Source: a virus (taxonomy: Duplodnaviria; Caudoviricetes). From it: a stretch of 64,000 nt of DNA. Of the stretch, positions 1-64,000 are shown piece after piece (the stretch's first letter is position 1; every line of letters begins with the position of its first letter). The notes beneath the pieces were generated by a model. It saw only the letters and a list, made by a program, of their open reading frames with translations. It did not search any database and had not been told where the DNA came from. The stretch lies in the IMG/VR virus record IMGVR_UViG_3300044856_000190, positions 2,195 to 66,194 of that record; one strand, written 5' to 3'. Made by a program: the position numbers and the translations under genes.

Positions 1-160
1 TACAAAAGAAATATTTCTTTAAATAATATCTTTTCTGGATGATTGTTTAATCATAAATTAGTAGTGGGGGATATCCCCCCCACCACTTTATTTCTTGTTT
101 ATTTTTTGAAAAAAGAAACTGGTGGAATATTTCATCCACCAGTAACTTAGAAAAAATGCA

Positions 161-979
161 TTAAATATGATTTCTACTAGTGTGGAACCATCTCATATCA
201 GTAAGAAATTTAGTATTATCTTTTTCGTATCCATCAAGTTCATCAATATAGTCATCTCTAACCCAATGGTTTAATTTATCTAGCCAAGGAATTCCATGAT
301 AGTATTCTTTAGTTTCATTTTTTCTATCTCTATTATTCCAAGGAAAAATAGAATGAATACAACAATCATTGTTAAAATATTTAAATGTAAATGAACTATT
401 ATGCCAAGGTATTCTAGGAAAATGCTTTTCTGGTTTATCCTCAAATTCATCTAGTACATCTGAATTTGGAAAGGATCTATATGTCCTTTTCCTTCTATGA
501 TATCCAAAACAATCTATATCAGATTCATAATCAAGTTTTGCAGATGCATTCCATTTTAATGTATATTTATTAGTGGAATTGTTTCTGTAATTACTTAAAA
601 TTGTAATACTAGAATTATCAAAATTACTATTATTATAAGTAAGATAATAAGTAGTGAATTGATCTCTGGTATATATTTGATCATCATATGAAATTGTAGT
701 GACAATATTATCATCATAATAAGTTGTCTGTATAGTTGTTCCTGTACTAGTTGATAGATGTGATCTTCGAAATGTGTCTTCATCTAAATATGCATCTGGA
801 GGATCATTATACTCTACAGTTTGATTAGAAATTAAATAGCCATTATCAGTAATAGTTATTGTACTATTTGTATTCAATTCCCAAGGACAACAACCATAAA
901 CGGCTTTGTCCTTGATTTTTTCAGAATTATCATGATAGAAATCTAGATCCTTAGTTAGATCTATATCTCCCATAATCAT
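161..979 (-). CDS. hypothetical protein (272 aa), Thr/Tyr/Asn-rich middle, four Pro-Trp motifs
   Basis: ORF track; in an operon with 979..1782; no recognisable family motif. Confidence 0.7.
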   Translation of the reverse strand: MIMGDIDLTKDLDFYHDNSEKIKDKAVYGCCPWELNTNSTITITDNGYLISNQTVEYNDPPDAYLDEDTFRRSHLSTSTGTTIQTTYYDDNIVTTISYDDQIYTRDQFTTYYLTYNNSNFDNSSITILSNYRNNSTNKYTLKWNASAKLDYESDIDCFGYHRRKRTYRSFPNSDVLDEFEDKPEKHFPRIPWHNSSFTFKYFNNDCCIHSIFPWNNRDRKNETKEYYHGIPWLDKLNHWVRDDYIDELDGYEKDNTKFLTDMRWFHTSRNHI

Positions 980-1782
980 TATTTATCATCTCCAGTTTTC
1001 TTTTTTGTTGTTTTTCTACAAACTGTTTTCTTAATCTTCTGGAAGATATTTACTGGTTTCTGATTCTCTATTGGTTCTTCGAAAGAATTCAGATAATTCT
1101 TAATATCATCTGCTTCTTTTGGTGTTGTAATCTTATAAGTAATATCTTCTTTTGTTTTACCTTTAATATCCTTAGCAATCTCTTCCAGAGTAAGATCGCA
1201 TTTTTCTTCAACCCAATCACAGATAAAGAATAATCTATCCTCTACATAGATCTTTGTCTTCGCATCTCCATCTGTATCTAGAAAAGCACCAAATACAATT
1301 GGATCTTTATCTCTTCGCTCTTTAGCAACTTTCTTTGTATCTTTTAAAGCATAATCTGTATAAATTATATACAGCTTATCAAAAAGTTTCTGAGCTAATG
1401 TAATCTTGTCAATCTGCTCATCTGGAATCTCTCTTGTATATTCAGAAAGCTCAATAATCTTGATTGCTTTGCCTTCTACATCTTTGATAAATTTCTCAAT
1501 TACTTTACGATCAACATATACATCGAATCCCTGATTAGCAACATCTAATTCTCTCATTGCTAATTTAGCCTGATGAGCTAATCTCTTTGCCATTGCTGTC
1601 TGATTTGTAATTTTACACTTCTCAATCATTTTGAGAATATTATCAATGACAAGCTGCTGATCTGTATCATCAATTTTATCTTTCATTCCTTTTACATATT
1701 CGAAATATGTAGATGGTGTAATATTATCTGTTGCTACAGCAGCATCACCAATAATTTCTGTTTCAATCATTTTGTCAGTCAT
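979..1782 (-). CDS. conserved-looking hypothetical phage protein (267 aa)
   Basis: ORF with SD AGGAGG upstream; no recognised family. Confidence 0.8.
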   Translation of the reverse strand: MTDKMIETEIIGDAAVATDNITPSTYFEYVKGMKDKIDDTDQQLVIDNILKMIEKCKITNQTAMAKRLAHQAKLAMRELDVANQGFDVYVDRKVIEKFIKDVEGKAIKIIELSEYTREIPDEQIDKITLAQKLFDKLYIIYTDYALKDTKKVAKERRDKDPIVFGAFLDTDGDAKTKIYVEDRLFFICDWVEEKCDLTLEEIAKDIKGKTKEDITYKITTPKEADDIKNYLNSFEEPIENQKPVNIFQKIKKTVCRKTTKKKTGDDK

Positions 1783-1805
1783 GTTTAATTCCTCCTAAAA
1801 TAAAT

Positions 1806-2270
1806 CTAAATACATTTTACTATATCATATGCCACTAGATCTATACATCCAGGCATTTGATCTTCTGCGCCAACATCGATCCATATATGTAATTTATATG
1901 AATCTATAGGATCTGCGAATTTTGGTATGAATTCGGTATCATACCTCAAACCATTTGAATAAATATAAACGTATCCTTCTGATACTTCTATATTATCTAC
2001 AGATATCCAATAGTCATTTAAACGACTATCATTTGATGGAAGTAATTTTAAAGATCCATCAGCATTTCTAATTCCTTTTTCTATTTCTTTATTAACCCTA
2101 TCTATTACCATTTGATCATCATTATTTTCATTTATAGTTGATTCAATAGATGATAGTTTCTTATTTATATCATCTATACTGCATGTAATGTAAATTCTTA
2201 GCAGTGCTAATATTATTACTATAATTATAAAGTATACATCAAGCATAAATCGTTCCTTACTCTTTTTCAT
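1806..2270 (-). CDS. membrane-anchored hypothetical protein (154 aa)
   Basis: N-terminal hydrophobic stretch VYFIIIVIILALLRIYI; SD AAGGAG; early-type motif upstream at 2367-2378. Confidence 0.75.
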   Translation of the reverse strand: MKKSKERFMLDVYFIIIVIILALLRIYITCSIDDINKKLSSIESTINENNDDQMVIDRVNKEIEKGIRNADGSLKLLPSNDSRLNDYWISVDNIEVSEGYVYIYSNGLRYDTEFIPKFADPIDSYKLHIWIDVGAEDQMPGCIDLVAYDIVKCI

Positions 2271-2392
2271 TATATTCTCCTTATAATAAATTAGTAGTAT
2301 CTTTAATCATTAAAAACAATCATATGTATCATCATCTCCTTTTTATATTTGTACTACCATTCATCAATATAGTATATAATCTAAAATAAAAT

Positions 2393-2420
2393 TCCCAGTA
2401 GACTTTTCGCCTACTGGGAG
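2393..2420 (-). terminator. intrinsic terminator
   Basis: CCCAGTAG/CTACTGGG stem flanked by A/T runs. Confidence 0.75.
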
Positions 2421-2425
2421 TTGTT

Positions 2426-3664
2426 TTAATCTTCTGATATTTCTGCAGATGTTTTATTATCTTTATCAGATGGCAACTGATCATAGTCATAAAATAATCC
2501 ATAATTCTTAGGCTCTTTAAATTTCTTTTTAGCCAATTGCATACGCAAATCTTTATACTTATCAGATACAGCTGTCCAATGCTTACGTTCTGAATCTTTC
2601 AAATCTTCAAGATCCAAATAGTCTTCAAGAATTGATAATCTGCTATTGATACCTCTTAAAATAAGATAAGCATCATTTGCTTCGGTACAATTCTTTACTC
2701 TCATTGTAAACTCATAGAGTTCATCTTCAATAGATCTTAATCCATTCTTTTTCAAATTTCTGAATAATGAAATCTCATTTAAAGATCCCATCTTATTCTG
2801 ATCGAAGAATGTATTTAGATCTGTAGATTCTCCTAAAAGAATAGATCCATCAATACGATCAACTGAATATAAGCATTTATCAATCTCAGCAATTTCTAAC
2901 TTACTTCCTGTAAATGCTTTTGCATCTGTTAAAGTATCTGCAACTACTTTTGAATTAATTTTCATGTCTTTATACATGACAAACATCCATTGAAGAATTG
3001 CAGGTGATGGAGTTCTCATTGTATCTCCCATTCCTGATACAGAAGAAGAAATCTTATTCTTTGCTGATATAATATAATCTTCAAAATCACAAGCCATGAT
3101 TCCTGGATTTGAAGCTATATCTTCATCTGATTTAAACATAAATGAAGATACCTTATACATTGTATCTTTTATAGCAAAGATAATAAGCTGAGCATAATTA
3201 ACAGAATCTCTAATACTGATAATATCATCAGAAGAAACTACAGAACCATCAATACATTCTCTTACCTTATCAAAAACTTCAAATGAATCCATCATAGAAG
3301 AAATCTCATGTATTGTAAGTGCAGCGAGTTCTGAATCATTTAATCCAATATCAAATAACTTACTATCAAACTCAACCTGATATTTATTTAACTTCACCCT
3401 TTCATCAGTAGAAAGAATTACAACCGCATCACTTGGACTCATAGCAGGATTGATATGAATACCAAAGAAAGGTTTATCTGTATTAAGCGTATAAGAAACA
3501 TCAACGCATATATTTTCATTAAATATCTGATTTAATACAGATTTCAGATCTCCTAATGTAGACATATTAGGAGAAACTAATCTCTCTTCTGGTTTAAGAT
3601 AAAGAATATTAAGAAATACAGATTCAAGTTTTTCGATTTTTTCAGCTAATAAATCTCCAGTCAT
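2426..3664 (-). CDS. probable virion protein with a degenerate zincin-like HExxS motif
   Basis: Start reassigned to ATG 3664 (SD AAGGAG); AACA-N6-TA promoter at 3715-3726; sequence LTIHEISS; virion role is inferred from the promoter class. Confidence 0.45.
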   Translation of the reverse strand: MTGDLLAEKIEKLESVFLNILYLKPEERLVSPNMSTLGDLKSVLNQIFNENICVDVSYTLNTDKPFFGIHINPAMSPSDAVVILSTDERVKLNKYQVEFDSKLFDIGLNDSELAALTIHEISSMMDSFEVFDKVRECIDGSVVSSDDIISIRDSVNYAQLIIFAIKDTMYKVSSFMFKSDEDIASNPGIMACDFEDYIISAKNKISSSVSGMGDTMRTPSPAILQWMFVMYKDMKINSKVVADTLTDAKAFTGSKLEIAEIDKCLYSVDRIDGSILLGESTDLNTFFDQNKMGSLNEISLFRNLKKNGLRSIEDELYEFTMRVKNCTEANDAYLILRGINSRLSILEDYLDLEDLKDSERKHWTAVSDKYKDLRMQLAKKKFKEPKNYGLFYDYDQLPSDKDNKTSAEISED

Positions 3665-3714
3665 ATTTCTTATACACTCCTTTATTTTTAGATTTTTAAG
3701 CATAAGCTTAATAT

Positions 3715-3726
3715 TATCTATTTGTT
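3715..3726 (-). promoter_or_regulatory. AACA-N6-TA promoter
   Basis: Reverse strand AACA AATAGA TA, divergent from 3761. Confidence 0.65.
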
Positions 3727-3760
3727 CTCCTGTAGCTTCGGTAATTTATTATATAATAAT

Positions 3761-3772
3761 AACACATAAGTA
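3761..3772 (+). promoter_or_regulatory. AACA-N6-TA promoter (AR9 nvRNAP type) upstream of the non-coding region and tRNAs
   Basis: AACA CATAAG TA. Confidence 0.65.
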
Positions 3773-4299
3773 GAAGAAAATATCGTCTTACAATAAATCA
3801 GTTAAATCCGTGCATGGTATTCGCTTGAAAAAGACGTCGTTTAAACGAATTTGATTTTATGGATGGTATAAACTTCATCGGATTATAATTTAATAATTCT
3901 TGGGAGTAGAAATCAAAAATAGTTATTAAATATAAATGGATTCTTTTGTTTAAAGTATAATGAGCTCTTTACCAGTACTTAGACAAGGCTACAATTGGAT
4001 ATTTATTTTTAGAAAATAATTTTAGAAGAAAGAAAATATATTATAGAGATCTATCATAAAAAGTTATACTCATTTTAAAAATAAATTGAAACAAAAACTC
4101 ACTATAACAATATGCAAGCAACAATTCATTAGTATTTATTATACTTTTACAAGGATCAGTTTGATTCGGCTTATAGAAAAATATTTAAGATACTATAAGA
4201 TTTTAATACTCCATTTATAGCTGAATTGTAAATATCGAAATCGGTCAATTATAATGTGTATTATAGTGATTTAATTGATATCGGGTTCAGCTATATTAT

Positions 4300-4372
4300 A
4301 GGGCTATCGCCAAGCGGTAAGGCACGGGATTTTGATTCCCGCATTTCGTTGGTTCGAATCCAACTAGCCCTG
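4300..4372 (+). tRNA. tRNA-Gln(UUG), CCA not encoded
   Basis: Acceptor stem AGGGCTA/TAGCCCT, D arm GCC-AAGCGGTAA-GGC, anticodon arm CGGGA-TTTTGAT-TCCCG, T loop GGTTCGAATCC. Confidence 0.95.
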
Positions 4373-4376
4373 CTAA

Positions 4377-4448
4377 TCCTCAATAGCTCAATGGTAGAGC
4401 ATTCGGCTGTTAACCGAAGTGTTGTAGGTTCGAGTCCTATTTGAGGAG
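4377..4448 (+). tRNA. tRNA-Asn(GUU), CCA not encoded
   Basis: Acceptor stem TCCTCAA/TTGAGGA, D arm GCTC-AATGGTA-GAGC, anticodon arm TTCGG-CTGTTAA-CCGAA, T loop GGTTCGAGTCC. Confidence 0.95.
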
Positions 4449-4558
4449 TTTGAACAGATATTCTTCCTATTTGTTCATATTCGTGCGTTCTATATGTTAT
4501 CATCTCTAGGGTAGTAATACTCTAGAGATAAAAATTTGGAAAACTCTTATATTTTAAT

Positions 4559-4603
4559 TATATAATATAAAAGTGAATAGAAGATAGATATATCATCTAT
4601 TCA
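4559..4603 (+). promoter_or_regulatory. early-type promoter plus 5' leader hairpin
   Basis: TATATAATATA then TGAATAG...CTATTCA; block duplicated at 5364-5401. Confidence 0.6.
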
Positions 4604-4643
4604 TACTTATTAATTTATTTTAAAAATATCGGAGGATAAAATT

Positions 4644-5291
4644 ATGTTAAAAACAAACGAAAACAACACAGTAGCACATGTATCAGCAGAGCAGATGAAA
4701 CCTTATATGGTTTCAATGGATGAGCTTAAGTCATTTGATAATGACGAGATGGCTCCGATCAAAGAAACGATCTCAAGAGAGATCAACAACATTAGCATCG
4801 ATTTTTCAATCCCAGGAAGAATTGAACTGGAATTGAAATACTTCGATAAGATTGTATCAAAAGGAATCGAGGTTATCGATTGCCTGAATGATGCGGTTCT
4901 TGACTGCTCATCATCTTCTGTTGATGATGATATGAAGAGTTTACTTTCAACTATATGCTCAGGAGTAAAAGATATTCTTGTGTCATTTAGTGAATATAAG
5001 AAAACTTTGGAAGGAGGAGATCCTACTGAGGTAGAAACAGTGTTTAAGGCTGCCTTTGCTAAGGCGCTGATTAGAGAGGTAGATCTCGTTAAATTAGCAC
5101 CTTATGCAGATCCTGAGAACATTGAGGAATTAATGTCTTCAACTCTTGATCAGATCAAGATCTGCTTTATGAATAATGAGTTTGATGTTGAGAAAGCATC
5201 AAACGCATATGAACAGCTGATCGATCAATTCGATCAGATTGAGCAGTTAATCTCAAATGACTTCGAGTCATTTGTAGATATGGTTGCTTAA
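4644..5291 (+). CDS. alpha-helical paralog family A, copy 1 (215 aa)
   Basis: Shares IDFSI..P.E.ELKY and F[D]V.K[AS]...I.D..D.I..LI motifs with the next three ORFs; has its own early promoter and terminator. Confidence 0.8.
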   Translation: MLKTNENNTVAHVSAEQMKPYMVSMDELKSFDNDEMAPIKETISREINNISIDFSIPGRIELELKYFDKIVSKGIEVIDCLNDAVLDCSSSSVDDDMKSLLSTICSGVKDILVSFSEYKKTLEGGDPTEVETVFKAAFAKALIREVDLVKLAPYADPENIEELMSSTLDQIKICFMNNEFDVEKASNAYEQLIDQFDQIEQLISNDFESFVDMVA

Positions 5292-5296
5292 CTAAT

Positions 5297-5324
5297 AAAC
5301 CAGTGGGAGAAATCTCACTGGTTT
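5297..5324 (+). terminator. intrinsic terminator (near-identical copy at 7005-7032)
   Basis: AAACCAGTGGGAGAAATCTCACTGGTTT plus T tract. Confidence 0.8.
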
Positions 5325-5363
5325 AATTTTTATTTTTTATAAACTCCTATATTCTATTTTAAT

Positions 5364-5401
5364 TATATAATATAATATTGAATAGAATATATTCTATTCA
5401 A
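5364..5401 (+). promoter_or_regulatory. early-type promoter plus 5' leader hairpin (duplicate of 4559 block)
   Basis: TATATAATATA then TTGAATAGA...TCTATTCAA. Confidence 0.6.
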
Positions 5402-5435
5402 TACTTATTAATCTATATTTAGGAGGAAAAATATT

Positions 5436-6017
5436 ATGAAAGTAGCAGATGATCAGATGCAGAATTTTAACGTTGTAAAAGAATTAGTAAAACTGGAGAT
5501 CAATAGCGCAAGTGTTGATTTCTCTATTCTACAACCATACGAGGTTGAATTAAAATACATCAATCCGTTAAATAATGAATTGGATGTTTTCTCAATTATA
5601 TTAAAACGTATAGGAGAAAAATATGCTGACAAGCTTACTGATTATAATAAATATATATTAGCTTATTATCAACGTATTTTACAAATTGCAACAGAGAAAT
5701 GTGCTAACTGTAAATCAGCTTTACAAGAAGGAAATTCTGCTAAAGCTGAAGATGAGTACAAATCTATCTTTGCTATTATATTTATAGAATTGGTAGAGTT
5801 AATACATATTTGTATTAAGAATTATTCTCAGGATGATATGGAAGTACATGCCAAATATTTCTTAAGTATTATCAATGAAGCTGCGAAGGAAGATTTCGAT
5901 ATTTCAAAATCTTATAATAATATAATCGATAACGTCGATTATATCAAAGATGTATTGATTCAGCACTTTGTATCAATTAATAAGCCGGTGGAGGAAAGTC
6001 ATGAAGGAAGCAAATGA
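5436..6017 (+). CDS. paralog family A, copy 2 (193 aa)
   Basis: VDFSILQPYEVELKY, FIELVELIHICIK, FDISKSYNNIIDNVDYIKDVLI. Confidence 0.8.
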   Translation: MKVADDQMQNFNVVKELVKLEINSASVDFSILQPYEVELKYINPLNNELDVFSIILKRIGEKYADKLTDYNKYILAYYQRILQIATEKCANCKSALQEGNSAKAEDEYKSIFAIIFIELVELIHICIKNYSQDDMEVHAKYFLSIINEAAKEDFDISKSYNNIIDNVDYIKDVLIQHFVSINKPVEESHEGSK

Positions 6018-6438
6018 ACAGATACAACTTCATATAGATATATTAAAAGAAAATGAATTAGAAAAATTAGAAGTCAATAATAAAACTATTGATTTCTCTA
6101 TTCTAGATCCATATGAAGTTGAATTAAAATATATGATAGATTATTATCATCATATTTTTCAGCTTATAAAAGAGAATGAAGGAAATTCTGATAAATTAGA
6201 TGAAGAGTACAGGTCTAATTGTGCTACTCTATTTACAAAATTTGTAGAATTAATAGAGTTAATACAGGCATGTATCAAGTATCATCCAGATGATAATACT
6301 GAAACATATATAAAGGATTCCTTAAATACTATTAATGAAGCTATGAAGGATGATGATATTTCAAAATCATATGAGAATATAATTAATAATATTAATCATA
6401 TAAAAGATGTATTGATTAAAAAGATTAAGGAAGATTAA
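6001..6438 (+). CDS. paralog family A, copy 3 (about 145 aa, internally deleted)
   Basis: Start reassigned to ATG 6001 (SD GGAGG); IDFSILDPYEVELKY, FVELIELIQACIK, DISKSYENIINNINHIKDVLI. Confidence 0.8.
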   Translation: MKEANEQIQLHIDILKENELEKLEVNNKTIDFSILDPYEVELKYMIDYYHHIFQLIKENEGNSDKLDEEYRSNCATLFTKFVELIELIQACIKYHPDDNTETYIKDSLNTINEAMKDDDISKSYENIINNINHIKDVLIKKIKED

Positions 6439-6441
6439 ATT

Positions 6442-6999
6442 ATGGAAAACGAAATATTAGATATTATCAATCATTTTGAAATTATACTAAAAGAAGTTGA
6501 AAAATTACAAATTAATTCTTGTACTTGCAGAATTGGTTTTAATCCACCATATGCACTGCCATATGAGTTGATTGAATCGAAATATATTGAACCTTTAATT
6601 GATGGAGTAGCTACCTACTCCAAAGTAATCGAGGAAATAGAAGAAAAATATCCTGAGCAAAAAATATTAAAATATTGTCAGTGTATTTTAGAAATCGTAG
6701 GTGAGAAAGCTGGTTCTTGTAAAGCTGATTTACAACAAGGATTTGTTTATAAATCTCAATATTGGTGTCTCTCCATCTTTTCTACTTTATTTATAGAGCT
6801 AGTTCATTTGATGTTTAAGTTGATCAGATATTATGAGTATACTGACGAGGATGAAGCATTCAATTCGTCCAATATAATAGATGAAGCAATAAAAGAAAAT
6901 GGTGAGGATAAATTTGATGTTTCTAAATCTTATAAGATTATAGCAAATAACATCGATTATATCAAAGATGCATTGATTAAAAAGATTGAAGAAGATTAA
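6442..6999 (+). CDS. paralog family A, copy 4 (185 aa)
   Basis: PYELIESKYIEP, FIELVHLMFKLIRYY, FDVSKSYKIIANNIDYIKDALI. Confidence 0.8.
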   Translation: MENEILDIINHFEIILKEVEKLQINSCTCRIGFNPPYALPYELIESKYIEPLIDGVATYSKVIEEIEEKYPEQKILKYCQCILEIVGEKAGSCKADLQQGFVYKSQYWCLSIFSTLFIELVHLMFKLIRYYEYTDEDEAFNSSNIIDEAIKENGEDKFDVSKSYKIIANNIDYIKDALIKKIEED

Positions 7000-7004
7000 T
7001 TAAT

Positions 7005-7032
7005 AAACCAGTGGGAGAAATCTCGCTGGTTT
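7005..7032 (+). terminator. intrinsic terminator
   Basis: AAACCAGTGGGAGAAATCTCGCTGGTTT plus T tract. Confidence 0.8.
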
Positions 7033-7077
7033 ATTTTTTCCTTTCTATATATAATTTCACAGATTAATAAAGAAAGG

Positions 7078-7500
7078 ATGTGTTTATTTTTTATGAGCTT
7101 AGATAGTTTAAAGCATAAAGCGTTTTTAGATTGGGTTGAAGACTTTTCTAAAACGAATACAGAATATACAAGATTTAAAAGAAGATTTAGTACAAATAAA
7201 AACTTAAAACTTGAATTGGGAGTTATTAAGGCAGGATATAAAGCTATTACTGGAAATGAATGTGATTTCTATGCAATGCAAACAATATTATCTACTATTA
7301 TAGATTTTAAGAAAAAAGAGATTGATAAATTTATTACAGATTTTAATAAATCTGAAAATAAGACTGTAGATGACTATGATACTTTCGCATATAATTTGAA
7401 TATTATAACAGAAGATATGATATTGATCAATTTACATAAAGATCTCCTAGATAAGCAGTATAGAAAACATCATATTAATACATCAAATAGGAGGTATTGA
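7078..7500 (+). CDS. hypothetical protein (about 135-140 aa)
   Basis: ORF downstream of CACA-N6-TA motif at 7058-7069. Confidence 0.7.
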   Translation: MCLFFMSLDSLKHKAFLDWVEDFSKTNTEYTRFKRRFSTNKNLKLELGVIKAGYKAITGNECDFYAMQTILSTIIDFKKKEIDKFITDFNKSENKTVDDYDTFAYNLNIITEDMILINLHKDLLDKQYRKHHINTSNRRY

Positions 7501-7501
7501 T

Positions 7502-8674
7502 ATGGCAAATCAAGATACAGATGTAGTTATTGAAAAACTATATCCAGTTGTTGAAGCTGCTATGAATAAAAGATCTGGAAGATTTTTAAGAGCAGTTCAG
7601 ACATTTATCAATAATAGACACGAAGAGATTTTTGCTATAGCTCCTTATGATAGAATCTATTTCAATCAGAATGATAAAAAATCTTTATATGAAGCTCTTG
7701 GATTCAGAGAAAAAGAAATAGAAGATATTGTTAAGGAATGTTTCTTTTGGGGAATTGATTATACTCCTCATGCAGCAAAAGAACCATATGTAGAATTACT
7801 TATGTGCATTATAAGATATTATTGTAAGAAAAATCAGAAAAAGAATGCAGAGGTTACTACAATATATTTAGCATTCACTGGTAAATTCTATGTATCGTTA
7901 CATTGTTATTTTTGGAAAAAGTTTCCACCAGATAAATCGGTATTGGATTATGTAATCAATACTATGATTTCTGATAAATTTGATCTGAAAAAAGAAGGAT
8001 CAGTATTTGGAGCTATTCGTAAATTATGTTCTACTTGGCTAGAGACATATAATGGACAGTTGATGAAAGATCCATCTGATGATGAAATTGGTAAATTAAT
8101 ACAGCAGTTAAGAGATAGAGAGAAATCTTTCTTAAAGAATATTGCTAATCTTTATTTTGAAGCTTACGAAAATAAATCTTATTTAAATTATGAAACTGAT
8201 AATTTATCTGCTGATGAATTTCGTATTACTGATAATGATGCTGCTACAGCTGCACGTATTACAGAATCTGCTGTAAATAAAATGACATCACAAGCTGTAA
8301 ATATTAAAATTTGTGCTCAGTGTAAAAATGAAAATGTAAAAACTACTGAGGTAAAACAAATTATTGAAGGTATTCTAAGAGATCGAGATAATATACAAAA
8401 ACTTAGAAGAGTTGTAAATATTATTATCTGTGATTATATGTATGGTCATAGAGCTAGAGTTGGTAGTGCTGAATTTATCAACTATACAATGAAAGCTAAG
8501 CCAAATACAAAATCCAAAATGCTCATAGAAATGAAGTCTACAATTATATCTTGGATAGAAGAAAATTCTATTAGATACAGAGACTCAAAAAGTCTTGGAA
8601 CTCGTAATAACTTTTATCGAAGTATATTATTGTATCTTACTCTCATTATATGTAGCGTTTGTAACGAAGGGTAG
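7502..8674 (+). CDS. alpha-helical hypothetical protein (390 aa), possible sigma-like RNAP subunit
   Basis: SD AGGAGG; helical composition; the sigma-like call is speculative (see findings). Confidence 0.35.
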   Translation: MANQDTDVVIEKLYPVVEAAMNKRSGRFLRAVQTFINNRHEEIFAIAPYDRIYFNQNDKKSLYEALGFREKEIEDIVKECFFWGIDYTPHAAKEPYVELLMCIIRYYCKKNQKKNAEVTTIYLAFTGKFYVSLHCYFWKKFPPDKSVLDYVINTMISDKFDLKKEGSVFGAIRKLCSTWLETYNGQLMKDPSDDEIGKLIQQLRDREKSFLKNIANLYFEAYENKSYLNYETDNLSADEFRITDNDAATAARITESAVNKMTSQAVNIKICAQCKNENVKTTEVKQIIEGILRDRDNIQKLRRVVNIIICDYMYGHRARVGSAEFINYTMKAKPNTKSKMLIEMKSTIISWIEENSIRYRDSKSLGTRNNFYRSILLYLTLIICSVCNEG

Positions 8675-8686
8675 TAATGTTTTAAG

Positions 8687-8995
8687 ATGCAAGGTTATGT
8701 TATAGAAAGCATCATAGAGATGTATACAAAGGAAAATTTAAGTGCTGCTAAAATTGGAGACGAAATGGGAATGTCTGAAACAACAGTTCGTAAAGTTTTA
8801 GCAAGACATAATATCAGAAAATCTGAAGAACAGATACATTTTGCTAGAATTAAGAATCATACTTATGAGAAATTAAATGATAATACATTTATAAGAGAAG
8901 ATGGAAAGATTATGAAGAAGATGACAAAAGAACAAATAATGAATATGTATAAAATTCATAATCCTAAATATCAATCAGCTAATAATAAAAAGTAA
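8687..8995 (+). CDS. helix-turn-helix DNA-binding protein (102 aa)
   Basis: LSAAKIGDEMGMSETTVRKVLAR fits an HTH pattern. Confidence 0.7.
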   Translation: MQGYVIESIIEMYTKENLSAAKIGDEMGMSETTVRKVLARHNIRKSEEQIHFARIKNHTYEKLNDNTFIREDGKIMKKMTKEQIMNMYKIHNPKYQSANNKK

Positions 8996-9052
8996 AAATA
9001 CAACTTTTTATTAATAGACTATAATAAATATATCATTTAAGGAGGAATTACT

Positions 9053-9811
9053 ATGAATAATAACATTAGTCTTGTTACCATTATTGCAGCTGTAATTATT
9101 GCAGCTATTGTAATATTTGGTATTTATCTTTACTTAAAAACAGCTAAGAATAAGAAGAACACAGACGCTGCTCAGAAGTTCTTAGATGAATTGAAGGATG
9201 CTCTTTTTGCAACAGCAGAGAATATCGTAGATAGTTTCGATTATTCGAAATATAAAAATCTCGAGGATGCTGAAAAAGCTATATTGACAGAAATTTATGA
9301 CGGTGCTTGGGATTATATTAATCAAATCCTTATGTCCTCAAGTAACCGTGTTGCTAAGCTCGCAGCTAAAGTATTAACTAGAGATATGGTTGTAACATAT
9401 CTACAGAAGCTGTTTGAAGAGCTTGGACTTATTGATACTATCGGTCAGAAGTATGCAGCTTTAAATATTTCATTAAACTCTGATGCTGTAGTTGCTGAAG
9501 ACCAATCATTACAGGATGAATTTACTGATCAGGATAAATATAATGAAGATACAACTGAAGCTGACTTACATGCTCCAGAGGAAGAGGAAATTCCTGATGA
9601 AGAATTGGCAAAGCTGAATCCAGCTCAGGATACAGATGAAGTTGTCTATTCAGATGATGATGAATCTGTAGAAGCAGTATCAAGTACTATCGTTATGAAG
9701 CATGATAAAAATGGTAAACCATTATATTATGAGAACGATGGACTTGGATCTTTAAAAAGAGTAACCAAATCTTATGCAACTAAGTGCGGATTACCTATAA
9801 TTGAAGATTAA
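9053..9811 (+). CDS. N-terminally membrane-anchored protein with acidic C-terminal half (252 aa)
   Basis: TM segment ISLVTIIAAVIIAAIVIFGIYLYL; D/E-rich tail; AACT-N6-TA promoter at 9002-9013. Confidence 0.7.
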   Translation: MNNNISLVTIIAAVIIAAIVIFGIYLYLKTAKNKKNTDAAQKFLDELKDALFATAENIVDSFDYSKYKNLEDAEKAILTEIYDGAWDYINQILMSSSNRVAKLAAKVLTRDMVVTYLQKLFEELGLIDTIGQKYAALNISLNSDAVVAEDQSLQDEFTDQDKYNEDTTEADLHAPEEEEIPDEELAKLNPAQDTDEVVYSDDDESVEAVSSTIVMKHDKNGKPLYYENDGLGSLKRVTKSYATKCGLPIIED

Positions 9812-9872
9812 TAAATGGGAGATGGGAATAATCCCATCTCCTGTTATTTTTTGTAAAGGTGGTGAAATCATT

Positions 9873-10064
9873 ATGAGTAGAAAGAAACAGGATTTAGAAG
9901 TAGTATTGAATAAAAATAAAAAAGATGCTCTATTATCTACCAATATACCAAACTATGATATTTATAAGCCATATGCAGAATATGAGTATGATAAAAAGAA
10001 AATGGAAGAGCATAAAATAATTCATGATGAGATTAATAGAGTTGCTATGACAGATATATTATAA
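9873..10064 (+). CDS. small hypothetical protein (63 aa)
   Basis: Start reassigned to ATG 9873 after SD AAGGTGG; the upstream part of the ORF call overlaps a terminator. Confidence 0.6.
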   Translation: MSRKKQDLEVVLNKNKKDALLSTNIPNYDIYKPYAEYEYDKKKMEEHKIIHDEINRVAMTDIL

Positions 10065-10144
10065 AAACGAAGGAGGTAGCCATATGCAATTTCTGCATAT
10101 GGCTTTTGCCCAATGTTTAATCAAGTAATTTCAACAGTAACCCA

Positions 10145-11500
10145 TTATTTTAATGTTCCAGAATTAATACGTCTCTTAGAGAATACATTATGCATAGAAT
10201 CTAATTCATTGATATAATTTCTATCATAATATACAGCAATATGAATTACACCTTCATCTTCTGGATGATCAAATATAATTATATTTGTTTTCCAATCCAT
10301 AGTAAACTTTACATTTCTCTGAATATCTTCATCTCTATAAAGTTTAATATTTACAAACTTAAATGGAGATACTCCGACTTTTAATGAATCTGCTATTGCT
10401 CTTCCTAATGGATTATTAGTAGATCCAAATATATCAGATAAATCAATTTCAGTATCACCTTTATCACATTGATAATCTGTTACTGCTCCTTGATTCCAAC
10501 CATGCTCATCTACTTTAGGAACTTCAAATAGATTAATACTATATATAGCAACACAACCTTCATTTGCTTCTTTTATAGCAATAGAATCCATTAATTCTTC
10601 TGGAGCATAATATGCATAATAATGAGGGATAGGAATAGTTAATACAGCATTCATTTCTACATGATAATTGAAGTCTAACTTACCATCTCTTTCTCCATCA
10701 TCTAATTGTAATTTGTCTCTGACAGCAATATGAGTGTATAAATTATTAATTCTAATAAAGTACTCTGGTTGTTGATTAATTGCTCGTAATTTAAATAAGA
10801 ATACCACGTCAGAGTGTTGATTTAGATACTCTAAGAAGAGTAATATTTCTTTTACTTCTCCTTTTTCATCTAATTCAAATCCTGTACGTTTTGCAATATC
10901 AGTAATTATATATTTTGGTACATGAAAATCTACACTAATGTATCTGTATTGTGTAGAACCATTTCTAAAATATAATTCCATACGATTAAATGTATCTAAT
11001 TGCTCAGATCTAGAATTTACTCTTACCTTAAAAGCAAAATCCATTCTTAATGCTCTGGGCATAAATCCTAAAAACATATTTCTTTCATAATCTTTAAAGA
11101 AAGCATCCTGAGAATTTGATCTTTTTAAATAAATCTCTGGAGGAGCTTGATATAAATCTAATCCTTCACGATCAAAATCATATTCTACTGTAGGAGCTAT
11201 TCTAGCTCTAGGATTTTGACCTTTTATAATATTTTTCATTGCATATTCATTTAATCTTTTATAATCGTCTAATACATTCTTTCCATCAATATAAATTCCA
11301 CCACGGAAAAAATCTTTTGGAAATTTACTTTTAAACCAATCATACATATATTCAATTGCTAGTGAATATCCATGTACATAAGATGGTAATGCTAAATTTC
11401 CATATAATTTCTTTACGTTATATATTCCAGCATCACTTACAGGAACATCTCTTAACTCAAATTGTTGTTGCATATCAGCAAGAGAAATTGGCTTTCCCAT
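10145..11500 (-). CDS. probable virion structural (tail/neck-associated) protein (451 aa)
   Basis: AACT-N6-TA promoter at 11532-11543; divergent from the hub-like gene; function inferred. Confidence 0.4.
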   Translation of the reverse strand: MGKPISLADMQQQFELRDVPVSDAGIYNVKKLYGNLALPSYVHGYSLAIEYMYDWFKSKFPKDFFRGGIYIDGKNVLDDYKRLNEYAMKNIIKGQNPRARIAPTVEYDFDREGLDLYQAPPEIYLKRSNSQDAFFKDYERNMFLGFMPRALRMDFAFKVRVNSRSEQLDTFNRMELYFRNGSTQYRYISVDFHVPKYIITDIAKRTGFELDEKGEVKEILLFLEYLNQHSDVVFLFKLRAINQQPEYFIRINNLYTHIAVRDKLQLDDGERDGKLDFNYHVEMNAVLTIPIPHYYAYYAPEELMDSIAIKEANEGCVAIYSINLFEVPKVDEHGWNQGAVTDYQCDKGDTEIDLSDIFGSTNNPLGRAIADSLKVGVSPFKFVNIKLYRDEDIQRNVKFTMDWKTNIIIFDHPEDEGVIHIAVYYDRNYINELDSMHNVFSKRRINSGTLK

Positions 11501-11531
11501 TATATAATCTCCTTTCTCTAGAAAGTTTAAT

Positions 11532-11579
11532 TATACTAAAGTTCAGATTTTATAATCTATCAGATTTCACATCGGGATA
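11532..11579. promoter_or_regulatory. divergent pair of late-type promoters
   Basis: Minus strand AACT TTAGTA TA (11532-11543); plus strand CACA TCGGGA TA (11568-11579). Confidence 0.6.
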
Positions 11580-11608
11580 ATATTACTAGTATGAAAGGAG
11601 TTATTATT

Positions 11609-12916
11609 ATGGCTATTGATTTAGCTTATGAAGCTGAAATTACTCTGGGGTTTAATTATAATAAAACTCGATTAATTAATATAGAACAAGCTCGAATATC
11701 ATATATTATGATAGAGCATAAATATGAGTCAGTTAATATTCTTCCAGTAATATATCTTGCTGTAAGTTTATCTTCTGATATGTATACTAAAGTCGTAACC
11801 TCTTATAAGAAATCTAGTTTTCGACTTAAGATTAAAAAGAGAAATGCTTTATTATCCAGCTCTATACAATCTACAGTTGTTGATGATGAGTTTACTTATA
11901 TTCCATCTTCTACAAATCCAAATATATCTGCACAGATTAATTCAAATGCAGATTCAGATGGTAATTCTTATAGATCAATTACATTAGGATTAGTATCTCA
12001 ATCTATGACAAATAAATTAAGACAATCATTCAATGGAATATATAATAATATATCTGAGAATGAAATTATTGATCTTGGATTGAAGGGAATTAGAAAAGTA
12101 ATTAAGGAAGATATTGTAAATAATGAAAAATATGATACAATTATTATTCCTCCATTAGCTTCTAGATATAAGCTATTAAATTTCTTATTTGATCGTGATC
12201 CTTTTTATGATACAGGATTTACATTCTATATGGATTTTAAAGATACTGTATATTTATTATCGAAGAATGGTAAAGCAGTAGATGCACAAGATGGAAAACC
12301 TACAGATGTAATTATAGATATACTAGAGATAGATGATTCAGATTCATTTAAGGAAGGATTTCAATTAAAGAATAAAGCTTATAGAATTGCTATAAACTCT
12401 TCAGATACAAATGTAACTTTAAATGGGGCTACAGCAAAAGTAGCAAATCAAATAGTTGCTTATGAAGATGATTTGAAACATGCAGAAACTTTAAATTTGA
12501 ATATGAATAATAGTGATACTGCTACTCGTAAAATGTTTGTTCGTTCTAATGCTGGTACTGTATTGAAATCAGAATTAGAGACAAATGCTTTTATGATAGA
12601 GCTATTAAAAAAGAATATTGATAGTGATATATTTACTCCAAATAAAGCTTATAAAGTAAATAATATTTCTCAATATTCTGAATATAATGGTAATTATATT
12701 CTTTCTTATAAACGAGAATTTTATAAGTTATCAGAAGGTACTACTGGTAGATTTATAGTAACTTGTAATGTAGGATTGAAAAGAGTTTCTAATCCTAGTA
12801 ATGAATATATCTCTAATAGTGGAGGTATTATTAGTAAATCTGGAACTACAATGAGACGTACAACTTCTAGAAAAACTACAAGTGAAAATAGAATTAACAA
12901 TAGAAAGAAACTTTAA
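11609..12916 (+). CDS. probable baseplate hub (T4 gp27-like) protein
   Basis: Start ATG 11609 (SD AAGGAG); size and C-terminal pattern FTPNKAYKV...YNGNYILSYKREFY resemble the last hub domain; CACA-N6-TA promoter at 11568-11579. Confidence 0.4.
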   Translation: MAIDLAYEAEITLGFNYNKTRLINIEQARISYIMIEHKYESVNILPVIYLAVSLSSDMYTKVVTSYKKSSFRLKIKKRNALLSSSIQSTVVDDEFTYIPSSTNPNISAQINSNADSDGNSYRSITLGLVSQSMTNKLRQSFNGIYNNISENEIIDLGLKGIRKVIKEDIVNNEKYDTIIIPPLASRYKLLNFLFDRDPFYDTGFTFYMDFKDTVYLLSKNGKAVDAQDGKPTDVIIDILEIDDSDSFKEGFQLKNKAYRIAINSSDTNVTLNGATAKVANQIVAYEDDLKHAETLNLNMNNSDTATRKMFVRSNAGTVLKSELETNAFMIELLKKNIDSDIFTPNKAYKVNNISQYSEYNGNYILSYKREFYKLSEGTTGRFIVTCNVGLKRVSNPSNEYISNSGGIISKSGTTMRRTTSRKTTSENRINNRKKL

Positions 12917-12920
12917 AAAT

Positions 12921-12947
12921 TCCTCTAGGGTGATAAGCCCTAGAGGA
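12921..12947. terminator. bidirectional terminator
   Basis: TCCTCTAGGG/CCCTAGAGGA between convergent genes. Confidence 0.8.
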
Positions 12948-12953
12948 TATATT

Positions 12954-13937
12954 TTATTCTTCTTTATCATCATCCATATCTAATTCAAGCATTAATTTTG
13001 GTTCTGCATTTTCTATAAAATCCAATAGATCTTTTTTCTTTCTTGGATCTATTTTATAAACCTGCTTAGTCGCATCAAAACTATTATCTTCATTTACATA
13101 TGATTGTTCCATAACCCAGTATGTTTCACCATTATCAAAATACATTTCTGGATTAAATGAATCTAAATATACTGGATGGCATGAAATTGAATAGTAATCA
13201 GTTCTTTCATATCTTGTTCTATGATCAGATCCATCCATAAGTATTCCCAAATTATCATATGTTAATTCTATAGTAGTCTTATGAATGCCATTTTCAAAAT
13301 AGATAACTGCTTGAGGATAGAATAAATTCTTATCTGGGCAATTAGGAATAGCAAGCATTCCTGTATATGATGTATTAATCATATTTCCATCTTTAGATAA
13401 TATAGTATATGCATCTATACTAAATGGTTTTGATGATACATTATAAGTAAATGCAGTATTACCAAATATTATTATTTCATATTCAAGTTTTAAATCACCG
13501 TCAGATTTCACTGATAATACTCTTGCTGTATTATTTTCAAATAGCATACACATATTTTCTTCATCTACTTCAAATGTGTATAATATTTTATTATGATCTG
13601 GTAACTCTAATGGAAGAGAAGCTTTATATTTTCCATTGATTATATTATCTTTTGGAGCTTGGCGCATAGTTAAGCTTAATGCCTTATCAGGGGTACTATG
13701 ATTACGAATCTCTAAAGCTTTGCTTAAATTTTCTGGAATCAAATTGCAATTAATATGTCTTTTTCTTCCATGATGCTTCATTTCACCAGTATAATGAAAA
13801 ATTGAACCATTTACTTTTTCCATAGTCAAATCTACATCTGATATATCGTTCTTATATGTCATAGCAGCAATAGAATTATCTGGATTTACAAAATACATTT
13901 GTGTAGAAACTAAAGTGCCATATTCTGATAATTTCAT
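12954..13937 (-). CDS. hypothetical beta-rich protein (327 aa)
   Basis: SD AAGGAGG; AACC-N6-TA motif at 13961-13972. Confidence 0.7.
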   Translation of the reverse strand: MKLSEYGTLVSTQMYFVNPDNSIAAMTYKNDISDVDLTMEKVNGSIFHYTGEMKHHGRKRHINCNLIPENLSKALEIRNHSTPDKALSLTMRQAPKDNIINGKYKASLPLELPDHNKILYTFEVDEENMCMLFENNTARVLSVKSDGDLKLEYEIIIFGNTAFTYNVSSKPFSIDAYTILSKDGNMINTSYTGMLAIPNCPDKNLFYPQAVIYFENGIHKTTIELTYDNLGILMDGSDHRTRYERTDYYSISCHPVYLDSFNPEMYFDNGETYWVMEQSYVNEDNSFDATKQVYKIDPRKKKDLLDFIENAEPKLMLELDMDDDKEE

Positions 13938-14012
13938 TTTAAAAATCCTCCTTAATAAATTAATATGAGGTTAAAATACCAGTAGGATTTTAAATATCCT
14001 ACTGGCATATTA

Positions 14013-15464
14013 TTAACACATTGTACGTGAACACTCCATCAATTCTCTAACGCATCTAGAGATTCTTCTCTTATCATCTACACATTCCTCAAGCTCTTCA
14101 GAATTACAATATTCTCTAAGATCCTGAATTGCAGATTCAATCCAAATTGGTAATTTATAAAGCTGCTTTTCAGAGAAACTTCCATTTAAAGCCTGTACAG
14201 CTTCTAATAAAGCTCCTTCCTGATAACACTGCTCATTATTTTTTGCATATGATGTAATAGAATCTAATCCAGCTTCCATTACATTATCTACATATTTACC
14301 AATTGTCATATCACTCTGATATGTTTCAGCACACTCTTTCAAATGTGTCCTAATAAGAGGATTAACCTGACCAGTCATAAAGTTTGCTTTACTGATTTTT
14401 CCTTTAAACTTTGTAGCTTCTTTATTATTAGCAGCTTTTGCTAATTCTAAAGTATTCTTATTCTTAAAGGAAATTGCAGATTCTCTCATAGAAGCATTTG
14501 TTAAAGTATTAGTTCCAACCTTTAAGATCTCATTAATAAACTTAACCATAGCTGTACCACAGCATTTCTCTACCTGGTTCTGGTTTACAATATAAGATCC
14601 AACGTAAGTACAAGCAAGAATATTTGCAAATGATGTAAATAATTCACATCCATATTGTGTACCAATATTGAATCTATAGATCCATTTACTTACAAATACC
14701 TCTGTAGTAAATCCTTTTAATTTGAATGTATGAGCAATAGATGTAACGAAGCAATCAATATCATCAAACATTCCATCATCTATATAGAGATTAAATGCCT
14801 CAATATTTTTCTTATCAATTCCAGAAATTGCTGCTGCTACACTTCTAGCATAATTATCTAATGGTTTGCTCATCATATTGGTTAAGAAGAATAAAGCAAC
14901 AAGATAAGAAATCTTATTCTTATTCTCAGAGTATCCAATAATTCTAAGATAATCCAGAACAAAATTAAACATAGAAACATAGCATTCTGTAGCATTGATT
15001 GTAACGTTACTATTATTCATAATCTTCATATTAGCATTTCTATATAAGATATATATTAATGCTTCAAGAAGATAAGTAACAAATACATCAACCTTTCTAC
15101 AATAATAATAACCGTTCTTATATTCAATTAATCCTGTACAATCAATAAAAACAGTAGAGTTCTTTCCATTTAAAACATCTTTTGCTTCGAATACTTTAAA
15201 TGCTCTTGGTAACTCAGATTTATTAATACAAATCTGTACGTTATCAAGAAGCAATACTGTATATAATACAGAACTCATCTGCTGTCTTTTTACATCTTCC
15301 AGAATACCTCTAAAAGATTCAGCATGTTTATCTTCAACTCTATGAGCATTCATGATAAAATCTTTCAGAACTGCGTTGTTTTTTGATCCACCAGCCTGAT
15401 TTGCTTTTGTGATTTTATTATTATAAAGATAGCTATCTTTATAAGTTTTAATTTCAAAACTCAA
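14013..15464 (-). CDS. probable virion protein (483 aa)
   Basis: SD AAGGAGG with TTG start; AACA-N6-TA promoter at 15504-15515; function inferred from the promoter class. Confidence 0.45.
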   Translation of the reverse strand: MSFEIKTYKDSYLYNNKITKANQAGGSKNNAVLKDFIMNAHRVEDKHAESFRGILEDVKRQQMSSVLYTVLLLDNVQICINKSELPRAFKVFEAKDVLNGKNSTVFIDCTGLIEYKNGYYYCRKVDVFVTYLLEALIYILYRNANMKIMNNSNVTINATECYVSMFNFVLDYLRIIGYSENKNKISYLVALFFLTNMMSKPLDNYARSVAAAISGIDKKNIEAFNLYIDDGMFDDIDCFVTSIAHTFKLKGFTTEVFVSKWIYRFNIGTQYGCELFTSFANILACTYVGSYIVNQNQVEKCCGTAMVKFINEILKVGTNTLTNASMRESAISFKNKNTLELAKAANNKEATKFKGKISKANFMTGQVNPLIRTHLKECAETYQSDMTIGKYVDNVMEAGLDSITSYAKNNEQCYQEGALLEAVQALNGSFSEKQLYKLPIWIESAIQDLREYCNSEELEECVDDKRRISRCVRELMECSRTMC

Positions 15465-15503
15465 TTGAAGGTACCTCCTTTTTGTATAAATTTGATATCA
15501 AAT

Positions 15504-15549
15504 TATAATGATGTTGCTTTAAAACCCAAAATTGGTAATATACTATAAT
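15504..15549. promoter_or_regulatory. divergent late-type (minus) and early-type (plus) promoters
   Basis: Minus strand AACA TCATTA TA (15504-15515); plus strand AATATACTATAAT (15537-15549). Confidence 0.6.
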
Positions 15550-15586
15550 CATGATAAAATAATATATTTTTGGAGGATACTAAATT

Positions 15587-16531
15587 ATGGTAGAACAGTT
15601 TGACACTATTGCTCAGAAACTAAATATTAGTGCAAATCTAATAAGAAAAAATTCAATCCATATGGGAGATCTTGATGGTGATTGTATGATAATTGCATTA
15701 TCTCTTATGACTAAAAAATCTTATGATATAATAGCAAAAGATTTAATCAGAATTTCAAATGGTCGAGATCGAGCAAATGGTTCTGTTGGTATAGATTTTA
15801 TTAATGAATATAATAAAAATTCATCTAATAAATATATATTTGTACCTTTAAAGAAAAATGGAATTTGCTATAACACGATCTTGAGAAACAGAGATAAAGA
15901 TTTGATGTTTATGACAGATAATCATGCATTTTGTTATATAAATGGTAAAATCATGGAACGTAAAGAGAATTACCATTCAATTGATTTAAATGGATGCAAA
16001 ACTCATTTCTTTTCATTTGAAAGAAAAATAAGACCAAAAACATACAAGTTTAGAAAAATAGGTTATGGTCCATTTAATTGTTATAATATGCTAAACGAAT
16101 CTAATTTTTTATTAAAATCATTGGGTAATATCAAATGTATTCATTCAAAGGATGATGAGTGTTTATCAAATTTTCCTATTTTAACTTTGTCAAAATTACT
16201 TGATATTTCATATAAGGAAGCTGCTATTTCAATGATACTGGATGATGATACTAAACTTGGTATTAGTGCTACTTTATTATTTGATTATATTAATAAAGAA
16301 TATAAATGTAGTATATATGATAATGATAATTTATATAGTTTATATACTTTTCTTACTTCTGAAAAAATTAAGAAAACTAATTTTATGATTGTATATGTTA
16401 AAGTAAAAATTGGTGCTTGGAAAAATAAAATAGTTCCAGTAGGTATTAAACGTGGAGTGATTTTAACTAACCCTGTTAAAATAGAAATTTTACTAACGGC
16501 ACATGTTCAAGTTGTTCAATATATAGAATGA
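15587..16531 (+). CDS. two-domain papain/C39-like cysteine peptidase-fold protein, paralog B1 (314 aa)
   Basis: GDCMIIALS..T.KSY plus HAFCYINGKI.E (Cys...His) in domain 1; repeat in domain 2 lacks the Cys (NFPILTLSKLLDISY). Confidence 0.5.
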   Translation: MVEQFDTIAQKLNISANLIRKNSIHMGDLDGDCMIIALSLMTKKSYDIIAKDLIRISNGRDRANGSVGIDFINEYNKNSSNKYIFVPLKKNGICYNTILRNRDKDLMFMTDNHAFCYINGKIMERKENYHSIDLNGCKTHFFSFERKIRPKTYKFRKIGYGPFNCYNMLNESNFLLKSLGNIKCIHSKDDECLSNFPILTLSKLLDISYKEAAISMILDDDTKLGISATLLFDYINKEYKCSIYDNDNLYSLYTFLTSEKIKKTNFMIVYVKVKIGAWKNKIVPVGIKRGVILTNPVKIEILLTAHVQVVQYIE

Positions 16532-16560
16532 TAATATTTTAAAAATAGGAGGATAAATAA

Positions 16561-17547
16561 ATGACATATTTTAAAGCAATAGCAGATGATTTAGGTATTG
16601 AAGTTTGTAAATTATAAAAGGGATCTTCGTATTCAGGATATCTTGATCTTGATGATGATTGTATGATAGTTGCATTATCAATTATGACTGAGAAGAGTTA
16701 TAGTTTTACAATAGAATTTATAAATAAAATTACAAGAGAGACTGATAGATTTCGTACTGATCCTCGTGTGCTTATAGATTTTATTAATAATTATAATAGT
16801 GATCCATTAAATAAATATGTATTCGTTCCTTTAAATGAAAATGGAATATGCTATAATATGATCTTAAGAAATAGAGATAAAGATCTGTTGATCATAAATA
16901 ATACTCATGCATTTTGCTATGTAAATGGTAAAATTATGGAAACTGATGGTAATTATTTAGCTACAGATGTATCGGGTTGTAAAATTTCAAATTTTGTATT
17001 TGAGCGTATTGAAAGATCAAAAAGACCAAAATCATACAAAGCTAAAAAGATAGGATACAAACCAAAAGCAGTTGATGTTAACTCATTAGAAGATTCAGAA
17101 TTTTTACTTAAAAGTCTAGATAATAAAGTTAAAGGATTAAAAGAACCAGCTGACGAAGAGACATTATTCAATTTGCCTATTTTGGCATTATCTCGATTAA
17201 CTAATATACCTTATAAAGAAGCAGCAATGGCATTAGTATTATTCGATGATAATCATACTGGTATTTGTACTGATTTATTGTATTCATATTTGTCAGAAAC
17301 ATATGTGAGTCTGAGTAAATCATATGATAGCGAAGAAAGAATTTATAACTTATATAGTTTTCTAACTTCAAATCAAACTGAAAAAACTAAATATATGGTG
17401 ATTTATGTAAAGATGCTATTTGGATCATGGAAAGATAGGACATTTCCTGTTGCTGTTAAAGATGGAGTTATACAATCAGATGTAGATTGTATTCAATTAT
17501 TACTATCAGCTCCTGTAACTAATGTACAGTATATTTCCACTAAATAA
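16561..17547 (+). pseudogene. paralog B2 with in-frame TAA at 16615-16617 (or a 294-aa product from ATG 16663)
   Basis: SD AGGAGG before ATG 16561; 16561 and 16663 are in frame; the translation aligns with the B1 N-terminus across the stop. Confidence 0.65.
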
Positions 17548-17573
17548 TAATATTCTTAAAAAGGAGGATTGTA

Positions 17574-18278
17574 ATGAATAAAGAAGAATTGAAAAGCAAG
17601 AACAATTCGATTCAAGAATTTCTTTATACTGTTATTACAGATGGATTGATTGAATTTTATGAATTAGATGGAAGTTCTTTTCAAAAATCAGATATGTTAA
17701 ATCCAACGGCAGCTGCTGTTGTAGTTCAATTTGTATATAATGATAGATTTAATAAAGCATATGTTGAATCTATATGTAATCAAGCTTTGATAAAGAAATT
17801 AGGAGAACAGAAAAAGTTTCCATTAAAAGATTTTTATAATGCTATTGATACTAGTATAGAAACTAATATGGATTTTTCTACTAATGTCAAAGCTAGAATT
17901 CTTAGAGATGGATATGATCATGTAACTGGAGATAATAATGTATTTACTACAGATAAATTATCTCCATACTCAATTGGATATTGGACTTCTGTTACAGATA
18001 GCTATGAATTTATTTGTGATAAAGCTCAAGTTAGATATGACATTTCTAATCAAGGTTTACCACCAGGATTAAAGAATGGAGTTCAGCTTCCACCATCTTT
18101 AAACTTTGAAAATATGCTTATAGAAGTACAAGCTATAAATAAAGAATTTAGTAATAAATATAATTCTAAAATTGCAGAGGTATATAAGAAATACCAAGTA
18201 CTATATAAGAAATATACAAATCATAGTTTGAAAGATATAAATACTATTACAAAGCGTTTCTATGTAAACGTATTATAA
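17574..18278 (+). CDS. hypothetical protein (234 aa)
   Basis: SD AAGGAGG; ORF track. Confidence 0.75.
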   Translation: MNKEELKSKNNSIQEFLYTVITDGLIEFYELDGSSFQKSDMLNPTAAAVVVQFVYNDRFNKAYVESICNQALIKKLGEQKKFPLKDFYNAIDTSIETNMDFSTNVKARILRDGYDHVTGDNNVFTTDKLSPYSIGYWTSVTDSYEFICDKAQVRYDISNQGLPPGLKNGVQLPPSLNFENMLIEVQAINKEFSNKYNSKIAEVYKKYQVLYKKYTNHSLKDINTITKRFYVNVL

Positions 18279-18288
18279 GGAGATTTCT

Positions 18289-18678
18289 ATGATAAAATCA
18301 AAATTCTCAGTTACTATGAGATGTAATAAATACAAAAAAGATACTATTCAGGCAGAAGATAAATTAGATCCAGTTAAAGTTGATCTCGAATTATATCTTG
18401 GAGAAGAAGATGCAAGGAATTTTATATTTAAGCAAAGTCCAATTGCATTCTTTGTAGATGAATTTAAGGTTTTAATGAAACCTGATAATAATTTTAATTG
18501 GTCAATTACTTTGTTTAAAGATGAATATATCTATATTGTATTAAATTCAGATCAAGTACTTAGCTATATTGAGGAGAATTATATCAATCTTGTAGTGATG
18601 AGAAAAGTTGCAAATGTGTTATCATTCGACTTTGATGCTGCTGTAGATCTTATTTCTCCACCAGCAGAGGAATTTTAA
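18289..18678 (+). CDS. hypothetical protein (129 aa)
   Basis: SD AAGGAG; followed by a terminator. Confidence 0.75.
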   Translation: MIKSKFSVTMRCNKYKKDTIQAEDKLDPVKVDLELYLGEEDARNFIFKQSPIAFFVDEFKVLMKPDNNFNWSITLFKDEYIYIVLNSDQVLSYIEENYINLVVMRKVANVLSFDFDAAVDLISPPAEEF

Positions 18679-18684
18679 CTGATA

Positions 18685-18714
18685 GTCCAGTGGGAGTTTA
18701 ATTTCCCACTGGAC
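18685..18714 (+). terminator. intrinsic terminator
   Basis: GTCCAGTGGGA/TCCCACTGGAC plus T tract. Confidence 0.8.
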
Positions 18715-18780
18715 GTTTATTTTTTATTATATTATCAACGATTCTATAATATTAGAAATAAGGCTTAAGGAGAAAATATT

Positions 18781-19599
18781 ATGATAAATTTAGGATCATT
18801 AGAAGATATATTAGAACTAGAAGGAATAGAAGAATTTAGAGAGAAAAACCTTGATTATTATTTATATAAAAATCAAGGAGTACCAAGAGTAACTCATATA
18901 ATCAAAGAATGTACAAACTCAGATGCTTTAATTAATTGGGCTTCTAGAGTTGGATTTAAAATGAAAAATATTCGTGATAAGGCTACAACTGTAGGAACTA
19001 TTACTCATTCAAAAATAGAGAATTATATGAATTATCTTCTTGTAAATCCTTCTCTTGATGAAGATCTTTATGATAATCAAGAGGATTATATTCCAGATGT
19101 CTATTGTAGAGAAATAAGTACCGCTTATAATAATTTCAAGTATTGGATGACAAAGATTAATAATATGGGAGTTTATATTCAGGAACTTAAAGGATGTGAA
19201 ATTACAGTAACTACTCCTTGGTTTGGAGGAACAATTGATGCTATTGTAAAGATTAATGGAGCTTGGTATATTATTGATTTCAAAACATCATCTAAAATAT
19301 CTACCTCATATTTAATTCAAACTACATCTTATATGTGGGCTATTAATAATGGATATTGCCCAGGAATGCCTCATATAGATGGTATTGGAATAATTCGTGT
19401 TGATAAAAAGACAAGAGGAAAATTTGAAGATTTATTTTTAAATGAATTTAATCCTATTCAGAATGAATATATCTATTCTTATCAGCAATGCTTCTTAGCA
19501 TATCTTAATGTATATTATAGAAATATTCATACAGAATATATTACCAATAATTTTAGAAAAGATTATGATACAAAATTAGTATTATCAAAAGGAGAATAG
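18781..19599 (+). CDS. PD-(D/E)XK exonuclease (RecB/Cas4/YqaJ-like)
   Basis: PRVTHII, GTITHSKIE, E...GGTIDAIV..IIDFKTS, YLIQTTSY motifs. Confidence 0.85.
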   Translation: MINLGSLEDILELEGIEEFREKNLDYYLYKNQGVPRVTHIIKECTNSDALINWASRVGFKMKNIRDKATTVGTITHSKIENYMNYLLVNPSLDEDLYDNQEDYIPDVYCREISTAYNNFKYWMTKINNMGVYIQELKGCEITVTTPWFGGTIDAIVKINGAWYIIDFKTSSKISTSYLIQTTSYMWAINNGYCPGMPHIDGIGIIRVDKKTRGKFEDLFLNEFNPIQNEYIYSYQQCFLAYLNVYYRNIHTEYITNNFRKDYDTKLVLSKGE

Positions 19600-19601
19600 A
19601 T

Positions 19602-20204
19602 ATGAAAGAACAATATAAATCAGCATTAAACAATATTATTTCAGATTGTATTCATCTGAATACTGATATCAGTAATCAATATAATGATTCTAAACTTCCG
19701 AAATTTATAATCAAATTATTGATTTTAAGAAAAAAGAGAAAGCTATTAGCTTGTGTGAATAAAATTAAAAGAGGGAATGTACCATTAACTAGAGTTGATT
19801 TAATGTCTTTTTTTAATTATATAATGTCTAGTTTTCCATTAGAAGAAAGATTTGGTCATATTTATAATTGTAGAATTATAACTACAGAATTTGAATCTTT
19901 TTTGGAAGCTAGTATTAATATAGAAGATAGAATTCTACATAATTCTACTATCAAGAAAATACAAGCAGTTTTTAAATTTAATATATTTATGAGAAATCAA
20001 TATAAATTTACATTAAATTTATCTGTTATTGATGATATAGATTGTAGATTTCACTTTGATATTGATTTAAAAGAATTATTCTATAATGGTAAAAAGTATT
20101 TATCAGATGAAAAATTTTTATTGACTGAGAGTATTAAGATTATAAATAAGACTATTTATAATGATATTTCAGATTATATAAAAAATGTAATTATGGAATT
20201 CTAA
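19602..20204 (+). CDS. hypothetical protein (200 aa)
   Basis: SD AAGGAG; operonic. Confidence 0.7.
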   Translation: MKEQYKSALNNIISDCIHLNTDISNQYNDSKLPKFIIKLLILRKKRKLLACVNKIKRGNVPLTRVDLMSFFNYIMSSFPLEERFGHIYNCRIITTEFESFLEASINIEDRILHNSTIKKIQAVFKFNIFMRNQYKFTLNLSVIDDIDCRFHFDIDLKELFYNGKKYLSDEKFLLTESIKIINKTIYNDISDYIKNVIMEF

Positions 20205-20218
20205 AAGGAGGCAATAAG

Positions 20219-20977
20219 ATGTCTAATAAGATTATAGATTGTGCTCGTGCTTATGATGATTTAGTAGAATCAATAACTAGGGGACCTGGTGGTGCTTTAT
20301 ATGATTTTGTAGATTGTTATAATGATCTCACTGTTTCTATATTTAAGGTAAAAAGAATAAATTTCAAAAAGAAAAATAAAGAAAAAGCTGATAAATTCTT
20401 CGAGCTGTATGAATATTTATTTGATCCAGATACATTTAAATTTATATTCTTTGATGTAATAAAATGGTTTGCAGAATTTTTATTTTATTCTCGGCGATTC
20501 TTTTATCAGAATAGTAAGAATGATAGATGTTATACTACATATACTGATGAAAATAAAGATAACTTTGAATTGGTAATCAATGATATTATTTTTAATCAAT
20601 TGATTACCTTTACTTTTGATAAATCAAAAATTCAAAAGATAAACAATGACCCTTTTAATTTTTTAGGAATATTTGATTCTGATGATAATCAATTCCTTAG
20701 ATTTATCAAAATAGATGTTAGAGATAATTCTGGAAGTCACAAATATATGAAGCTAATTGAAGGGGAAGATGTACCAGAAAGTGACAAGGAATACTTCTCT
20801 AATTTTGTTCAGCTTATGTATGAAAATATTTTATCAGCATTTATATGTATATCAGAAGATCATATTCTTGGATTTGAATATATTGATAAAAATAAGAAAA
20901 TAAGAGTAAAGGATATATTAGAAGACAATGTACGAGTATATAGACACAGTAAAACCTGGAAGAGGAACATTAATTGA
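20219..20977 (+). CDS. hypothetical protein (252 aa)
   Basis: SD AAGGAGG; operonic. Confidence 0.7.
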   Translation: MSNKIIDCARAYDDLVESITRGPGGALYDFVDCYNDLTVSIFKVKRINFKKKNKEKADKFFELYEYLFDPDTFKFIFFDVIKWFAEFLFYSRRFFYQNSKNDRCYTTYTDENKDNFELVINDIIFNQLITFTFDKSKIQKINNDPFNFLGIFDSDDNQFLRFIKIDVRDNSGSHKYMKLIEGEDVPESDKEYFSNFVQLMYENILSAFICISEDHILGFEYIDKNKKIRVKDILEDNVRVYRHSKTWKRNIN

Positions 20978-22076
20978 AGTTCATCTTGCAGATTTACATT
21001 TTGGAGCTTTTAATCCAGAAACACAATTTAATATATTAATGGAGCAGGTTTATAATAAAATTATTACTCTTCCTAAGATAGATATTATATCTATTGATGG
21101 AGATATTTTTGATCATAAAGTTATGAGTAATTCTGATGTAGTATTATATGCTACAAGATTTATTGATTACTTAGTAAACCTTTGTAGAGATAAGAATGCT
21201 ACACTTGTAATTTTAGCAGGAACTTATTCTCATGATTTCGACCAGTTAAAACTATTTTATCATTATATGGATAAAAATACAAATTCAAATACTGACGTAA
21301 GAGTAATCACGCATATGCAATTTGAGATTATTAAAGGTGCTAGAATTTTAATGATACCTGAGTTAAATGGAGTTAGTGAAGATATATACAGAAGATTTTT
21401 CTTTGAATCTGGATATTATGATGAAGCATTTGTACATGGTACATTTGAAGGTTCTGTATATGGAAATCTTACTTCTGGAAGTAGTAGACTTTTAACAGCA
21501 AATGATTTTATTTACTGTAAAGGTGTAGCTATATCTGGTCATGTTCATAAACCAGGATGCTTTCAAGGATTCTACTATTATTGTGGTTGTCCTTATCGGT
21601 GGAAGTTTGGAGAAGAGGAAGAAAAAGGATTTCTTATAGTAGCTCATGATTTAGATACTCAGATTCATTATGTTGATTTTGAACCTGTAAAATCTTTCAG
21701 ATATATAACAATATATTTGGATGAATTAGTTTCAGAAGATCCTAAGAAGATATGTGATTACATCAATACAAGAAGAGTAAATGAAGGAATAGATTATATT
21801 AAGGTAAAGTTTCGTGTACCTGTACCTGGATATAATAAAACTATTATATCTAATTACTATCGAAATAATCCAACAACATTTGTAGAATTTTTAGCTCAAG
21901 AGGAAATTGAAAAGAAGAAACAAGAGTTAGAATTGGCAAATACTAAGTATGATTATTTGATTGATAATTCTATTTCTGATTTAGATCGTTTTGTTCGTTA
22001 TGTAAATGAATCTGAGGGATGTGAATTTATTACAGTTCAAAAATTGACAGAATTATTAAATGATAAGATAATTTAG
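20928..22076 (+). CDS. sbcD: SbcD/Mre11-family metallophosphoesterase nuclease
   Basis: ADLHFG, GDIFDH, GTYSHD, HGTF, SGHVH and YCGCPYRWKFGEEEEKGF motifs. Confidence 0.9.
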   Translation: MYEYIDTVKPGRGTLIEVHLADLHFGAFNPETQFNILMEQVYNKIITLPKIDIISIDGDIFDHKVMSNSDVVLYATRFIDYLVNLCRDKNATLVILAGTYSHDFDQLKLFYHYMDKNTNSNTDVRVITHMQFEIIKGARILMIPELNGVSEDIYRRFFFESGYYDEAFVHGTFEGSVYGNLTSGSSRLLTANDFIYCKGVAISGHVHKPGCFQGFYYYCGCPYRWKFGEEEEKGFLIVAHDLDTQIHYVDFEPVKSFRYITIYLDELVSEDPKKICDYINTRRVNEGIDYIKVKFRVPVPGYNKTIISNYYRNNPTTFVEFLAQEEIEKKKQELELANTKYDYLIDNSISDLDRFVRYVNESEGCEFITVQKLTELLNDKII

Positions 22077-22117
22077 ATATTATCTATTCTGGAACACCAG
22101 AATAATCTCGAAAATTT

Positions 22118-23947
22118 TTGAAAAGGAAGTTCGACATAATGATCATTAATACGAATAATAAAATTAGGACAAATCAAAGATCATCAAAGCCGTCAAAAGT
22201 AAAAATAAATTTAGATGAAAAAACTTACAATATTCTTTGTAAGTATGTATTACAAGACCCATCAGTTGTAAGAATGGAGCATCTGGTAAATTTGAAAAAG
22301 ATGATGAGTGTAATAGACCATTCATCTTATGAGAATAATCCTGAATTAGTAAAAAGAGTTAATTTTATTAATAAAGCTTTGGAAGCTAGATTAGATTTTA
22401 ATCTTACAGACCCTGATATGATTATCGTTCATACAAATGGTGGTCTTACATTTAAAGTAGATTTCTTAGACTATGATCATATTTCAATGGGAAACGATGC
22501 TGTTGAATGGTGTCATAGAATGGTTTCTCAAACTTTACAATATGCATTCATTGATTATAATATCAATGATTTGCAAGATATCATAACTCGTTATAAAACA
22601 ACTGATTATGGTAGTAGAGGAAATATTATTGATGACTTAGAAAGAGAAATTGATATTATTAAGAATGGATTCAGACAAGTAAAAACTGAAAGTAATATCA
22701 ATGACGTTACATTTTCTCTTAGAGATGGAGCATTTGAATCAGCAATTACAGATACATATAATATCGTAACAAGTCCATCAAGAAGATTGATGACTGGTAT
22801 GCAAGGACTTAATGAAATGGTTGGTGGTGGATTTGAGTCTGGTCGTGTTTATATGTTTCTTGGAACATCTGGAGTTGGTAAATCAGTTACATTGTTGAAT
22901 TTATTATATCAGCTCAAGATATATAACAAACAATACAGAGTAAAAGACCCAACAAAGAAACCTTGTGTTGTATTATTAACAATGGAGAATACTGTAGTAG
23001 AAACATTAACTCGTCTATTTGATATGGTAGTTGATAATTCTCATGGTATGCAGAATTATGATCTTCAAGATGTAATTCGTTTATTAAGAGAAGAGGGACA
23101 GTTAAAGATTACAGAGAGTTCTCCAATTGATATTGTAATTAGATATAAAGCAAATAAATCTGTTGATACAAGTTATCTGTATACTTTATATGATAATTTG
23201 GAAGACCAAGGATATGAACCTATTTGTCTTATCCAAGATCATATTAAAAGAATTAGGTCAGTTGATGCAAATCAAGATATTCGTATTGAATTGGGAGATA
23301 CAGTCAATGAATTTAAAGTATTTGCATCTACAAAACAGATACCAGTAATTACAGTATCACATTTGAACAGAGATGCAACTAGAGTATTGGAAGATGCAGC
23401 TCGTAGAGGAAATCAAGATAATGGTAGATTATTAGGAAAATCTAATATTGGTGAATCATTATTGATGATTGATAATATTGACTGTGCAATGATTCTTACA
23501 AAAGATTATGATAGAGATGGAAATTGCTATATGACTTTCAATAGAATTAAGATGAGAGATAAAGGTTCTAAGAGAGAATATATAGCTCAGCCATTTGTAA
23601 TGGGTAATGAGATTAGATTAATCGAAGATCTCTATGGTCCTGCACAGTTTAAAGAATCAATTCATTGTGAGGTATTTAATAATACTGGTTCTATGGCATT
23701 GAGTGGTTCATCAGCTATGACTCCTGGTCAAGTTGTTGAAGCTATTCCAAAAGATGGAGATAATGCATTTGCTAAGAAAGAGTTCTTTAAACCAGAATCT
23801 ATTACAGAGAATACAAATATGGAAGATCAAAGAAATGCATTACAAGAGCAATTATCTGGAATTATGCAAAGTAATGTTATTCCATTCTCTCCAGTATTCT
23901 TTAAACCAGTATGTCCAGTACATTTTCAGCTTAAAATTATGGTCTAG
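22118..23947 (+). CDS. dnaB: DnaB-family replicative helicase (start may be ATG 22139)
   Basis: Walker A GTSGVGKS, TMEN, IQDHI, VSHLNRD, IGESLLMIDNID and KMR motifs. Confidence 0.9.
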   Translation: MKRKFDIMIINTNNKIRTNQRSSKPSKVKINLDEKTYNILCKYVLQDPSVVRMEHLVNLKKMMSVIDHSSYENNPELVKRVNFINKALEARLDFNLTDPDMIIVHTNGGLTFKVDFLDYDHISMGNDAVEWCHRMVSQTLQYAFIDYNINDLQDIITRYKTTDYGSRGNIIDDLEREIDIIKNGFRQVKTESNINDVTFSLRDGAFESAITDTYNIVTSPSRRLMTGMQGLNEMVGGGFESGRVYMFLGTSGVGKSVTLLNLLYQLKIYNKQYRVKDPTKKPCVVLLTMENTVVETLTRLFDMVVDNSHGMQNYDLQDVIRLLREEGQLKITESSPIDIVIRYKANKSVDTSYLYTLYDNLEDQGYEPICLIQDHIKRIRSVDANQDIRIELGDTVNEFKVFASTKQIPVITVSHLNRDATRVLEDAARRGNQDNGRLLGKSNIGESLLMIDNIDCAMILTKDYDRDGNCYMTFNRIKMRDKGSKREYIAQPFVMGNEIRLIEDLYGPAQFKESIHCEVFNNTGSMALSGSSAMTPGQVVEAIPKDGDNAFAKKEFFKPESITENTNMEDQRNALQEQLSGIMQSNVIPFSPVFFKPVCPVHFQLKIMV

Positions 23948-23965
23948 GTATTACTACCTAGACCA
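23940..23965. terminator. bidirectional terminator
   Basis: TGGTCTAGGTA/TACCTAGACCA between dnaB and the gp53-like gene. Confidence 0.75.
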
Positions 23966-23971
23966 TTTTAT

Positions 23972-24406
23972 TTAGATTCTTGTTTGTAAACCTAATTCAC
24001 TTCTATTCATAGCAATATAGTTATACTCTCCGCTATAGACACTATTTAAGAAGCGAGAAAGTTTAGAAGCATAAGGAAGTTTTATCTTCTTACGATCAAA
24101 CTCCTTTGGATCTATCATGTCATTTACCAGTAATAGAATAAAATCTAACTGGACAGATCCATATACATCATATGCTAATAAATCTGGTGCATATTTATAT
24201 TTCCTATATTCATCATCTGTTAATTCAATTTCAACAGACATATCAGTTAATTCTGGAATATAATCTTCTACTATATTTCTATCAAGATGCTGAATATTTC
24301 CATTTGTTTCTAAAATAGAAAAATTGTAATATGTCATGTCATCTGCAACTTTCATCTGAATAAAAGAATCCAAAGTATATGTTGTTGCTGGTGTTCTTGT
24401 AGCCAT
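23972..24406 (-). CDS. baseplate wedge protein, T4 gp53/LysM-like
   Basis: YKYAPDLLAYDVYGS..LDFILLLVNDMIDP; start reassigned to ATG 24406 (SD AAGGGGAG); AACA-N6-TA at 24430-24441. Confidence 0.75.
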   Translation of the reverse strand: MATRTPATTYTLDSFIQMKVADDMTYYNFSILETNGNIQHLDRNIVEDYIPELTDMSVEIELTDDEYRKYKYAPDLLAYDVYGSVQLDFILLLVNDMIDPKEFDRKKIKLPYASKLSRFLNSVYSGEYNYIAMNRSELGLQTRI

Positions 24407-24429
24407 ACAAATCTCCCCTTTCATGCAAT

Positions 24430-24441
24430 TATAAACATGTT
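24430..24441 (-). promoter_or_regulatory. AACA-N6-TA promoter of the gp53-like gene
   Basis: AACA TGTTTA TA. Confidence 0.65.
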
Positions 24442-24543
24442 TTTGATAATAAACTATATACATGAAAGGAGAAATTGAATATGAATACAGGATAATTAAT
24501 TTTTAAAAATGAATGATACTCATTAGTAATGGAGGATTAAGAA

Positions 24544-26658
24544 ATGAAATATAATCAAAAATATCATTACCCATATGAAGACCTGTGTAATACAGGTCAT
24601 CAAACAATCTATACGAAAGATTTAAATCAAGATAATATTAATAGTCATTTTAATTCGATTATTAATATTTTAAAAGATGGTATTGAAACACCTGAAGTTC
24701 AAGCGATGATGCTTCATGTCGTGTTCGAAAATGATACTGACTTAGATTTAAGTATATTCGATTATACAATCAATCTAATGTTTTGGCAATTCTGTACAAT
24801 TGTGAATCATCCAATCTGGGATGTACATGTGATATTCCCAGAAGATATTACAAAGAAATATATCAAAGAGTATATTGATAATATATTCGTTGATAAGTAT
24901 AGAAAGAAACTTCCATTTATAGAACTCAATCAAACGATTGATGCAGTAATTGGAAAGTTTAGAGATCTTAGACAGTTCCAGATGTATTTGGCAAATACAT
25001 TAAATCTTGAGGATACTATAGATCTTATGAATAAGTATCCAGAGTTCAATGAAACTGTTCACTTTGATACAACTGGCATTCCTCTTGAAGATATTAAGGA
25101 AGCTGGTATGGCAGCTACAAATAAACAGATCAGATATATAAAGAATTCTGATCACTGTTTAAGAGATTCATTCAGAACTGGTGAAGCAATATCTCCAAAG
25201 CAGTATATAGAGGTTGCTGTTAATATTGGATCAAAGCCAGATGGACAAGGATCAGTATTCCCTCATCCAATCAAGCATTCATTTATGAATGGTGGTTTAC
25301 AATCAGCAGAAGAAATATGTATTGAATCTTCTGTAGGTCGAGTAGCTCAGATTTTACAGAAAACAAACGTTGGTGAATCAGGTGCGTTTGCTAGACAGCT
25401 TGAGCTGAATAATCAGGATACTTTCTTAAATCCAGATCCAAACTATGTCTGTGATACACATAATTTCGAAGAGATTACTATTGAGAATGAAACTATGCTT
25501 AATATGTATGATCTGAGATATTATAGAACCAATCCAAACGGTATTGATAAGAAACTCAATGCTAAGAAAGATAAAAATCTTATCGGTCAACGATTATTCT
25601 TTAGATCTCCAATGACTTGTGCAAGTGCTGCAAGAGGACATGGTATTTGCTATAAGTGTTATGGTGATCTTGCATATGCTGAGCAGGAAATCAATATTGG
25701 ACAGATTGCTGCAGAAGGATTATCTTCTATCTATACACAGATCTTACTTTCTGCAAAGCATCTTCTTGAATCTCTTGTTATTAAAATGGAATGGACAAAG
25801 CAATTCTATGAATTGTTTACTATTACTTTTAATACAATTGCTTTAAAGGAGAATGGTACTTATCGTGGATATAAATTGATTATCGATGATGATATTAAAT
25901 CTGAGGAGGAGATAGATGATATAGAATATAATTACTATATCAATAGCTTTATTGTAAGAACTCCTGATGGAGAAGATATTAAAATCAAAACAACAGAAGC
26001 TGATAATATTTATATTGAACCAGATTTCTATCAATATATTATGTCAGTTCAACCTGAGGATGATAATTCTGATGAATCTTACTATGTAGAATTAAACATG
26101 GTAGATTTAATGGATTTCCCAGTTCTGTTTGTAGTTCAGGTAAGAAATAATGAGTTATCTGCAACTATGGATAAGATTAAGAAATTGATAGATAATAAAT
26201 CTATTATCGAATCTTATGATCGTAATTCAATTCTGAAAGAATTTATTACGACAAATATTCAAGGTAATATCAAATTAAATGCAGTACATTTTGAGGTATT
26301 ACTTATGAATCAGATTAGAGCTGCTGATGATGATCTTGATGTTCCTGATTGGACAATTCCAAATGCTCCATACAAGATTCTGACATTGAGTAAATCATTA
26401 TCAGAAAATAGATCAATCACTGTTAGATTACAGTCTAACAAAGTTTCAAAAGCTCTTTCAAATCCACAAAATAGATTTATCAGTAAACCTTCGATGACTG
26501 ATATCTATTTCATGGAACAGCCTCAGGAATATTTAGATCCAGAAATGATCTCAGATGAGTATGTTCCGAAGAGTGATAAAGAAGAAGAAGTTATCCAACC
26601 AATTAGTTTTGATAATCCAAAACTTAGAGTTGGTAGAAGAATAGGTAAAAAGAAATGA
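24544..26658 (+). CDS. rpoC: split multisubunit RNA polymerase beta' C-terminal subunit (704 aa)
   Basis: Bridge-helix-like KTNVGESGAFARQL; Zn site RSPMTC...ICYKCYG; trigger-loop-like NIGQIAAEGLSSIYTQILLSAKH. Confidence 0.9.
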   Translation: MKYNQKYHYPYEDLCNTGHQTIYTKDLNQDNINSHFNSIINILKDGIETPEVQAMMLHVVFENDTDLDLSIFDYTINLMFWQFCTIVNHPIWDVHVIFPEDITKKYIKEYIDNIFVDKYRKKLPFIELNQTIDAVIGKFRDLRQFQMYLANTLNLEDTIDLMNKYPEFNETVHFDTTGIPLEDIKEAGMAATNKQIRYIKNSDHCLRDSFRTGEAISPKQYIEVAVNIGSKPDGQGSVFPHPIKHSFMNGGLQSAEEICIESSVGRVAQILQKTNVGESGAFARQLELNNQDTFLNPDPNYVCDTHNFEEITIENETMLNMYDLRYYRTNPNGIDKKLNAKKDKNLIGQRLFFRSPMTCASAARGHGICYKCYGDLAYAEQEINIGQIAAEGLSSIYTQILLSAKHLLESLVIKMEWTKQFYELFTITFNTIALKENGTYRGYKLIIDDDIKSEEEIDDIEYNYYINSFIVRTPDGEDIKIKTTEADNIYIEPDFYQYIMSVQPEDDNSDESYYVELNMVDLMDFPVLFVVQVRNNELSATMDKIKKLIDNKSIIESYDRNSILKEFITTNIQGNIKLNAVHFEVLLMNQIRAADDDLDVPDWTIPNAPYKILTLSKSLSENRSITVRLQSNKVSKALSNPQNRFISKPSMTDIYFMEQPQEYLDPEMISDEYVPKSDKEEEVIQPISFDNPKLRVGRRIGKKK

Positions 26659-26719
26659 TACTACTTTATGCTAGATAGGTTTATTCCCTATCTAGCATTT
26701 ATTTTGAAAGGATAATAAT

Positions 26720-27037
26720 ATGAATAAAGATAAATACAAAATGCCGAGAGAATTAATACTTCAGATAAATAAATTAATAATAAAAGGATACAAAGTTAAT
26801 AAAGCACCATTCTATACAATACATAAGTATTGCTTCAATATTTATAATGATATTGGATACGGATTCATGATACTTTTTGCTAAGAAATTAGGCAAAACAA
26901 ATTGGAACTGTTCTATATATAAGGATTATATTATAATATTCAGAGATAAGCATTCTCCAAAAAGTCTTGAAGAAGATGTAGAAGATTTGGAGAAATGTAT
27001 AGATAATATTCCTCCTCGTAATGCAGTAGTTGTTTAG
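26720..27037 (+). CDS. paralog family C, copy 1 (105 aa, no Zn ribbon)
   Basis: LIIKGYKV...AKKLGKTNWNC...EDLEKCIDNIP shared with the next two ORFs. Confidence 0.65.
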   Translation: MNKDKYKMPRELILQINKLIIKGYKVNKAPFYTIHKYCFNIYNDIGYGFMILFAKKLGKTNWNCSIYKDYIIIFRDKHSPKSLEEDVEDLEKCIDNIPPRNAVVV

Positions 27038-27054
27038 AAAGGAAATGATACTAT

Positions 27055-27564
27055 ATGAGAGAAGATATTGTAGGTGGAGATTATTGTGCTCTTTGTCCTA
27101 ATTGTGGAGAACCAATATGGAGTGGTAGAATCGAAACAAGAATTATTACAGATGATGGATATGAGTCTATATTTGAACCTCTATATCCAGATGATGAAGC
27201 TATTACTTTTAATTCTACAAAGCAAAAATGTAAGAATTGTAAAAAAGATAATATACAGCACATAAAAGTTGTAGATAAAGCTTTAAAAGATATTGGTAAA
27301 GAATTGATTACTAAAGGGTATTGGTTCAGTATCAATATATTTAAAAATGATGCATACGAAATATTATTCTATGATAATATTGTTTATTCAAAGTTGGCAA
27401 AAGAATTAGAAAATTCAGATTGGGATTGTAAGAAATTACCTTCTGGACTAATAGAGGTTAAATTTAATCCTAAGATTGAGAATACAGTTTGTAATGATTA
27501 TGAGATTAATACATTATATTCTGCAATCCAAAAATTACCGTCAAAAAGAAAGAGAGGAAAATAA
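27055..27564 (+). CDS. paralog family C, copy 2, Zn-ribbon protein (169 aa)
   Basis: CPNCG...CKNC; LITKGYW...AKELENSDWDC...LYSAIQKLP. Confidence 0.65.
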   Translation: MREDIVGGDYCALCPNCGEPIWSGRIETRIITDDGYESIFEPLYPDDEAITFNSTKQKCKNCKKDNIQHIKVVDKALKDIGKELITKGYWFSINIFKNDAYEILFYDNIVYSKLAKELENSDWDCKKLPSGLIEVKFNPKIENTVCNDYEINTLYSAIQKLPSKRKRGK

Positions 27565-28124
27565 TGAGTAAAAGAAATATATTTCCAACTAGGAAAAAAT
27601 CAATTTCATTAATATGTCCAAAGTGTGGTAAGGTATTAGATAAATGGACAATAGAGTTCCATGTAGAATTGGTATCAAATCATTTTGCTATAGAGCCAAA
27701 AATTTCATATAATTATCATACTATACTTTTAGAGTGTAAGTCTGATTTACACAAACCTGTATCTGTAAATCCAATTATAATTAATTCTAAGCTTGCTAAT
27801 ATTGTAACTATGCTTATTAGAAAGAATTATAAGGTATTATCAGGAATATTAGCAGCAGGACTTTCAGAATCAGAGATAAATATTTACAATTCATATGGAT
27901 CTACAATGATGTTGATGGATGTAGAATCATTCATAAATAGAAGTAAGTATTGGAGCGTGAAGAATAATTACACTTTAGCTCCATCAACTGCAGTGATAAG
28001 TATTGGTTACAATAATCAAGATGAAGATATTCCAAAAGAGGCAATAGAAGATCTTGAAAGAATTGTAAATGAATTACCTACAATAGAAGAATTACCAGAT
28101 AAATCTAGATTTGCTTATTATTAG
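27564..28124 (+). CDS. paralog family C, copy 3, Zn-ribbon protein (186 aa)
   Basis: CPKCG...C..H; LIRKNYKV...YWSV...EDLERIVNELP. Confidence 0.6.
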   Translation: MSKRNIFPTRKKSISLICPKCGKVLDKWTIEFHVELVSNHFAIEPKISYNYHTILLECKSDLHKPVSVNPIIINSKLANIVTMLIRKNYKVLSGILAAGLSESEINIYNSYGSTMMLMDVESFINRSKYWSVKNNYTLAPSTAVISIGYNNQDEDIPKEAIEDLERIVNELPTIEELPDKSRFAYY

Positions 28125-28138
28125 AAAGGAGAAATAAT

Positions 28139-28702
28139 ATGGGCGCAGTTTATAATACAGAATTTACAATTAAAACAAAAGAAGGAACGGAAGATAAAAT
28201 ATTTGACAGGCTGAATCAGTTTATTGAAGCTGAGGATAGTAATAGTGTTGAATTTAAGATTCCTAAGATAAAAGCTAATGGAAACAATATGGAGACATAT
28301 TTGGATCTATTGAAGTTATTCTTCTCTACTTGTTCAAAACCAGCAAAAGATATTACTGTTGAAAGTAACGGATGCTTGTCATATAATAATGACTTTTGCG
28401 CAACATATGGATGGCTTGGTGTTATAGAAAACGTAATCCATATGATAGCAGAATACCTTGAAGATTATTCATATTTCTATATCGAGGCAGATAGCGCATG
28501 TGAATTATATGTCGTTAAGAATGGTAGTATTACAGAATATGAACCATCTTTTGATAATATTGAGAAATTATCTAGAACTCTTTCTATTACTTATGGTTCT
28601 GAAGTTAAAAGTGATGATGATTTAATTGTCACTAAACTGGATAAAGATTATGATAATACTCATATTCTTCAGGAAGGTGAATTAATAAAAGAAAATGATT
28701 GA
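28139..28702 (+). CDS. hypothetical protein (187 aa)
   Basis: SD AAGGAG; terminator at 28739-28766. Confidence 0.7.
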   Translation: MGAVYNTEFTIKTKEGTEDKIFDRLNQFIEAEDSNSVEFKIPKIKANGNNMETYLDLLKLFFSTCSKPAKDITVESNGCLSYNNDFCATYGWLGVIENVIHMIAEYLEDYSYFYIEADSACELYVVKNGSITEYEPSFDNIEKLSRTLSITYGSEVKSDDDLIVTKLDKDYDNTHILQEGELIKEND

Positions 28703-28782
28703 TTTTACATGTATTTAAAACTAAAATCAATTTAATAATAAAGGATAGTGCAAAAACTATCCTTTATTTTTTGGAGGAACAA

Positions 28783-30405
28783 ATGGAAGATAAAATTATA
28801 GTAAGTAATACTCATATCTGTATTACAAATTATACTATGGGTGATTGTGAACAGCTTGAAAATATTTTCAGAACCTTTGATCCAGTTACCCACAAATTTA
28901 ATTCATTTGGAATGTATTATGATAAAGATAATAAGAGATTGTATATTCCTGCTGGTATTGATTTATGGAGAATCAAGAGAATGTTTGAGCAGAAATATTA
29001 TAAACGTGAGATACATCACAAATATCAAACTATTGATAATATTTTGATTAAAGCAAAACCAAGAGATGACGAACAAAGACAAGCTCTAAGATTCATGTGT
29101 GGAGTTAATGAATATTCTGACAATTATGAATTAGCTCAATTATCACTAAATCTAAATACTGGTAAAGGAAAAACATATTGTTCAATTGCATCTATTTGCT
29201 TTTTCAGAATTAAATCTGTAATAATTACTGGATCTACAACATTATTAAATCAGTGGGCTCAAGAAATTATGAGATATACAAATCTTACTATGAAAGATAT
29301 TCTATTTATGAATGGATCTTCTGTTTGTAATATGGCTTTACAAGGGAAATCAAGAAAAGCAAAAGAAGCAAAGATATTCTTAATTACTCATGGTACTTTA
29401 AGATCATTTGCAGAGACTTATGGATGGGATAAAATTAATCTTTTATTTGAAGAATTAGGAATTGGACTTAAATTCTTTGATGAAGCTCATACAAACTTTG
29501 CTAATATGCTCATGATTGATTTCTTCACCAATGTATTTAAGACATTCTATGTGACAGCAACTCCAGGTAGAAGTAATTGGAGAGAAAATAATATCTTTCA
29601 AATCTCATTAAAGAATGTACCTAGTATTGATTTATTTGATGAGAATAATGATCCTCATACTTCTTATGTGGCAATCAAATGGAATTCTAGACCTACTCCA
29701 CAACAGATATCTGCTTGTAGAAATATGTATGGATTAGATAGAATGAAATACATTGATTATATTACAAAGCAACCATCATTCTATGATATGCTTAGAGTCA
29801 TTATGGATCTGGTTATAAAATGTAAAGGAAAAATTCTGATGTATATTGGAACTAATGATGGTATATTAAGAGTATACCACTGGATAGGAACTAATTATCC
29901 AGAATTTTTAGGGGATATTGGTATATTTACATCATTACTCGATAAATCAGCAAAGCTAAAAGAAAAAGAAACAAAGAAATTATTATTAACAACAACTAAG
30001 TCAGCTGGTTTAGGAGAACATATTCCTGGATTAAAAATGACAATTGTTTTAGCAGAACCTTTTAAGTCTGAGATTATTGCAAGGCAGACTTTAGGTAGAA
30101 CTAGAGATCCTAAGACTATGTATGTAGAATTAGTAGATCTTGGTTTTAAATATACTCGTAAATTCTATAATGATAAATTACGAGTATTTAATAAATATGC
30201 AACAGATGTTTCTGATACTCATATTGATCAATATGAGTTGGAAAGAAGATCTAAAATATTAGAAGAGGAAAGAATGAAATATCAAGAGTGTCCATTCGTT
30301 CTAGATGATAAAAGATTTGATTTTGATAAGGTATTACCTAAAAAGAAAGATCAAATTAATCAAAATGAACCTATGTGTCCTGTATTTTTCGTTCCGAAAA
30401 AGTAA
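28783..30405 (+). CDS. SF2 (UvsW/DEAD-like) helicase
   Basis: Start reassigned to ATG 28783 (SD GGAGG); PRDDEQ, NTGKGKT, FFDEAH, TATPGRS, SAGLGEHIPGL and QTLGRTR motifs. Confidence 0.9.
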   Translation: MEDKIIVSNTHICITNYTMGDCEQLENIFRTFDPVTHKFNSFGMYYDKDNKRLYIPAGIDLWRIKRMFEQKYYKREIHHKYQTIDNILIKAKPRDDEQRQALRFMCGVNEYSDNYELAQLSLNLNTGKGKTYCSIASICFFRIKSVIITGSTTLLNQWAQEIMRYTNLTMKDILFMNGSSVCNMALQGKSRKAKEAKIFLITHGTLRSFAETYGWDKINLLFEELGIGLKFFDEAHTNFANMLMIDFFTNVFKTFYVTATPGRSNWRENNIFQISLKNVPSIDLFDENNDPHTSYVAIKWNSRPTPQQISACRNMYGLDRMKYIDYITKQPSFYDMLRVIMDLVIKCKGKILMYIGTNDGILRVYHWIGTNYPEFLGDIGIFTSLLDKSAKLKEKETKKLLLTTTKSAGLGEHIPGLKMTIVLAEPFKSEIIARQTLGRTRDPKTMYVELVDLGFKYTRKFYNDKLRVFNKYATDVSDTHIDQYELERRSKILEEERMKYQECPFVLDDKRFDFDKVLPKKKDQINQNEPMCPVFFVPKK

Positions 30406-30425
30406 TAGTTAATTTTAGTTATAAT

Positions 30426-30497
30426 TATATATTATAATGATGAATTAATGATACTGGACCTCTTCTAATTAAGAGGTCTTAAACGATACTTCATCAT
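30426..30497 (+). promoter_or_regulatory. early-type promoter plus nested 5' hairpin
   Basis: TATATATTATAAT; ATGATGAA...GACCTCTT/AAGAGGTC...TTCATCAT. Confidence 0.6.
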
Positions 30498-30526
30498 ATT
30501 ATAATTATAAAAGGAGGAAACTATTT

Positions 30527-32062
30527 ATGATGACACTTTCAACTACAGACGTTTTATTCACAGCTTTTGATGCCCTTATTAATGCAGATACGGTGTATAA
30601 TATCGTAAAAACTATTTCTGATGCAGAGGAGAAAGCAAGTCTTCAAATCGAAAATGTATGGGCTGAGAAAAGACCAGAAGAAGAGAAAGCTAAAGAGGAA
30701 CCAAAGAAAGCAACAGAAGAGAAGAAGGCTACTAAAGAGGAGCCAAAGAAAACAGAAGAGGAAAAGGCTAAAGAGGAATTAAAGAAAGCCTCAAAAGTAG
30801 AATCTGATGTTATTTCCCAGGAGGAATTTGAGAAGATCACAAAGGTAGCAAATGAAAAGAACCAGAACCAGTTTGATCTTATTGAGAAATATAATAAGAC
30901 AAATGCATGGGTTAACTATGCAAAGTATTATGTATCTCATGAGGATGCAAATCTGATTGCAGCTGATGATGAAACTCAGGTCTTTGTAAATGGTATTGCT
31001 AATCTTACTGGATATGGAGTTATGTATGAGAAGGCTCCTATTGGAAATATTAAGCAGTATGATCCAAATTTGAATCCATCTTATGATAACCAGTCAACAA
31101 GATTTTTAGTTTGTTATGAGGAATTGCTTGCTAAGTTGATGGATTTAGAATTCAGGAATAAAGTAAAATCAACAAAGGCAGCAAGATCTGTAAATACAGT
31201 AAAAGAAATTGAGATTCAGAAAGAAGCAGAGTCTGATAAAGTTGTATCTAGTGCAGCTGGAAAAGCTAGAGTTGATGAGGATGGATTTATTCATCCAATA
31301 TTCTTTAAGAAAGATGGATCTGTTGATGTTAAAGAGCCATCTCTAGCAGAAACTAAGAAATGTGGAGATGGAATATCTGAAACATTGTTCAACAGATTGG
31401 AGGATGCATTTGTAAGTCTGCTAGCAGATGTTCCGTATTACTACACAACAAAGAATGGATATATCGAGTTGAATGTAGTGCGTAAAGATTGCTTCAATGC
31501 AGTTGATACCTATATTGTAGATTCGGGTGTTATACTTGGTGGTACAAGAATTTCTATTCTTGGATCTTTTGTTAAGCCTGATGGAAATTATGATACAATA
31601 TTCATTGATGTTAAGAAGCATCCAGAGATCACATCTTGCATTCTCTACTCTAAGTTCTATCAGATTACTCCAGAGCAATTCATGGAATGTGTAAAGGATT
31701 TCTTCAATGATACTACAATCTATAGATATATAGATTTTGGAAACACAGGATGGTTCGATGCTTTGGATGAGAAAGATCGCAAGACACTAGAGAATGATCT
31801 TAGTATCATTGTAAAGGATTCTTTAAATGGTACAAGAGCTAATCATGCAGATGGAGCAAGATTCAGATTTGAAGAGTTTAAAGATGTAAACAACTTTAGT
31901 CTGGTTTCTGATGATAAAGTAATATCTCCACTTTGTGCATTTGGAGATACTTCTGTAATTATCTCTAAGAATCTGTCTTATAAGGTTTCTGGAGATGATA
32001 TTATTCGTACTTGTTCAGGAGAGCAGACGAATATCAATCTGAAAGATGCAAAAACAGCATAA
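30527..32062 (+). CDS. abundant early hypothetical protein with K/E/A repeat linker (511 aa)
   Basis: SD AAGGAGG; early promoter and 5' hairpin; EEKAKEEPKK-type repeats near the N-terminus. Confidence 0.75.
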   Translation: MMTLSTTDVLFTAFDALINADTVYNIVKTISDAEEKASLQIENVWAEKRPEEEKAKEEPKKATEEKKATKEEPKKTEEEKAKEELKKASKVESDVISQEEFEKITKVANEKNQNQFDLIEKYNKTNAWVNYAKYYVSHEDANLIAADDETQVFVNGIANLTGYGVMYEKAPIGNIKQYDPNLNPSYDNQSTRFLVCYEELLAKLMDLEFRNKVKSTKAARSVNTVKEIEIQKEAESDKVVSSAAGKARVDEDGFIHPIFFKKDGSVDVKEPSLAETKKCGDGISETLFNRLEDAFVSLLADVPYYYTTKNGYIELNVVRKDCFNAVDTYIVDSGVILGGTRISILGSFVKPDGNYDTIFIDVKKHPEITSCILYSKFYQITPEQFMECVKDFFNDTTIYRYIDFGNTGWFDALDEKDRKTLENDLSIIVKDSLNGTRANHADGARFRFEEFKDVNNFSLVSDDKVISPLCAFGDTSVIISKNLSYKVSGDDIIRTCSGEQTNINLKDAKTA

Positions 32063-32072
32063 GGAGTAACTA

Positions 32073-32849
32073 ATGATGAGAAATGATGATTTCGAATCAT
32101 ATGACAGAATAACAGATACTTTGATGTATCTCAATAATGATATCACCTTAAATTTCACGGTTACTTTTGCAAAAAAGAACCGTGTTGGTGGTAGACAGTT
32201 TTATCATTATGAAACTGAATATGAGGCATCAAAGTATTCTGCTCGTGTCAGATCTATAAAAAGAAATATGACATATTTCTTCGTCATAGACAATAAGCAA
32301 GACTTCGGAAATGGGTTTATATTAAGACCTATGGATGTAGAAATGCTAAACAGGATAATAGAAATGCAAATCCTTCCTTGGTACTTTGATGCTAATAAAA
32401 GAGCATTTCAAATGATAGATGATAAATTGGTTCTAGGACAATATGAACCTGTTATCTATGCTCAATCACAAGCAAAGTATTTAAGATTCGATCCAGTTGT
32501 ATATTCCTATGAAAATGGCACTTTTAAAGAAGGTATAAAGATAGAAGTGAATAAATATGGAGTAGCAACATTGGATATCGATAAATTCATGGGATTTGTA
32601 AATATCTTAAAAACTGATATGTATTGTGCTGCAGCTGAGCTATCTACTTATACGAAATGTCCACCATATGGAATTAATCCATATAGGAGATCAGGATTAG
32701 GTGGAGGTAAACCAGCAGATACATGGGGTAATACAGACCCTACAACAGATAAATCAAATTATACTGTTGAAAGAGACAACAATAATCCAGAAGCAAAAGG
32801 CTATGCAAAAAATAGCTTTCTGGAAAATGCTAAAAAGAAAGGACAATAA
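32073..32849 (+). CDS. hypothetical protein (258 aa), possibly nucleic-acid binding
   Basis: SD AAGGAG; aromatic/basic beta-rich core plus low-complexity tail. Confidence 0.65.
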   Translation: MMRNDDFESYDRITDTLMYLNNDITLNFTVTFAKKNRVGGRQFYHYETEYEASKYSARVRSIKRNMTYFFVIDNKQDFGNGFILRPMDVEMLNRIIEMQILPWYFDANKRAFQMIDDKLVLGQYEPVIYAQSQAKYLRFDPVVYSYENGTFKEGIKIEVNKYGVATLDIDKFMGFVNILKTDMYCAAAELSTYTKCPPYGINPYRRSGLGGGKPADTWGNTDPTTDKSNYTVERDNNNPEAKGYAKNSFLENAKKKGQ

Positions 32850-32850
32850 T

Positions 32851-33528
32851 ATGAAATTATATATTTTCGGATCAGAAACAGAAGATGGAAATTTTGTAAG
32901 ATCCGCTAAGCAGTCAGTATATACTACTGATGATATAGAAGATGCGGTTAGCAAATTCAATAATATGAATATTAATATGCTATTCAAGCATAGCTACTTA
33001 GTAGCTGATTTTGGAGTTGCAAGAAGTGGCTTATTTAAACCTGCTGATTGTGACTCTGATGATGATATTTTGCCGTTCCTGATAATTGGTGAGTATGATT
33101 ATTGGATCAACTCGGATAATCCAACAAAGACTGGCAGAACTGATAAGATTGAAATTGAGATTAATAAAGGAATTTGTAATGAATTCCATAATAATCTTAA
33201 TGCAGTTAGAAGATATTTTGATCTGGTAAATCGAAGCAATACAGGTTGCGATCCATTCAATATGTATATAAGCTATAAAACTATAAAGAATGGATTATTT
33301 AAAGTTACTCGTAGAAGATTTGTTTGCTCTTCTACTCCAGGTACACTTGGTATTAATAAATTCAAGTTATCTCATCTTGATTGGGAAGAGATTCCATTTG
33401 AAAAGAGAAAGCCTCAGTTATACACATTAGATAAACCTTATGTAAATAAGATTACTAATGTTGAAAGTGAGATTAAGATACCAAATGTATTTGTTGAAAG
33501 AGGTCGGATAGTGAATAAATTATCATAA
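32851..33528 (+). CDS. hypothetical protein (225 aa)
   Basis: Start reassigned to ATG 32851 immediately after the previous stop. Confidence 0.7.
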   Translation: MKLYIFGSETEDGNFVRSAKQSVYTTDDIEDAVSKFNNMNINMLFKHSYLVADFGVARSGLFKPADCDSDDDILPFLIIGEYDYWINSDNPTKTGRTDKIEIEINKGICNEFHNNLNAVRRYFDLVNRSNTGCDPFNMYISYKTIKNGLFKVTRRRFVCSSTPGTLGINKFKLSHLDWEEIPFEKRKPQLYTLDKPYVNKITNVESEIKIPNVFVERGRIVNKLS

Positions 33529-33533
33529 AATAT

Positions 33534-33559
33534 CGGGTAGGAGTGTTACCTCCTACCCG
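33534..33559. terminator. bidirectional terminator
   Basis: CGGGTAGGAG/CTCCTACCCG. Confidence 0.8.
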
Positions 33560-33569
33560 TTTTAATTTT

Positions 33570-34292
33570 TTATGTTCTCTTGATATTCTGCTTCTTATTT
33601 TTAGCAGTATATGGAGTCATATAATCAGTATCAATTAAGTTAGAATGGATATGAGATCCAATAAGATATGCATTTAATAAATTCTTTCCGAGAGAATCTG
33701 TTTTTGAAACATTCAACTCGGCATCTGTAACATATCCTTTATTTAAGATCTCACTACTCATCTGTGATGCAGCATTCATAGCATCAGCTTTTGCTCTTGC
33801 AAACTCATCCATTGTGTAATCAAGTCCCATTGTAGCAAGAGACTCAAACTCTCTATCTGTCTCTTTACCACCTTTATCTTCACCTGTAAGAAGACCAGTC
33901 TTCATATCTCTCTTATCAGTATTGATAGAAGTACGGTTCTTTTTGGTAAGCATCTGTTTCATACGTTTCAGATGAATATAGATAACTACGCATGGTTCTG
34001 TTTCAATTGGCTCGCCTTTATCATTTGTATACACATATGGAAGTTTTACCCTTTCAATTAAAGGCTTATTAAGAACTTTGAATCCTTCGATAATTTCATA
34101 CATCTTTGGCTCAACATTAAAAGCTTGAATGTGGAATCTGAAAGGTAATCTTCTTTTACAGAATTCTGTAAAATCCTTATCGCTCATTGAAGCAAATAGC
34201 TTTTTATAGTAATCTGAGTTTGTATGTGATTTATCAGCTGCATCCATTACTTTGTATATAAGCTCTTCAGCTTTTTTACGTTTTGCATCCAT
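33570..34292 (-). CDS. rpoB: RNA polymerase beta extreme C-terminal fragment (240 aa), probably of the virion RNAP
   Basis: YIHLKRMKQML..K...GGKETDREFESLATMGLDYTMDEFARAKAD resembles the beta region I pattern YMLKLxH...GGQRFGEME..AL.AYG...L.E....KSD; the same region is already present in 49144..51366. Confidence 0.7.
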   Translation of the reverse strand: MDAKRKKAEELIYKVMDAADKSHTNSDYYKKLFASMSDKDFTEFCKRRLPFRFHIQAFNVEPKMYEIIEGFKVLNKPLIERVKLPYVYTNDKGEPIETEPCVVIYIHLKRMKQMLTKKNRTSINTDKRDMKTGLLTGEDKGGKETDREFESLATMGLDYTMDEFARAKADAMNAASQMSSEILNKGYVTDAELNVSKTDSLGKNLLNAYLIGSHIHSNLIDTDYMTPYTAKNKKQNIKRT

Positions 34293-34303
34293 TATTAAAC
34301 CTC

Positions 34304-34741
34304 CTAGTAAATTCCTATAATTTTTATTCGATGATACTCTAATTGCCCACCAAAGAAACAGAATAAAAACTTTGTTCCTTTTGGAATTGTAAACGTTTGA
34401 TCTTTAACGGTTAATACATTGATTGGATCACCATTACTTTCATTAATTACTTTTCCTTGTGAATATAGAGTTTCTATGGATAAATTTGCAAAAGGTATTA
34501 CTAAGTATCCTGGTATATTAAGTACAAGATAATTTGTAGTTGTAGATTCTGTACCTACTTGTCTTAATTTTAATTTATCAGTTTTCTCTGTAGGGGTTAA
34601 TAAATTAATATAAAATTTTCCTTGGATACCAGATATAAGATTTACAGAAGAGCATTCTACATCTTCTGCAAGTTCTGCAATTTCAATGGAATTGAATATA
34701 TTATTTTCATAAAAATTTTCAGGATTTCTATCTGAACTCAT
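34304..34741 (-). CDS. hypothetical protein, possibly gp5/VgrG-type OB-fold spike domain
   Basis: Start ATG 34741 (SD GAGAGGTG); C-terminal IPKGTKFLFCFFGG...IIGIY; AACA-N6-TA at 34772-34783. Confidence 0.3.
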   Translation of the reverse strand: MSSDRNPENFYENNIFNSIEIAELAEDVECSSVNLISGIQGKFYINLLTPTEKTDKLKLRQVGTESTTTNYLVLNIPGYLVIPFANLSIETLYSQGKVINESNGDPINVLTVKDQTFTIPKGTKFLFCFFGGQLEYHRIKIIGIY

Positions 34742-34771
34742 TTTTAACACCTCTCTAAACCTATCTATAAT

Positions 34772-34783
34772 TAATATAGTGTT
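34772..34783 (-). promoter_or_regulatory. AACA-N6-TA promoter of the operon carrying the 240-aa beta fragment
   Basis: AACA CTATAT TA. Confidence 0.65.
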
Positions 34784-34828
34784 TTTCGGTTAACAACTAA
34801 ACAACTTTTAAAAAAGGAGATATAAATT

Positions 34829-35323
34829 ATGTACTATTCAATGAATGGAAAGATGATTTTTTCGTCTATAGACGATTTAAATTATAACTTATTTAATGAG
34901 ATTGGATTATCAGTAAGACCTGATCAATATGTATATGATCAGGATACAGGAAACGTAATCCAATTTAAAGAGAGATTATTAAAGGCATCTATTAATGGTG
35001 CTCCTGTATATGCAGGTAATCGAGATATTATATTTGAGCCTGATAAGAATTATGCTCTTATGGCTTGTCTGTTTGGAATGTATCTTGATAAAGCTCAGCA
35101 TTCTGATGATGGAGATTTATTACAAGGATACATTGCTCATTATGTATTTGATGATGAAACTCGCACAAAACAGCAGGTGGTTGTAAAGACTGTTGGAAGA
35201 GGAGAAATTGCTTCTAAATTCTACTACAATGTATATCTTGGATATATTGAATGTATATTCCTTATATCTGGTTCAGAAGTAGATTTATCAAACTTTGATA
35301 TTCCTAAAGAAAAGGAGAAATAA
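34829..35323 (+). CDS. hypothetical protein (164 aa)
   Basis: SD AAGGAG; near-consensus AACA-N6-AA upstream. Confidence 0.75.
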   Translation: MYYSMNGKMIFSSIDDLNYNLFNEIGLSVRPDQYVYDQDTGNVIQFKERLLKASINGAPVYAGNRDIIFEPDKNYALMACLFGMYLDKAQHSDDGDLLQGYIAHYVFDDETRTKQQVVVKTVGRGEIASKFYYNVYLGYIECIFLISGSEVDLSNFDIPKEKEK

Positions 35324-35325
35324 AA

Positions 35326-36531
35326 ATGAATATAGTGCTAAATCCAGGTCAAGAGAAAATAAAGAATGAAGCTGTAAATTGGTTTCTCAACAGCTCAGAG
35401 CAATTATTTGAAATTGATGGATTAGCAGGTACTGGAAAATCAGTATTAATAGCAGCAATTCTTAATGAATTAGGTTTACCTTATCACCAGTATATGCCGA
35501 TGGCATATACTGGTCAAGCTTCTATTATTATGAGAACGAAAGGATTTATTACTGCTAGATCTATTCATTCAAGTTTATATGAAGTTGTGGAAACTTTTAA
35601 TCCTGATGATTCTATAACTGCTAGATTTGGTATTCCTGCTAAAAAGAGAGAATTTCGATTAAGGAAATTCATAGATCCAAACGTTCGTTTATTTTTTATC
35701 GATGAGGCTTATATGGTTCCAAAGCATATGGTTCAAGATATCTTATCATTTGGAGTTAAAACAATTGTTTGTGGTGATGCTCATCAGTTACCACCAGTTG
35801 GAGATGATCCTGGATTCTTAACTGGATATGGTATACATCACCTTACTCAATTAATGAGACAATCTACAGATAATCCAATTATATATCTAGCTAATAGAGT
35901 TATCGATGGATTACCAATTCATAATGGACTATATGGAAATGATGTATTGGTTATAGATGAAGATGAAGTTATTCCTCAGATGTTTGGATGTGTTGATTGT
36001 ACATGCTGTGGTACAAATAAAACAAGAGAATCTGTGAATAATTATGTAAGGAATCTTGCAGAATTTCATGGAATATTACCACATGCTGGAGAACGTGTAA
36101 TTTGTAGAAATAATAACTGGGATATTAATATTGATGGTATTGCTTTGGCAAATGGATTATGTGGTACAGTATTAAATAATCCTGTTGGATTTAGAGGAGA
36201 TACATTTAATATTGATTTCCTACCTGATTTAACTCCAAATGTTTTTCCAGGAATTAATGTAAATTATAAGTATTTTTCAGCTCCAGCAGATCAAAAGAAT
36301 GTATTGAAAAATTCTTATGAAAGAAAATATATGCAAGGGGAGTTCTTTGATTATGCTTATGCTCTTACAACACATTTATCTCAAGGTGGAGAATATAATA
36401 ATGTCATGTATATAGAAGAATTTCTTCAGCAACAGATTCAAAAGCAACTTAATTATACAGGAATTACAAGAGCAAAGAATAAACTGATTTATGTTAAAAA
36501 GAAGAAAAAGATATGGTCAGGTGGATTCTAA
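35326..36531 (+). CDS. dda: SF1B Dda/RecD-like helicase
   Basis: GLAGTGKS, IDEAYMV, GDAHQLPPV, LTQLMRQ, YALTTHLSQGGEY and YTGITRAK motifs. Confidence 0.9.
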   Translation: MNIVLNPGQEKIKNEAVNWFLNSSEQLFEIDGLAGTGKSVLIAAILNELGLPYHQYMPMAYTGQASIIMRTKGFITARSIHSSLYEVVETFNPDDSITARFGIPAKKREFRLRKFIDPNVRLFFIDEAYMVPKHMVQDILSFGVKTIVCGDAHQLPPVGDDPGFLTGYGIHHLTQLMRQSTDNPIIYLANRVIDGLPIHNGLYGNDVLVIDEDEVIPQMFGCVDCTCCGTNKTRESVNNYVRNLAEFHGILPHAGERVICRNNNWDINIDGIALANGLCGTVLNNPVGFRGDTFNIDFLPDLTPNVFPGINVNYKYFSAPADQKNVLKNSYERKYMQGEFFDYAYALTTHLSQGGEYNNVMYIEEFLQQQIQKQLNYTGITRAKNKLIYVKKKKKIWSGGF

Positions 36532-36580
36532 AATATCTTAAGGTTATATATTATAAATATGAAAAGAGGTGAATAAATTT

Positions 36581-37156
36581 ATGTATGATGAGCAAAACAA
36601 ACCAATGTCTCCTGTAGAATTTCATGAGAAAGGATACAAAGAAAATCCATTAGTATTTATGGATAAAGATGTAAATACTCCTAATAATTTTGCTATTCTA
36701 AAAACAACAGAAAATGGCAAATATGTAAGAGGTAATAGATTATTCTATTCTTTTAATGGTGTTGAGATTTACACTGAGCTGAACAACGTAATATTTGTCA
36801 ATGTAGAAGCAAAAACCATGTTTATCCAAAATTATGAAAAGGTAATTAATCAGATTTCTCCAACAGATCCAGAGAAAAAAGAATATATTATCTTATATAC
36901 AGATTTGGGATATGAGAATACTGATGAAGAGTTTCCATTAAGATGGGAAGCAGTAACTGGTAGAACAATGTGCTATGAGTCTATAAAGTCAAATGCTCCA
37001 GTTATAGACGTTGATAAATCTCTGGTATTAACAGAAACAGTTCCGTTAAAAGATAGTTTAACTGTAAGACAGTTTATGAATTATCTTAAAAACTCTAATA
37101 TCATTAATGATGAAAGTTTTGAAATTAATGATTTTAGTGGATCTGAATATATTTAA
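36581..37156 (+). CDS. early hypothetical protein with two N-terminal P-[VL]-x-F motifs
   Basis: Start likely ATG 36581 (SD GAGGTG); early promoter at 36545-36557. Confidence 0.75.
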   Translation: MYDEQNKPMSPVEFHEKGYKENPLVFMDKDVNTPNNFAILKTTENGKYVRGNRLFYSFNGVEIYTELNNVIFVNVEAKTMFIQNYEKVINQISPTDPEKKEYIILYTDLGYENTDEEFPLRWEAVTGRTMCYESIKSNAPVIDVDKSLVLTETVPLKDSLTVRQFMNYLKNSNIINDESFEINDFSGSEYI

Positions 37157-37170
37157 ATAGGAGAAAAAAG

Positions 37171-37596
37171 ATGGCAAATAATTTTAATTATATCACTCAA
37201 CAGATTTCTAAAAATGGTACCGAATGGATTGCAGCTTTGCGTCCTGAAGATATTCAAAGACAAGCAAAACGTATTGTTAGAGATATGGTTAGAGGATCTA
37301 TTAAATATGAGGAAGTAGGAATGTATTTCCTTGATATGAAATTCTTAGAGAATTTAATCATAGGAATCAAAAATGAACTGGACATCAATATAATGAATTA
37401 TAATGCGTGTTGTTTTCAGTATCAGTATTATCCAATGATTCCTAATTTAGGAAATCATATTACAGCTTTATCCAATGCAATTACTGTATATCAAACAGTA
37501 ATGAATAAATTGAATATTGTTAAATCTAGTGGTAATATTGGTAGTTTGGTAGATATAACTGGATTATTATTCAAATATAAAAATTATATTAATTAA
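37171..37596 (+). CDS. hypothetical protein (141 aa)
   Basis: SD AGGAG. Confidence 0.75.
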   Translation: MANNFNYITQQISKNGTEWIAALRPEDIQRQAKRIVRDMVRGSIKYEEVGMYFLDMKFLENLIIGIKNELDINIMNYNACCFQYQYYPMIPNLGNHITALSNAITVYQTVMNKLNIVKSSGNIGSLVDITGLLFKYKNYIN

Positions 37597-37608
37597 GGAG
37601 GCGCAATT

Positions 37609-38136
37609 ATGACACCAGAACAGTGCAAAAAATTTATGGCTGCTGTAAAAGCAGCTGATATGCATTCATATGAATTTGATTGCGATACAGGTACTCGATA
37701 TTTACATGATGGAAAAACTACAATTACAAAAGTTGATTATGCTGATAATCAGGTTGTATGTTTCCGTAATATGGGTACATATGGTGGAGCTACTAGACAG
37801 TATGAGGGTAATGTAGAAATTATCTGTTCTAACTTTGATGATATTCATGCAGTTAGATCAGCTGGATCATATGAGCAGGTTAAGAAATTCATTGAATCTG
37901 CAGGATTAGATTTATCTAATGATGAGATGAAAGTAATTTTGACAATTGATAAACATAACGTAGATATAAAACCTATTACGGGTGACTATATTAATGGCTT
38001 TAAGTATCTTTCTAGGCGTGAGTATTCTGAATTATCTGATGAAGATAAGAAGGAATATGATGCTAAGAAAGAAGCTTATGAGAAAGCCAAAGCCAATTAT
38101 ATTGGCAAAAATAAAGCAGCACAGATTACTCTGTAA
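37609..38136 (+). CDS. hypothetical protein (175 aa)
   Basis: SD AAGGAGG. Confidence 0.75.
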   Translation: MTPEQCKKFMAAVKAADMHSYEFDCDTGTRYLHDGKTTITKVDYADNQVVCFRNMGTYGGATRQYEGNVEIICSNFDDIHAVRSAGSYEQVKKFIESAGLDLSNDEMKVILTIDKHNVDIKPITGDYINGFKYLSRREYSELSDEDKKEYDAKKEAYEKAKANYIGKNKAAQITL

Positions 38137-38189
38137 TCTTGCTTAAATATATTATTAGTAAAAAATTACAGGCTAAAGTAATTTATAAT

Positions 38190-38235
38190 AATATATTATA
38201 ATACTGAATATAACGAGAAGATGTAAGTCTTCTCG
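38190..38235 (+). promoter_or_regulatory. early-type promoter plus 5' hairpin
   Basis: AATATATTATAAT; CGAGAAGAT/GTCTTCTCG. Confidence 0.6.
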
Positions 38236-38293
38236 ATTATATTTTCTTTCGAAAGAAGATCAAATATATTAAAAACTAAAGGAGGACAAAAAC

Positions 38294-39187
38294 ATGTTTG
38301 ATCAAACACAGAACAACCCATATTTCAACGGAATGGCAATGCCAGGAAACTATCAGTATAACGGACAGCAGATGCCTAAGATTCAGAACGTCTTATCTCC
38401 AGAGGAGATCAAGGCTCTTCAGCAGCAGAAAGATAAGTTCAATTTAGGACTTACTGAGAAGGAATCATTACAGGGCGCTTGTAACCATCGTTCAGCTGAT
38501 GGAATGAAAGATGCATTAAGTATCGATCCAGTAACTGGATTAGTTCACTGCTCAATTTGTGGTTATCAGTTCAAGCCAATTGATGAGAACACATCTTATG
38601 ATGACATCAAGGCAGCTACAGATCAGGTTGTAGATATCTTACAGACAATCAAGCTTATCTACACAGATATTCCACATGATGCAGCAAGAGAGTACTTCCA
38701 GATCATTCCACTGATTGAGAAGATCCCACAGTTATTCAAGTATGCATCTAAGTCATTCGCTAAGTATGACGTAAATGGATGGACATACAACAACAATAAC
38801 ATGGGTGGTATCCAGATGCTTCAGAACCTGAGCAACATGTTCGGTGGTGGAATGCCTCAGCAGCCATATCCAAATATGATGGGTGGTATGCCACAGCAGA
38901 ATCCACAGATGGCTCAGCCAGGAATGATGGCAGGATATCCAAATCCAGTATATCAGCAGCCTATGGGAATGCCACAGATGGCTCCTCAGCAGAATCCATT
39001 CGGATTTAATGGCGCTAGCCAGATGCCTCAGCAGGGTTATCAGCCAGCTACTCAGGGATTCGCTTATCAGCCAAACCAGACATCAACTCCAGTAAATCCT
39101 ACAGCAACACCAGCAGGAACAGCACCAGCAGCTCCTACAGCAGATGCTAAGGTCGGAGCTACAGTGACAAAGGATGTTACAGTGTAA
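38294..39187 (+). CDS. Zn-binding protein with prion-like Q/P/M/G/N-rich termini (297 aa)
   Basis: CNH...CSIC ligand set; C-terminal third made of PQQ/MPQ/GY repeats; early promoter, 5' hairpin, SD AAGGAGG. Confidence 0.7.
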   Translation: MFDQTQNNPYFNGMAMPGNYQYNGQQMPKIQNVLSPEEIKALQQQKDKFNLGLTEKESLQGACNHRSADGMKDALSIDPVTGLVHCSICGYQFKPIDENTSYDDIKAATDQVVDILQTIKLIYTDIPHDAAREYFQIIPLIEKIPQLFKYASKSFAKYDVNGWTYNNNNMGGIQMLQNLSNMFGGGMPQQPYPNMMGGMPQQNPQMAQPGMMAGYPNPVYQQPMGMPQMAPQQNPFGFNGASQMPQQGYQPATQGFAYQPNQTSTPVNPTATPAGTAPAAPTADAKVGATVTKDVTV

Positions 39188-39210
39188 TACTTAAATCATT
39201 AAAAGATTCA

Positions 39211-39238
39211 AGGTGGTAGGGAGAAATCTCTACCACCT
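39211..39238 (+). terminator. intrinsic terminator
   Basis: AGGTGGTAG/CTACCACCT plus T tract. Confidence 0.8.
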
Positions 39239-39489
39239 CTTTTAATGCTTTTAAGTATTACAATTTATATTATAAAATAATACATAAATCTAATTTATTT
39301 TTTAAACCTCGTGGGTTTATACGAGAATTGTTTTTTATATTCGTTTATAACACTTCAGTGTGTGTAAACTATCGAATATAGATTCATTCAGAAAGATATT
39401 AATAAAAAAGATTTATATGAACTTGCCAATAAGTATGACTGATACTCAGCATATTTTATAATATATTCATCTTAGGAGGTAACAGAAAA

Positions 39490-41856
39490 ATGGCTAAATT
39501 AGATCAAAGTGCGATTGAAGCCATAAATAATTATGGAAATCGAATCAAAACCATTAAAGATTTTGTAAGTTCCGTGAGAAAAAGACCTGGTATGTACTTA
39601 GGTCCTATTAATGGTCGTGGACTATTAAATATGATGCGAGAAATCTTTCAAAACTCTATTGATCAGATTCTTGATCCTACTAGCCCAGCAAACTGGTTTC
39701 GATTTTGTTATGATGAGAGATCATTAGAGGTAATAGTTGAGGATAATGGATTAGGATTTCCATTTGATGATATTATAAGAATTCTTACAACACAGCACAC
39801 TTCAAAGAACTTCGAAAAAGTACTATATGATTATAGTTCTGGATTAAATGGTATCGGTTCTAAAGTTGTAAATGCTTTGTCTAAAGAATTTATAGTAGAA
39901 TCTTATAGATATGATGGTAAAGCTGTTAGACAGGAATTCAGAAAAGGATATCCTGTATCAAAGAAACCAATTTCAATTCCAAATAAAGAAAAGAGACAGG
40001 GATCAAAAATCATGTTTATTCCTGATGAAGAGATTCTTGGAGAAATGAATTTGGAATGGAAAGTTGTATATCATCTTATCAAGAATATTATGTCTTTAAC
40101 TCCATTAGGAAGCTATATGGATTTTGAAGCAATTGATATTAATGGTAAGAAGTTTACTGAAAGAATTATAAATAAAGATGGTATTATGACCAATCTTATT
40201 ATGAAGGTCAACAAGCCAATCAATAAACCAATCGTTATATCAAATGATGATGGTACTCATAAAATTGAATGTGCATTCTGTTATGATGCTGGAGATGAAA
40301 TTAATGGTCCAACCCAGAATGCAATGATTACATCTTTCAGTAACTTCTGTCCTACGGCAGATGGTACTCATGTAAAGGGTTGTCTAGAGGGTATCTACAG
40401 ATGGTTTAATCTGTATATGAATAATATCTATTTATCTTCTCAGAAAGGTAAAAGCAAGATTAAAGTAACAAATGCTGATATTGAAAATGGTTTAAACATT
40501 ATGATTTCAGCAGCTCACTTGGAACCAAACTTTACTGGTCAGGCAAAAGAGATTCTTTCAAATGAAGATATGCTTGGATTCTGTAAAGATACTATAATGA
40601 AAGGTCTTGATGATTGGTCAAAAGCAAATCCTCAGGATTTAAATAAGTTAGCAAAGTTCTTTAAAGAAATGGCAGAATTAAGACAGAAGTCTGAAAGTTC
40701 TAAAGCTAAGATCGTTACAAAGTATCAGAAGAATCCAATTAGTGATTTACCAGCAAAATATAAGAGACCAACTGGCAATAAAGATATTGAGTTAATTATA
40801 GTCGAAGGAGATTCAGCTCTTGGAACTGTAGAGTTAGGTAGAAATACTGAATGCCAAGGTCTTATGCCAATTCGTGGTAAAATTGCAAATGCATTTAAGA
40901 AACCAAAGCAAGCTTTCTTTGATAATGCCGAAGTTCAAGCAATTACCAGAATTATTCTTGGATCTGATTATCATAAATTCAAGATTGAAGATGTAAAGGT
41001 TTCTAAGATAATCATAATGGCAGATGCCGATGTCGATGGTGCTCATATTGCAGCTTTGCTGGAAAGAATGTTTGTTATGTATTTCCCTCAGATTATTGAA
41101 GCTGGTATGCTATATAAAGCTATTCCACCTCTCTATAGTATCAAAGAAGGAAAGAAATCAAGATTCTTTACAGAGCAAATTGATATAGTAAAATATATCC
41201 AAAAGACATTCTTGGAGAAATATAAGTTTACAACTATCAAGAAAGCAGCTCTTACAAATAAAGAGGTTACAATATTCTTCTTAAGAAATACAGATTATAT
41301 ATACAATCTGGAAAAAGTAGCAAATACTTATGCTGTAGATCCATTCTTATTAGAGTTGGTTCTTTTCAATTATCTTGAAGGAAAAGATAATTTCAAATAT
41401 GATAAACTTAAGAAGACAATAAAAACTAAGTATCGTTTTATGGATGTATATAAAGAGAAAAGCGGTACAGTTATTGTAAAAGGTGTAATCGACAAATCAA
41501 ACTTTATAGTTTGTAATGATAAATTCATTATGGATTGTAGAGATATTTTGGAGATCATAAAAGGAAATGATCAGGTTAGATATTTGATCAATGGAAAGAA
41601 ATGTACAATCTATGAGATCATGCTTTTATATAACGAGTCAACACCTAAGAATATTCAGCGATATAAAGGTCTTGGTGAGATGGATGAGAATGAGCTTGCA
41701 GAATCTACATTATATCCAGGATTAAATCGTACTCTTGTTCGTTATACTATGGATGATATGAAAGAAACTTTGAATACTATTCGTGAATATGAGTCTAATT
41801 CAAAGAAGATTCTTAATGAAGTTTCATCAGTAACTAGAGATGATCTGTTAGATTAA
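39490..41856 (+). CDS. gyrB: type IIA topoisomerase subunit B (GyrB/ParE-like)
   Basis: VRKRPGMYLG, EIFQNSID, EDNGLGFP, SGLNGIGSKVVNALS, VEGDSA, PIRGKIAN, DADVDG and QRYKGLGEM motifs. Confidence 0.95.
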   Translation: MAKLDQSAIEAINNYGNRIKTIKDFVSSVRKRPGMYLGPINGRGLLNMMREIFQNSIDQILDPTSPANWFRFCYDERSLEVIVEDNGLGFPFDDIIRILTTQHTSKNFEKVLYDYSSGLNGIGSKVVNALSKEFIVESYRYDGKAVRQEFRKGYPVSKKPISIPNKEKRQGSKIMFIPDEEILGEMNLEWKVVYHLIKNIMSLTPLGSYMDFEAIDINGKKFTERIINKDGIMTNLIMKVNKPINKPIVISNDDGTHKIECAFCYDAGDEINGPTQNAMITSFSNFCPTADGTHVKGCLEGIYRWFNLYMNNIYLSSQKGKSKIKVTNADIENGLNIMISAAHLEPNFTGQAKEILSNEDMLGFCKDTIMKGLDDWSKANPQDLNKLAKFFKEMAELRQKSESSKAKIVTKYQKNPISDLPAKYKRPTGNKDIELIIVEGDSALGTVELGRNTECQGLMPIRGKIANAFKKPKQAFFDNAEVQAITRIILGSDYHKFKIEDVKVSKIIIMADADVDGAHIAALLERMFVMYFPQIIEAGMLYKAIPPLYSIKEGKKSRFFTEQIDIVKYIQKTFLEKYKFTTIKKAALTNKEVTIFFLRNTDYIYNLEKVANTYAVDPFLLELVLFNYLEGKDNFKYDKLKKTIKTKYRFMDVYKEKSGTVIVKGVIDKSNFIVCNDKFIMDCRDILEIIKGNDQVRYLINGKKCTIYEIMLLYNESTPKNIQRYKGLGEMDENELAESTLYPGLNRTLVRYTMDDMKETLNTIREYESNSKKILNEVSSVTRDDLLD

Positions 41857-41881
41857 TAGGTCATCTCAGGAGGAAATTGCT

Positions 41882-42460
41882 ATGAGAAAATATACTCCTG
41901 TAGAAAATTGTTTAAATATATATGAGCCTAGATACTGGTTTTATATTCCAGGATTTAATGGATATGAATTATCAAATGATGGATTTGTAAGATCTATGAA
42001 GCATTATAGACGATATCCATATGGAATATTAATTAAACCAGTATCTACTAAAGTAGAACAAAATACTACAGATCCTTTATTTGTACTTTCAGACAATAAT
42101 AATGAAAGACAAAGAATACGACTATCACAACTTGCTTATCTAGCTAAAAACAATCCTTATGCAGTATCTGGATATCCAAGAGCAACTATTATTTCAGATC
42201 CATCATCTCGAAATGATAGTATCTTTGTTAGAAAGAAAATAAAGACTCCACCTCTGGATAATAGTAGACATTATGCTAAATTTACAATTATTCAAGATGG
42301 AACAGAAACATTAGGAATGGAAGCTAGAGAGCCAGGACTGATAGTTCCAATAATATCAACGAATGGAGACGGAGAATATTATGGCAGAAAAGATTGTCGA
42401 GCATTCAGCGCTCGAGATGTACAAACAGGACCAGGCAAAATACTCAGTCGTGGTCAATAG
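41882..42460 (+). CDS. NUMOD4-like domain protein without an HNH catalytic motif
   Basis: WFYIPGFNGYELSNDGFVRS matches NUMOD4; no HNH motif seen downstream; overlaps the gyrA start. Confidence 0.6.
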   Translation: MRKYTPVENCLNIYEPRYWFYIPGFNGYELSNDGFVRSMKHYRRYPYGILIKPVSTKVEQNTTDPLFVLSDNNNERQRIRLSQLAYLAKNNPYAVSGYPRATIISDPSSRNDSIFVRKKIKTPPLDNSRHYAKFTIIQDGTETLGMEAREPGLIVPIISTNGDGEYYGRKDCRAFSARDVQTGPGKILSRGQ

Positions 42461-44756
42461 ACGTAGAGCAATCCCGTCTATTAAAGATGGATTAAAACCA
42501 GTACAACGAAGAGTTGTATATGGTGCATATAAAGATGGATTAATTAGACCATCTTTAAAAGATAAATCTGCATCACTTGTAGGTTTAGTTATGAAGAAAT
42601 ATCATCCACATGGTGATACTTCAATTTATGATACAATTGTTACATTAGTAGATTGGTTTAAGACAAAGTATCCATTGTTTTATGGAAAAGGAAACTGGGG
42701 TAATGTTGGTGGTGCAGGAGCAGCCGCACAACGATACACCGAGTGCGCATTATCCAATTTTGGATATGATGTTTTGATTGATCTGTTAGCTCAATCTGAG
42801 AATATCGTAGATTGGTTGGATACTTATAAAAGAAATGGTGATAAAGAACCAGAGTATCTTCCAGCAAAACTTCCACTATTATTGATTAATGGTAGCTTTG
42901 GTATTGGTGTAGGTATGATATTTAATGTACCTAGTCATAACCTTGGTGAAGTTGTTGCAGAGACCAGAGCTTTGATTAAGAATCCAAAACATAAGGTTGT
43001 ATTGATTCCAGATCTTGCTCAGCCTTGTGAATTGATTGGTAATAATTGGGAAGAGATTTCTGAATCAGGATCTGGATCTTTCAAGGTAAGAGGAAAGATC
43101 ATTACAGAGCAGGATAAGAAAGGAAATTATATTCTGAGAATTATTTCTCTTCCAGATATGGTTACTTGTGAATCAGTTTATGAAAAGATTTTATCTATGA
43201 TTTCTGATAAGCAGTTACCAATGATTAAAGATCTTAATAATGTATTGAAAGATGCACATCCAAATATCATTATTAAATTAAAGCAAGGAGCAGATCCAGA
43301 ATATGTAAAAGCAATTTTATATGCAAAGGCTGGAGTTCAAACAACTGTTTCTGTAAACTTTGAAGCAGTAGCTCCAAATGGTATTGATATTAAAAGATAT
43401 TCTTATAAAGAATATCTGAATACATTCATCGATGATGTCACTACTACAAGATTTAGATTATATTGTAATCGACTTCAACAGGTTATGACTAGACATCATA
43501 GAGTGGATGCATTTGTTAAAGTTATCTCATCTAAGAAATTAGATCAGATTATAAACATGATCCGTAAGTATTCTGGAACAGATCCAGAGCCTATTGTCGA
43601 GTATATCATTAAGAATTGTGGAACTACCGACTTACAAGCACGATTCATTATTGATACGAAGTTATCTCGATTATCTGCTGGATATCTGAAAGGATATAAA
43701 GAAGAGAGGGCAAGACTGGAGCAAGATATTAATCGTTATCTTGCAGCTGTTTCAGATGATGGATCTATTATCAGAAAAGAAATCTATGATGAGCTTGGAG
43801 AATTAGCAAAGAAATATAGTACTCCAAGATTATGTACAGTAATCAATTCTGATAAGGCAAATGATATTCCTACAGGAACTTTCAAGGTTGTAATTACAGA
43901 ACGTAATTATGTAAGAAAGATTCCAGATGTGGATAAAGTAGGAATTGTCCGTAAGGATAATCCGAAGTTCATTAGAAGAGTTGATAATGCTGAGAACTTA
44001 ATTATCTTTGATACAAAAGGTAAAGTATTCACATTACCAGTTCATAAGATTCCAATATCTGATAGAAACTCTTCTGGAGTAGATATCAGAATATTAATTA
44101 AGAATCTGACATCGGATATTGTCAATGTATTCTATGAACCTAACTTCAAGGAATTATCAAAGCCAAAATATGGTAAGCATTATCTTACCGTAGTTACAAA
44201 GTCTAATACAATTAAGAAATTAAATATTGATGATTTCTTAAATATTGGACCGTCTGGATTAATGTATTCTAAGATAAGACCAGAAGATCAAGTAGTTGCT
44301 GTAGAACTTGTTCCAGCAAACTTAGACATTGCTATTTGGTCTGGAAAGAAAGCATTACGTTGTTCTTTGAAAGATGTACCTCTGTTTAAGAGAAATGCAA
44401 CTGGATCTAAAGCAATGGGAGTATCTGAACCTATCAATGGTATGTCTGTAATCTATCCAGATACAACACATATTGTAGTTGCTACAAAGAACGGAAAGTT
44501 CAATAGATTTGATGCAGCTTTATTTGCTCCTCATGCTAGAGGATGTAAAGGATCTAATGCAATTAAACTTGATACTACAGATGAGATTCTTGGAATCTTT
44601 GGTGTAAACGAAAATGAAATTATTCGTGTACTCACAAGTGAAGGTATTGAGCAAGTTGCAGTTTCTGATATTAAAGTAAAATCAAATATTGCTGCTGGTA
44701 CTAAGATGATTAAATCCAAAGGGGTTATCATTAAAGCAGAAGCAGTAAAAAGATAA
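42381..44756 (+). CDS. gyrA: type IIA topoisomerase subunit A (GyrA/ParC-like) with beta-pinwheel CTD
   Basis: Start ATG 42381 (SD GGAG); RAIPSIKDGLKPVQRR, YHPHGD, AAQRYTE (catalytic Tyr), LLINGSFGIGVG; C-terminal blade repeats. Confidence 0.95.
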   Translation: MAEKIVEHSALEMYKQDQAKYSVVVNRRRAIPSIKDGLKPVQRRVVYGAYKDGLIRPSLKDKSASLVGLVMKKYHPHGDTSIYDTIVTLVDWFKTKYPLFYGKGNWGNVGGAGAAAQRYTECALSNFGYDVLIDLLAQSENIVDWLDTYKRNGDKEPEYLPAKLPLLLINGSFGIGVGMIFNVPSHNLGEVVAETRALIKNPKHKVVLIPDLAQPCELIGNNWEEISESGSGSFKVRGKIITEQDKKGNYILRIISLPDMVTCESVYEKILSMISDKQLPMIKDLNNVLKDAHPNIIIKLKQGADPEYVKAILYAKAGVQTTVSVNFEAVAPNGIDIKRYSYKEYLNTFIDDVTTTRFRLYCNRLQQVMTRHHRVDAFVKVISSKKLDQIINMIRKYSGTDPEPIVEYIIKNCGTTDLQARFIIDTKLSRLSAGYLKGYKEERARLEQDINRYLAAVSDDGSIIRKEIYDELGELAKKYSTPRLCTVINSDKANDIPTGTFKVVITERNYVRKIPDVDKVGIVRKDNPKFIRRVDNAENLIIFDTKGKVFTLPVHKIPISDRNSSGVDIRILIKNLTSDIVNVFYEPNFKELSKPKYGKHYLTVVTKSNTIKKLNIDDFLNIGPSGLMYSKIRPEDQVVAVELVPANLDIAIWSGKKALRCSLKDVPLFKRNATGSKAMGVSEPINGMSVIYPDTTHIVVATKNGKFNRFDAALFAPHARGCKGSNAIKLDTTDEILGIFGVNENEIIRVLTSEGIEQVAVSDIKVKSNIAAGTKMIKSKGVIIKAEAVKR

Positions 44757-44760
44757 AATC

Positions 44761-44792
44761 ATTCCCCTAGAGTGAAATATCTCTAGGGGAAT
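44761..44792 (+). terminator. intrinsic terminator after gyrA
   Basis: ATTCCCCTAGAG/CTCTAGGGGAAT. Confidence 0.8.
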
Positions 44793-44839
44793 TTATATGG
44801 AAAATAACTATGATACTAAAATAAGAAAGGGCTATAAAT

Positions 44840-45568
44840 ATGGATACAAATAAAGATATAAATAGTGATAGAGAAAAATTATTTTCAAACTTATATAATT
44901 TTGAATATGTATACTTTGATTTTGGCATTGATAAATCATATATGATTTCTAAATATATGCAAGAACTTAATTCTGAAAAATATAAGAAATCTATACTTAA
45001 GATGTATATTGATTCAGAAATAAAGAAACTTCCAATAAATTTAATTCATAATGATAAGAATAAATGTTACGAAGCATTTATGAGATTTGGACCAAAAGTT
45101 ATATTTGATTATGAATGCTACAATATTTTGATTCCGAAACACTGTATATCAGATTCAGATGTAAAATATATTTGTTCTGCACTTATCTCATTTTTAAATA
45201 AAATTATTAATTCATTAGATCAAAATAATTTAAAAACAATAAATGATGTTGTGGATGTATTTAATCATTCAGATGCTATTGCAATTTCTAATAAAATATT
45301 TAATGATGGAATTTATAATGGATATATATTTAAGAAGTTTATACCAACTAAAAAAGAAGATTTAGATCCTGGATATGGATATTTAGAAATTAAAGAGCAT
45401 TATGAGATATATGGTAGTGATTCTAAAGGCGAATTTTATATTTGTGATTTGGATAGATTAAAAAATCAATTCAATACTCCAATATATGATAATAATTGGT
45501 ATATTCTTGGATTAATTATAGATGGAATTTTATACAGATTTAATTCTAATAATGATTATGATGAATAA
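44840..45568 (+). CDS. hypothetical protein (242 aa)
   Basis: ORF track. Confidence 0.7.
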   Translation: MDTNKDINSDREKLFSNLYNFEYVYFDFGIDKSYMISKYMQELNSEKYKKSILKMYIDSEIKKLPINLIHNDKNKCYEAFMRFGPKVIFDYECYNILIPKHCISDSDVKYICSALISFLNKIINSLDQNNLKTINDVVDVFNHSDAIAISNKIFNDGIYNGYIFKKFIPTKKEDLDPGYGYLEIKEHYEIYGSDSKGEFYICDLDRLKNQFNTPIYDNNWYILGLIIDGILYRFNSNNDYDE

Positions 45569-45579
45569 AGGAGAAAAAT

Positions 45580-46155
45580 ATGAAAAATATTAACGATCTT
45601 TTTAATGCTGTTGAGGAGTTAAAGAATAATATGGGTAAATATAGCGATTATGAAATCTATACAAAAATTTCAGAAATCGTAGATACTGCTAATGATTGCA
45701 GAGCTGAACTTAATGGCAGATCCAGAGAAAATAATAAATCTTATTATGAGGATGCTGTCAGAATCATGAAGACTGATGCAGCAAATTATATTAATAATTA
45801 TATTGATACTCATAAGCATGAATTGAAATGCACAAATGATTATAAGATATTATTAAGCAAATCAAGAAGAAGTATTGCACTATATTGCTCCAGCGCTTAT
45901 AATTCACCTGTAAACTTTAAAGGACTAAAACAAAAAGTAACACAATATACAAACAATACATTATTTGCTATATTGGGTATTGATGAGCATACTATTCTTT
46001 CTGAAGATGATTATAGACGTTTCTTAAAGATTAGAAATAATCCAGAATATATTAGACCATCAATACAATATATTCTGGATGGATTATATGAAGTTGAATA
46101 TAGAAACAAAGCAATAAAAAATGAAAGAGGGATTCACAATGGAGGAATTAACTAG
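45580..46155 (+). CDS. hypothetical protein (191 aa)
   Basis: SD AAGGAG. Confidence 0.7.
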   Translation: MKNINDLFNAVEELKNNMGKYSDYEIYTKISEIVDTANDCRAELNGRSRENNKSYYEDAVRIMKTDAANYINNYIDTHKHELKCTNDYKILLSKSRRSIALYCSSAYNSPVNFKGLKQKVTQYTNNTLFAILGIDEHTILSEDDYRRFLKIRNNPEYIRPSIQYILDGLYEVEYRNKAIKNERGIHNGGIN

Positions 46156-46756
46156 ACGGGAGTTTTACTCGAGGGTTTTATCAAATATTAGATTTTCACA
46201 GATTTTAAATATAGCAGTCATATTTATTGCTCTATTTTTATCAAGCTATTCATCTAATATAATTCCACTTATAGTATTTAATATTTTATTTCTAATTTGT
46301 ATCATCTCATTAGTAAGAATGGAATTTGATATAAAGATAAAAAATATTTATCATGTTTTTACAATGATTGCTAGAGTGATGTTGATTGCTGATTTATTTA
46401 TATTATCAAATTATAATCTTAGTATTTTGATAGTTTGTGTTACTATTTGGATCTCTACATATCCAATTTCTATTTTTAATCATTGTAAATATATTGGAGA
46501 TAGAAGAGATATAAGAGTTCATAATCGTATGAGAATCTGTATTGCATTATTTATATTAATCGCTTGTGTCATTCAAGTATTCTCCAAGATATATATGTCT
46601 CCATTTTATCTTACTATTTGTACAGTGTGGTATTGTGATATTATACTATATATCTATCAATATCCACTAGAGAAATTCAATACTAATAAATTGATAGATA
46701 TGAGTGAAGGATGTACATCAGTTATATGGAATATAATGAATCTAATATTCCGTTAG
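46121..46756 (+). CDS. polytopic membrane protein (about 6 TM segments)
   Basis: Multiple long hydrophobic stretches; start may be ATG 46139. Confidence 0.7.
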   Translation: MKEGFTMEELTRREFYSRVLSNIRFSQILNIAVIFIALFLSSYSSNIIPLIVFNILFLICIISLVRMEFDIKIKNIYHVFTMIARVMLIADLFILSNYNLSILIVCVTIWISTYPISIFNHCKYIGDRRDIRVHNRMRICIALFILIACVIQVFSKIYMSPFYLTICTVWYCDIILYIYQYPLEKFNTNKLIDMSEGCTSVIWNIMNLIFR

Positions 46757-46764
46757 AATTACTA

Positions 46765-46890
46765 ATGAATGAGCCTATATGCGTGATATGTAAATATGCA
46801 AATGATTGTCATATAAATTATAATAGACTATCAAAAGAATGTAGACTATTGTATAATGGAATAAAAAGAATAGAACCAGTGGAGAAATAA
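46765..46890 (+). CDS. unannotated small Cys-rich protein (41 aa: MNEPICVICKYANDCHINYNRLSKECRLLYNGIKRIEPVEK)
   Basis: Translated by hand; CxxC-x5-C-x10-C; ends in the terminator; weak SD. Confidence 0.45.
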   Translation: MNEPICVICKYANDCHINYNRLSKECRLLYNGIKRIEPVEK

Positions 46891-46902
46891 TCTCCACTGG
46901 TT
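46873..46902 (+). terminator. intrinsic terminator
   Basis: AACCAGTGGAGA/TCTCCACTGGTT plus T tract. Confidence 0.8.
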
Positions 46903-46984
46903 TCTTTTTGGTAAAACACATAAATTCAATTATATACAATAAATATGTAATAATATAGATCTTAACAATTAGGAGGAAAAACTT

Positions 46985-47326
46985 ATGAGTAAAAGAACAA
47001 ATGAAAAAATTAGAAAAGTGATAATGAAGGAGATTGTATCATTTCTACTTTTTGCAATTGCTATGGTTGCAATTTATGCAATCATTGCAGCATCATTACC
47101 AGTAGGTATATACTGGTATTGGTTTAATATGACCAAGTTAGATTCCTTATATCTGTTCTGTTATGAACTGATATTTGGAGGAATTTGGATATCACTTATA
47201 TTCTGCTGCTGTGCAGCAAGAGTTAAAAAATCATATTTCAGAAGATTGAACCTGCTCAGCAAAAGAGTACGTTCAATACATAGAAGATACGAAATGTCTT
47301 CTATGAAAATCGAAGACCTTAAATAG
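46985..47326 (+). CDS. two-TM membrane protein (113 aa)
   Basis: Two hydrophobic segments with basic flanks; early promoter and SD AGGAGG. Confidence 0.7.
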   Translation: MSKRTNEKIRKVIMKEIVSFLLFAIAMVAIYAIIAASLPVGIYWYWFNMTKLDSLYLFCYELIFGGIWISLIFCCCAARVKKSYFRRLNLLSKRVRSIHRRYEMSSMKIEDLK

Positions 47327-47384
47327 GAAGAAGGAAACCAGAGTTACATCTGGTTTCTTTTTTGTCGTAAATTACTATATTTGG

Positions 47385-47396
47385 AACTTTATATTA
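47385..47396 (+). promoter_or_regulatory. AACT-N6-TA promoter of recA
   Basis: AACT TTATAT TA. Confidence 0.6.
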
Positions 47397-47431
47397 AATG
47401 ATGTAATAGATAAAATACTAATTAGATAGGA

Positions 47432-48709
47432 GTGTTTAAACGAATTATGATGGATTTAATGGGACAATTCAAATCTAAAGTTTCAAAGATGAAAAATTCT
47501 GGTGTCAATAGATCAGCAGAATTTGATGTTATGTATAGTACAGGATTCTTAGGTATTGATTATCTTAACGGAACAGTCGTTCACGTAGATTCAGAAGATC
47601 GTAAGTTTACTTATAATTCTACTGGTATCGTAGATGGCTCTGCAAATAGTATTATTGGTAGGTCTGGTAGTGGTAAATCTACATTAGCAACTCAGATTAT
47701 TGGAAATGAAGCTAGACCTTTTATTGAGAAAGGATTACCAACTGGTATCTATATTGATGATATAGAGGGATCTCTTCCATATGTAAGAAAAGAGTTCTTA
47801 TTAGGATTAAACTCTGACCAGATAAATAAATATGTAGATATTAGAAACTCTGGTATTACAACAGAAAATCTATATATGAGAATTCAGGCAATACACGATA
47901 TCAAGTTACAGAACAGAAAAGATTTCGAATATGATACAGGTCTTTTTGATACTTATGGACAGAGAATCTTTAAGTTAGTTCCTACGTTCTATATGATTGA
48001 TTCATTACCAATGCTTCTTCCAGAATCATTAGCAGAAGATGATGAGCTTGGTGGTTCTATGTCAGCTTCTAGTATTGCAAAATCAAATACAATGCTGATT
48101 AAAAAGATTACTCAGTTATTAAAAGATGCAAATATAATTCTTTTTACAGTAAATCATATTCTTGATGAGATTCAGATGGGATTCATTCCTAAAGCAGCTC
48201 AGATTTCTGGATTAAAGCAAGGTGAAAGATTACCTGGTGGTAAAGCTGCTATATATCTTGCAAACAATATGTTTAGAGCTGATGATGGAATTACATTAAA
48301 AGAATCTGAGGGATTTGGAATTAATGGCTCTATTGTAAATATCACTTTAATCAAATCTAGAACTAATGCTACTAAGAGATCTATTCCTATGATCTTTAAT
48401 AAAACAGAGGGAAGATTTGATGATATCTTGTCATTATTCCAGCTTCTTAAAACTGAAGGAATTTTCAAAGGTGCTGGTGCTTATCAGTATCTTGATGATG
48501 CTCCAGATATTAAGTTCTCTCAGAAGAATTTTAAAGATACTTTGGAAAAATCATCAGAATTACAGAAAGCATTTGCTAAAGCTTGTTATGGAGTTTTGGT
48601 AAAATTCTTATCAGATACAAGATCTTCATCTGAAGATAATTCTACAGCTTCAGTAAATATTTCAAATATGATCGAAGGATTCGCAACTAACGAAGTAGAG
48701 AGTAAATAA
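47432..48709 (+). CDS. recA: RecA/UvsX-family recombinase (start probably ATG 47447)
   Basis: GRSGSGKST, IDDIEGS, MIDSLPML, FTVNHI and LPGGKAAIYLANN motifs; AACT-N6-TA at 47385-47396. Confidence 0.9.
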   Translation: MFKRIMMDLMGQFKSKVSKMKNSGVNRSAEFDVMYSTGFLGIDYLNGTVVHVDSEDRKFTYNSTGIVDGSANSIIGRSGSGKSTLATQIIGNEARPFIEKGLPTGIYIDDIEGSLPYVRKEFLLGLNSDQINKYVDIRNSGITTENLYMRIQAIHDIKLQNRKDFEYDTGLFDTYGQRIFKLVPTFYMIDSLPMLLPESLAEDDELGGSMSASSIAKSNTMLIKKITQLLKDANIILFTVNHILDEIQMGFIPKAAQISGLKQGERLPGGKAAIYLANNMFRADDGITLKESEGFGINGSIVNITLIKSRTNATKRSIPMIFNKTEGRFDDILSLFQLLKTEGIFKGAGAYQYLDDAPDIKFSQKNFKDTLEKSSELQKAFAKACYGVLVKFLSDTRSSSEDNSTASVNISNMIEGFATNEVESK

Positions 48710-48719
48710 TATAATTAAT

Positions 48720-48764
48720 CATATATTATATAAATGATAGAGGGTTGAATAGCAATCCTCTATC
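48720..48764 (+). promoter_or_regulatory. early-type promoter plus 5' hairpin upstream of beta-C operon
   Basis: CATATATTATATA; GATAGAGG/CCTCTATC. Confidence 0.6.
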
Positions 48765-48792
48765 TAAAATATGAAAGGAGAAAATACTCAAG

Positions 48793-49131
48793 ATGGAGAA
48801 AACTAAGTTTGATGTATCTCTCTTGGATATATTATTACCTAGGATTGATAGAAAACTTAAATTAAGAAAAGAAAAAGGTACAACATTGGAGGTTATTGTA
48901 CCTTGTCTGAATCGTTTATCTTTTGAAAAGGATACTAGTTTAAATGATACTACAAAGGATAATCCGTATACAACAGAATATGGAAAATTCAAATATAAAA
49001 TCTATGATGATTTTTATTTTCCAGGTAATTATGATAAATATCATAGAGAAACGATTGTGTTTGATAATATCAAAGATATAGATGGTAGTCACAGATCGAT
49101 TACAATGACAGTATACTACAAAGCAGACTAG
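48793..49131 (+). CDS. hypothetical protein (112 aa)
   Basis: SD AAGGAG; early promoter at 48720. Confidence 0.7.
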   Translation: MEKTKFDVSLLDILLPRIDRKLKLRKEKGTTLEVIVPCLNRLSFEKDTSLNDTTKDNPYTTEYGKFKYKIYDDFYFPGNYDKYHRETIVFDNIKDIDGSHRSITMTVYYKAD

Positions 49132-49143
49132 GGGGATTGAATA

Positions 49144-51366
49144 ATGGCTGGATTAAATTTCTCACAGCAGATTGAAGAGAATACAAAAAATCTTAAATCA
49201 ATGGAACAAGTTTTAGGAAAAGGTCTCATGCAACCATTCAACGGTTGTAATGCAGGTGCTCGAAAGTTAATGCATAATGTGCATAGAGATCATGTGTTTC
49301 CATTGATGAATGGTGAGAAAGCTATACTTGAAACTGGATATGAAATTAGATTCGGAGATTATTCTAGTTCTATTACTAGAGCAGATTCTAATTATCAGGT
49401 AGTAGCAAAAATCAGCAAATTTTCATTTGCACCAAATCATCACTATTGGATTATAGTAAAAGATATGAAAACTGGAGTTCTTGATGTTGTAGAAAGAATT
49501 TCATATCATTATATTACAGAGTCTTATGGATATTTATATAATAATGAATATCTTGACAGCTTAAATGTAGGAGATATAATTCCTGAGAATACAGTTGTTC
49601 AGAAATCATTAGCATTTGATGAATATAATAATAGAAAAGATGGAGTAAACTTTAATGTTGCTTATCTTGCATTGGATGATAATATGGAGGATTCGATGGT
49701 ATTCTCTGATGTAGCAGCTGGTAGACTTACATCACCTTTGATTAATCCAGTAGAGATTAAGATAAATGATAATGATATCCCCCTTAATATTTATGGTGAT
49801 GATACTCATTATAAGATTATTCCAGATATTGGAGAGGAAGTTGTTGATGCAAACTTAATTGCATTAAGAAAGGAAAAGAAAGAAGAATCATATTTTACTC
49901 AATCTATTAATAGATTAAGAGATATTATGATATCTGATGAAAAGAAGAGAGTTCATGGTCGTGTTATCGATATTAAGGTTTATTGTAATAATCCTGAGAT
50001 TCTCGATTCTCACTATTATAGCCAACTTAAGATGTACTATGAGGAGAACAAGCGATACAATAAGGAAATTGTACAAGTGCTGTTACCATATGCTTCATCA
50101 AATGTAAAGATGACTTATGATCTTCAGAAATTATTTGCTACTGCTAAGAGAGTAATGAATAATGATCCATATATCGATAAGAGACCTTTCTCTAATATTT
50201 CTATTGAGATTGATGTATTAGAGGAAAAGCAAATGGAAGCTGGAGATAAGAGTGCAAATAGATTTGGTGGAAAAGGAGTTGCATCTTGTATCTGGCCTCA
50301 GAGTATGATGCCTAGATTTAAGAATGGTAAAGGTGAGTGGGAATATGTTGATGTAATCTTCAACAGTTCTACTATGGTTAACCGTGAAAATGTAGGACAG
50401 TGCTTTGAGTTATCAATTAATCATATTGGTAGTTCTATAATCGATAAGATCATTTCTGATAATATTCAATTAAAAGAAGCTTATGAAATGATTCTGAAAT
50501 TTATTAGTGTACTTGCACCTGAACAGGCAGAATTTATGAAAGAGAAATGTGAAAAAATGAGCTATGATGAATTAGCATTCTTCATTGGTTCTATTGTAAA
50601 TTCTGGATCTATTCATCTTTCTATGAAGCCATTGACAGATGTAATGACAATTGATAAGTTAGCACAGTTGTACAAGATTTTCCCTTGGGTAGAACAGACA
50701 GAAGTTGAAGTTCCATTAGTTGGTTCTGATGGCAATATTCGTTATGTACCTGCTCGAAGAAGAATAGTTGTAGGTAAACAGTATCTATTCAGATTAAAAC
50801 AGTTTGCAGAAGAAAAATATTCTGCCACATCATTATCTGCTACTAATATTAGAAACGAGAATACTAAGTCTAGAGTAAAGAAAGATTTCAGAGAGCTATA
50901 TCCAAATACTCCTATTAGATTTGGTAATATGGAGACAAATAATATGGCTCATATTGGTGTAGAACCATTGATAGCTAATATGATGATTCATAGTTTATCT
51001 CCTCAAGGACGAAGATTAGTAGAACAGATGTATACTGGAGATCCATTCCATATTGATATCAAGCTTGATAGTAATTCTAAGAATAGATCTGCAGAAATTG
51101 CAAATACATATCTGAAAGCAATTGGTAGACGATTAATGTTTATCAAGAAACCAAAAGATATTACAAAGATTACGGTTAGTCCAGTTTCATTTGATCATGA
51201 TATCTATAAAGTTCCTGTATACTTTATACCTGAAAATCAGAGAAAGAGTTTTGATTTTGAGAAAGACTTTAAAGAGCGTGAAAGAATTGAGAAGCTGAAA
51301 AAGAAACGTCATGCAGTTAGTCCTGTACGTTTCGAAGGTATAGATCGTCGTAGAGGCAAAAGATAA
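49144..51366 (+). CDS. rpoB: split RNA polymerase beta C-terminal subunit (740 aa), probably non-virion RNAP
   Basis: GVNFNVAYLALDDNMEDS, GDKSANRFGGKGV, DVIFNSSTMVNRENVGQCFE, GKQYLFRLKQ and PIRFGNME motifs. Confidence 0.92.
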   Translation: MAGLNFSQQIEENTKNLKSMEQVLGKGLMQPFNGCNAGARKLMHNVHRDHVFPLMNGEKAILETGYEIRFGDYSSSITRADSNYQVVAKISKFSFAPNHHYWIIVKDMKTGVLDVVERISYHYITESYGYLYNNEYLDSLNVGDIIPENTVVQKSLAFDEYNNRKDGVNFNVAYLALDDNMEDSMVFSDVAAGRLTSPLINPVEIKINDNDIPLNIYGDDTHYKIIPDIGEEVVDANLIALRKEKKEESYFTQSINRLRDIMISDEKKRVHGRVIDIKVYCNNPEILDSHYYSQLKMYYEENKRYNKEIVQVLLPYASSNVKMTYDLQKLFATAKRVMNNDPYIDKRPFSNISIEIDVLEEKQMEAGDKSANRFGGKGVASCIWPQSMMPRFKNGKGEWEYVDVIFNSSTMVNRENVGQCFELSINHIGSSIIDKIISDNIQLKEAYEMILKFISVLAPEQAEFMKEKCEKMSYDELAFFIGSIVNSGSIHLSMKPLTDVMTIDKLAQLYKIFPWVEQTEVEVPLVGSDGNIRYVPARRRIVVGKQYLFRLKQFAEEKYSATSLSATNIRNENTKSRVKKDFRELYPNTPIRFGNMETNNMAHIGVEPLIANMMIHSLSPQGRRLVEQMYTGDPFHIDIKLDSNSKNRSAEIANTYLKAIGRRLMFIKKPKDITKITVSPVSFDHDIYKVPVYFIPENQRKSFDFEKDFKERERIEKLKKKRHAVSPVRFEGIDRRRGKR

Positions 51367-51371
51367 TAAAT

Positions 51372-51400
51372 AGAGGTAGGAGATTTTCTCTCCTACCTCT
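51372..51400 (+). terminator. intrinsic terminator after beta-C
   Basis: AGAGGTAGGAG/CTCCTACCTCT. Confidence 0.8.
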
Positions 51401-51406
51401 TTAAAT

Positions 51407-51934
51407 ATGATAAGGAGATATGATACTATAATGATTGTAAGAACTTCTTTGGCTTTTATGCCTATAGTTCCAAAAGGAACTGCTATTCCAGATATAAGTA
51501 ATAATTTATATAGAAATAAGATAGATGCAACTATAAATGATAAAAATCTCTATAGTGATCTTAAACCTATAAATGATATAGATCAAAATGATATAGATAT
51601 TATTCTGGCATCATATAAAGATCGTATATGTAAAAGTATAAAACCTATAATCAATAATAATAATTCTGATTTAACTTCCAATGTATATTTTTGGATAGAT
51701 TCGATTTACATAATGTATGTAAAAACAGATTTTACATTTGGAATATTTATCGATAAAGAAGTAGGAGATCCAGATAAAAATACTGAAAATGTATTAGAGT
51801 ATATATGTAATAATTATTTAAAAATAATGCTGGATGCTAAGGAAAGTGGTGAAGATTTAAATACAATGATTATTGTATCTCCAATTGTAGACATTTTTGT
51901 TCGTAATCAACCATCATTTATGATAGAAATTTAA
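51407..51934 (+). CDS. hypothetical protein (about 167-175 aa)
   Basis: ORF track; start may be ATG 51431. Confidence 0.65.
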   Translation: MIRRYDTIMIVRTSLAFMPIVPKGTAIPDISNNLYRNKIDATINDKNLYSDLKPINDIDQNDIDIILASYKDRICKSIKPIINNNNSDLTSNVYFWIDSIYIMYVKTDFTFGIFIDKEVGDPDKNTENVLEYICNNYLKIMLDAKESGEDLNTMIIVSPIVDIFVRNQPSFMIEI

Positions 51935-51973
51935 AATCAGAAATATACTATAATTATGATAGGAGGATAAGAA

Positions 51974-54337
51974 ATGAATATAAAGTATTTATTTGATCAA
52001 TTAATGGTTGGAAATGCTAGTGTTCTTACAGTAGAGAATATTCAGTTCTTGAATAATGAAGCTTTGAATATTTATAATATTCCAGAGTTAAATAAAGAGC
52101 AAATTGAAGAATTGAAACAGATTATTATGATCTGTAATGTGCTGTACAATAGAACAGATATGACGGTATTACCAATCGAAGATGGATTTTATGATTTACT
52201 TCTTGAGAAGTATAAGAAGTATGATCCACATTTTCAGGTAGGATCTGCAGTTGTAGAGTTTAGAGATTTCATAGAGAATGATCTGGATAATCCACGAAAG
52301 ATTGCAGAGTGTCCAATCGTATTTTATGATAATCCAGAAAGAGATGAAACTCATCAGTATGTGAGAGATCATATTATGATTAAAGGACAATGGTTTGTAG
52401 ATAGAAGAGATTTCTATCTGTGTCCAGTTACATTTGATAGCCAGTATATTGGAAAGAGAAGTCATAATACAAAGCATAATCATCCTACTCTTGTAGGAAC
52501 TTTGGATAAGTGTAAATTTGTATTAAATCAAGATGCTATTGATGCTGGAGTATTTGATGATCCAAACGTTGCTATTTTGGAAAGAGATTTCTTTCAAGAG
52601 CATATTAAGAAAGGAATTATTAGACCAGATCAAGAATTAGAGATTGTAGTTGAATTGAAATATGATGGTATTTCTGTAGAAGCAGATTGTGGAATGGAAG
52701 TTGTATCTGCAAGAACTAGAGGAGATACTGGTATTGGAGAAGCAAGTGATATTACTCCAATTCTAAAAGGATATCAATTTAAACATGCTCCTGGATATAT
52801 GATTGGTGAAGAACCTGTTGGAGTTAAGTTTGAAGCTATTATTACAAAATCTAATTTATATAAGTTCAACCAATTACGTGGAAGAAAATATGCAAATGGC
52901 AGAACTGCAATTATTGGATTATTTGGAGCTTCTGATGCATATAAATTCAGAGATCTGATTACTCTTGTTCCATTAGCTTTGGATAGAGATCAATTCTATT
53001 TCCATTTAGATAATAGAATGCAGGAGATTGAGATATTGAATCAATTATTTATATCTCATGGAGAACCTTTGAGATATTGTTATTTCAAAGGAACTATTCC
53101 AGAATTATTGTATTATATTAAAGCATTTGCTGATGAGGCTAAGATTGCTAGAGATCAATTAGATTTCATGTATGATGGAATAGTTGTATCTTATTTGGAT
53201 GAGAATATAAGAGCAAAGTTAGGCAGAGTAAATTATATCAACAAATATTCTGTAGCTGTAAAATTCAATCCATTAGAGAAACAAACAATATTCAGAGGAT
53301 ATACTTACGAAATTGGGCAGCATGGTAATATCACTCCTATGATTCATTATGATCCAGTTGAATTCTTAGGAACAATTCATACAAAGTCTACTGGATCTTC
53401 TTTAAAGAGATTCCAGGATCTTCAATTAAAGTATGGAGATTTCATTAATGTAACTTATGTGAATGATGTAATGCCATATGTATCAAGAGTAGAATGTGAG
53501 CATAATAGGAAAAATCCAAATCCAATTGCTGATGTAATTGATAAATGTCCTGTATGTGGAACAAAATTAGTTATATCAGATTCTGGAAAATCTTTATTAT
53601 GTCCAAACCCTGAATGTCCAGGAAGATCTATTAAACGTATGGTAAATATGTTTGATAAGTTAAATATAAAGGGATTTGCGGAAGCAACTTTTAAGTTGCT
53701 GAAATGTGATCACTTTGCTAATCTATTTAAATATAATAGAGAAACGCTAATAAAAATATTAGGAAATGCAGATGGTAATGCATTTGCTGATGTACGGCAA
53801 TCTTTATTAAATGATCCTATACAGGATTATATGATTATGGGAGCTTTAGGATTTACTTCTATTGCTCGAAAGAAATGGCAATCAATTTTACAGTCAATAA
53901 CTGTAAAAGAGTTATTTGATATGTATCTCGATTGCCTTGAAAATGGTAGTTCGATGGAATATGTATTAGGATTAGCTATTCCTAGTATACGAAATACAGT
54001 AACTGCAAAAACAATTGCTAATGAATTTGATTTCTTTGCATCAGATATCTGTTTCATTTTGGATAATTGTAAATTGATTAATTCTAAAGGTCAAGCTGAT
54101 TCAGTAAAAGGTCAGATTAGATTTACAGGATTTAGAAATCAACAGTTAAAGGAACAACTTTGTAATGCAGGGTATGATGCAGATGATTCTTCTGTAACAA
54201 AGAAGACAAATATTTTATTAATCCCATATGAAGGCTTTAGTAGCTCTAAAGTTACAAAAGCTCAATCTATTCCAGGTATCAAGATTATACCTATCAATGA
54301 CTTCTTAGCTAACATGGGAAACTATGTTGAAGTTTAA
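51974..54337 (+). CDS. ligA: NAD-dependent DNA ligase
   Basis: YDLL..Y (domain Ia), ELKYDGISV, RTRGD, DGIVV, AVKF, OB fold, CPVCG...CPNPEC Zn finger, BRCT-like FTGFR. Confidence 0.92.
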   Translation: MNIKYLFDQLMVGNASVLTVENIQFLNNEALNIYNIPELNKEQIEELKQIIMICNVLYNRTDMTVLPIEDGFYDLLLEKYKKYDPHFQVGSAVVEFRDFIENDLDNPRKIAECPIVFYDNPERDETHQYVRDHIMIKGQWFVDRRDFYLCPVTFDSQYIGKRSHNTKHNHPTLVGTLDKCKFVLNQDAIDAGVFDDPNVAILERDFFQEHIKKGIIRPDQELEIVVELKYDGISVEADCGMEVVSARTRGDTGIGEASDITPILKGYQFKHAPGYMIGEEPVGVKFEAIITKSNLYKFNQLRGRKYANGRTAIIGLFGASDAYKFRDLITLVPLALDRDQFYFHLDNRMQEIEILNQLFISHGEPLRYCYFKGTIPELLYYIKAFADEAKIARDQLDFMYDGIVVSYLDENIRAKLGRVNYINKYSVAVKFNPLEKQTIFRGYTYEIGQHGNITPMIHYDPVEFLGTIHTKSTGSSLKRFQDLQLKYGDFINVTYVNDVMPYVSRVECEHNRKNPNPIADVIDKCPVCGTKLVISDSGKSLLCPNPECPGRSIKRMVNMFDKLNIKGFAEATFKLLKCDHFANLFKYNRETLIKILGNADGNAFADVRQSLLNDPIQDYMIMGALGFTSIARKKWQSILQSITVKELFDMYLDCLENGSSMEYVLGLAIPSIRNTVTAKTIANEFDFFASDICFILDNCKLINSKGQADSVKGQIRFTGFRNQQLKEQLCNAGYDADDSSVTKKTNILLIPYEGFSSSKVTKAQSIPGIKIIPINDFLANMGNYVEV

Positions 54338-54350
54338 TATATAATATGAT

Positions 54351-54386
54351 CATATATTATATACTTGATAGGTATAAATCTTATCA
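54351..54386 (+). promoter_or_regulatory. early-type promoter plus 5' hairpin
   Basis: CATATATTATATA; TGATAGG/CTTATCA. Confidence 0.55.
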
Positions 54387-54424
54387 CAAAATAATATTAT
54401 TTTATCTTATAAGGAGGACATGAC

Positions 54425-55036
54425 ATGTCAGAAGTATTATCAAAGTTGTTTGATACAACTTTACCAGCAAACTACAGCAAGGTATTATTCGAGGAGAAAA
54501 ATCTCGATCTTGCACCAGAGCATCTTGATAAGATGTTTGATACAGTATTTACTGGATCAGCAAACTTATTAAATCATGCAAAATCTCTAAATGCTCCAAC
54601 AGCATTAATCTTCAGAGATCTTAAGCAGAATGTAGTAGCAGTATCAGTAGTACAGTTCTTCCCAAATGAAGATGCAAGTAAGCCAGGTAACTGGAGTCTT
54701 ATTTGGTCATTTGATGAGAAGGATATTCCAGAGAATGCACTGAAGATCGAGTTCTCAGATCCACAGTCACATACTTATTTCAGAGCAGTTGCAGGTGAGA
54801 AGTATGGTATGGGATTCAAGAACGTTGATTGTCTTGTAAACTGTATCATTTGTGCTTTTGAGCAGCTTAAGAAATGGCTTGATGAGAATGCAGCTGAGGA
54901 TAAGACAGTTGGAATCGAATGTGATGGACTGTTTAAGGCAAGAGTTGCTATTGAATCTAATGAGAAAGTATTCGCATTAGAGGCTGATGGTGAGATCAAG
55001 AACCTCATTAAAGATGATGCAGCTATTGAGAAATAA
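54425..55036 (+). CDS. abundant early hypothetical protein (203 aa)
   Basis: SD AAGGAGG; early promoter and 5' hairpin; C-ending (TTC/AAC/ATC) codon preference typical of highly expressed genes. Confidence 0.8.
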   Translation: MSEVLSKLFDTTLPANYSKVLFEEKNLDLAPEHLDKMFDTVFTGSANLLNHAKSLNAPTALIFRDLKQNVVAVSVVQFFPNEDASKPGNWSLIWSFDEKDIPENALKIEFSDPQSHTYFRAVAGEKYGMGFKNVDCLVNCIICAFEQLKKWLDENAAEDKTVGIECDGLFKARVAIESNEKVFALEADGEIKNLIKDDAAIEK

Positions 55037-55064
55037 TTAATCATTTCTCAGAATAAAGAATAAT

Positions 55065-55175
55065 AACCAGGAGTTACTATAATAAGTACACAAATAACAT
55101 AACAAAAATCTAATCCCTTCTTCAGTTATGTCATACTTACCCATTATTGTGTACTTATTAAAAGTGCTCCTGGTT
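55065..55175. ncRNA. candidate structured RNA / extended hairpin (about 111 nt)
   Basis: Nested inverted repeats AACCAGGAG/CTCCTGGTT, TAATAAGTACACAA/TTGTGTACTTATTA and ATAACATAAC/GTTATGTCAT. Confidence 0.5.
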
Positions 55176-55230
55176 TTAGTCTTAAAAACTATCCAAATAT
55201 TCTTTTTTGTTTTTAAAGGAGAAAATTCTA

Positions 55231-55947
55231 ATGGAAATGAAACCTGCTTATTTGTCTGTCACTAAATCTGCAGCGAATGGACAAGTGTATGACGTAATAT
55301 CATATGATGAATATGGTAAAAATTTCGATATGTATAATGGTAGAACAGATGTTGCTGTATCTGCTAATTGTAGAGGAAAAGATATTATATTACCTATAAA
55401 AGGTAAGTATTCAGGAAATCCAATTAGTCCAGGTGTATATGATGCTGGATGTGTTGATTTCTTTAATTATCCAGATGAAACTACTATTGAGAGATATGTA
55501 CCAACTAATACAGTGCATATGTCTAATAGAGAAGATATTGGTAATTTGATTAAATCTGGTGAAATTGCAAAAAGACTTGATGAGCCTTTCATTACAACTC
55601 CAGATAATATTACAAATATTCCTATTAAGGAAACAGATCAACCAGAAATGGTAGCTTTGAAAACAGCACTTAATTCAAAGCATATTGATATTGATAAATA
55701 TGCTGGTAGATTTGGAGATAATTATCCAAATGATAAACGTCAGCTTAAATTAGAGAGTGCAACTCTCAAGATTATTAAACGATTCTGTGAGAACTGTGAT
55801 ATGGATGCGGTATTAATTCTTAAAGATAGAGATAAAGATGTACCTAATCCTATGAATAGAGAAATTAGAGTATCATTAACAAAACCTATTGATATGGATA
55901 ATATTATTCATCTTAATAGAAATGATGATGATACTGAAGATATATAA
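55231..55947 (+). CDS. hypothetical protein, possible C-terminal HTH-like domain
   Basis: Start reassigned to ATG 55231 (SD AAGGAG). Confidence 0.7.
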   Translation: MEMKPAYLSVTKSAANGQVYDVISYDEYGKNFDMYNGRTDVAVSANCRGKDIILPIKGKYSGNPISPGVYDAGCVDFFNYPDETTIERYVPTNTVHMSNREDIGNLIKSGEIAKRLDEPFITTPDNITNIPIKETDQPEMVALKTALNSKHIDIDKYAGRFGDNYPNDKRQLKLESATLKIIKRFCENCDMDAVLILKDRDKDVPNPMNREIRVSLTKPIDMDNIIHLNRNDDDTEDI

Positions 55948-56002
55948 TTTTTCTTTTTAAAATTTTGTAATAATATATTATTACAAAGATTTGGAGGATA
56001 CA

Positions 56003-57817
56003 ATGAATCAGTTAAATCAAGCACAATTTATGAGGGAATTCAATGAAACTCATAGAGAACAATTTAACCCAGAGCTCTTTAAAAGAGATAATGATGAAAT
56101 TGTAGAAGCTATTCGTGAAGTAGTAACTTCTTGTCAGAGAGATAAGTACTATACTCTAAAACTTTTATCATTTACCCCAATTTATGATTATGAGGAAATC
56201 TATAATACTCTTAGGGAGCATGATGAAAAACGTAAGAAAAAGAATGATAAATCTCCAAATGTATATGACTTTATCAATATTCGTGATACAGATATGATTT
56301 TGATTAAAGTTATTTGGTTGATACGTCATAATGGAATTGAACGTCAGGATGATAATGGAAAAACAGTCGATGTCGTTAATCCAGAAAAGGAATTAGAAGT
56401 TCTGATAGCAGTTCCAAGATTTACTCGTAATTATTATTTCAAATTAAGTGGAAATTACTATGCTACAATTTTCCAGATTGTGGATGGTTCTACTTATAAT
56501 AACTCTACTGCTAGTAATAGTAAGGTAGATACAGTAACTATGAAAACAATGTTTATGCCTATTCGTATCTTTAGAGGATTCAATACTCTGACAGATGTAG
56601 GAACAGGTGAACAGATTAAGCTGATAGAATATCAGTCTATCATTTTCAATAATACAGTAAACTGTATTTATTATATGCTTGCTCGATTTGGATTATATGG
56701 TACTGCATCTTTCTTAGGAATTCGTTGTGTATCAATTACACAATCTCCAGTATTAGATCCAAATTATTATTGCTTTGAAAAGAATGGTATTTATATCAGT
56801 TGTCCTATATCTTGTTTTCAGGATGCTATGGTTCAGAGTTTTGTTGGTACTATCTATGATGGTATTATGAAAGAATCAAATATCAATGTAATCTTTGATC
56901 AGAGATTCTGGTTAAGAAATCTTGGTATGGCATTTAAAAATGCAAGTGTAGATAAAGGTCTTTTCGTACTTGATTCTGTAGAAGGAATCTATGATAATAT
57001 TACAAAGCAGGATCTTCATCTTCCAGAATGTGATAAATATGATATTTATTGTGTGTTGAGATGGCTCTTAAGAGAATTCTCTAAATTAAGAGTAAAAGAA
57101 AATGTTGATGTAAGAACGAAGAGGATTCGTATTCCAGATTATGTAGCTGCTGTTTATGCAAATAAGTTGAATAAAGGTATTCATAGAATATCTGACTTAG
57201 GAACAAAGGTTACATTAAAGAAAGTAGAGCAAGCTATTTATACAAATCCAATGCTGGTATTACAGAAGATTTCATCTGCATCAATGTCAAACTTGGTATC
57301 TTATCGAGACCTTGTAAATGATATGGATGCTATGGTTGCATTAAAGTATACTTATAAAGGTATCTCTGGATTAGGTGAGGATGGAGCTAGTATTCAGCCA
57401 ATCTATCGTTATGTAGATCCAAGCCATGTAGGTATTCTTGATCTTGATGCATCTTCAGCTTCTGATCCAGGAATGTCTGGAATGATTTGTCCTATGGCAA
57501 AGTTGTATGGTTCCGATAATTCATTCTCAGAATATAATGAACCTAATTCTTGGAGATCAGAATTTAAACCAATTCAGGATAGTTATTTTGAAGGAAAGGT
57601 ATCTCCTGTTGTATTTAATAATAATTCTCCTAGAATGAATATGCAGTTTTATCCTAATAGAGATAGAATTGTTCAGGAAGAGTTGGATATCAATCGAGTA
57701 ATCTGTCCAGTAGAAAATCTGAATGATCCAAGTATTACTTATACTTGCTCAGAGGCAAAACTGGAACAAATGCAAGTAGAAAAACCAAAATCTTTATTTA
57801 CGATTAGAGATAATTAA
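56003..57817 (+). CDS. rpoB: split RNA polymerase beta N-terminal subunit (604 aa), probably non-virion RNAP
   Basis: Start ATG 56003 (SD GGAGG); VP......F.LSGNYY..IFQIVD, and fork-loop-like YRYVDPSHVGILDLDASSASDPGMSG (compare R.VH.SHYG..CP..TPEG..G). Confidence 0.85.
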   Translation: MNQLNQAQFMREFNETHREQFNPELFKRDNDEIVEAIREVVTSCQRDKYYTLKLLSFTPIYDYEEIYNTLREHDEKRKKKNDKSPNVYDFINIRDTDMILIKVIWLIRHNGIERQDDNGKTVDVVNPEKELEVLIAVPRFTRNYYFKLSGNYYATIFQIVDGSTYNNSTASNSKVDTVTMKTMFMPIRIFRGFNTLTDVGTGEQIKLIEYQSIIFNNTVNCIYYMLARFGLYGTASFLGIRCVSITQSPVLDPNYYCFEKNGIYISCPISCFQDAMVQSFVGTIYDGIMKESNINVIFDQRFWLRNLGMAFKNASVDKGLFVLDSVEGIYDNITKQDLHLPECDKYDIYCVLRWLLREFSKLRVKENVDVRTKRIRIPDYVAAVYANKLNKGIHRISDLGTKVTLKKVEQAIYTNPMLVLQKISSASMSNLVSYRDLVNDMDAMVALKYTYKGISGLGEDGASIQPIYRYVDPSHVGILDLDASSASDPGMSGMICPMAKLYGSDNSFSEYNEPNSWRSEFKPIQDSYFEGKVSPVVFNNNSPRMNMQFYPNRDRIVQEELDINRVICPVENLNDPSITYTCSEAKLEQMQVEKPKSLFTIRDN

Positions 57818-57827
57818 GGAGGATAAT

Positions 57828-58070
57828 ATGGCTACAATGTACTTTTTATATTCAGACGAGCAGATTGCTGAGAAGAATAATATATTAAGTTCTACTGGCA
57901 AGAAGTTCGTTCCAGGTACAGTTGTAGTGAATGGTAAAAGAACAAAATTCACTCAGTTATCAGAGTCTGCTTCTATTAGTAGATTTATTGATACTAAGAT
58001 TGTGGCTTCTGGTGAGCTGAGTGATTTTACTTATCAAGAGCCATCTACTACAATAAAGAAAGGAAATTAA
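57828..58070 (+). CDS. small hypothetical protein (80 aa) directly after beta-N
   Basis: SD AAGGAGG. Confidence 0.75.
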   Translation: MATMYFLYSDEQIAEKNNILSSTGKKFVPGTVVVNGKRTKFTQLSESASISRFIDTKIVASGELSDFTYQEPSTTIKKGN

Positions 58071-58072
58071 AT

Positions 58073-58981
58073 ATGATTACTAATTTAAGATGCTACACTT
58101 ATGACTATAAAACAGAATCTGCTTTATACAACGTATTTGATAGCTCTGATGATGTAGATTTATTTAAATATATAGATCGATCTTTTGGAACTTCACTTAG
58201 ATTATCTCAGTTAAGATTATCTTTGTTTAAAGATAATAATCCAAAGCCTACATCTGATGCTATTCTTGATAAAGAATATGCATATTATTTTGGATTATCT
58301 GTAGATGGAAAAAAGAATAGATCTTTGCTTACAGATTCTTTGAGTAGAGTTTGTTTGAGAATAAATAATAATACTCAAATGGTTGTATATACGATTGATG
58401 GAATATTTGATGATATTAGTGGATATAAATTATTCCATTCAAAATATTATTCAAAGACATATGATATCGATTATGATATTCTATCTGTATTTATTGATAG
58501 ATCTGTTTTTAAAGCAGAAAATACTAAATTAGTATTATCGTTATTTTCTGAAATTGCAGAATATGATGTAAATCAGATTTGTAAGTCTTATAATATTCCT
58601 ATGAATAAAGATAATGACCAATTGAATTACAAATCTGATATTATACTCAGAGATAAAATCAGTATATCAGATGCTTTTTTCATATTTGATTATATATCAT
58701 TAATCGTAATTGATTTATATTCATCTATTGAAGGATGTGTAATAAAAGGAAATGTTATAACTACCAAAGATTATATTCCTTTAATTCCTTTAGATTTCTT
58801 AACGAAATATGAAGAAGATGAGTATAATAATAAGATAGGAAAAATCCTTATGGATATTATTGAAGCAAATGTAACTTATCTACTCTTCAATAATAGAATT
58901 ACTCTTTCAGATGATAGAGTTCGTATATCTAGAGATATTTACAATTTCTTAAATTGTGCAGAAGAGGCAGATGAGGTTTAA
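58073..58981 (+). CDS. hypothetical protein (302 aa)
   Basis: SD AAGGA; ends in a terminator hairpin. Confidence 0.7.
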   Translation: MITNLRCYTYDYKTESALYNVFDSSDDVDLFKYIDRSFGTSLRLSQLRLSLFKDNNPKPTSDAILDKEYAYYFGLSVDGKKNRSLLTDSLSRVCLRINNNTQMVVYTIDGIFDDISGYKLFHSKYYSKTYDIDYDILSVFIDRSVFKAENTKLVLSLFSEIAEYDVNQICKSYNIPMNKDNDQLNYKSDIILRDKISISDAFFIFDYISLIVIDLYSSIEGCVIKGNVITTKDYIPLIPLDFLTKYEEDEYNNKIGKILMDIIEANVTYLLFNNRITLSDDRVRISRDIYNFLNCAEEADEV

Positions 58982-59044
58982 CCCTCATCTGCTATTATTA
59001 TCTGAAATCATATACTATAAATACGAAAGGAGGATGATACAAAT

Positions 59045-59536
59045 ATGTACCACGACGGTATAGCACTGAATGATTATTACTTAAATCAATTCGTCGTGCA
59101 TAACACAATACTACCAATTATTTGTCAACCAAAATATCCTATACCAGATTCTACATCATCATCAATTGGATTTAAGGATATTGCTAAAGGAGGTTTAAGA
59201 GCATTGTTAAATATTGCAACTAATGTGGATATTGATGTAAAGAAAGTTCAGTATCCAGTAACATTTGAAAAGAGAAATGTTTGTGTCCACTGTGGAGGAG
59301 AAGGAACTCTTAGATTTGTGGATGCTTTTGGAAGAGAAACTCGAAAAGAGATTGCTGCATTTGAGCATATTAAATGTACAAAATGTGGTAGAGTATATTC
59401 TATTGATTGGAAGAGAGATCCTGTCAACGTAAATAGAATGTATCCAGTTGCTGTAGATCCATCTATTGGTCAGCAGTTTGATAACTTCTTAAATCGTAAA
59501 GAGATCAGATCAGATGGATCTTACGATTATTATTAA
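59045..59536 (+). CDS. Zn-ribbon protein (163 aa)
   Basis: CVHCG...CTKCG; early promoter at 59009-59021; SD AAGGAGG. Confidence 0.75.
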   Translation: MYHDGIALNDYYLNQFVVHNTILPIICQPKYPIPDSTSSSIGFKDIAKGGLRALLNIATNVDIDVKKVQYPVTFEKRNVCVHCGGEGTLRFVDAFGRETRKEIAAFEHIKCTKCGRVYSIDWKRDPVNVNRMYPVAVDPSIGQQFDNFLNRKEIRSDGSYDYY

Positions 59537-59550
59537 TATAAAAGCAGAAA

Positions 59551-59562
59551 AACTTTTATATA
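59551..59562 (+). promoter_or_regulatory. AACT-N6-TA promoter of sbcC
   Basis: AACT TTTATA TA. Confidence 0.6.
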
Positions 59563-59587
59563 AATAATATGAAAGAGGAATTTTTAT

Positions 59588-62272
59588 ATGAGATATATAA
59601 GAGCCAGGTTTACTGGATATATAGGCTTCTATAATGGTATGGGTCTGGATGTTGTAGATATAGACTTCTCAAGATGTATGCATAATATTGTTTTAATTTG
59701 TGGTGCCAATGGTACTGGAAAATCTACATTAGAGAATGCATTAAATATCTTTCCAGATCCATCGTCTTCTTTCACGCCTAATAAGGATGCAGAGAAATAT
59801 TTAGTATTAAGAGATGAATCAAATATCTATGAAATACAAATTATTTCTGCATCTGATTTAAAAGGTGGTAGAAAGACGACTAAAGCTTATATAAAAAAGA
59901 ACAATGTTGAATTAAATTCAAATGGTAACATATCTTCTTACAAAGATATTATTTTTTCTGAATTTGAGCTAGATAACAACTATATTTCACTATCAAAACT
60001 CTCAAATGATGATCGTGGATTAGGAGATAAGAAACCTGCGGAGAGAAAAAGATTTGCTTCAAATATAATTGATAATCTGGAGGTTTATAATAATATCTAT
60101 AAGACTCTAAATAAAAAATCTTTAGTATATAAATCTCAACTCAATACATTACATACCAAGATTCAAAATATTGGTATTAAAGAAAACTTAGAAACAAATC
60201 TAGCTAATCTTAGAAATAAAGAGTCAGCTATGAATAAACAGATGATGGATTTGAATAATTCTATTGTAGCTATTCAGGCTAAGAATTCTATAGATGAATC
60301 AGAAGCTATAAAGATACAAAATCTAAATCAACAACTTAACGATGCAAAAGAAGCTATGGATCAATTAATGAACCATATTAATATCATGGCTAATAGAATG
60401 AAAATTTCATTTGATGATATTGGATCTAAGTATGATAAGGATAGAGAGCTTCTTAATGTCTATGAAACAAAATTAGAATCGATAAAAGCTGACTGGAAAG
60501 GTAAATCGAATAGATTATCTTCTGTTTCTGAATCAATAGCTACAATGGAAGCTCAGATAAATAGTTCTGAATTTGATGATTCTATTTCTGGTAGATATAA
60601 ACAGTCTAATGATAAAATCAAAGAGATTCAAAAATCAATATCAGAATTACCAATTCCAGCTTTACCAGATATGTATTTATTGTATAGCTTTAATGAATTT
60701 TGTTCCAAGTTCATAGAATCTATTGATGTATTCTTTGATAATATGAAACCATCAGATATAGAATTTGTAGTTCATCATAATATTACAGATGAGATCTCTA
60801 AATATACAAATCAACAGAATAGAATTATATTAGAGATAGATTCTGTAAAAGATGAGATTGCAAAAGTAAGAGATGATATGAATCAAGTATCTGCATTTTC
60901 ATCAAAACCAAAAGATTGTAAAATTAACGATTGTCCATTTATATCTGCTGGATATAAGATTATTAAAGATCTTAATGGAGGGCACATAGAGGATAGATTA
61001 ATATCGTTACATGCAAAATTAGAAGATCTTTCCAAGAGTATTACTGATACTCAGCAATTAATAGATTATTGCAACTCTATGATCTCTAAATCAACGCAAT
61101 ATCAATCGATTAGAGCACTAGTTTCAGATAATAGTGATAGTATTTCATTATTTGATCCTAATTTATTAAGTAATCTTGATGATATGCTAATCAATACAAA
61201 TACTTTTGGATTTGAAAGGGATCACCAAGTAATTGTAGATGCTATTAATCTTTATTTAATGCTGGAGAGTGAACAGAAAATAAATAAAGAATTAGAAATT
61301 CAGTATAAGAGTTTTTCAGATAAAATCCAATTAATTAACTCTAATAAAGCAATTATAGAGAAAATGAAATTGGAAAGAGATGAACTGATTGCTGATATAA
61401 ATTCTTTAAAATCTGAAATAGATAATTATGAGTCTTTGATTAATCAACTTAATACAAATATTGTAAATGAAGCAGAGTATTCTAGATTTGTAGATAACTA
61501 TAATGAGCAAAAGAAAATATATAATGATGCAAAATCTAAATTAGATGAGTATTCAGAGAAAGCTGCTAAAGCAACTGAAGATTTATCTAAGATCCAAGGA
61601 ATGAGATCTGAAATTGATGAGTTGTCAGCTTTGTTGGAACCTGTGATGCGAGGTATTAGCGCAATTTCTGGACAACTTACTTTGATTGATTCCTATTATA
61701 AGGAATATAATGAGTATAAGCAACAATATGATATGATTGAAGTAATTAAGAAATATTGTTCTCCAACTGGAGGTGGTATTCAAACATTATTCATGCAAAT
61801 CTATATGGCTAAAACTTTAGATTTGTCGAACCAATTATTAGGAATGCTATTCAATGGTGAATATCAATTGATGGAATTTGTTATTAATGAATCTGAATTT
61901 AGAATTCCATTTGTAGGTAATGGACTACCTGTAGATGATATTAGTTCTGGTTCTAGTTCTCAAATTGCAATTATGGGAATGATTATCAATCTTGTATTAC
62001 TACATCAAGCTTCTACAAAATTTAATATTGCAAGATTGGATGAGATTGATGGTCCATTGGATACAAATAACAGATTAGGATTTGTAAATACACTTTACAA
62101 TCTTATTCAGATGCTTGGAATTGAGCAATTATTCTTGATATCTCATTCTATTGAAGCAGATACTTCTTCTGTAGATATTATTAAATTCAAATACAATGAG
62201 GAATTAGAAAGTAATATCTTAGGAAATGTAATTTATGATTACAAAGAAGAGTATGAGAAAACATTAAAATAA
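59588..62272 (+). CDS. sbcC: SbcC/Rad50-family SMC-like ATPase
   Basis: CGANGTGKST, long coiled coil with central C..NDCPF, signature ISSGSSSQ, Walker B/D-loop LDEIDGPLD, H-loop LISH. Confidence 0.92.
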   Translation: MRYIRARFTGYIGFYNGMGLDVVDIDFSRCMHNIVLICGANGTGKSTLENALNIFPDPSSSFTPNKDAEKYLVLRDESNIYEIQIISASDLKGGRKTTKAYIKKNNVELNSNGNISSYKDIIFSEFELDNNYISLSKLSNDDRGLGDKKPAERKRFASNIIDNLEVYNNIYKTLNKKSLVYKSQLNTLHTKIQNIGIKENLETNLANLRNKESAMNKQMMDLNNSIVAIQAKNSIDESEAIKIQNLNQQLNDAKEAMDQLMNHINIMANRMKISFDDIGSKYDKDRELLNVYETKLESIKADWKGKSNRLSSVSESIATMEAQINSSEFDDSISGRYKQSNDKIKEIQKSISELPIPALPDMYLLYSFNEFCSKFIESIDVFFDNMKPSDIEFVVHHNITDEISKYTNQQNRIILEIDSVKDEIAKVRDDMNQVSAFSSKPKDCKINDCPFISAGYKIIKDLNGGHIEDRLISLHAKLEDLSKSITDTQQLIDYCNSMISKSTQYQSIRALVSDNSDSISLFDPNLLSNLDDMLINTNTFGFERDHQVIVDAINLYLMLESEQKINKELEIQYKSFSDKIQLINSNKAIIEKMKLERDELIADINSLKSEIDNYESLINQLNTNIVNEAEYSRFVDNYNEQKKIYNDAKSKLDEYSEKAAKATEDLSKIQGMRSEIDELSALLEPVMRGISAISGQLTLIDSYYKEYNEYKQQYDMIEVIKKYCSPTGGGIQTLFMQIYMAKTLDLSNQLLGMLFNGEYQLMEFVINESEFRIPFVGNGLPVDDISSGSSSQIAIMGMIINLVLLHQASTKFNIARLDEIDGPLDTNNRLGFVNTLYNLIQMLGIEQLFLISHSIEADTSSVDIIKFKYNEELESNILGNVIYDYKEEYEKTLK

Positions 62273-62292
62273 TTTAAAGGAGGAATATTATT

Positions 62293-62565
62293 ATGAATCT
62301 TATTGTATTAAACAATGAATTGAAAGAATTGGAAGAGAAATTACGTTTAACAAAGAACGCAGTAGACAGAGCAATTCTTGCTGATAAAATCAGATTAAAG
62401 AAAGAGCAGATTAGAAAAGAAAATGAAGTAGAGGACGAGAATTGTGATGATTGTTCTCCCGCTACCCCTGTAGTAAAACCTACTACAGCTCCAAATAATA
62501 CTCCAGTTGATCGTAAAGATATTAAACGTGGAGAAGCTATGGATGTAAATAACAATAAGAAATAA
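62293..62565 (+). CDS. small coiled-coil protein (90 aa)
   Basis: SD AAGGAGG; heptad-rich N-terminus. Confidence 0.7.
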   Translation: MNLIVLNNELKELEEKLRLTKNAVDRAILADKIRLKKEQIRKENEVEDENCDDCSPATPVVKPTTAPNNTPVDRKDIKRGEAMDVNNNKK

Positions 62566-62570
62566 ATAAG

Positions 62571-62599
62571 AACCAGTAGAGTGATAAGCTCTACTGGTT
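62571..62599. terminator. bidirectional terminator
   Basis: AACCAGTAGAG/CTCTACTGGTT between convergent genes. Confidence 0.8.
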
Positions 62600-62608
62600 T
62601 CTTTTTTG

Positions 62609-63706
62609 CTAATACTGAGAAGTAACGTCATCATTGATAACAACAATAGGAAATGTTTCATTAAGGTTAATATTCTTTGCAGTCTTAGTTTTAAGATCAA
62701 GAGTTGTATCAGCCATAAACATTTCATCATATACAGGTACATTTGGAATTACCTGTCCTGTAGCAAGATTCATCATCTGGAACATCTTATTTCCAGTAGA
62801 AGCATCATATACTACAACCTGCTTAACATTAGGATCTCCCTCATATCTCATAAGATTCTGCTCAGGTGTTAAATTACTCTCATAATTCAGATATCCTAAA
62901 TCTAACTGTCCGCCTTGTGCAATATTTCCATCTCTTAAATCTGCCCTTACGATACCAGATCCAAAGATAGAACTATCAACCTGTGGAACCTGAGGAGACT
63001 GTATATTAACCTGAGGGTTAGCAATAAATGATTTATACAGATCTGCAATGTATTTATCATCATTCATAGCAGACTGAGCAGCCTTCTGATCTTTATATCT
63101 CTTATAATCAAGATCATTTGACTTGGTAATTGAGTTATTGATTTCTCGAATAGCTGCAATTCTATTACTAATTCCAGATCCAATATTCTCAGATAATCCG
63201 ATCATTACATTGTATTTGTTTTTCATAGTTCTACTATGACTAACCATATCAAACTGACTAACTAATTCTCTATTAATTGCATCAATCTGTCCGAGAGTTT
63301 CTCTCAGCATTCCAGTTGTTTCAGCATAAGTATATGATGTAGGTGCATCTTCTACAACTCCATCTACTTTATCAGGCTTTTCATCTTTTGCTTTTACAAT
63401 TCCTTCAACTTTCTTAGAAGCTGGTAAGTCTGATTTAGATTTTTTTCGTCTTTTTCGATTCTCAACTTCAAAATCTGAAGGATCATCAATTGTAATAGTA
63501 TTCTCTTTATTCACACTGAATAAATGTTTCTTTTTTCCAGATCCTTCCATTGTAATTTCTGGTGGTTGATACGGTACTGGCTTTGGAACCATATTTTGTA
63601 CCTGGGGATTCTGTTGCATTTGCTGAGTATACATTGACATGTTTTGATTAGTATTATACATATCCATAGGAATTCCACTAAATTGTGGAGAGTTGATATA
63701 TTCCAT
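62609..63706 (-). CDS. hypothetical protein (365 aa) with Q/N/M-rich N-terminus, basic patch and coiled coil
   Basis: SD AAGGAGG; early-type motif at 63726-63740. Confidence 0.75.
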   Translation of the reverse strand: MEYINSPQFSGIPMDMYNTNQNMSMYTQQMQQNPQVQNMVPKPVPYQPPEITMEGSGKKKHLFSVNKENTITIDDPSDFEVENRKRRKKSKSDLPASKKVEGIVKAKDEKPDKVDGVVEDAPTSYTYAETTGMLRETLGQIDAINRELVSQFDMVSHSRTMKNKYNVMIGLSENIGSGISNRIAAIREINNSITKSNDLDYKRYKDQKAAQSAMNDDKYIADLYKSFIANPQVNIQSPQVPQVDSSIFGSGIVRADLRDGNIAQGGQLDLGYLNYESNLTPEQNLMRYEGDPNVKQVVVYDASTGNKMFQMMNLATGQVIPNVPVYDEMFMADTTLDLKTKTAKNINLNETFPIVVINDDVTSQY

Positions 63707-63799
63707 TTTTGTAACCTCCTTTATGATTATATAATATAAAATTGAATTATGTATTCAGATTATTTCCCTGTAATTCATTTTGAAAAGTAGTCATGGAAA

Positions 63800-63811
63800 A
63801 ACATTCGATTA
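63800..63811 (+). promoter_or_regulatory. AACA-N6-TA promoter
   Basis: AACA TTCGAT TA. Confidence 0.65.
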
Positions 63812-63837
63812 ATACAATTTAAGGAGGAACTCTATTA

Positions 63838-64000
63838 ATGGGAATGATTCCACAGCTTGAAGATAGATATCCAGAAGGATCAAATTTAACGATTATGAAT
63901 ACTTATTATAATTATCCAATGTTTCAAGATGGAAAGAAAAAGATGGATGATTTTATTGCTTTAGTTTATAAAGATAATAATACTGGTAAAAAAGGATATA
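63838..64000 (+). CDS. 5' partial gene running off the window, possibly the family B DNA polymerase N-terminus
   Basis: SD AAGGAGG; translates MGMIPQLEDRYPEGSNLTIMNTYYNYPMFQDGKKKMDDFIALVYKDNNTGKKGY; the polymerase call rests on recalled resemblance and context only; AACA-N6-TA at 63800-63811. Confidence 0.4.
   Translation, partial: MGMIPQLEDRYPEGSNLTIMNTYYNYPMFQDGKKKMDDFIALVYKDNNTGKKGY

Follow-up and report, generated by a model that had tools for sequence, protein, structure and literature searches.

The window analysed here, a 64,000-nucleotide stretch of DNA, belongs to an uncultured giant phage that is AR9-like and comes from an anaerobic or gut habitat; it represents about one quarter of the phage's genome. 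Many of its genes are preceded by a short motif, (A/C)AC(A/T)-N6-TA. We found that this motif is real, specific in its spacing, conserved at orthologous genes and avoided inside genes, and that the same DNA encodes AR9-like RNA polymerase subunits. It is quite likely that the sites are late promoters of the AR9 type, read by the phage's own polymerase, probably on thymine DNA.

The window lies in a 66-kb contig (G000) and covers ~27% of a genome. A megablast search with 20 kb against a phage collection gave no match, and no overlapping viral contig was retrieved with an exact 32-mer taken from the truncated gene for DNA polymerase. The source material is bioreactor sludge, and close relatives were traced to pig-gut samples among public sequencing runs; the single RNA run that turned up contained 5% of the sampled words, in the form of contigs. 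For comparison we used three independent relatives, G001+4, G002+5 and G003, with ~55% protein identity to G000 (G001 and G004 are the same phage, G001 extending G004 by 46.6 kb), as well as G006, a complete genome that bears ThyA and has a glycine at position 206 of gp226. Gene content at ~55% amino-acid identity is a weak guide to the window's own phage. The late promoter consensus published for AR9 is AACA-N6-T(A/G) (PMC5312081, PMC7598289). From AR9 itself our pipeline returned AACA-N6-TA with 67 matches vs. 12 expected (z 16); therefore, the method works.

The signal of the late motif is restricted to intergenic DNA. Over the whole window, MACN-N6-TA is depleted (173 matches vs. 267 expected). 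When 37 upstream regions curated by hand were stripped of the ribosome site, they contained AAC-N7-TA 14 times in the sense direction vs. 5.7 expected, a count reached by 0 of 1,000 dinucleotide shuffles; the neighbouring spacings had 3 and 1 matches. Upstream regions defined by automatic gene calls on the 66-kb contig, and likewise trimmed of the ribosome site, contained 21 AACN-N6-TA matches vs. ~8 (z ~5). Among ten spacings tested, N6 was the sole enriched one in G000, in G004 and in AR9, and the same peak was repeated in every further genome tested. Base substitutions in G000 revealed specificity for A(-10), C(-9), T(-1) and A(+1); a G at +1 showed weak enrichment in G000 and none in G004. 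The window alone is only moderately convincing, since a control triplet, GTT-N7-TA, was enriched there too (11 vs. 4.8). When four phages were pooled, AAC (128 vs. 69, z 7.4) and CAC (51 vs. 20.6, z 6.7) ranked 1 and 2 among the 64 triplets, and TA was the only dinucleotide enriched after AAC-N7. In the window's clade, A(-10) and C(-9) are strict and are accompanied by A or C at -11 and by A or T at -8. The suggestion of an earlier note on this DNA, that CACA variants reflect a relaxed -11 position, was borne out statistically: CACA-N6-TA occurs 28 times vs. 6.6 expected in the pooled set (z 8.2), and the C is kept at the orthologue of the gene behind site 11568. De novo Gibbs sampling returned the ribosome site, then the early motif described below, then hairpins and terminators; it missed the AAC motif because the information content of the latter is too low.

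Conservation was evaluated at orthologous genes. In G001+4, a site precedes the orthologues of 15 of the 16 G000 genes that have one, compared to 3 of the 12 genes without (p = 3e-4). Summed over the three relatives, the figures are 28/36 and 6/23 (p = 1e-4). Inside genes, a comparison with synonymous-codon shuffles showed depletion at the N6 spacing only. At N6, the observed to expected ratios were 0.58 for the sense and 0.44 for the antisense direction in G000 and, in the same order, 0.69 and 0.61 in G001+4, with values of 0.67-0.99 at other spacings.

All twelve primary sites and three variants listed in the earlier note were found at the same coordinates and on the same strands (Table 1). 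Most of them are late-type. The exceptions are the TG variant at 39349, which is not conserved, and the site at 7058, which is ambiguous because of an overlapping early-type match. In the late-type sites, the last A lies 23-59 nt upstream of a start codon, except at 3761, where it lies 528 nt before a tRNA pair; the tRNA gene of AR9 is likewise late (PMC5312081).

Table 1. Promoter-like sites and polymerase subunit genes in the window, with their counterparts (distances are to the gene start).
Feature	Position	Strand	Setting	Counterparts
Late-type site AACAAATAGATA	3715..3726	-	50 nt before gene 2426-3664(-)	AACAATTAGATA at 53 nt in G001+4; AACAATTAAGTA at 52 nt in G002+5
Late-type site AACACATAAGTA	3761..3772	+	heads the 528-nt leader of tRNA-Gln and tRNA-Asn (4300-4448)	
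Ambiguous site CACAGATTAATA	7058..7069	+	upstream of gene 7093-7500; overlaps early-type match 7047-7062	no orthologue of the gene found in the relatives
Late-type site AACTTTTTATTA	9002..9013	+	39 nt before gene 9053-9811	AACTTTTTAATA in G001+4
Late-type site AACTTTAGTATA	11532..11543	-	31 nt before gene 10145-11500(-)	AACTTCCTTATA in G001+4
CAC variant CACATCGGGATA	11568..11579	+	29 nt before gene 11609-12916	CACATCCGAATA in G001+4 and AACTTTGATATA in G002+5, both at 24 nt
Late-type site AACCTCATATTA	13961..13972	-	directly past a terminator hairpin, 23 nt before gene 12954-13937(-)	no orthologue of the gene found in the relatives
Late-type site AACATCATTATA	15504..15515	-	39 nt before virion structural protein gene 14013-15464(-) (match to phrog_21032)	kept in 3/3 independent relatives
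Late-type site AACGATTCTATA	18737..18748	+	past a terminator, 32 nt before exonuclease gene 18781-19599	AACT sites at 29 nt (G001+4) and 33 nt (G003)
Late-type site AACACCAGAATA, absent from the earlier note	22093..22104	+	before a DnaB-like helicase gene	AAC site upstream of the orthologue in 3/3 relatives
Late-type site AACATGTTTATA	24430..24441	-	23 nt before gene 23972-24406(-)	identical 12-mer in G001+4; AACATTATAATA in G002+5
Late-type site AACCTATCTATA, absent from the earlier note	34758..34769	+	59 nt before gene 34829-35323	AACC sites at 54 nt (G001+4) and 50 nt (G002+5)
Late-type site AACACTATATTA	34772..34783	-	before operon 34304-34741(-) and 33570-34292(-), the latter gene matching the AR9 virion RNA polymerase subunit gp078	kept in G001+4 and G003
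TG variant AACACTTCAGTG, unsupported	39349..39360	+	129 nt before a gyrB homologue	site found in 0 relatives
Late-type site AACTTTATATTA	47385..47396	+	past a terminator, 50 nt before a UvsX-like recombinase gene	kept in 3/3 relatives; distance of 50 nt unchanged in G001+4
CAC site CACAAAATAATA, absent from the earlier note	54385..54396	+	in tandem, behind early promoter 54352-54367	early and late site at the G001+4 orthologue
Late-type site AACTTTTATATA	59551..59562	+	25 nt before an SbcC-like gene	AACTTAGTAGTA at 28 nt in G001+4
Late-type site AACATTCGATTA	63800..63811	+	26 nt before the DNA polymerase gene; in tandem with early promoter 63729-63744	AACATCAGATTA in G001+4; AACAGTAGGTTA in G003
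Early-type promoter ATATA(T/C/A)(T/A)AT-N6-G, example	48721..48736	+		
Further early-type matches	2362(-), 4560, 5365, 15538, 30427, 36546, 38191, 51943, 54352, 55973, 59010, 63729			
Non-virion RNA polymerase beta-prime C-terminal subunit	24544..26658	+	phrog_3015	AR9 gp154; 30% identity to AR9 127805-129700, E 2e-45 (tblastn)
Non-virion RNA polymerase beta C-terminal subunit	49144..51366	+	Pfam Rpb2 domain 6	AR9 gp089; 30% identity, E 1e-76
Non-virion RNA polymerase beta N-terminal subunit	55991..57817	+	early promoter only upstream, 55973-55988	AR9 gp105; E 3e-35

A second promoter class, the early type, was found de novo by Gibbs sampling. Its motif was observed 14 times vs. 0.6 expected in G000, 24 vs. 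1.4 in G004 and 25 vs. 1.7 in AR9. At the head of the predicted early transcripts is a hairpin, in which +1 is the first base to be paired.

The phage has genes for two polymerase sets. By polymerase sequence, the nearest cultured relatives belong to the uracil-DNA group PBS1/AR9, S6, phiR1-37 and LPJP1. The two residues by which AR9 beta-N holds the -10 base, R363 and K375, do not vary in the alignment with the window protein. The gp226-like specificity subunit that the earlier note proposed to look for was not found in the 66-kb contig, where a phmmer search of the six-frame translation with AR9 gp226 gave nothing significant, nor was a homologue of gp270 (beta-prime N); the relative G001+4 encodes homologues of both (gp226 at E 3e-18). 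Taken together, the match in motif, spacing and position, the AR9-like subunits and the sites kept at orthologues uphold the assignment to the AR9 promoter class made in the earlier note.

As to where transcription begins, which enzyme recognises the motif and what bases make up the DNA, we infer the following. The (A/C)AC(A/T)-N6-TA sites would be promoters of the phage-encoded non-virion RNA polymerase, a multisubunit enzyme. On the model of AR9, whose late promoters are read by a holoenzyme of five subunits (split beta, split beta-prime and gp226), the bases of the template strand opposite -11 to -8 would be bound by beta-N together with a gp226-like specificity subunit, and RNA synthesis would begin at the last A of the late motif. 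Recognition would be relaxed relative to AR9, accepting C as well as A at -11 and T as well as A at -8. Late promoters would drive the virion genes and, in tandem with an AR9-like early promoter, would drive replication genes as well. The template of the polymerase would most likely be ordinary thymine DNA rather than uracil DNA.

Two other readings concern the motif itself. AT-rich intergenic DNA could produce a pattern of such low information content by chance, and the whole-window count under expectation, the one enriched control triplet (in the window alone) and the failure of Gibbs sampling to find the motif are in line with this. We nevertheless give it next to no probability, given the spacing peak in every further genome, the pooled z values of 7.4 and 6.7, the conservation of sites at orthologues and an intragenic avoidance confined to the N6 spacing. 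Recognition by host sigma-A, with the TA part belonging to a TATAAT-like -10 box and the AAC being incidental or an upstream element, is very unlikely. AAC-N5-TATAAT can indeed be read at 11532, 15504, 24430 and 18737, and positions -3 to +3 of the G004 logo lean to (T/A)ATAAT, but AR9 sites have the same A/T preferences near the start. No -35 or TG-extended element was seen at the sites, the requirement for A-A-C at a fixed spacing is what the AR9 polymerase reads, and the phage is itself equipped with two polymerase sets.

A further alternative accepts the promoter class and adds to it uracil DNA, with a non-virion polymerase that, like that of AR9, depends on deoxyuridines in the template strand at -11 and -10. 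The earlier note moved from the one to the other. The uracil-DNA phages nearest in polymerase sequence speak for this reading, as does the V206-I207-W208 of the uracil-dependent AR9 group, which the gp226 homologue of G001+4 keeps. None of ThyA, ThyX and dUTPase was detected in the 66-kb contig; however, this absence means little because the contig holds only ~27% of the genome. Each of the three independent relatives has at least one gene for ThyA, a ThyX-like protein or a YncF-type dUTPase. ThyA was found in G002+5 and G003, above the TIGR03284 cut-off, while G001+4, the nearest gp226-bearing relative, has a ThyX-like domain and a Bacillus YncF-like dUTPase (matching B. subtilis YncF/YosS, E 3e-37). 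The ThyX-like protein of G001 is divergent, scoring below the thyX cut-off and with no sequence match in PDB. The window gene adjoining the DNA polymerase gene was considered as its counterpart and proved unrelated to the G001 protein at that place. ThyA-family enzymes may be hydroxymethylases instead of thymidylate synthases. The promoter is no proof of uracil DNA, since the nearest relatives encode thymidylate synthases and a dUTPase. The motif is also strong in the ThyA-encoding G003 and G002+5, and its strongest signal among the genomes tested comes from G006 (AACN-N6-TA, 116 vs. 40), which has ThyA and glycine 206. Moreover, a C at -11 places a G in the template, therefore no uracil-specific contact is possible there.

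Searches for the enzymes of a uracil-DNA pathway point the same way. A UDG inhibitor is a feature of Bacillus uracil-DNA phages. Homologues of the AR9 UGI and of the gp151-type nucleotidase were found neither in G000 nor in five relatives, in a search of low sensitivity for such small, fast-evolving proteins. Uracil-DNA jumbo phages employ a dCTP deaminase (Dcd) together with a dTMP phosphatase or dTTP pyrophosphatase (PMC12697855). A homologue of the Dcd-type deaminase (AR9 gp221) is absent from G000, though present by domain match in G001+4 and G006; phmmer searches of the six-frame G000 contig with dCMP deaminase and AR9 gp221 gave nothing significant. Neither the UDG inhibitor nor the dCTP deaminase that the earlier note proposed to look for turned up in the contig, and the window itself contains no gene that decides the matter. 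A DxDx(T/V) screen gave no plausible HAD nucleotidase, and ~40 window proteins had no nucleotide-metabolism match in Pfam or PHROGs. On balance, we regard uracil DNA as unlikely and retain AR9-type late promoters on thymine DNA as the preferred reading.

The relatives of this phage are numerous, with 65 gp226-like loci in IMG/VR. All 32 large gp226-bearing metagenomic genomes carry at least one gene of the ThyA, ThyX and dUTPase set (G004 being counted via G001), namely ThyA in 11, ThyX in 18 and a dUTPase-family gene in 21; conversely, 0 of 5 cultured AR9-like phages, with known or presumed uracil DNA, do. Uracil dependence is unlikely because most members of the clade encode a thymidylate synthase and a dUTPase. 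Position 206 of gp226 lies in the 2.1bis helix, two residues ahead of an invariant tryptophan; its valine excludes thymine in AR9, and an engineered glycine there tolerates thymine. Across the clade the residue is G, I, T, K, M, R, P, L, A or V, with glycine in three ThyA genomes. There is perhaps an even chance that these phages form a large uncultured AR9-like clade with template-strand promoter recognition on thymine DNA, in which the gp226 valine is replaced in most members encoding thymidylate synthase and -11 is relaxed to A or C in the window's sub-clade. In that case, dependence on uracil would be peculiar to the cultured AR9 group, as a special case, and not general to the promoter class.

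To our knowledge, the AR9 late promoter is the sole case of a promoter read on the template strand by a multisubunit RNA polymerase, and it has been linked to uracil DNA. We observed that the late motif, the early motif and the gp226-like factor are found in many gut and anaerobic giant phages with thymidylate synthases and dUTPases; this co-occurrence indicates that the promoter mechanism is separable from uracil DNA. Biochemical tests of the uracil gate could draw on the natural variants in the clade, and the late motif should not be used as a marker of uracil genomes in metagenomes.

Compared with known systems, the window's sites share with the AR9/PBS1 late promoter (PMC5312081, PMC5449584, PMC9209446) the AAC at -11 to -9, the six-base spacer after -8 and T(-1)A(+1). 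Also shared are the location 20-60 nt before start codons and upstream of virion genes, the early and late tandem before replication genes (the continuously expressed class of AR9, PMC5312081), the split beta and beta-prime homologues and, within the clade, a gp226-like subunit. On the other hand, AR9 has only A at -11 and only A at -8, where the window's clade has A or C and A or T, respectively; the clade does not conserve gp226 Y210, the residue that in AR9 stacks on the -9 G, and the intragenic avoidance, strong here, is weak in AR9. The early promoter of AR9, used by its virion RNA polymerase, is AAATATATATTAT-N6-G; the window shares the N6-G start geometry, but the upstream AAA is not conserved and core positions six and seven vary. 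In the annotation of the phiR1-37 record, a promoter of similar kind has a stem-loop behind it, comparable to the hairpin of the window's predicted early transcripts. The phiKZ non-virion polymerase is likewise a split multisubunit enzyme with a fifth subunit, and its late promoter, TATG, is also short and centred on the start site, but that promoter is without the upstream AAC element and the fifth subunit is gp68, not gp226 (PMC7598289). The window's motif matches that of AR9 and not that of phiKZ.

The earlier note had listed 12 sites and 3 variants of an AR9-like promoter pattern in the window, and we found all 15 at their positions. Across the whole window the loose pattern (A/C)ACN-N6-TA was less frequent than expected (173 versus 267); therefore, we tested upstream regions alone, after the gene starts had been confirmed by a Shine-Dalgarno motif. 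In 37 curated upstream regions AAC-N7-TA was observed 14 times compared to 5.7 expected, a count reached in 0 of 1,000 shuffles, while the adjoining spacings occurred 3 times and once. One control triplet was enriched in these regions as well; therefore, replication was sought in other genomes. With automatic gene calls, AACN-N6-TA was observed 21 times versus ~8 expected (z ~5) in the contig carrying the window (G000), and AACA-N6-TA 67 times versus 12 (z 16) in Bacillus phage AR9, the positive control. N6 was the sole enriched spacing among ten tested in both. Single-base substitutions revealed specificity for A(-10), C(-9), T(-1) and A(+1), with A or T at -8 and A or, more weakly, C at -11.

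A search of IMG/VR produced five contigs with a beta C protein 63-73% identical to that of the window. Since the overlapping stretches G001:46634-124387 and G004:1-77754 are 100% identical over 77,754 bp, as are G002:1-28675 and G005:1-28675 over 28,675 bp, each pair was treated as one phage, which left G001+4 (at least 247.6 kb), G002+5 (92.8 kb) and G003 as three independent relatives. Their protein identity to G000 is ~47-55% in each case. We observed that, although G004 is marked as complete (100%, inverted terminal repeats), G001 continues for a further 46.6 kb; the extension holds a ThyX-like gene.

The N6 peak was seen in each independent relative. In the pooled set of G000 and the three relatives (376 upstream regions), AACN-N6-TA was observed 128 times versus 69 expected (z 7.4), CACN-N6-TA 51 versus 20.6 (z 6.7) and CACA-N6-TA 28 versus 6.6. 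AAC ranked first and CAC second among 64 triplets, and TA was the sole dinucleotide enriched after AAC-N7. CACN-N9-TA (44 versus 20, z 5.4) and CACN-N11-TA (37 versus 20, z 4.0) were likewise enriched in the pooled regions.

The sites were also conserved at orthologues. In G001+4 a site was present at the orthologue for 15 of 16 G000 genes that have one, compared to 3 of 12 that do not (p = 3e-4), and the totals for the three relatives were 28/36 and 6/23 (p = 1e-4). The AAC and TA stayed constant while the spacer bases varied, e.g. AACATCATTATA at site 15504 versus orthologous AACATCCTTATA, AACATCGTATTA and AACATCATAATA; at site 11568 the C at -11 was retained in G001+4. Ahead of the beta-prime C gene, the orthologous region had neither promoter pattern in G001+4 and both in G002+5.

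Inside genes, where coding sequences were compared with synonymous-codon shuffles, (A/C)AC(A/T)-N6-TA was depleted solely at the N6 spacing. The observed/expected ratios were 0.58 (sense) and 0.44 (antisense) in G000, and 0.69 and 0.61 in G001+4, versus 0.67-0.99 at other spacings. This depletion is independent evidence that so short a motif apparently has sufficient activity to be counter-selected at unwanted positions. Judged from sequence, the motif thus represents a genuine AR9-type promoter class, as had been proposed, relaxed at -11 and -8: its enrichment is N6-specific and replicated, and its sites are conserved at orthologues. In AR9 the late promoter is AACA-N6-T(A/G) with transcription starting at the last base (PMC5312081); the final A is the predicted start in the window, and expression would presumably be late.

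A second class, ATATA(T/C/A)(T/A)AT-N6-G, was found by Gibbs sampling (14 versus 0.6 expected in G000, 24 versus 1.4 in G004, 25 versus 1.7 in AR9); early promoters of AR9 read AAATATATATTAT-N6-G (PMC5312081). The early-type sites lie upstream of hypothetical-gene arrays and of genes leading to beta C, ligase and beta N. Both promoter types occur in AR9 at replication genes and at four of five non-virion polymerase subunits (PMC5312081); in the window the DNA polymerase gene has tandem sites, and beta N has an early-type site only, just as gp105 is the sole early-only polymerase subunit in AR9. For six of six folded, predicted early transcripts, the minimum-energy structure had a stem starting at the predicted +1 G (shuffle z-scores -1.6 to -5.6), a pairing that supports the N6-G start in these models. 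The stem may serve as a 5'-end stabiliser; in the phiR1-37 record, too, a stem-loop is marked directly after an annotated promoter.

Features of the contig (window coordinates unless a contig is named)
Feature	Position	Strand	Remark
AR9 gp154 homologue (non-virion beta-prime C)	24544-26658		match to AR9
AR9 gp089 homologue (beta C)	49144-51366		match to AR9
AR9 gp105 homologue (beta N)	55991-57817		match to AR9
Match to part of AR9 gp078 (virion-polymerase subunit)	33570-34292	-	
80 nt ahead of beta-prime C gene	24464-24543		neither promoter pattern
DNA polymerase gene, early site	63729		
DNA polymerase gene, late site	63800		
Folded early transcript	4575-4602		
Folded early transcript	5380-5399		
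Folded early transcript	30442-30492		terminal stem weak, main hairpin internal
Folded early transcript	38206-38244		
Folded early transcript	48736-48764		
Folded early transcript	54367-54385		
Transposase-like gene inside phage contig	979-1782	-	phrog_10081, E 4e-57
Tubulin/FtsZ-like gene (L142)	G000:C1:70-1167		contig start, just left of window; Pfam Tubulin, 29 bits, below cut-off
Metagenome-shared region	7000-16600		~40% of sampled 31-mers shared with numerous metagenomes (pig gut, gut, manure) from at least twelve or so studies

The virus record is single, 66,194 bp long and 27% complete by CheckV; the window (bases 2195-66194) has ~29% G+C, and a bioreactor-sludge metagenome is its probable origin. 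The contig encodes pieces of a split multisubunit RNA polymerase, gyrase B, gyrase A, NAD ligase, SbcC and a DnaB-like helicase. By tblastn, the closest cultured phages were PBS1/AR9, Staphylococcus S6-like, Listeria LPJP1 and Yersinia phiR1-37, at ~30% identity or below. In a local comparison with the annotated AR9 genome, the genes in the region of UvsX, beta C, ligase and beta N were arranged as in AR9. Orthologues of the tubulin-like gene were present in all relatives tested (G001, G002, G003, G005, G006, G017), with no tblastn match in AR9; a published review associates tubulin and the phage nucleus with thymine-DNA jumbo phages.

The AR9 holoenzyme reads 3'-UUGU-5' in the template strand and depends on uracil at both -11 and -10 (PMC7598289), and the earlier note, whose account of AR9 agrees with PMC5312081, PMC7598289 and PMC9209446, had gone on to suggest a possible deoxyuridine genome. 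That step was not borne out. The motif is strong in G006, a complete 256.5-kb genome with ThyA (AACN-N6-TA 116 versus 40, z 12.4; AAC first among 64 triplets), and in G017, with ThyX and dUTPase, the count was 53 versus 29. Among the relatives, G002+5 and G003 have ThyA above the TIGR03284 cut-off and neither ThyX nor dUTPase family; G001+4 lacks ThyA and has a 470-aa ThyX-like protein, a dUTPase-family protein (E 3e-37 to B. subtilis YncF/YosS), a deaminase-domain protein and anaerobic ribonucleotide reductase. None of the three families was found in AR9, BpSp, phiR1-37, LPJP1 or S6, while 32 large gp226-bearing genomes included 11 with ThyA, 18 with ThyX (never alongside ThyA) and 21 with dUTPase family. 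The uracil-DNA pathway markers are Dcd plus Dtm or Dtt (PMC12697855); phmmer with AR9 protein queries found none in G000 and the deaminase domain alone in the relatives. The promoter class therefore does not imply uracil DNA, which we consider improbable for the window's phage, three quarters of whose genome is missing; its DNA would more likely contain thymine.

As to the AR9 genes to be looked for, a homologue of the specificity subunit gp226 was encoded by G001+4 (E 3e-18), and the window's own contig had no homologue of gp226, gp270, UGI, dCMP-deaminase-family gp221 or nucleotidase gp151. Carriers of gp226 homologues in the cultured collection were AR9/PBS1-like phages, BpSp, LPJP1 and phiR1-37 only; IMG/VR added 65 gp226-like loci, the majority of them carried by contigs 180-310 kb long. 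In AR9 the -10 uracil is held between gp226 I207 and gp105 R363 and bonded to gp105 K375, and the gp226 V206 side chain shuts out the 5-methyl group (PMC9209446). R363 and K375 are invariant in the window's beta N aligned with gp105, and the G001+4 homologue retains V206, I207, W208 and S245. The gate residue, two positions before the invariant tryptophan, is valine in the cultured group, G004, G027 and six others, and I, T, K (in G017), M, R, P, L or A in the remaining genomes apart from G006, G023 and G025 (genes L054, L079, L087). These three all have ThyA, and their gate residue is glycine, a natural counterpart of the V206G substitution that was engineered in AR9 gp226 and accepts thymine (PMC9209446).

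Follow-up and report, generated by a model that had tools for sequence, protein, structure and literature searches.

The PIP box (Qxx[ILM]xx[FY][FY]) and the beta-clamp motif (QL[SD]LF or QLxLxL) are conserved across domains of life, and each lets one hub pocket act as a 'toolbelt' for numerous enzymes of replication and repair, ligase and polymerases among them, through peptides sited in disordered termini. Eukaryotic and viral short linear motifs of fixed spelling that bring clients to scaffolds, such as FGDF on the NTF2-like domain of G3BP and RVxF on PP1, span four to seven residues with two or three specificity positions, lie in disordered context, occur in tandem and are gained and lost at neighbouring sites. 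In phage T4, gp45 binds the hydrophobic C-termini of gp43, gp55 and gp33, which can stand in for one another and are attached through variable, unstructured linkers (PMC2988020). Such a short peptide, part of a hydrophobic-acidic tail and common to the DNA polymerase and the late-transcription machinery of T4 and RB69, ties late transcription to replication in T4 (PMC2988020; PMC7892883). In the Chimalliviridae, jumbo phages with multisubunit RNA polymerases (RNAPs) and a phage tubulin, the clients imported into the phage nucleus include helicase, ligase and non-virion RNAP (PMC13282480).

The window analysed here, a stretch of 64,000 nucleotides from an uncultured AR9-like giant phage (Caudoviricetes), encodes proteins that share the tag Φ-Φ-[S/C/K/Q]-P-[V/I]-x-F, with the general core P-Φ-x-Φ, which would act as a short linear docking motif. 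The tag resembles the peptides of the gp45 clients and the clamp motifs in its client enzymes, the eukaryotic motifs in length, specificity positions, disordered context, tandem copies and turnover at neighbouring sites, and the Chimalliviridae system in its clients, RNAPs and tubulin. Unlike in T4, its carriers here include RNAP core pieces, DnaB, LigA, an SF2 helicase and RusA; besides C-termini, it occupies N-termini and internal insertions, frequently as tandem copies; its spelling is private to each lineage and unrelated to LDFLF, and no homologue of gp45 or gp44/62 was detected by sequence. The PIP and QL[SD]LF consensus is likewise not matched by the tag or found in any tail, and the tag, unlike these motifs, is respelled between related phages. 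Code and reader would evolve together in this phage system, unlike in the eukaryotic ones. We found no published description of the tag, and the initial annotation was right that no such motif is known in AR9/phiKZ-type phages: AR9 lacks the tails, and its proteome shows no enrichment of the motif.

We counted the motif in 70 non-overlapping ORFs (20,684 aa) and compared the counts with 2000 per-protein shuffles. P[VI]xF occurred 21 times against 4.5 expected, close to the five chance hits that had been estimated beforehand, [SC]P[VI]xF 12 times against 0.36 and [SC]PVxF 10 times against 0.14; 0/2000 shuffles reached the observed counts. The enrichment over shuffled controls, which the initial annotation had named as a test, is therefore extreme, and all copies that it listed, including the looser HPIFF, YPVTF and SPIAF, were found in frame and in place. 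In an unbiased scan of the contig proteome, SPVxF ranked first among all patterns with four fixed residues (7 vs 0.11, P = 4.6e-11) and CPVxF fifth, and PVxF ranked first among three-residue patterns. Chance as the source of the motif is excluded by the shuffles and by this rank. Codon choice differs from copy to copy (TCT/AGT/TCA, CCA/CCT, GTA/GTT, TTT/TTC), which also excludes a DNA-level repeat and indicates selection on the peptide. About four to five P[VI]xF matches are conserved core elements (TPIRF in beta-C, DPVEF in LigA, FPVLF in beta'-C and NPVGF in Dda) and are chance background. The emphasis on S or C at position -1 applies to this window and does not extend to the clade, where that position is C, K, S or Q. 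Three copies are uncertain instances:

9837-9851, + strand: SPVIF near the N-terminus of an 87-aa ORF with a weak orthologue in the related phage G001; absent from the initial list.
18436-18450, + strand: SPIAF within a 129-aa ORF without orthologues.
45904-45918, + strand: SPVNF at residue 109 of a 191-aa ORF without orthologues in the relatives G001-G005; indistinguishable from chance.

The carriers are DnaB, the family-B polymerase, LigA, the SF2 helicase, RusA and three pieces of the non-virion (late) RNAP. Those located in the window, together with two further proteins, are as follows:

22118-23947, + strand: DnaB-like replicative helicase, 609 aa, with SPVFF (23888-23902) and CPVHF (23912-23926) in its C-terminal tail.
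24544-26658, + strand: non-virion RNAP beta'-C piece, 704 aa, with QPISF (26596-26610) in its C-terminal tail.
28699-30405, + strand: SF2 helicase (Pfam ResIII), 568 aa, with CPVFF (30376-30390) and a degenerate second site, CPFVL (30289-30303).
36569-37156, + strand: 195-aa carrier protein, with N-terminal SPVEF (36608-36622) and a weak NPLVF (36644-36658).
49144-51366, + strand: non-virion RNAP beta-C piece, 740 aa, with SPVSF (51178-51192), VPVYF (51211-51225) and SPVRF (51319-51333) in a 79-aa tail.
51974-54337, + strand: NAD-dependent DNA ligase LigA, 787 aa, with CPIVF (52310-52324) and CPVTF (52421-52435).
55991-57817, + strand: non-virion RNAP beta-N piece, 608 aa, with SPVVF (57602-57616) and a second site, CPVENL (57704-57721), in its tail.
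59045-59536, + strand: Zn-ribbon protein, 163 aa, a probable carrier, with YPVTF (59252-59266) immediately before the first CxxC.
63838-64000, + strand: exonuclease part at the start of a family-B DNA polymerase, truncated where the contig ends.

The carriers exceed their AR9 orthologues by 48-112 aa, and the motifs fall within the extra parts, whose tails contain two to three times as much proline as the cores. The initial annotation had placed the copies outside the catalytic cores, in termini or insertions. Wherever an AR9 orthologue exists, all copies do lie outside the AR9-alignable core, in extensions missing from AR9, but a plain test of proximity to the protein end (within 60 aa) was not significant within the window. 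In four related phages, the motifs form conserved islands in otherwise variable tails, and copies shift between neighbouring sites in beta-N and in the helicase, as short linear motifs do. Judged from these alignments, the apparently flexible, proline-rich extensions are lineage-specific additions to replication enzymes and the late RNA polymerase.

The same picture emerges carrier by carrier. In the DnaB-like helicase, residues 169-495 match Pfam divDNAB/DnaB_C, and the alignment with the AR9 orthologue, which is 48 aa shorter, ends at residue 513. P[VILM]x[FYW] occurs within the last 70 aa of 94 of the 120 closest orthologues, twice in 66 of them, and the logo is [PIV][IV][CKS]-P-[IV]-x-F. 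The top AR9 matches of the beta'-C and beta-C pieces are annotated as the non-virion beta' and beta C-termini, respectively. The tail of beta'-C retains the island I-[QE]-P-I-x-F-[DS]-N-P-K-[IL]-R-V-G-R in G001 and in a second relative, G004. The beta-C piece (Pfam Rpb2_6 at residues 146-563) has a tail-less AR9 counterpart of 665 aa. In six orthologues, the P and F of all three tail copies are invariant or nearly so, with S and C exchanging in the third copy, and tails with two to four copies of a lineage-specific motif are seen down to ~34% identity. For beta-N, the alignment with the AR9 orthologue (496 aa) ends at residue 517; in the relative G003 the second site is a full CPIMF and the first has decayed, a case of motif turnover between two sites. 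The AR9 orthologue of the SF2 helicase is 91 aa shorter; G001 has PICPIEF at the place of CPVFF, and G004 has a full CPLEF in the column of the second site. Both LigA motifs, kept in G001 and G004, sit in a ~65-aa insertion at the junction between domain Ia and the adenylation domain (Pfam, beginning at residue 207), and AR9 LigA is 106 aa shorter. The 195-aa protein matched nothing in Pfam or PHROG; its first site aligns across three lineages (SPVEF, NPIEF, KPVIF), and its second copy is not conserved. Equivalents of the Zn-ribbon site occur in three lineages (SPIYF, YPIYF, QPIEY) and, as AIFF, at the same place in a lineage that spells the motif A[VI]xF; YPVTF may here be part of the fold instead of a tag. 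The polymerase orthologue in the complete genome of G001 (73923-75911, 662 aa; PHROG DNA polymerase, Pfam DNA_pol_B_exo1) ends in a tail with two copies, SPIEF and SPIIF, and polymerase tails elsewhere carry SPVRF and KPVTF (L072) or the PF[KR] type (L073).

The tag is restricted to DNA and RNA enzymes and was not found on structural proteins, gyrase, UvsX, Dda, SbcCD, primase or homologues of the virion RNAP. A fragment of a second RNAP served as a negative comparison:

33570-34292, - strand: RNAP beta fragment, 240 aa (PHROG RNA polymerase beta).

We infer that this fragment belongs to the virion RNAP. P[VI]xF is absent from it and from the G001 orthologues of the two AR9 subunits that are annotated as virion RNAP.

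Five more distant lineages spell the motif differently, as PFxI, PWxI, PYxΦ, A[VI]xF or NPFx[KR]. When the spelling of the beta-C tail was compared with that of the LigA insertion in a matrix of six genomes by six spellings, the result was essentially diagonal (Poisson P-values for the own-genome spelling in LigA of 2e-4, 2e-4, 2e-6, 0.04, 0.15 and 8e-7). The LigA of the distant lineages carries their own variant at both sites in three of the five and at one site in the other two. Even in the close relative G001, a shift from V to I runs across the carriers (13:3 vs 4:17, P-value = 2.4e-4, Fisher test). A single shared reader predicts such a concerted change in all carriers of a genome, and independent functions do not. 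The motif is thus almost certainly a docking tag for one shared putative partner. The initial annotation had proposed a common peptide tag for one hub, by analogy with PIP-box and SSB-tail docking; shuffling, conservation of the motif among variable flanks and position relative to folded cores all failed to refute this proposal, and the respelling adds to its support.

The reader probably co-evolves with the tag and is phage-encoded, since a conserved host pocket, as on DnaN, would hardly fit such fast respelling. It may be a clamp-like factor, a DNA-coating protein, a scaffold or an import factor. Searches by sequence in the complete genome of G001 returned no clamp, clamp loader or beta-clamp (Pfam gp45-slide_C, DNA_pol3_beta_3 and DNA_pol3_delta2; T4 gp44), and comparative genomics states that the polymerase group of this phage is without a classical sliding clamp (PMC7824862). 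In four lineages, a conserved gene of ~200-210 aa adjoins the end of the polymerase gene or overlaps it, right after the tagged tail. This position fits a polymerase accessory factor, and the product is a candidate reader; in sequence it resembles neither T4 gp45 (hhalign probability 1.3%) nor any PDB chain or Pfam family. p200 is a further candidate, either as the reader or as a DNA-bound platform:

54425-55036, + strand: p200, ~200 aa, a conserved non-carrier directly 3' of LigA.

p200 follows LigA in 8/8 lineages examined, has no AR9 homologue by HMM, and its BFVD relatives come only from uncharacterised gut 'Myoviridae sp.'. When its AF2 model (pLDDT 92, pTM 0.87) was compared by VIA-align, the top matches were doublet-microtubule inner proteins (Z 9.7), followed by single-chain IHF (Z 5.8); the matches listed include no clamp.

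Other readers can be envisaged. We regard it as unlikely that the tag addresses or imports its carriers to a replication compartment or condensate built by the phage, in which case a shell, pore or scaffold protein would read it instead of a DNA-bound platform. The carrier set, with helicase, ligase, non-virion RNAP and polymerase, resembles the nuclear imports of the Chimalliviridae (PMC13282480); the clade also has a conserved tubulin/PhuZ-like protein, which AR9 lacks, and conserved proteins with Q/M/P-rich low-complexity domains (38294-39187 and 62609-63706). Several copies per client would suit avidity-based partitioning, and a lineage-private code would keep foreign proteins out. However, no chimallin homologue was found with phiKZ gp54 as query, and a review describes AR9-like phages as devoid of it (PMC13282480). 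Such a compartment would also have to admit gyrase, UvsX, Dda helicase, primase and SbcCD, which are untagged, and the model of the low-complexity Zn protein has a pLDDT of 40. We know of no phage nucleus that uses a linear signal. It is improbable that the reader is a host beta-clamp, SSB or chaperone and that the tag plugs phage enzymes into host machinery, even though no phage clamp or loader was found by sequence, LigA and polymerases are classical beta-clamp clients, and the hydrophobic Φ-x-F core resembles the final positions of hexapeptide clamp motifs. Related phages respell the tag radically, P[VI]xF giving way to PFxI, PWxI or NPFx[KR], whereas the pockets of host hubs are highly conserved; no tail contains a canonical QL[SD]LF, and AR9, which grows on a normal Bacillus host, has no such tails.

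No more credible is a role in regulation or processing, with one enzyme recognising the tag as a degron, a modification site at the S/C-P or a target for protease cleavage. One enzyme acting on many substrates would produce co-variation too, the copies lie in exposed tails, and S or C often precedes P in this window; but the variety at position -1 across the clade means that no nucleophile or phospho-acceptor is required, the invariant positions are a proline and two hydrophobic side chains, and tandem and extreme C-terminal copies suit binding better than cleavage. That the tails act within each complex, in the assembly of the split RNAP or the DnaB hexamer, or that the pattern is an artefact of composition or chance, seems very improbable. 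The split RNAP has to be put together from its pieces, three of which have tails, but the same spelling is present on the monomeric LigA, RusA and SF2 helicase, which are unrelated to RNAP and where it changes in step with the RNAP tails, and the co-variation matrix comes close to refuting this explanation.

We therefore lean, with somewhat better than even confidence, towards a P-Φ-x-Φ docking motif read by one co-evolving phage-encoded protein, most likely a DNA-associated, clamp-like toolbelt platform. Two further considerations count against a clamp-like reader. A hub that serves many clients usually keeps its motif fixed, which makes rapid respelling over 15 or more clients unusual for a clamp, and neither DnaB nor RNAP core subunits belong to the classical clients of a clamp. 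According to the favoured reading, the motif would have been grafted, often in two or three copies, onto flexible proline-rich extensions of replication and repair enzymes and late RNAP pieces, with one receptor reading all copies. As a sliding-clamp 'toolbelt', this receptor would gather the enzymes on replicating phage DNA and would tie replication and late transcription together, a role that T4 gp45 plays by way of the tails shared by gp43, gp33 and gp55.

The initial annotation had singled out a short peptide, [SC]P[VI]xF, in unrelated replication and transcription enzymes of the window and had read it as a docking or targeting signal; all the copies that it quoted are indeed in frame at the coordinates it gave. 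We counted the motif in 70 non-overlapping ORFs (20,684 amino acids) and compared the counts with 2,000 per-protein shuffles, none of which reached the observed values. P[VI]xF occurs 21 times (shuffle mean 4.5), [SC]P[VI]xF 12 times (0.36) and [SC]PVxF 10 times (0.14), which confirms the suspected enrichment over shuffled controls. To guard against a post-hoc choice of the pattern, we also scanned every pattern with four fixed residues in a span of 4 to 6. SPVxF ranked first (7 versus 0.11, P-value = 4.6e-11), CPVxF independently ranked fifth, and PVxF was the top three-residue pattern. Together, the shuffles and the rank in the unbiased scan rule out chance or composition as the source of the motif. 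Four or five of the P[VI]xF matches belong to the conserved cores (TPIRF in the RNA polymerase piece beta-C, DPVEF in the OB domain of LigA, FPVLF in beta'-C and NPVGF in Dda) and account for the chance expectation. The codons used for S, P, V and F vary from copy to copy, so the repeated thing is the peptide and not a DNA element; this also rules out a DNA-level repeat or a promoter inside genes.

The window takes up 64 kb of a viral contig that is 66,194 bp long and has a G+C content of about 29%. The best GenBank phage matches of its beta-C piece are Bacillus phages PBS1 and AR9, at about 30% identity. The AR9 match is annotated as the C-terminus of the non-virion RNA polymerase (RNAP) beta subunit, and the AR9 annotation identifies non-virion beta-C and beta'-C among the RNAP pieces of the window. 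The features of the AR9/PBS1-like (Takahashivirus-related) phages are present, namely beta and beta' genes split in a non-virion and a second RNAP and the synteny of beta-C, LigA and beta-N, and the gene order is common to AR9 and the clade of the window. The deep divergence makes this a separate uncultured clade. Pfam and PHROG searches recognized a DnaB-like helicase, an SF2/ResIII helicase, an NAD-dependent ligase, GyrB and GyrA with a NUMOD4 protein between them, a Dda-like helicase, a UvsX-like recombinase, SbcD, an AAA_15 (SbcC-like) protein, an exonuclease and a fragment of the second-RNAP beta subunit; the majority of the approximately 50 proteins searched from the window and from its complete relative G001 received no family assignment. 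Three neighbors of these genes are as follows.

41882-42460, + strand: NUMOD4-domain protein between gyrB and gyrA, overlapping the start of gyrA and kept in all four close lineages; probably a homing-endonuclease relative.
55207-55947, + strand: 246-aa protein between LigA and beta-N; a profile built with its orthologues matches a pair of small AR9 proteins, of which one carries the annotation XRE-type HTH DNA-binding protein (E = 1e-4); probable transcription regulator.
57828-58070, + strand: 80-aa protein (p80) directly after beta-N, kept in all lineages, the distant ones included, with the signature YFLYS...GTVVVNGKR..F[TS]Q; perhaps a small subunit associated with the RNAP.

The proteins bearing the tag differ from their cultured relatives in size, and every carrier with an AR9 orthologue exceeds it in length.

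Length of tagged proteins in this clade and of their AR9 orthologues
DnaB: 609 aa; AR9, 561 aa
beta'-C: 704 aa; AR9, 631 aa
SF2 helicase: 568 aa; AR9, 477 aa
beta-C: 740 aa; AR9, 665 aa
LigA: 787 aa; AR9, 681 aa
beta-N: 608 aa; AR9, 496 aa
Exonuclease part of the family-B DNA polymerase, PolB (G001): 662 aa; AR9, 554 aa

Within these carriers, every copy of the tag lies outside the part alignable to AR9, as well as outside the Pfam domains, in proline-rich extensions that may be flexible; the location outside the catalytic cores thus holds. The non-aligning parts are C-terminal tails, except in LigA, where an insertion separates domain Ia from the adenylation domain. They contain two to three times more proline than the cores and are somewhat more polar. 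A simple terminal bias fared less well: when copies within 60 residues of an end were tested for, the window showed no significant excess (P-value = 0.28), and only G001 did. Several copies are found 60 to 110 residues from an end, still outside the core, and we used the position outside the AR9-alignable core in place of this test. The AR9 proteome shows no enrichment in PVxF and the AR9 orthologues lack the tails, which rules out inheritance of the motif from AR9-type ancestors and indicates that tails and tag are an innovation of this uncultured clade. The DnaB-like helicase of AR9 (NC_031039, 3583-5268) ends in ...DSGIPF, resembling the C-terminal tip of bacterial SSB (D-I-P-F), and this ending may serve the cultured relative as another kind of docking device.

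We followed the tag in IMG/VR relatives of the window, which comprise four related lineages and include G001, a complete genome of 200,990 bp that has terminal repeats and belongs to the same phage as G002, then G003, and a phage represented by both G004 and G005. The orthologue tails retain the motif: as the beta-C tail diverges, the P and F of three copies persist, with S and C interchanging at the third copy. Similar islands within diverging flanks are found in DnaB, beta'-C, the helicase, a 195-aa protein, LigA, beta-N and a Zn-ribbon protein. In beta-N, the window reads SPVVF followed by a decayed CPVENL, and in G003 the first site is decayed and the second reads CPIMF; in the helicase, the CPFVL of the window corresponds to a full CPLEF in G004. 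Such shifting of copies between neighboring sites is the turnover expected of short linear motifs. The tag is short, with the core P-[VI]-x-F, hydrophobic residues at positions -2 and -3 and over-representation relative to composition, and by its enrichment, conserved islands and turnover it behaves like the short linear motifs of ELM, with binding to a partner as a prediction.

The complete genome G001 is enriched in I.PI.F (10 versus 0.6) and has additional carriers, among them the family-B polymerase, with two copies in its tail, the RusA resolvase, with the tag at the N-terminus, and several proteins without assigned function. The replicative polymerase (the PolB tail of G001) and other enzymes (LigA, RusA, the helicases and the RNAP pieces) share it on presumably flexible stretches. 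The tag is absent from the G001 orthologues of the AR9 virion RNAP subunits, from the non-virion beta'-N piece and the gp226-like subunit, and also from primase, gyrase, UvsX, Dda and SbcCD. Two G001 carriers, at 104164 and 105378, were considered as the AR9 primase and gp226 and rejected, as they show no similarity to them; the true orthologues lie elsewhere in G001 and are untagged. The polymerase of G001 is one continuous ORF of 662 aa, and the gene is interrupted in G003 (28642-32042) and L072 (4448-6986): the first piece stops ahead of motif A and another ORF starts ...SLYPSI..., G003 having a further ORF between the two. This arrangement suggests an intron or the insertion of a homing endonuclease.

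More than 2,200 DnaB homologues were detected at E <= 1e-20 in a collection of 5.8 billion proteins, many of them on contigs of about 250 kb. Among the 120 closest orthologues (54-77% identity), P[VILM]x[FYW] occurs at least once within the 70 C-terminal residues in 94 and twice in 66; the remaining ones carry near variants such as QAITF, PAVSF and PVVSF. The logo reads [PIV][IV][CKS]-P-[IV]-x-F-[IVMD]. The S or C at position -1, which the initial annotation had stressed, is true of the window and represents a local habit rather than a requirement across the clade.

The spelling of the tag changes between lineages. Among representatives at 50% identity, the beta-C tails that follow the conserved IGRRLxFxK are retained down to about 34% identity and bear two to four copies of a motif with lineage-specific spelling. 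We compared the gene neighborhoods of five such lineages (L062-L066), and in all five the spelling of the beta-C tail recurs in the insertion of the lineage's own LigA.

Spelling of the tag in five distant lineages
L062: beta-C, TPFTI, HPFTI, TPFEI, CPFYV, TPFTI; LigA, VPFTI, SPFTI
L063: beta-C, PWGI, PWKI, PWKI; LigA, PWRI, PWSI
L064: beta-C, PYIL, PYNF, PYTM, PYIL; LigA, PYVM (and PYDN); beta-N tail, IPYEQL; C-terminal ends of two neighboring proteins, PYNYIL and PYINII
L065: beta-C, PAVLIPAVLF, DAITF, DAVRF; LigA, PAVVF; Zn-ribbon protein, AIFF
L066: beta-C, NPFKK (twice), NPFVK, KPFKK; LigA, NPFVK, NPFRR

We counted six spellings in the tails of beta-C and beta-N and in the LigA insertion of six genomes, and the resulting matrix is essentially diagonal. 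The few off-diagonal counts include P[VI]xF in the LigA of L063 and L064, which corresponds to the conserved IP[VI]xF at the end of domain Ia. Testing the beta-C spelling in LigA returned Poisson P-values of 2e-4, 2e-4, 2e-6, 0.04, 0.15 and 8e-7 for the six genomes. The respelling is concerted even between close relatives, as V occupies position +1 in 13 of 16 copies in the window and in 4 of 21 in G001 (P-value = 2.4e-4, Fisher test), and in none of the 6 copies in G004. That unrelated enzymes change the same few residues together finds its simplest explanation in one co-evolving reader, and we consider the existence of a single shared reader very probable.

We therefore looked at the genes that may encode such a reader. 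In the complete relative G001, searches with PF09116, PF02768, PF13177 and T4 gp44 returned no match to a gp45-type clamp, a beta-clamp or a clamp-loader ATPase, and Iyer et al. describe this polymerase group as having no classical sliding clamp (PMC7824862). A search with phiKZ gp54 for chimallin found nothing in the contig of the window, G001 and G003-G005, in a single-sequence search that had no positive control; according to a review, AR9-like phages have no chimallin (PMC13282480). The candidates considered, with a second low-complexity protein (62609-63706) noted alongside them, are the following.

54425-55036, + strand: p200, a clade-specific protein of about 200 aa directly after LigA.
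38294-39187, + strand: conserved Q/N/M/P-rich low-complexity protein with a Zn site.
62609-63706, - strand: conserved Q/N/M/P-rich low-complexity protein.
32073-32849, + strand: p258, a protein of 258 aa.
70-1167 of the contig, + strand, 1-2 kb upstream of window position 1: gene of the tubulin/FtsZ family (PhuZ/TubZ-like).
G001 75919-76551, G003 31981-32622, L072 6989-7612 and L073 6986-7567: post-polymerase gene (about 193-213 aa); the contig of the window ends before it.

The p200 gene occupies its position after LigA in 8 of 8 lineages examined, and an HMM search found no AR9 homologue. Its AF2 model (pLDDT 92) has the topology of an internally duplicated alpha-alpha-beta-beta-beta unit, and its best structural matches are inner proteins of ciliary doublet microtubules (Z 9.7), followed at a weaker level by single-chain IHF (Z 5.8), and the match list contains no clamp. 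Its relatives in BFVD are only uncharacterised gut 'Myoviridae sp.' proteins. The p200 protein may be associated with DNA or tubulin. The Zn protein at 38294-39187, kept in four lineages, combines a CxH...CxxC site, a helical core and a tail of about 120 residues rich in M, P, Q and G with a conserved NPFG[FY]; as a scaffold or reader it was set aside, its AF2 model being unusable (pLDDT 40). The p258 protein has a Gly-rich disordered C-tail and, in the ESM Atlas, only a weak link (0.81) to ssDNA-binding proteins of the Whirly type; it could be the phage SSB. The tubulin-like gene encodes GGTGSG and matches Pfam PF00091; it is conserved throughout the clade, for instance in L063 (1775-2986), L064 (4698-5852) and L066 (7191-8537), often near UvsX and beta-C, and AR9 has no homologue of the protein.

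The post-polymerase gene abuts or overlaps the end of the PolB gene, just after the tagged tail, in all four of these lineages, L073 being a lineage with the PF[KR] spelling. The synteny is real and fits a polymerase accessory factor. Conserved blocks of the protein are IP[IV]F[TSA]GFP and I[FY]KKKI[NS]R. The protein has no Pfam match, no PDB match by profile search, no hit in the ESM Atlas, no AR9 homologue and no detectable internal repeat, and its alignment with T4 gp45 shows no similarity (hhalign probability 1.3%). A predicted complex of three copies with the PolB tail of G001 (residues 610-662) scored 0.02, which speaks neither for nor against binding.

We propose that one reader, encoded by the phage and co-evolving with the tag, would recognize it as a docking motif; this reader is most likely a platform associated with DNA that would work like the gp45 toolbelt of T4. 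In T4, gp43, gp55 and gp33 bind the clamp through highly similar, interchangeable hydrophobic C-termini on variable unstructured linkers, and late transcription is thereby coupled to replication (PMC2988020). Confinement of the tag to replication and repair enzymes and the late (non-virion) RNAP agrees with this logic, and so does the lack of a tag on pieces with homology to virion RNAP subunits. For a single phage-encoded reader in the form of a DNA-bound, clamp-like platform, we see a somewhat better than even chance. The tag would work in a way analogous to clamp-client motifs, but the clamp itself is putative and the known consensus sequences are unmatched: a scan of the window and G001 proteomes for PIP, QL[SD]LF and LDFLF found none in any tail and only scattered internal chance matches, and thus the tag is not a member of these families.

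The tag might instead address its carriers to a compartment or condensate, a reading that the tubulin-like gene favors, that the negative chimallin search disfavors and that we regard as unlikely. A host hub appears quite improbable, since the speed of respelling would point to a reader encoded by the phage rather than to a conserved one of the host. Only slightly less credible is that the tag serves as a processing or modification site. Given the shuffles, the scan and the recurrence of one spelling in different proteins of a genome, we attach very little probability to an intramolecular role of the extensions or to an artefact. Beyond the docking platform, tag and reader could form a fast-evolving private addressing system, in which the code of each lineage would admit only its own 15-20 or so DNA and RNA enzymes to the replication and transcription factory and would change its spelling under conflict. 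Candidates for the factory are a DNA-bound platform without a clamp, a compartment positioned by tubulin, and a condensate; the conflict would be, for example, the exclusion of enzymes or selfish nucleases of co-infecting relatives or of host mimics. We hold this extension to be speculative and rather doubtful.

That a hub reads a short motif is an established principle. The novelty lies in the clients, with RNAP core pieces and DnaB among them, in sites that are N-terminal, internal or tandem, and in the lineage-private spelling with concerted respelling over approximately 15-20 proteins; a literature search found no published description of such a tag in jumbo phages. In a group of jumbo phages said to have no classical sliding clamp (PMC7824862), a tag on 15-20 or so enzymes points to a single organising partner of the replisome and the late RNAP, and offers a ready affinity handle for finding it. 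It also predicts uncharacterised members of the replication and late-transcription machinery, such as the 195-aa protein (36569-37156) and the Zn-ribbon protein (59045-59536) of the window. The clade is abundant in metagenomes, as seen from its DnaB homologues and long contigs, and the finding covers a large uncultured share of phage diversity. Concerted respelling over so many clients is unusual for hub-and-motif systems and provides a natural experiment on the co-evolution of code and reader. If true, the private addressing system would give a bacterial virus a linear 'zip code' for targeting at the subcellular or sub-genomic level, code and reader evolving in concert.
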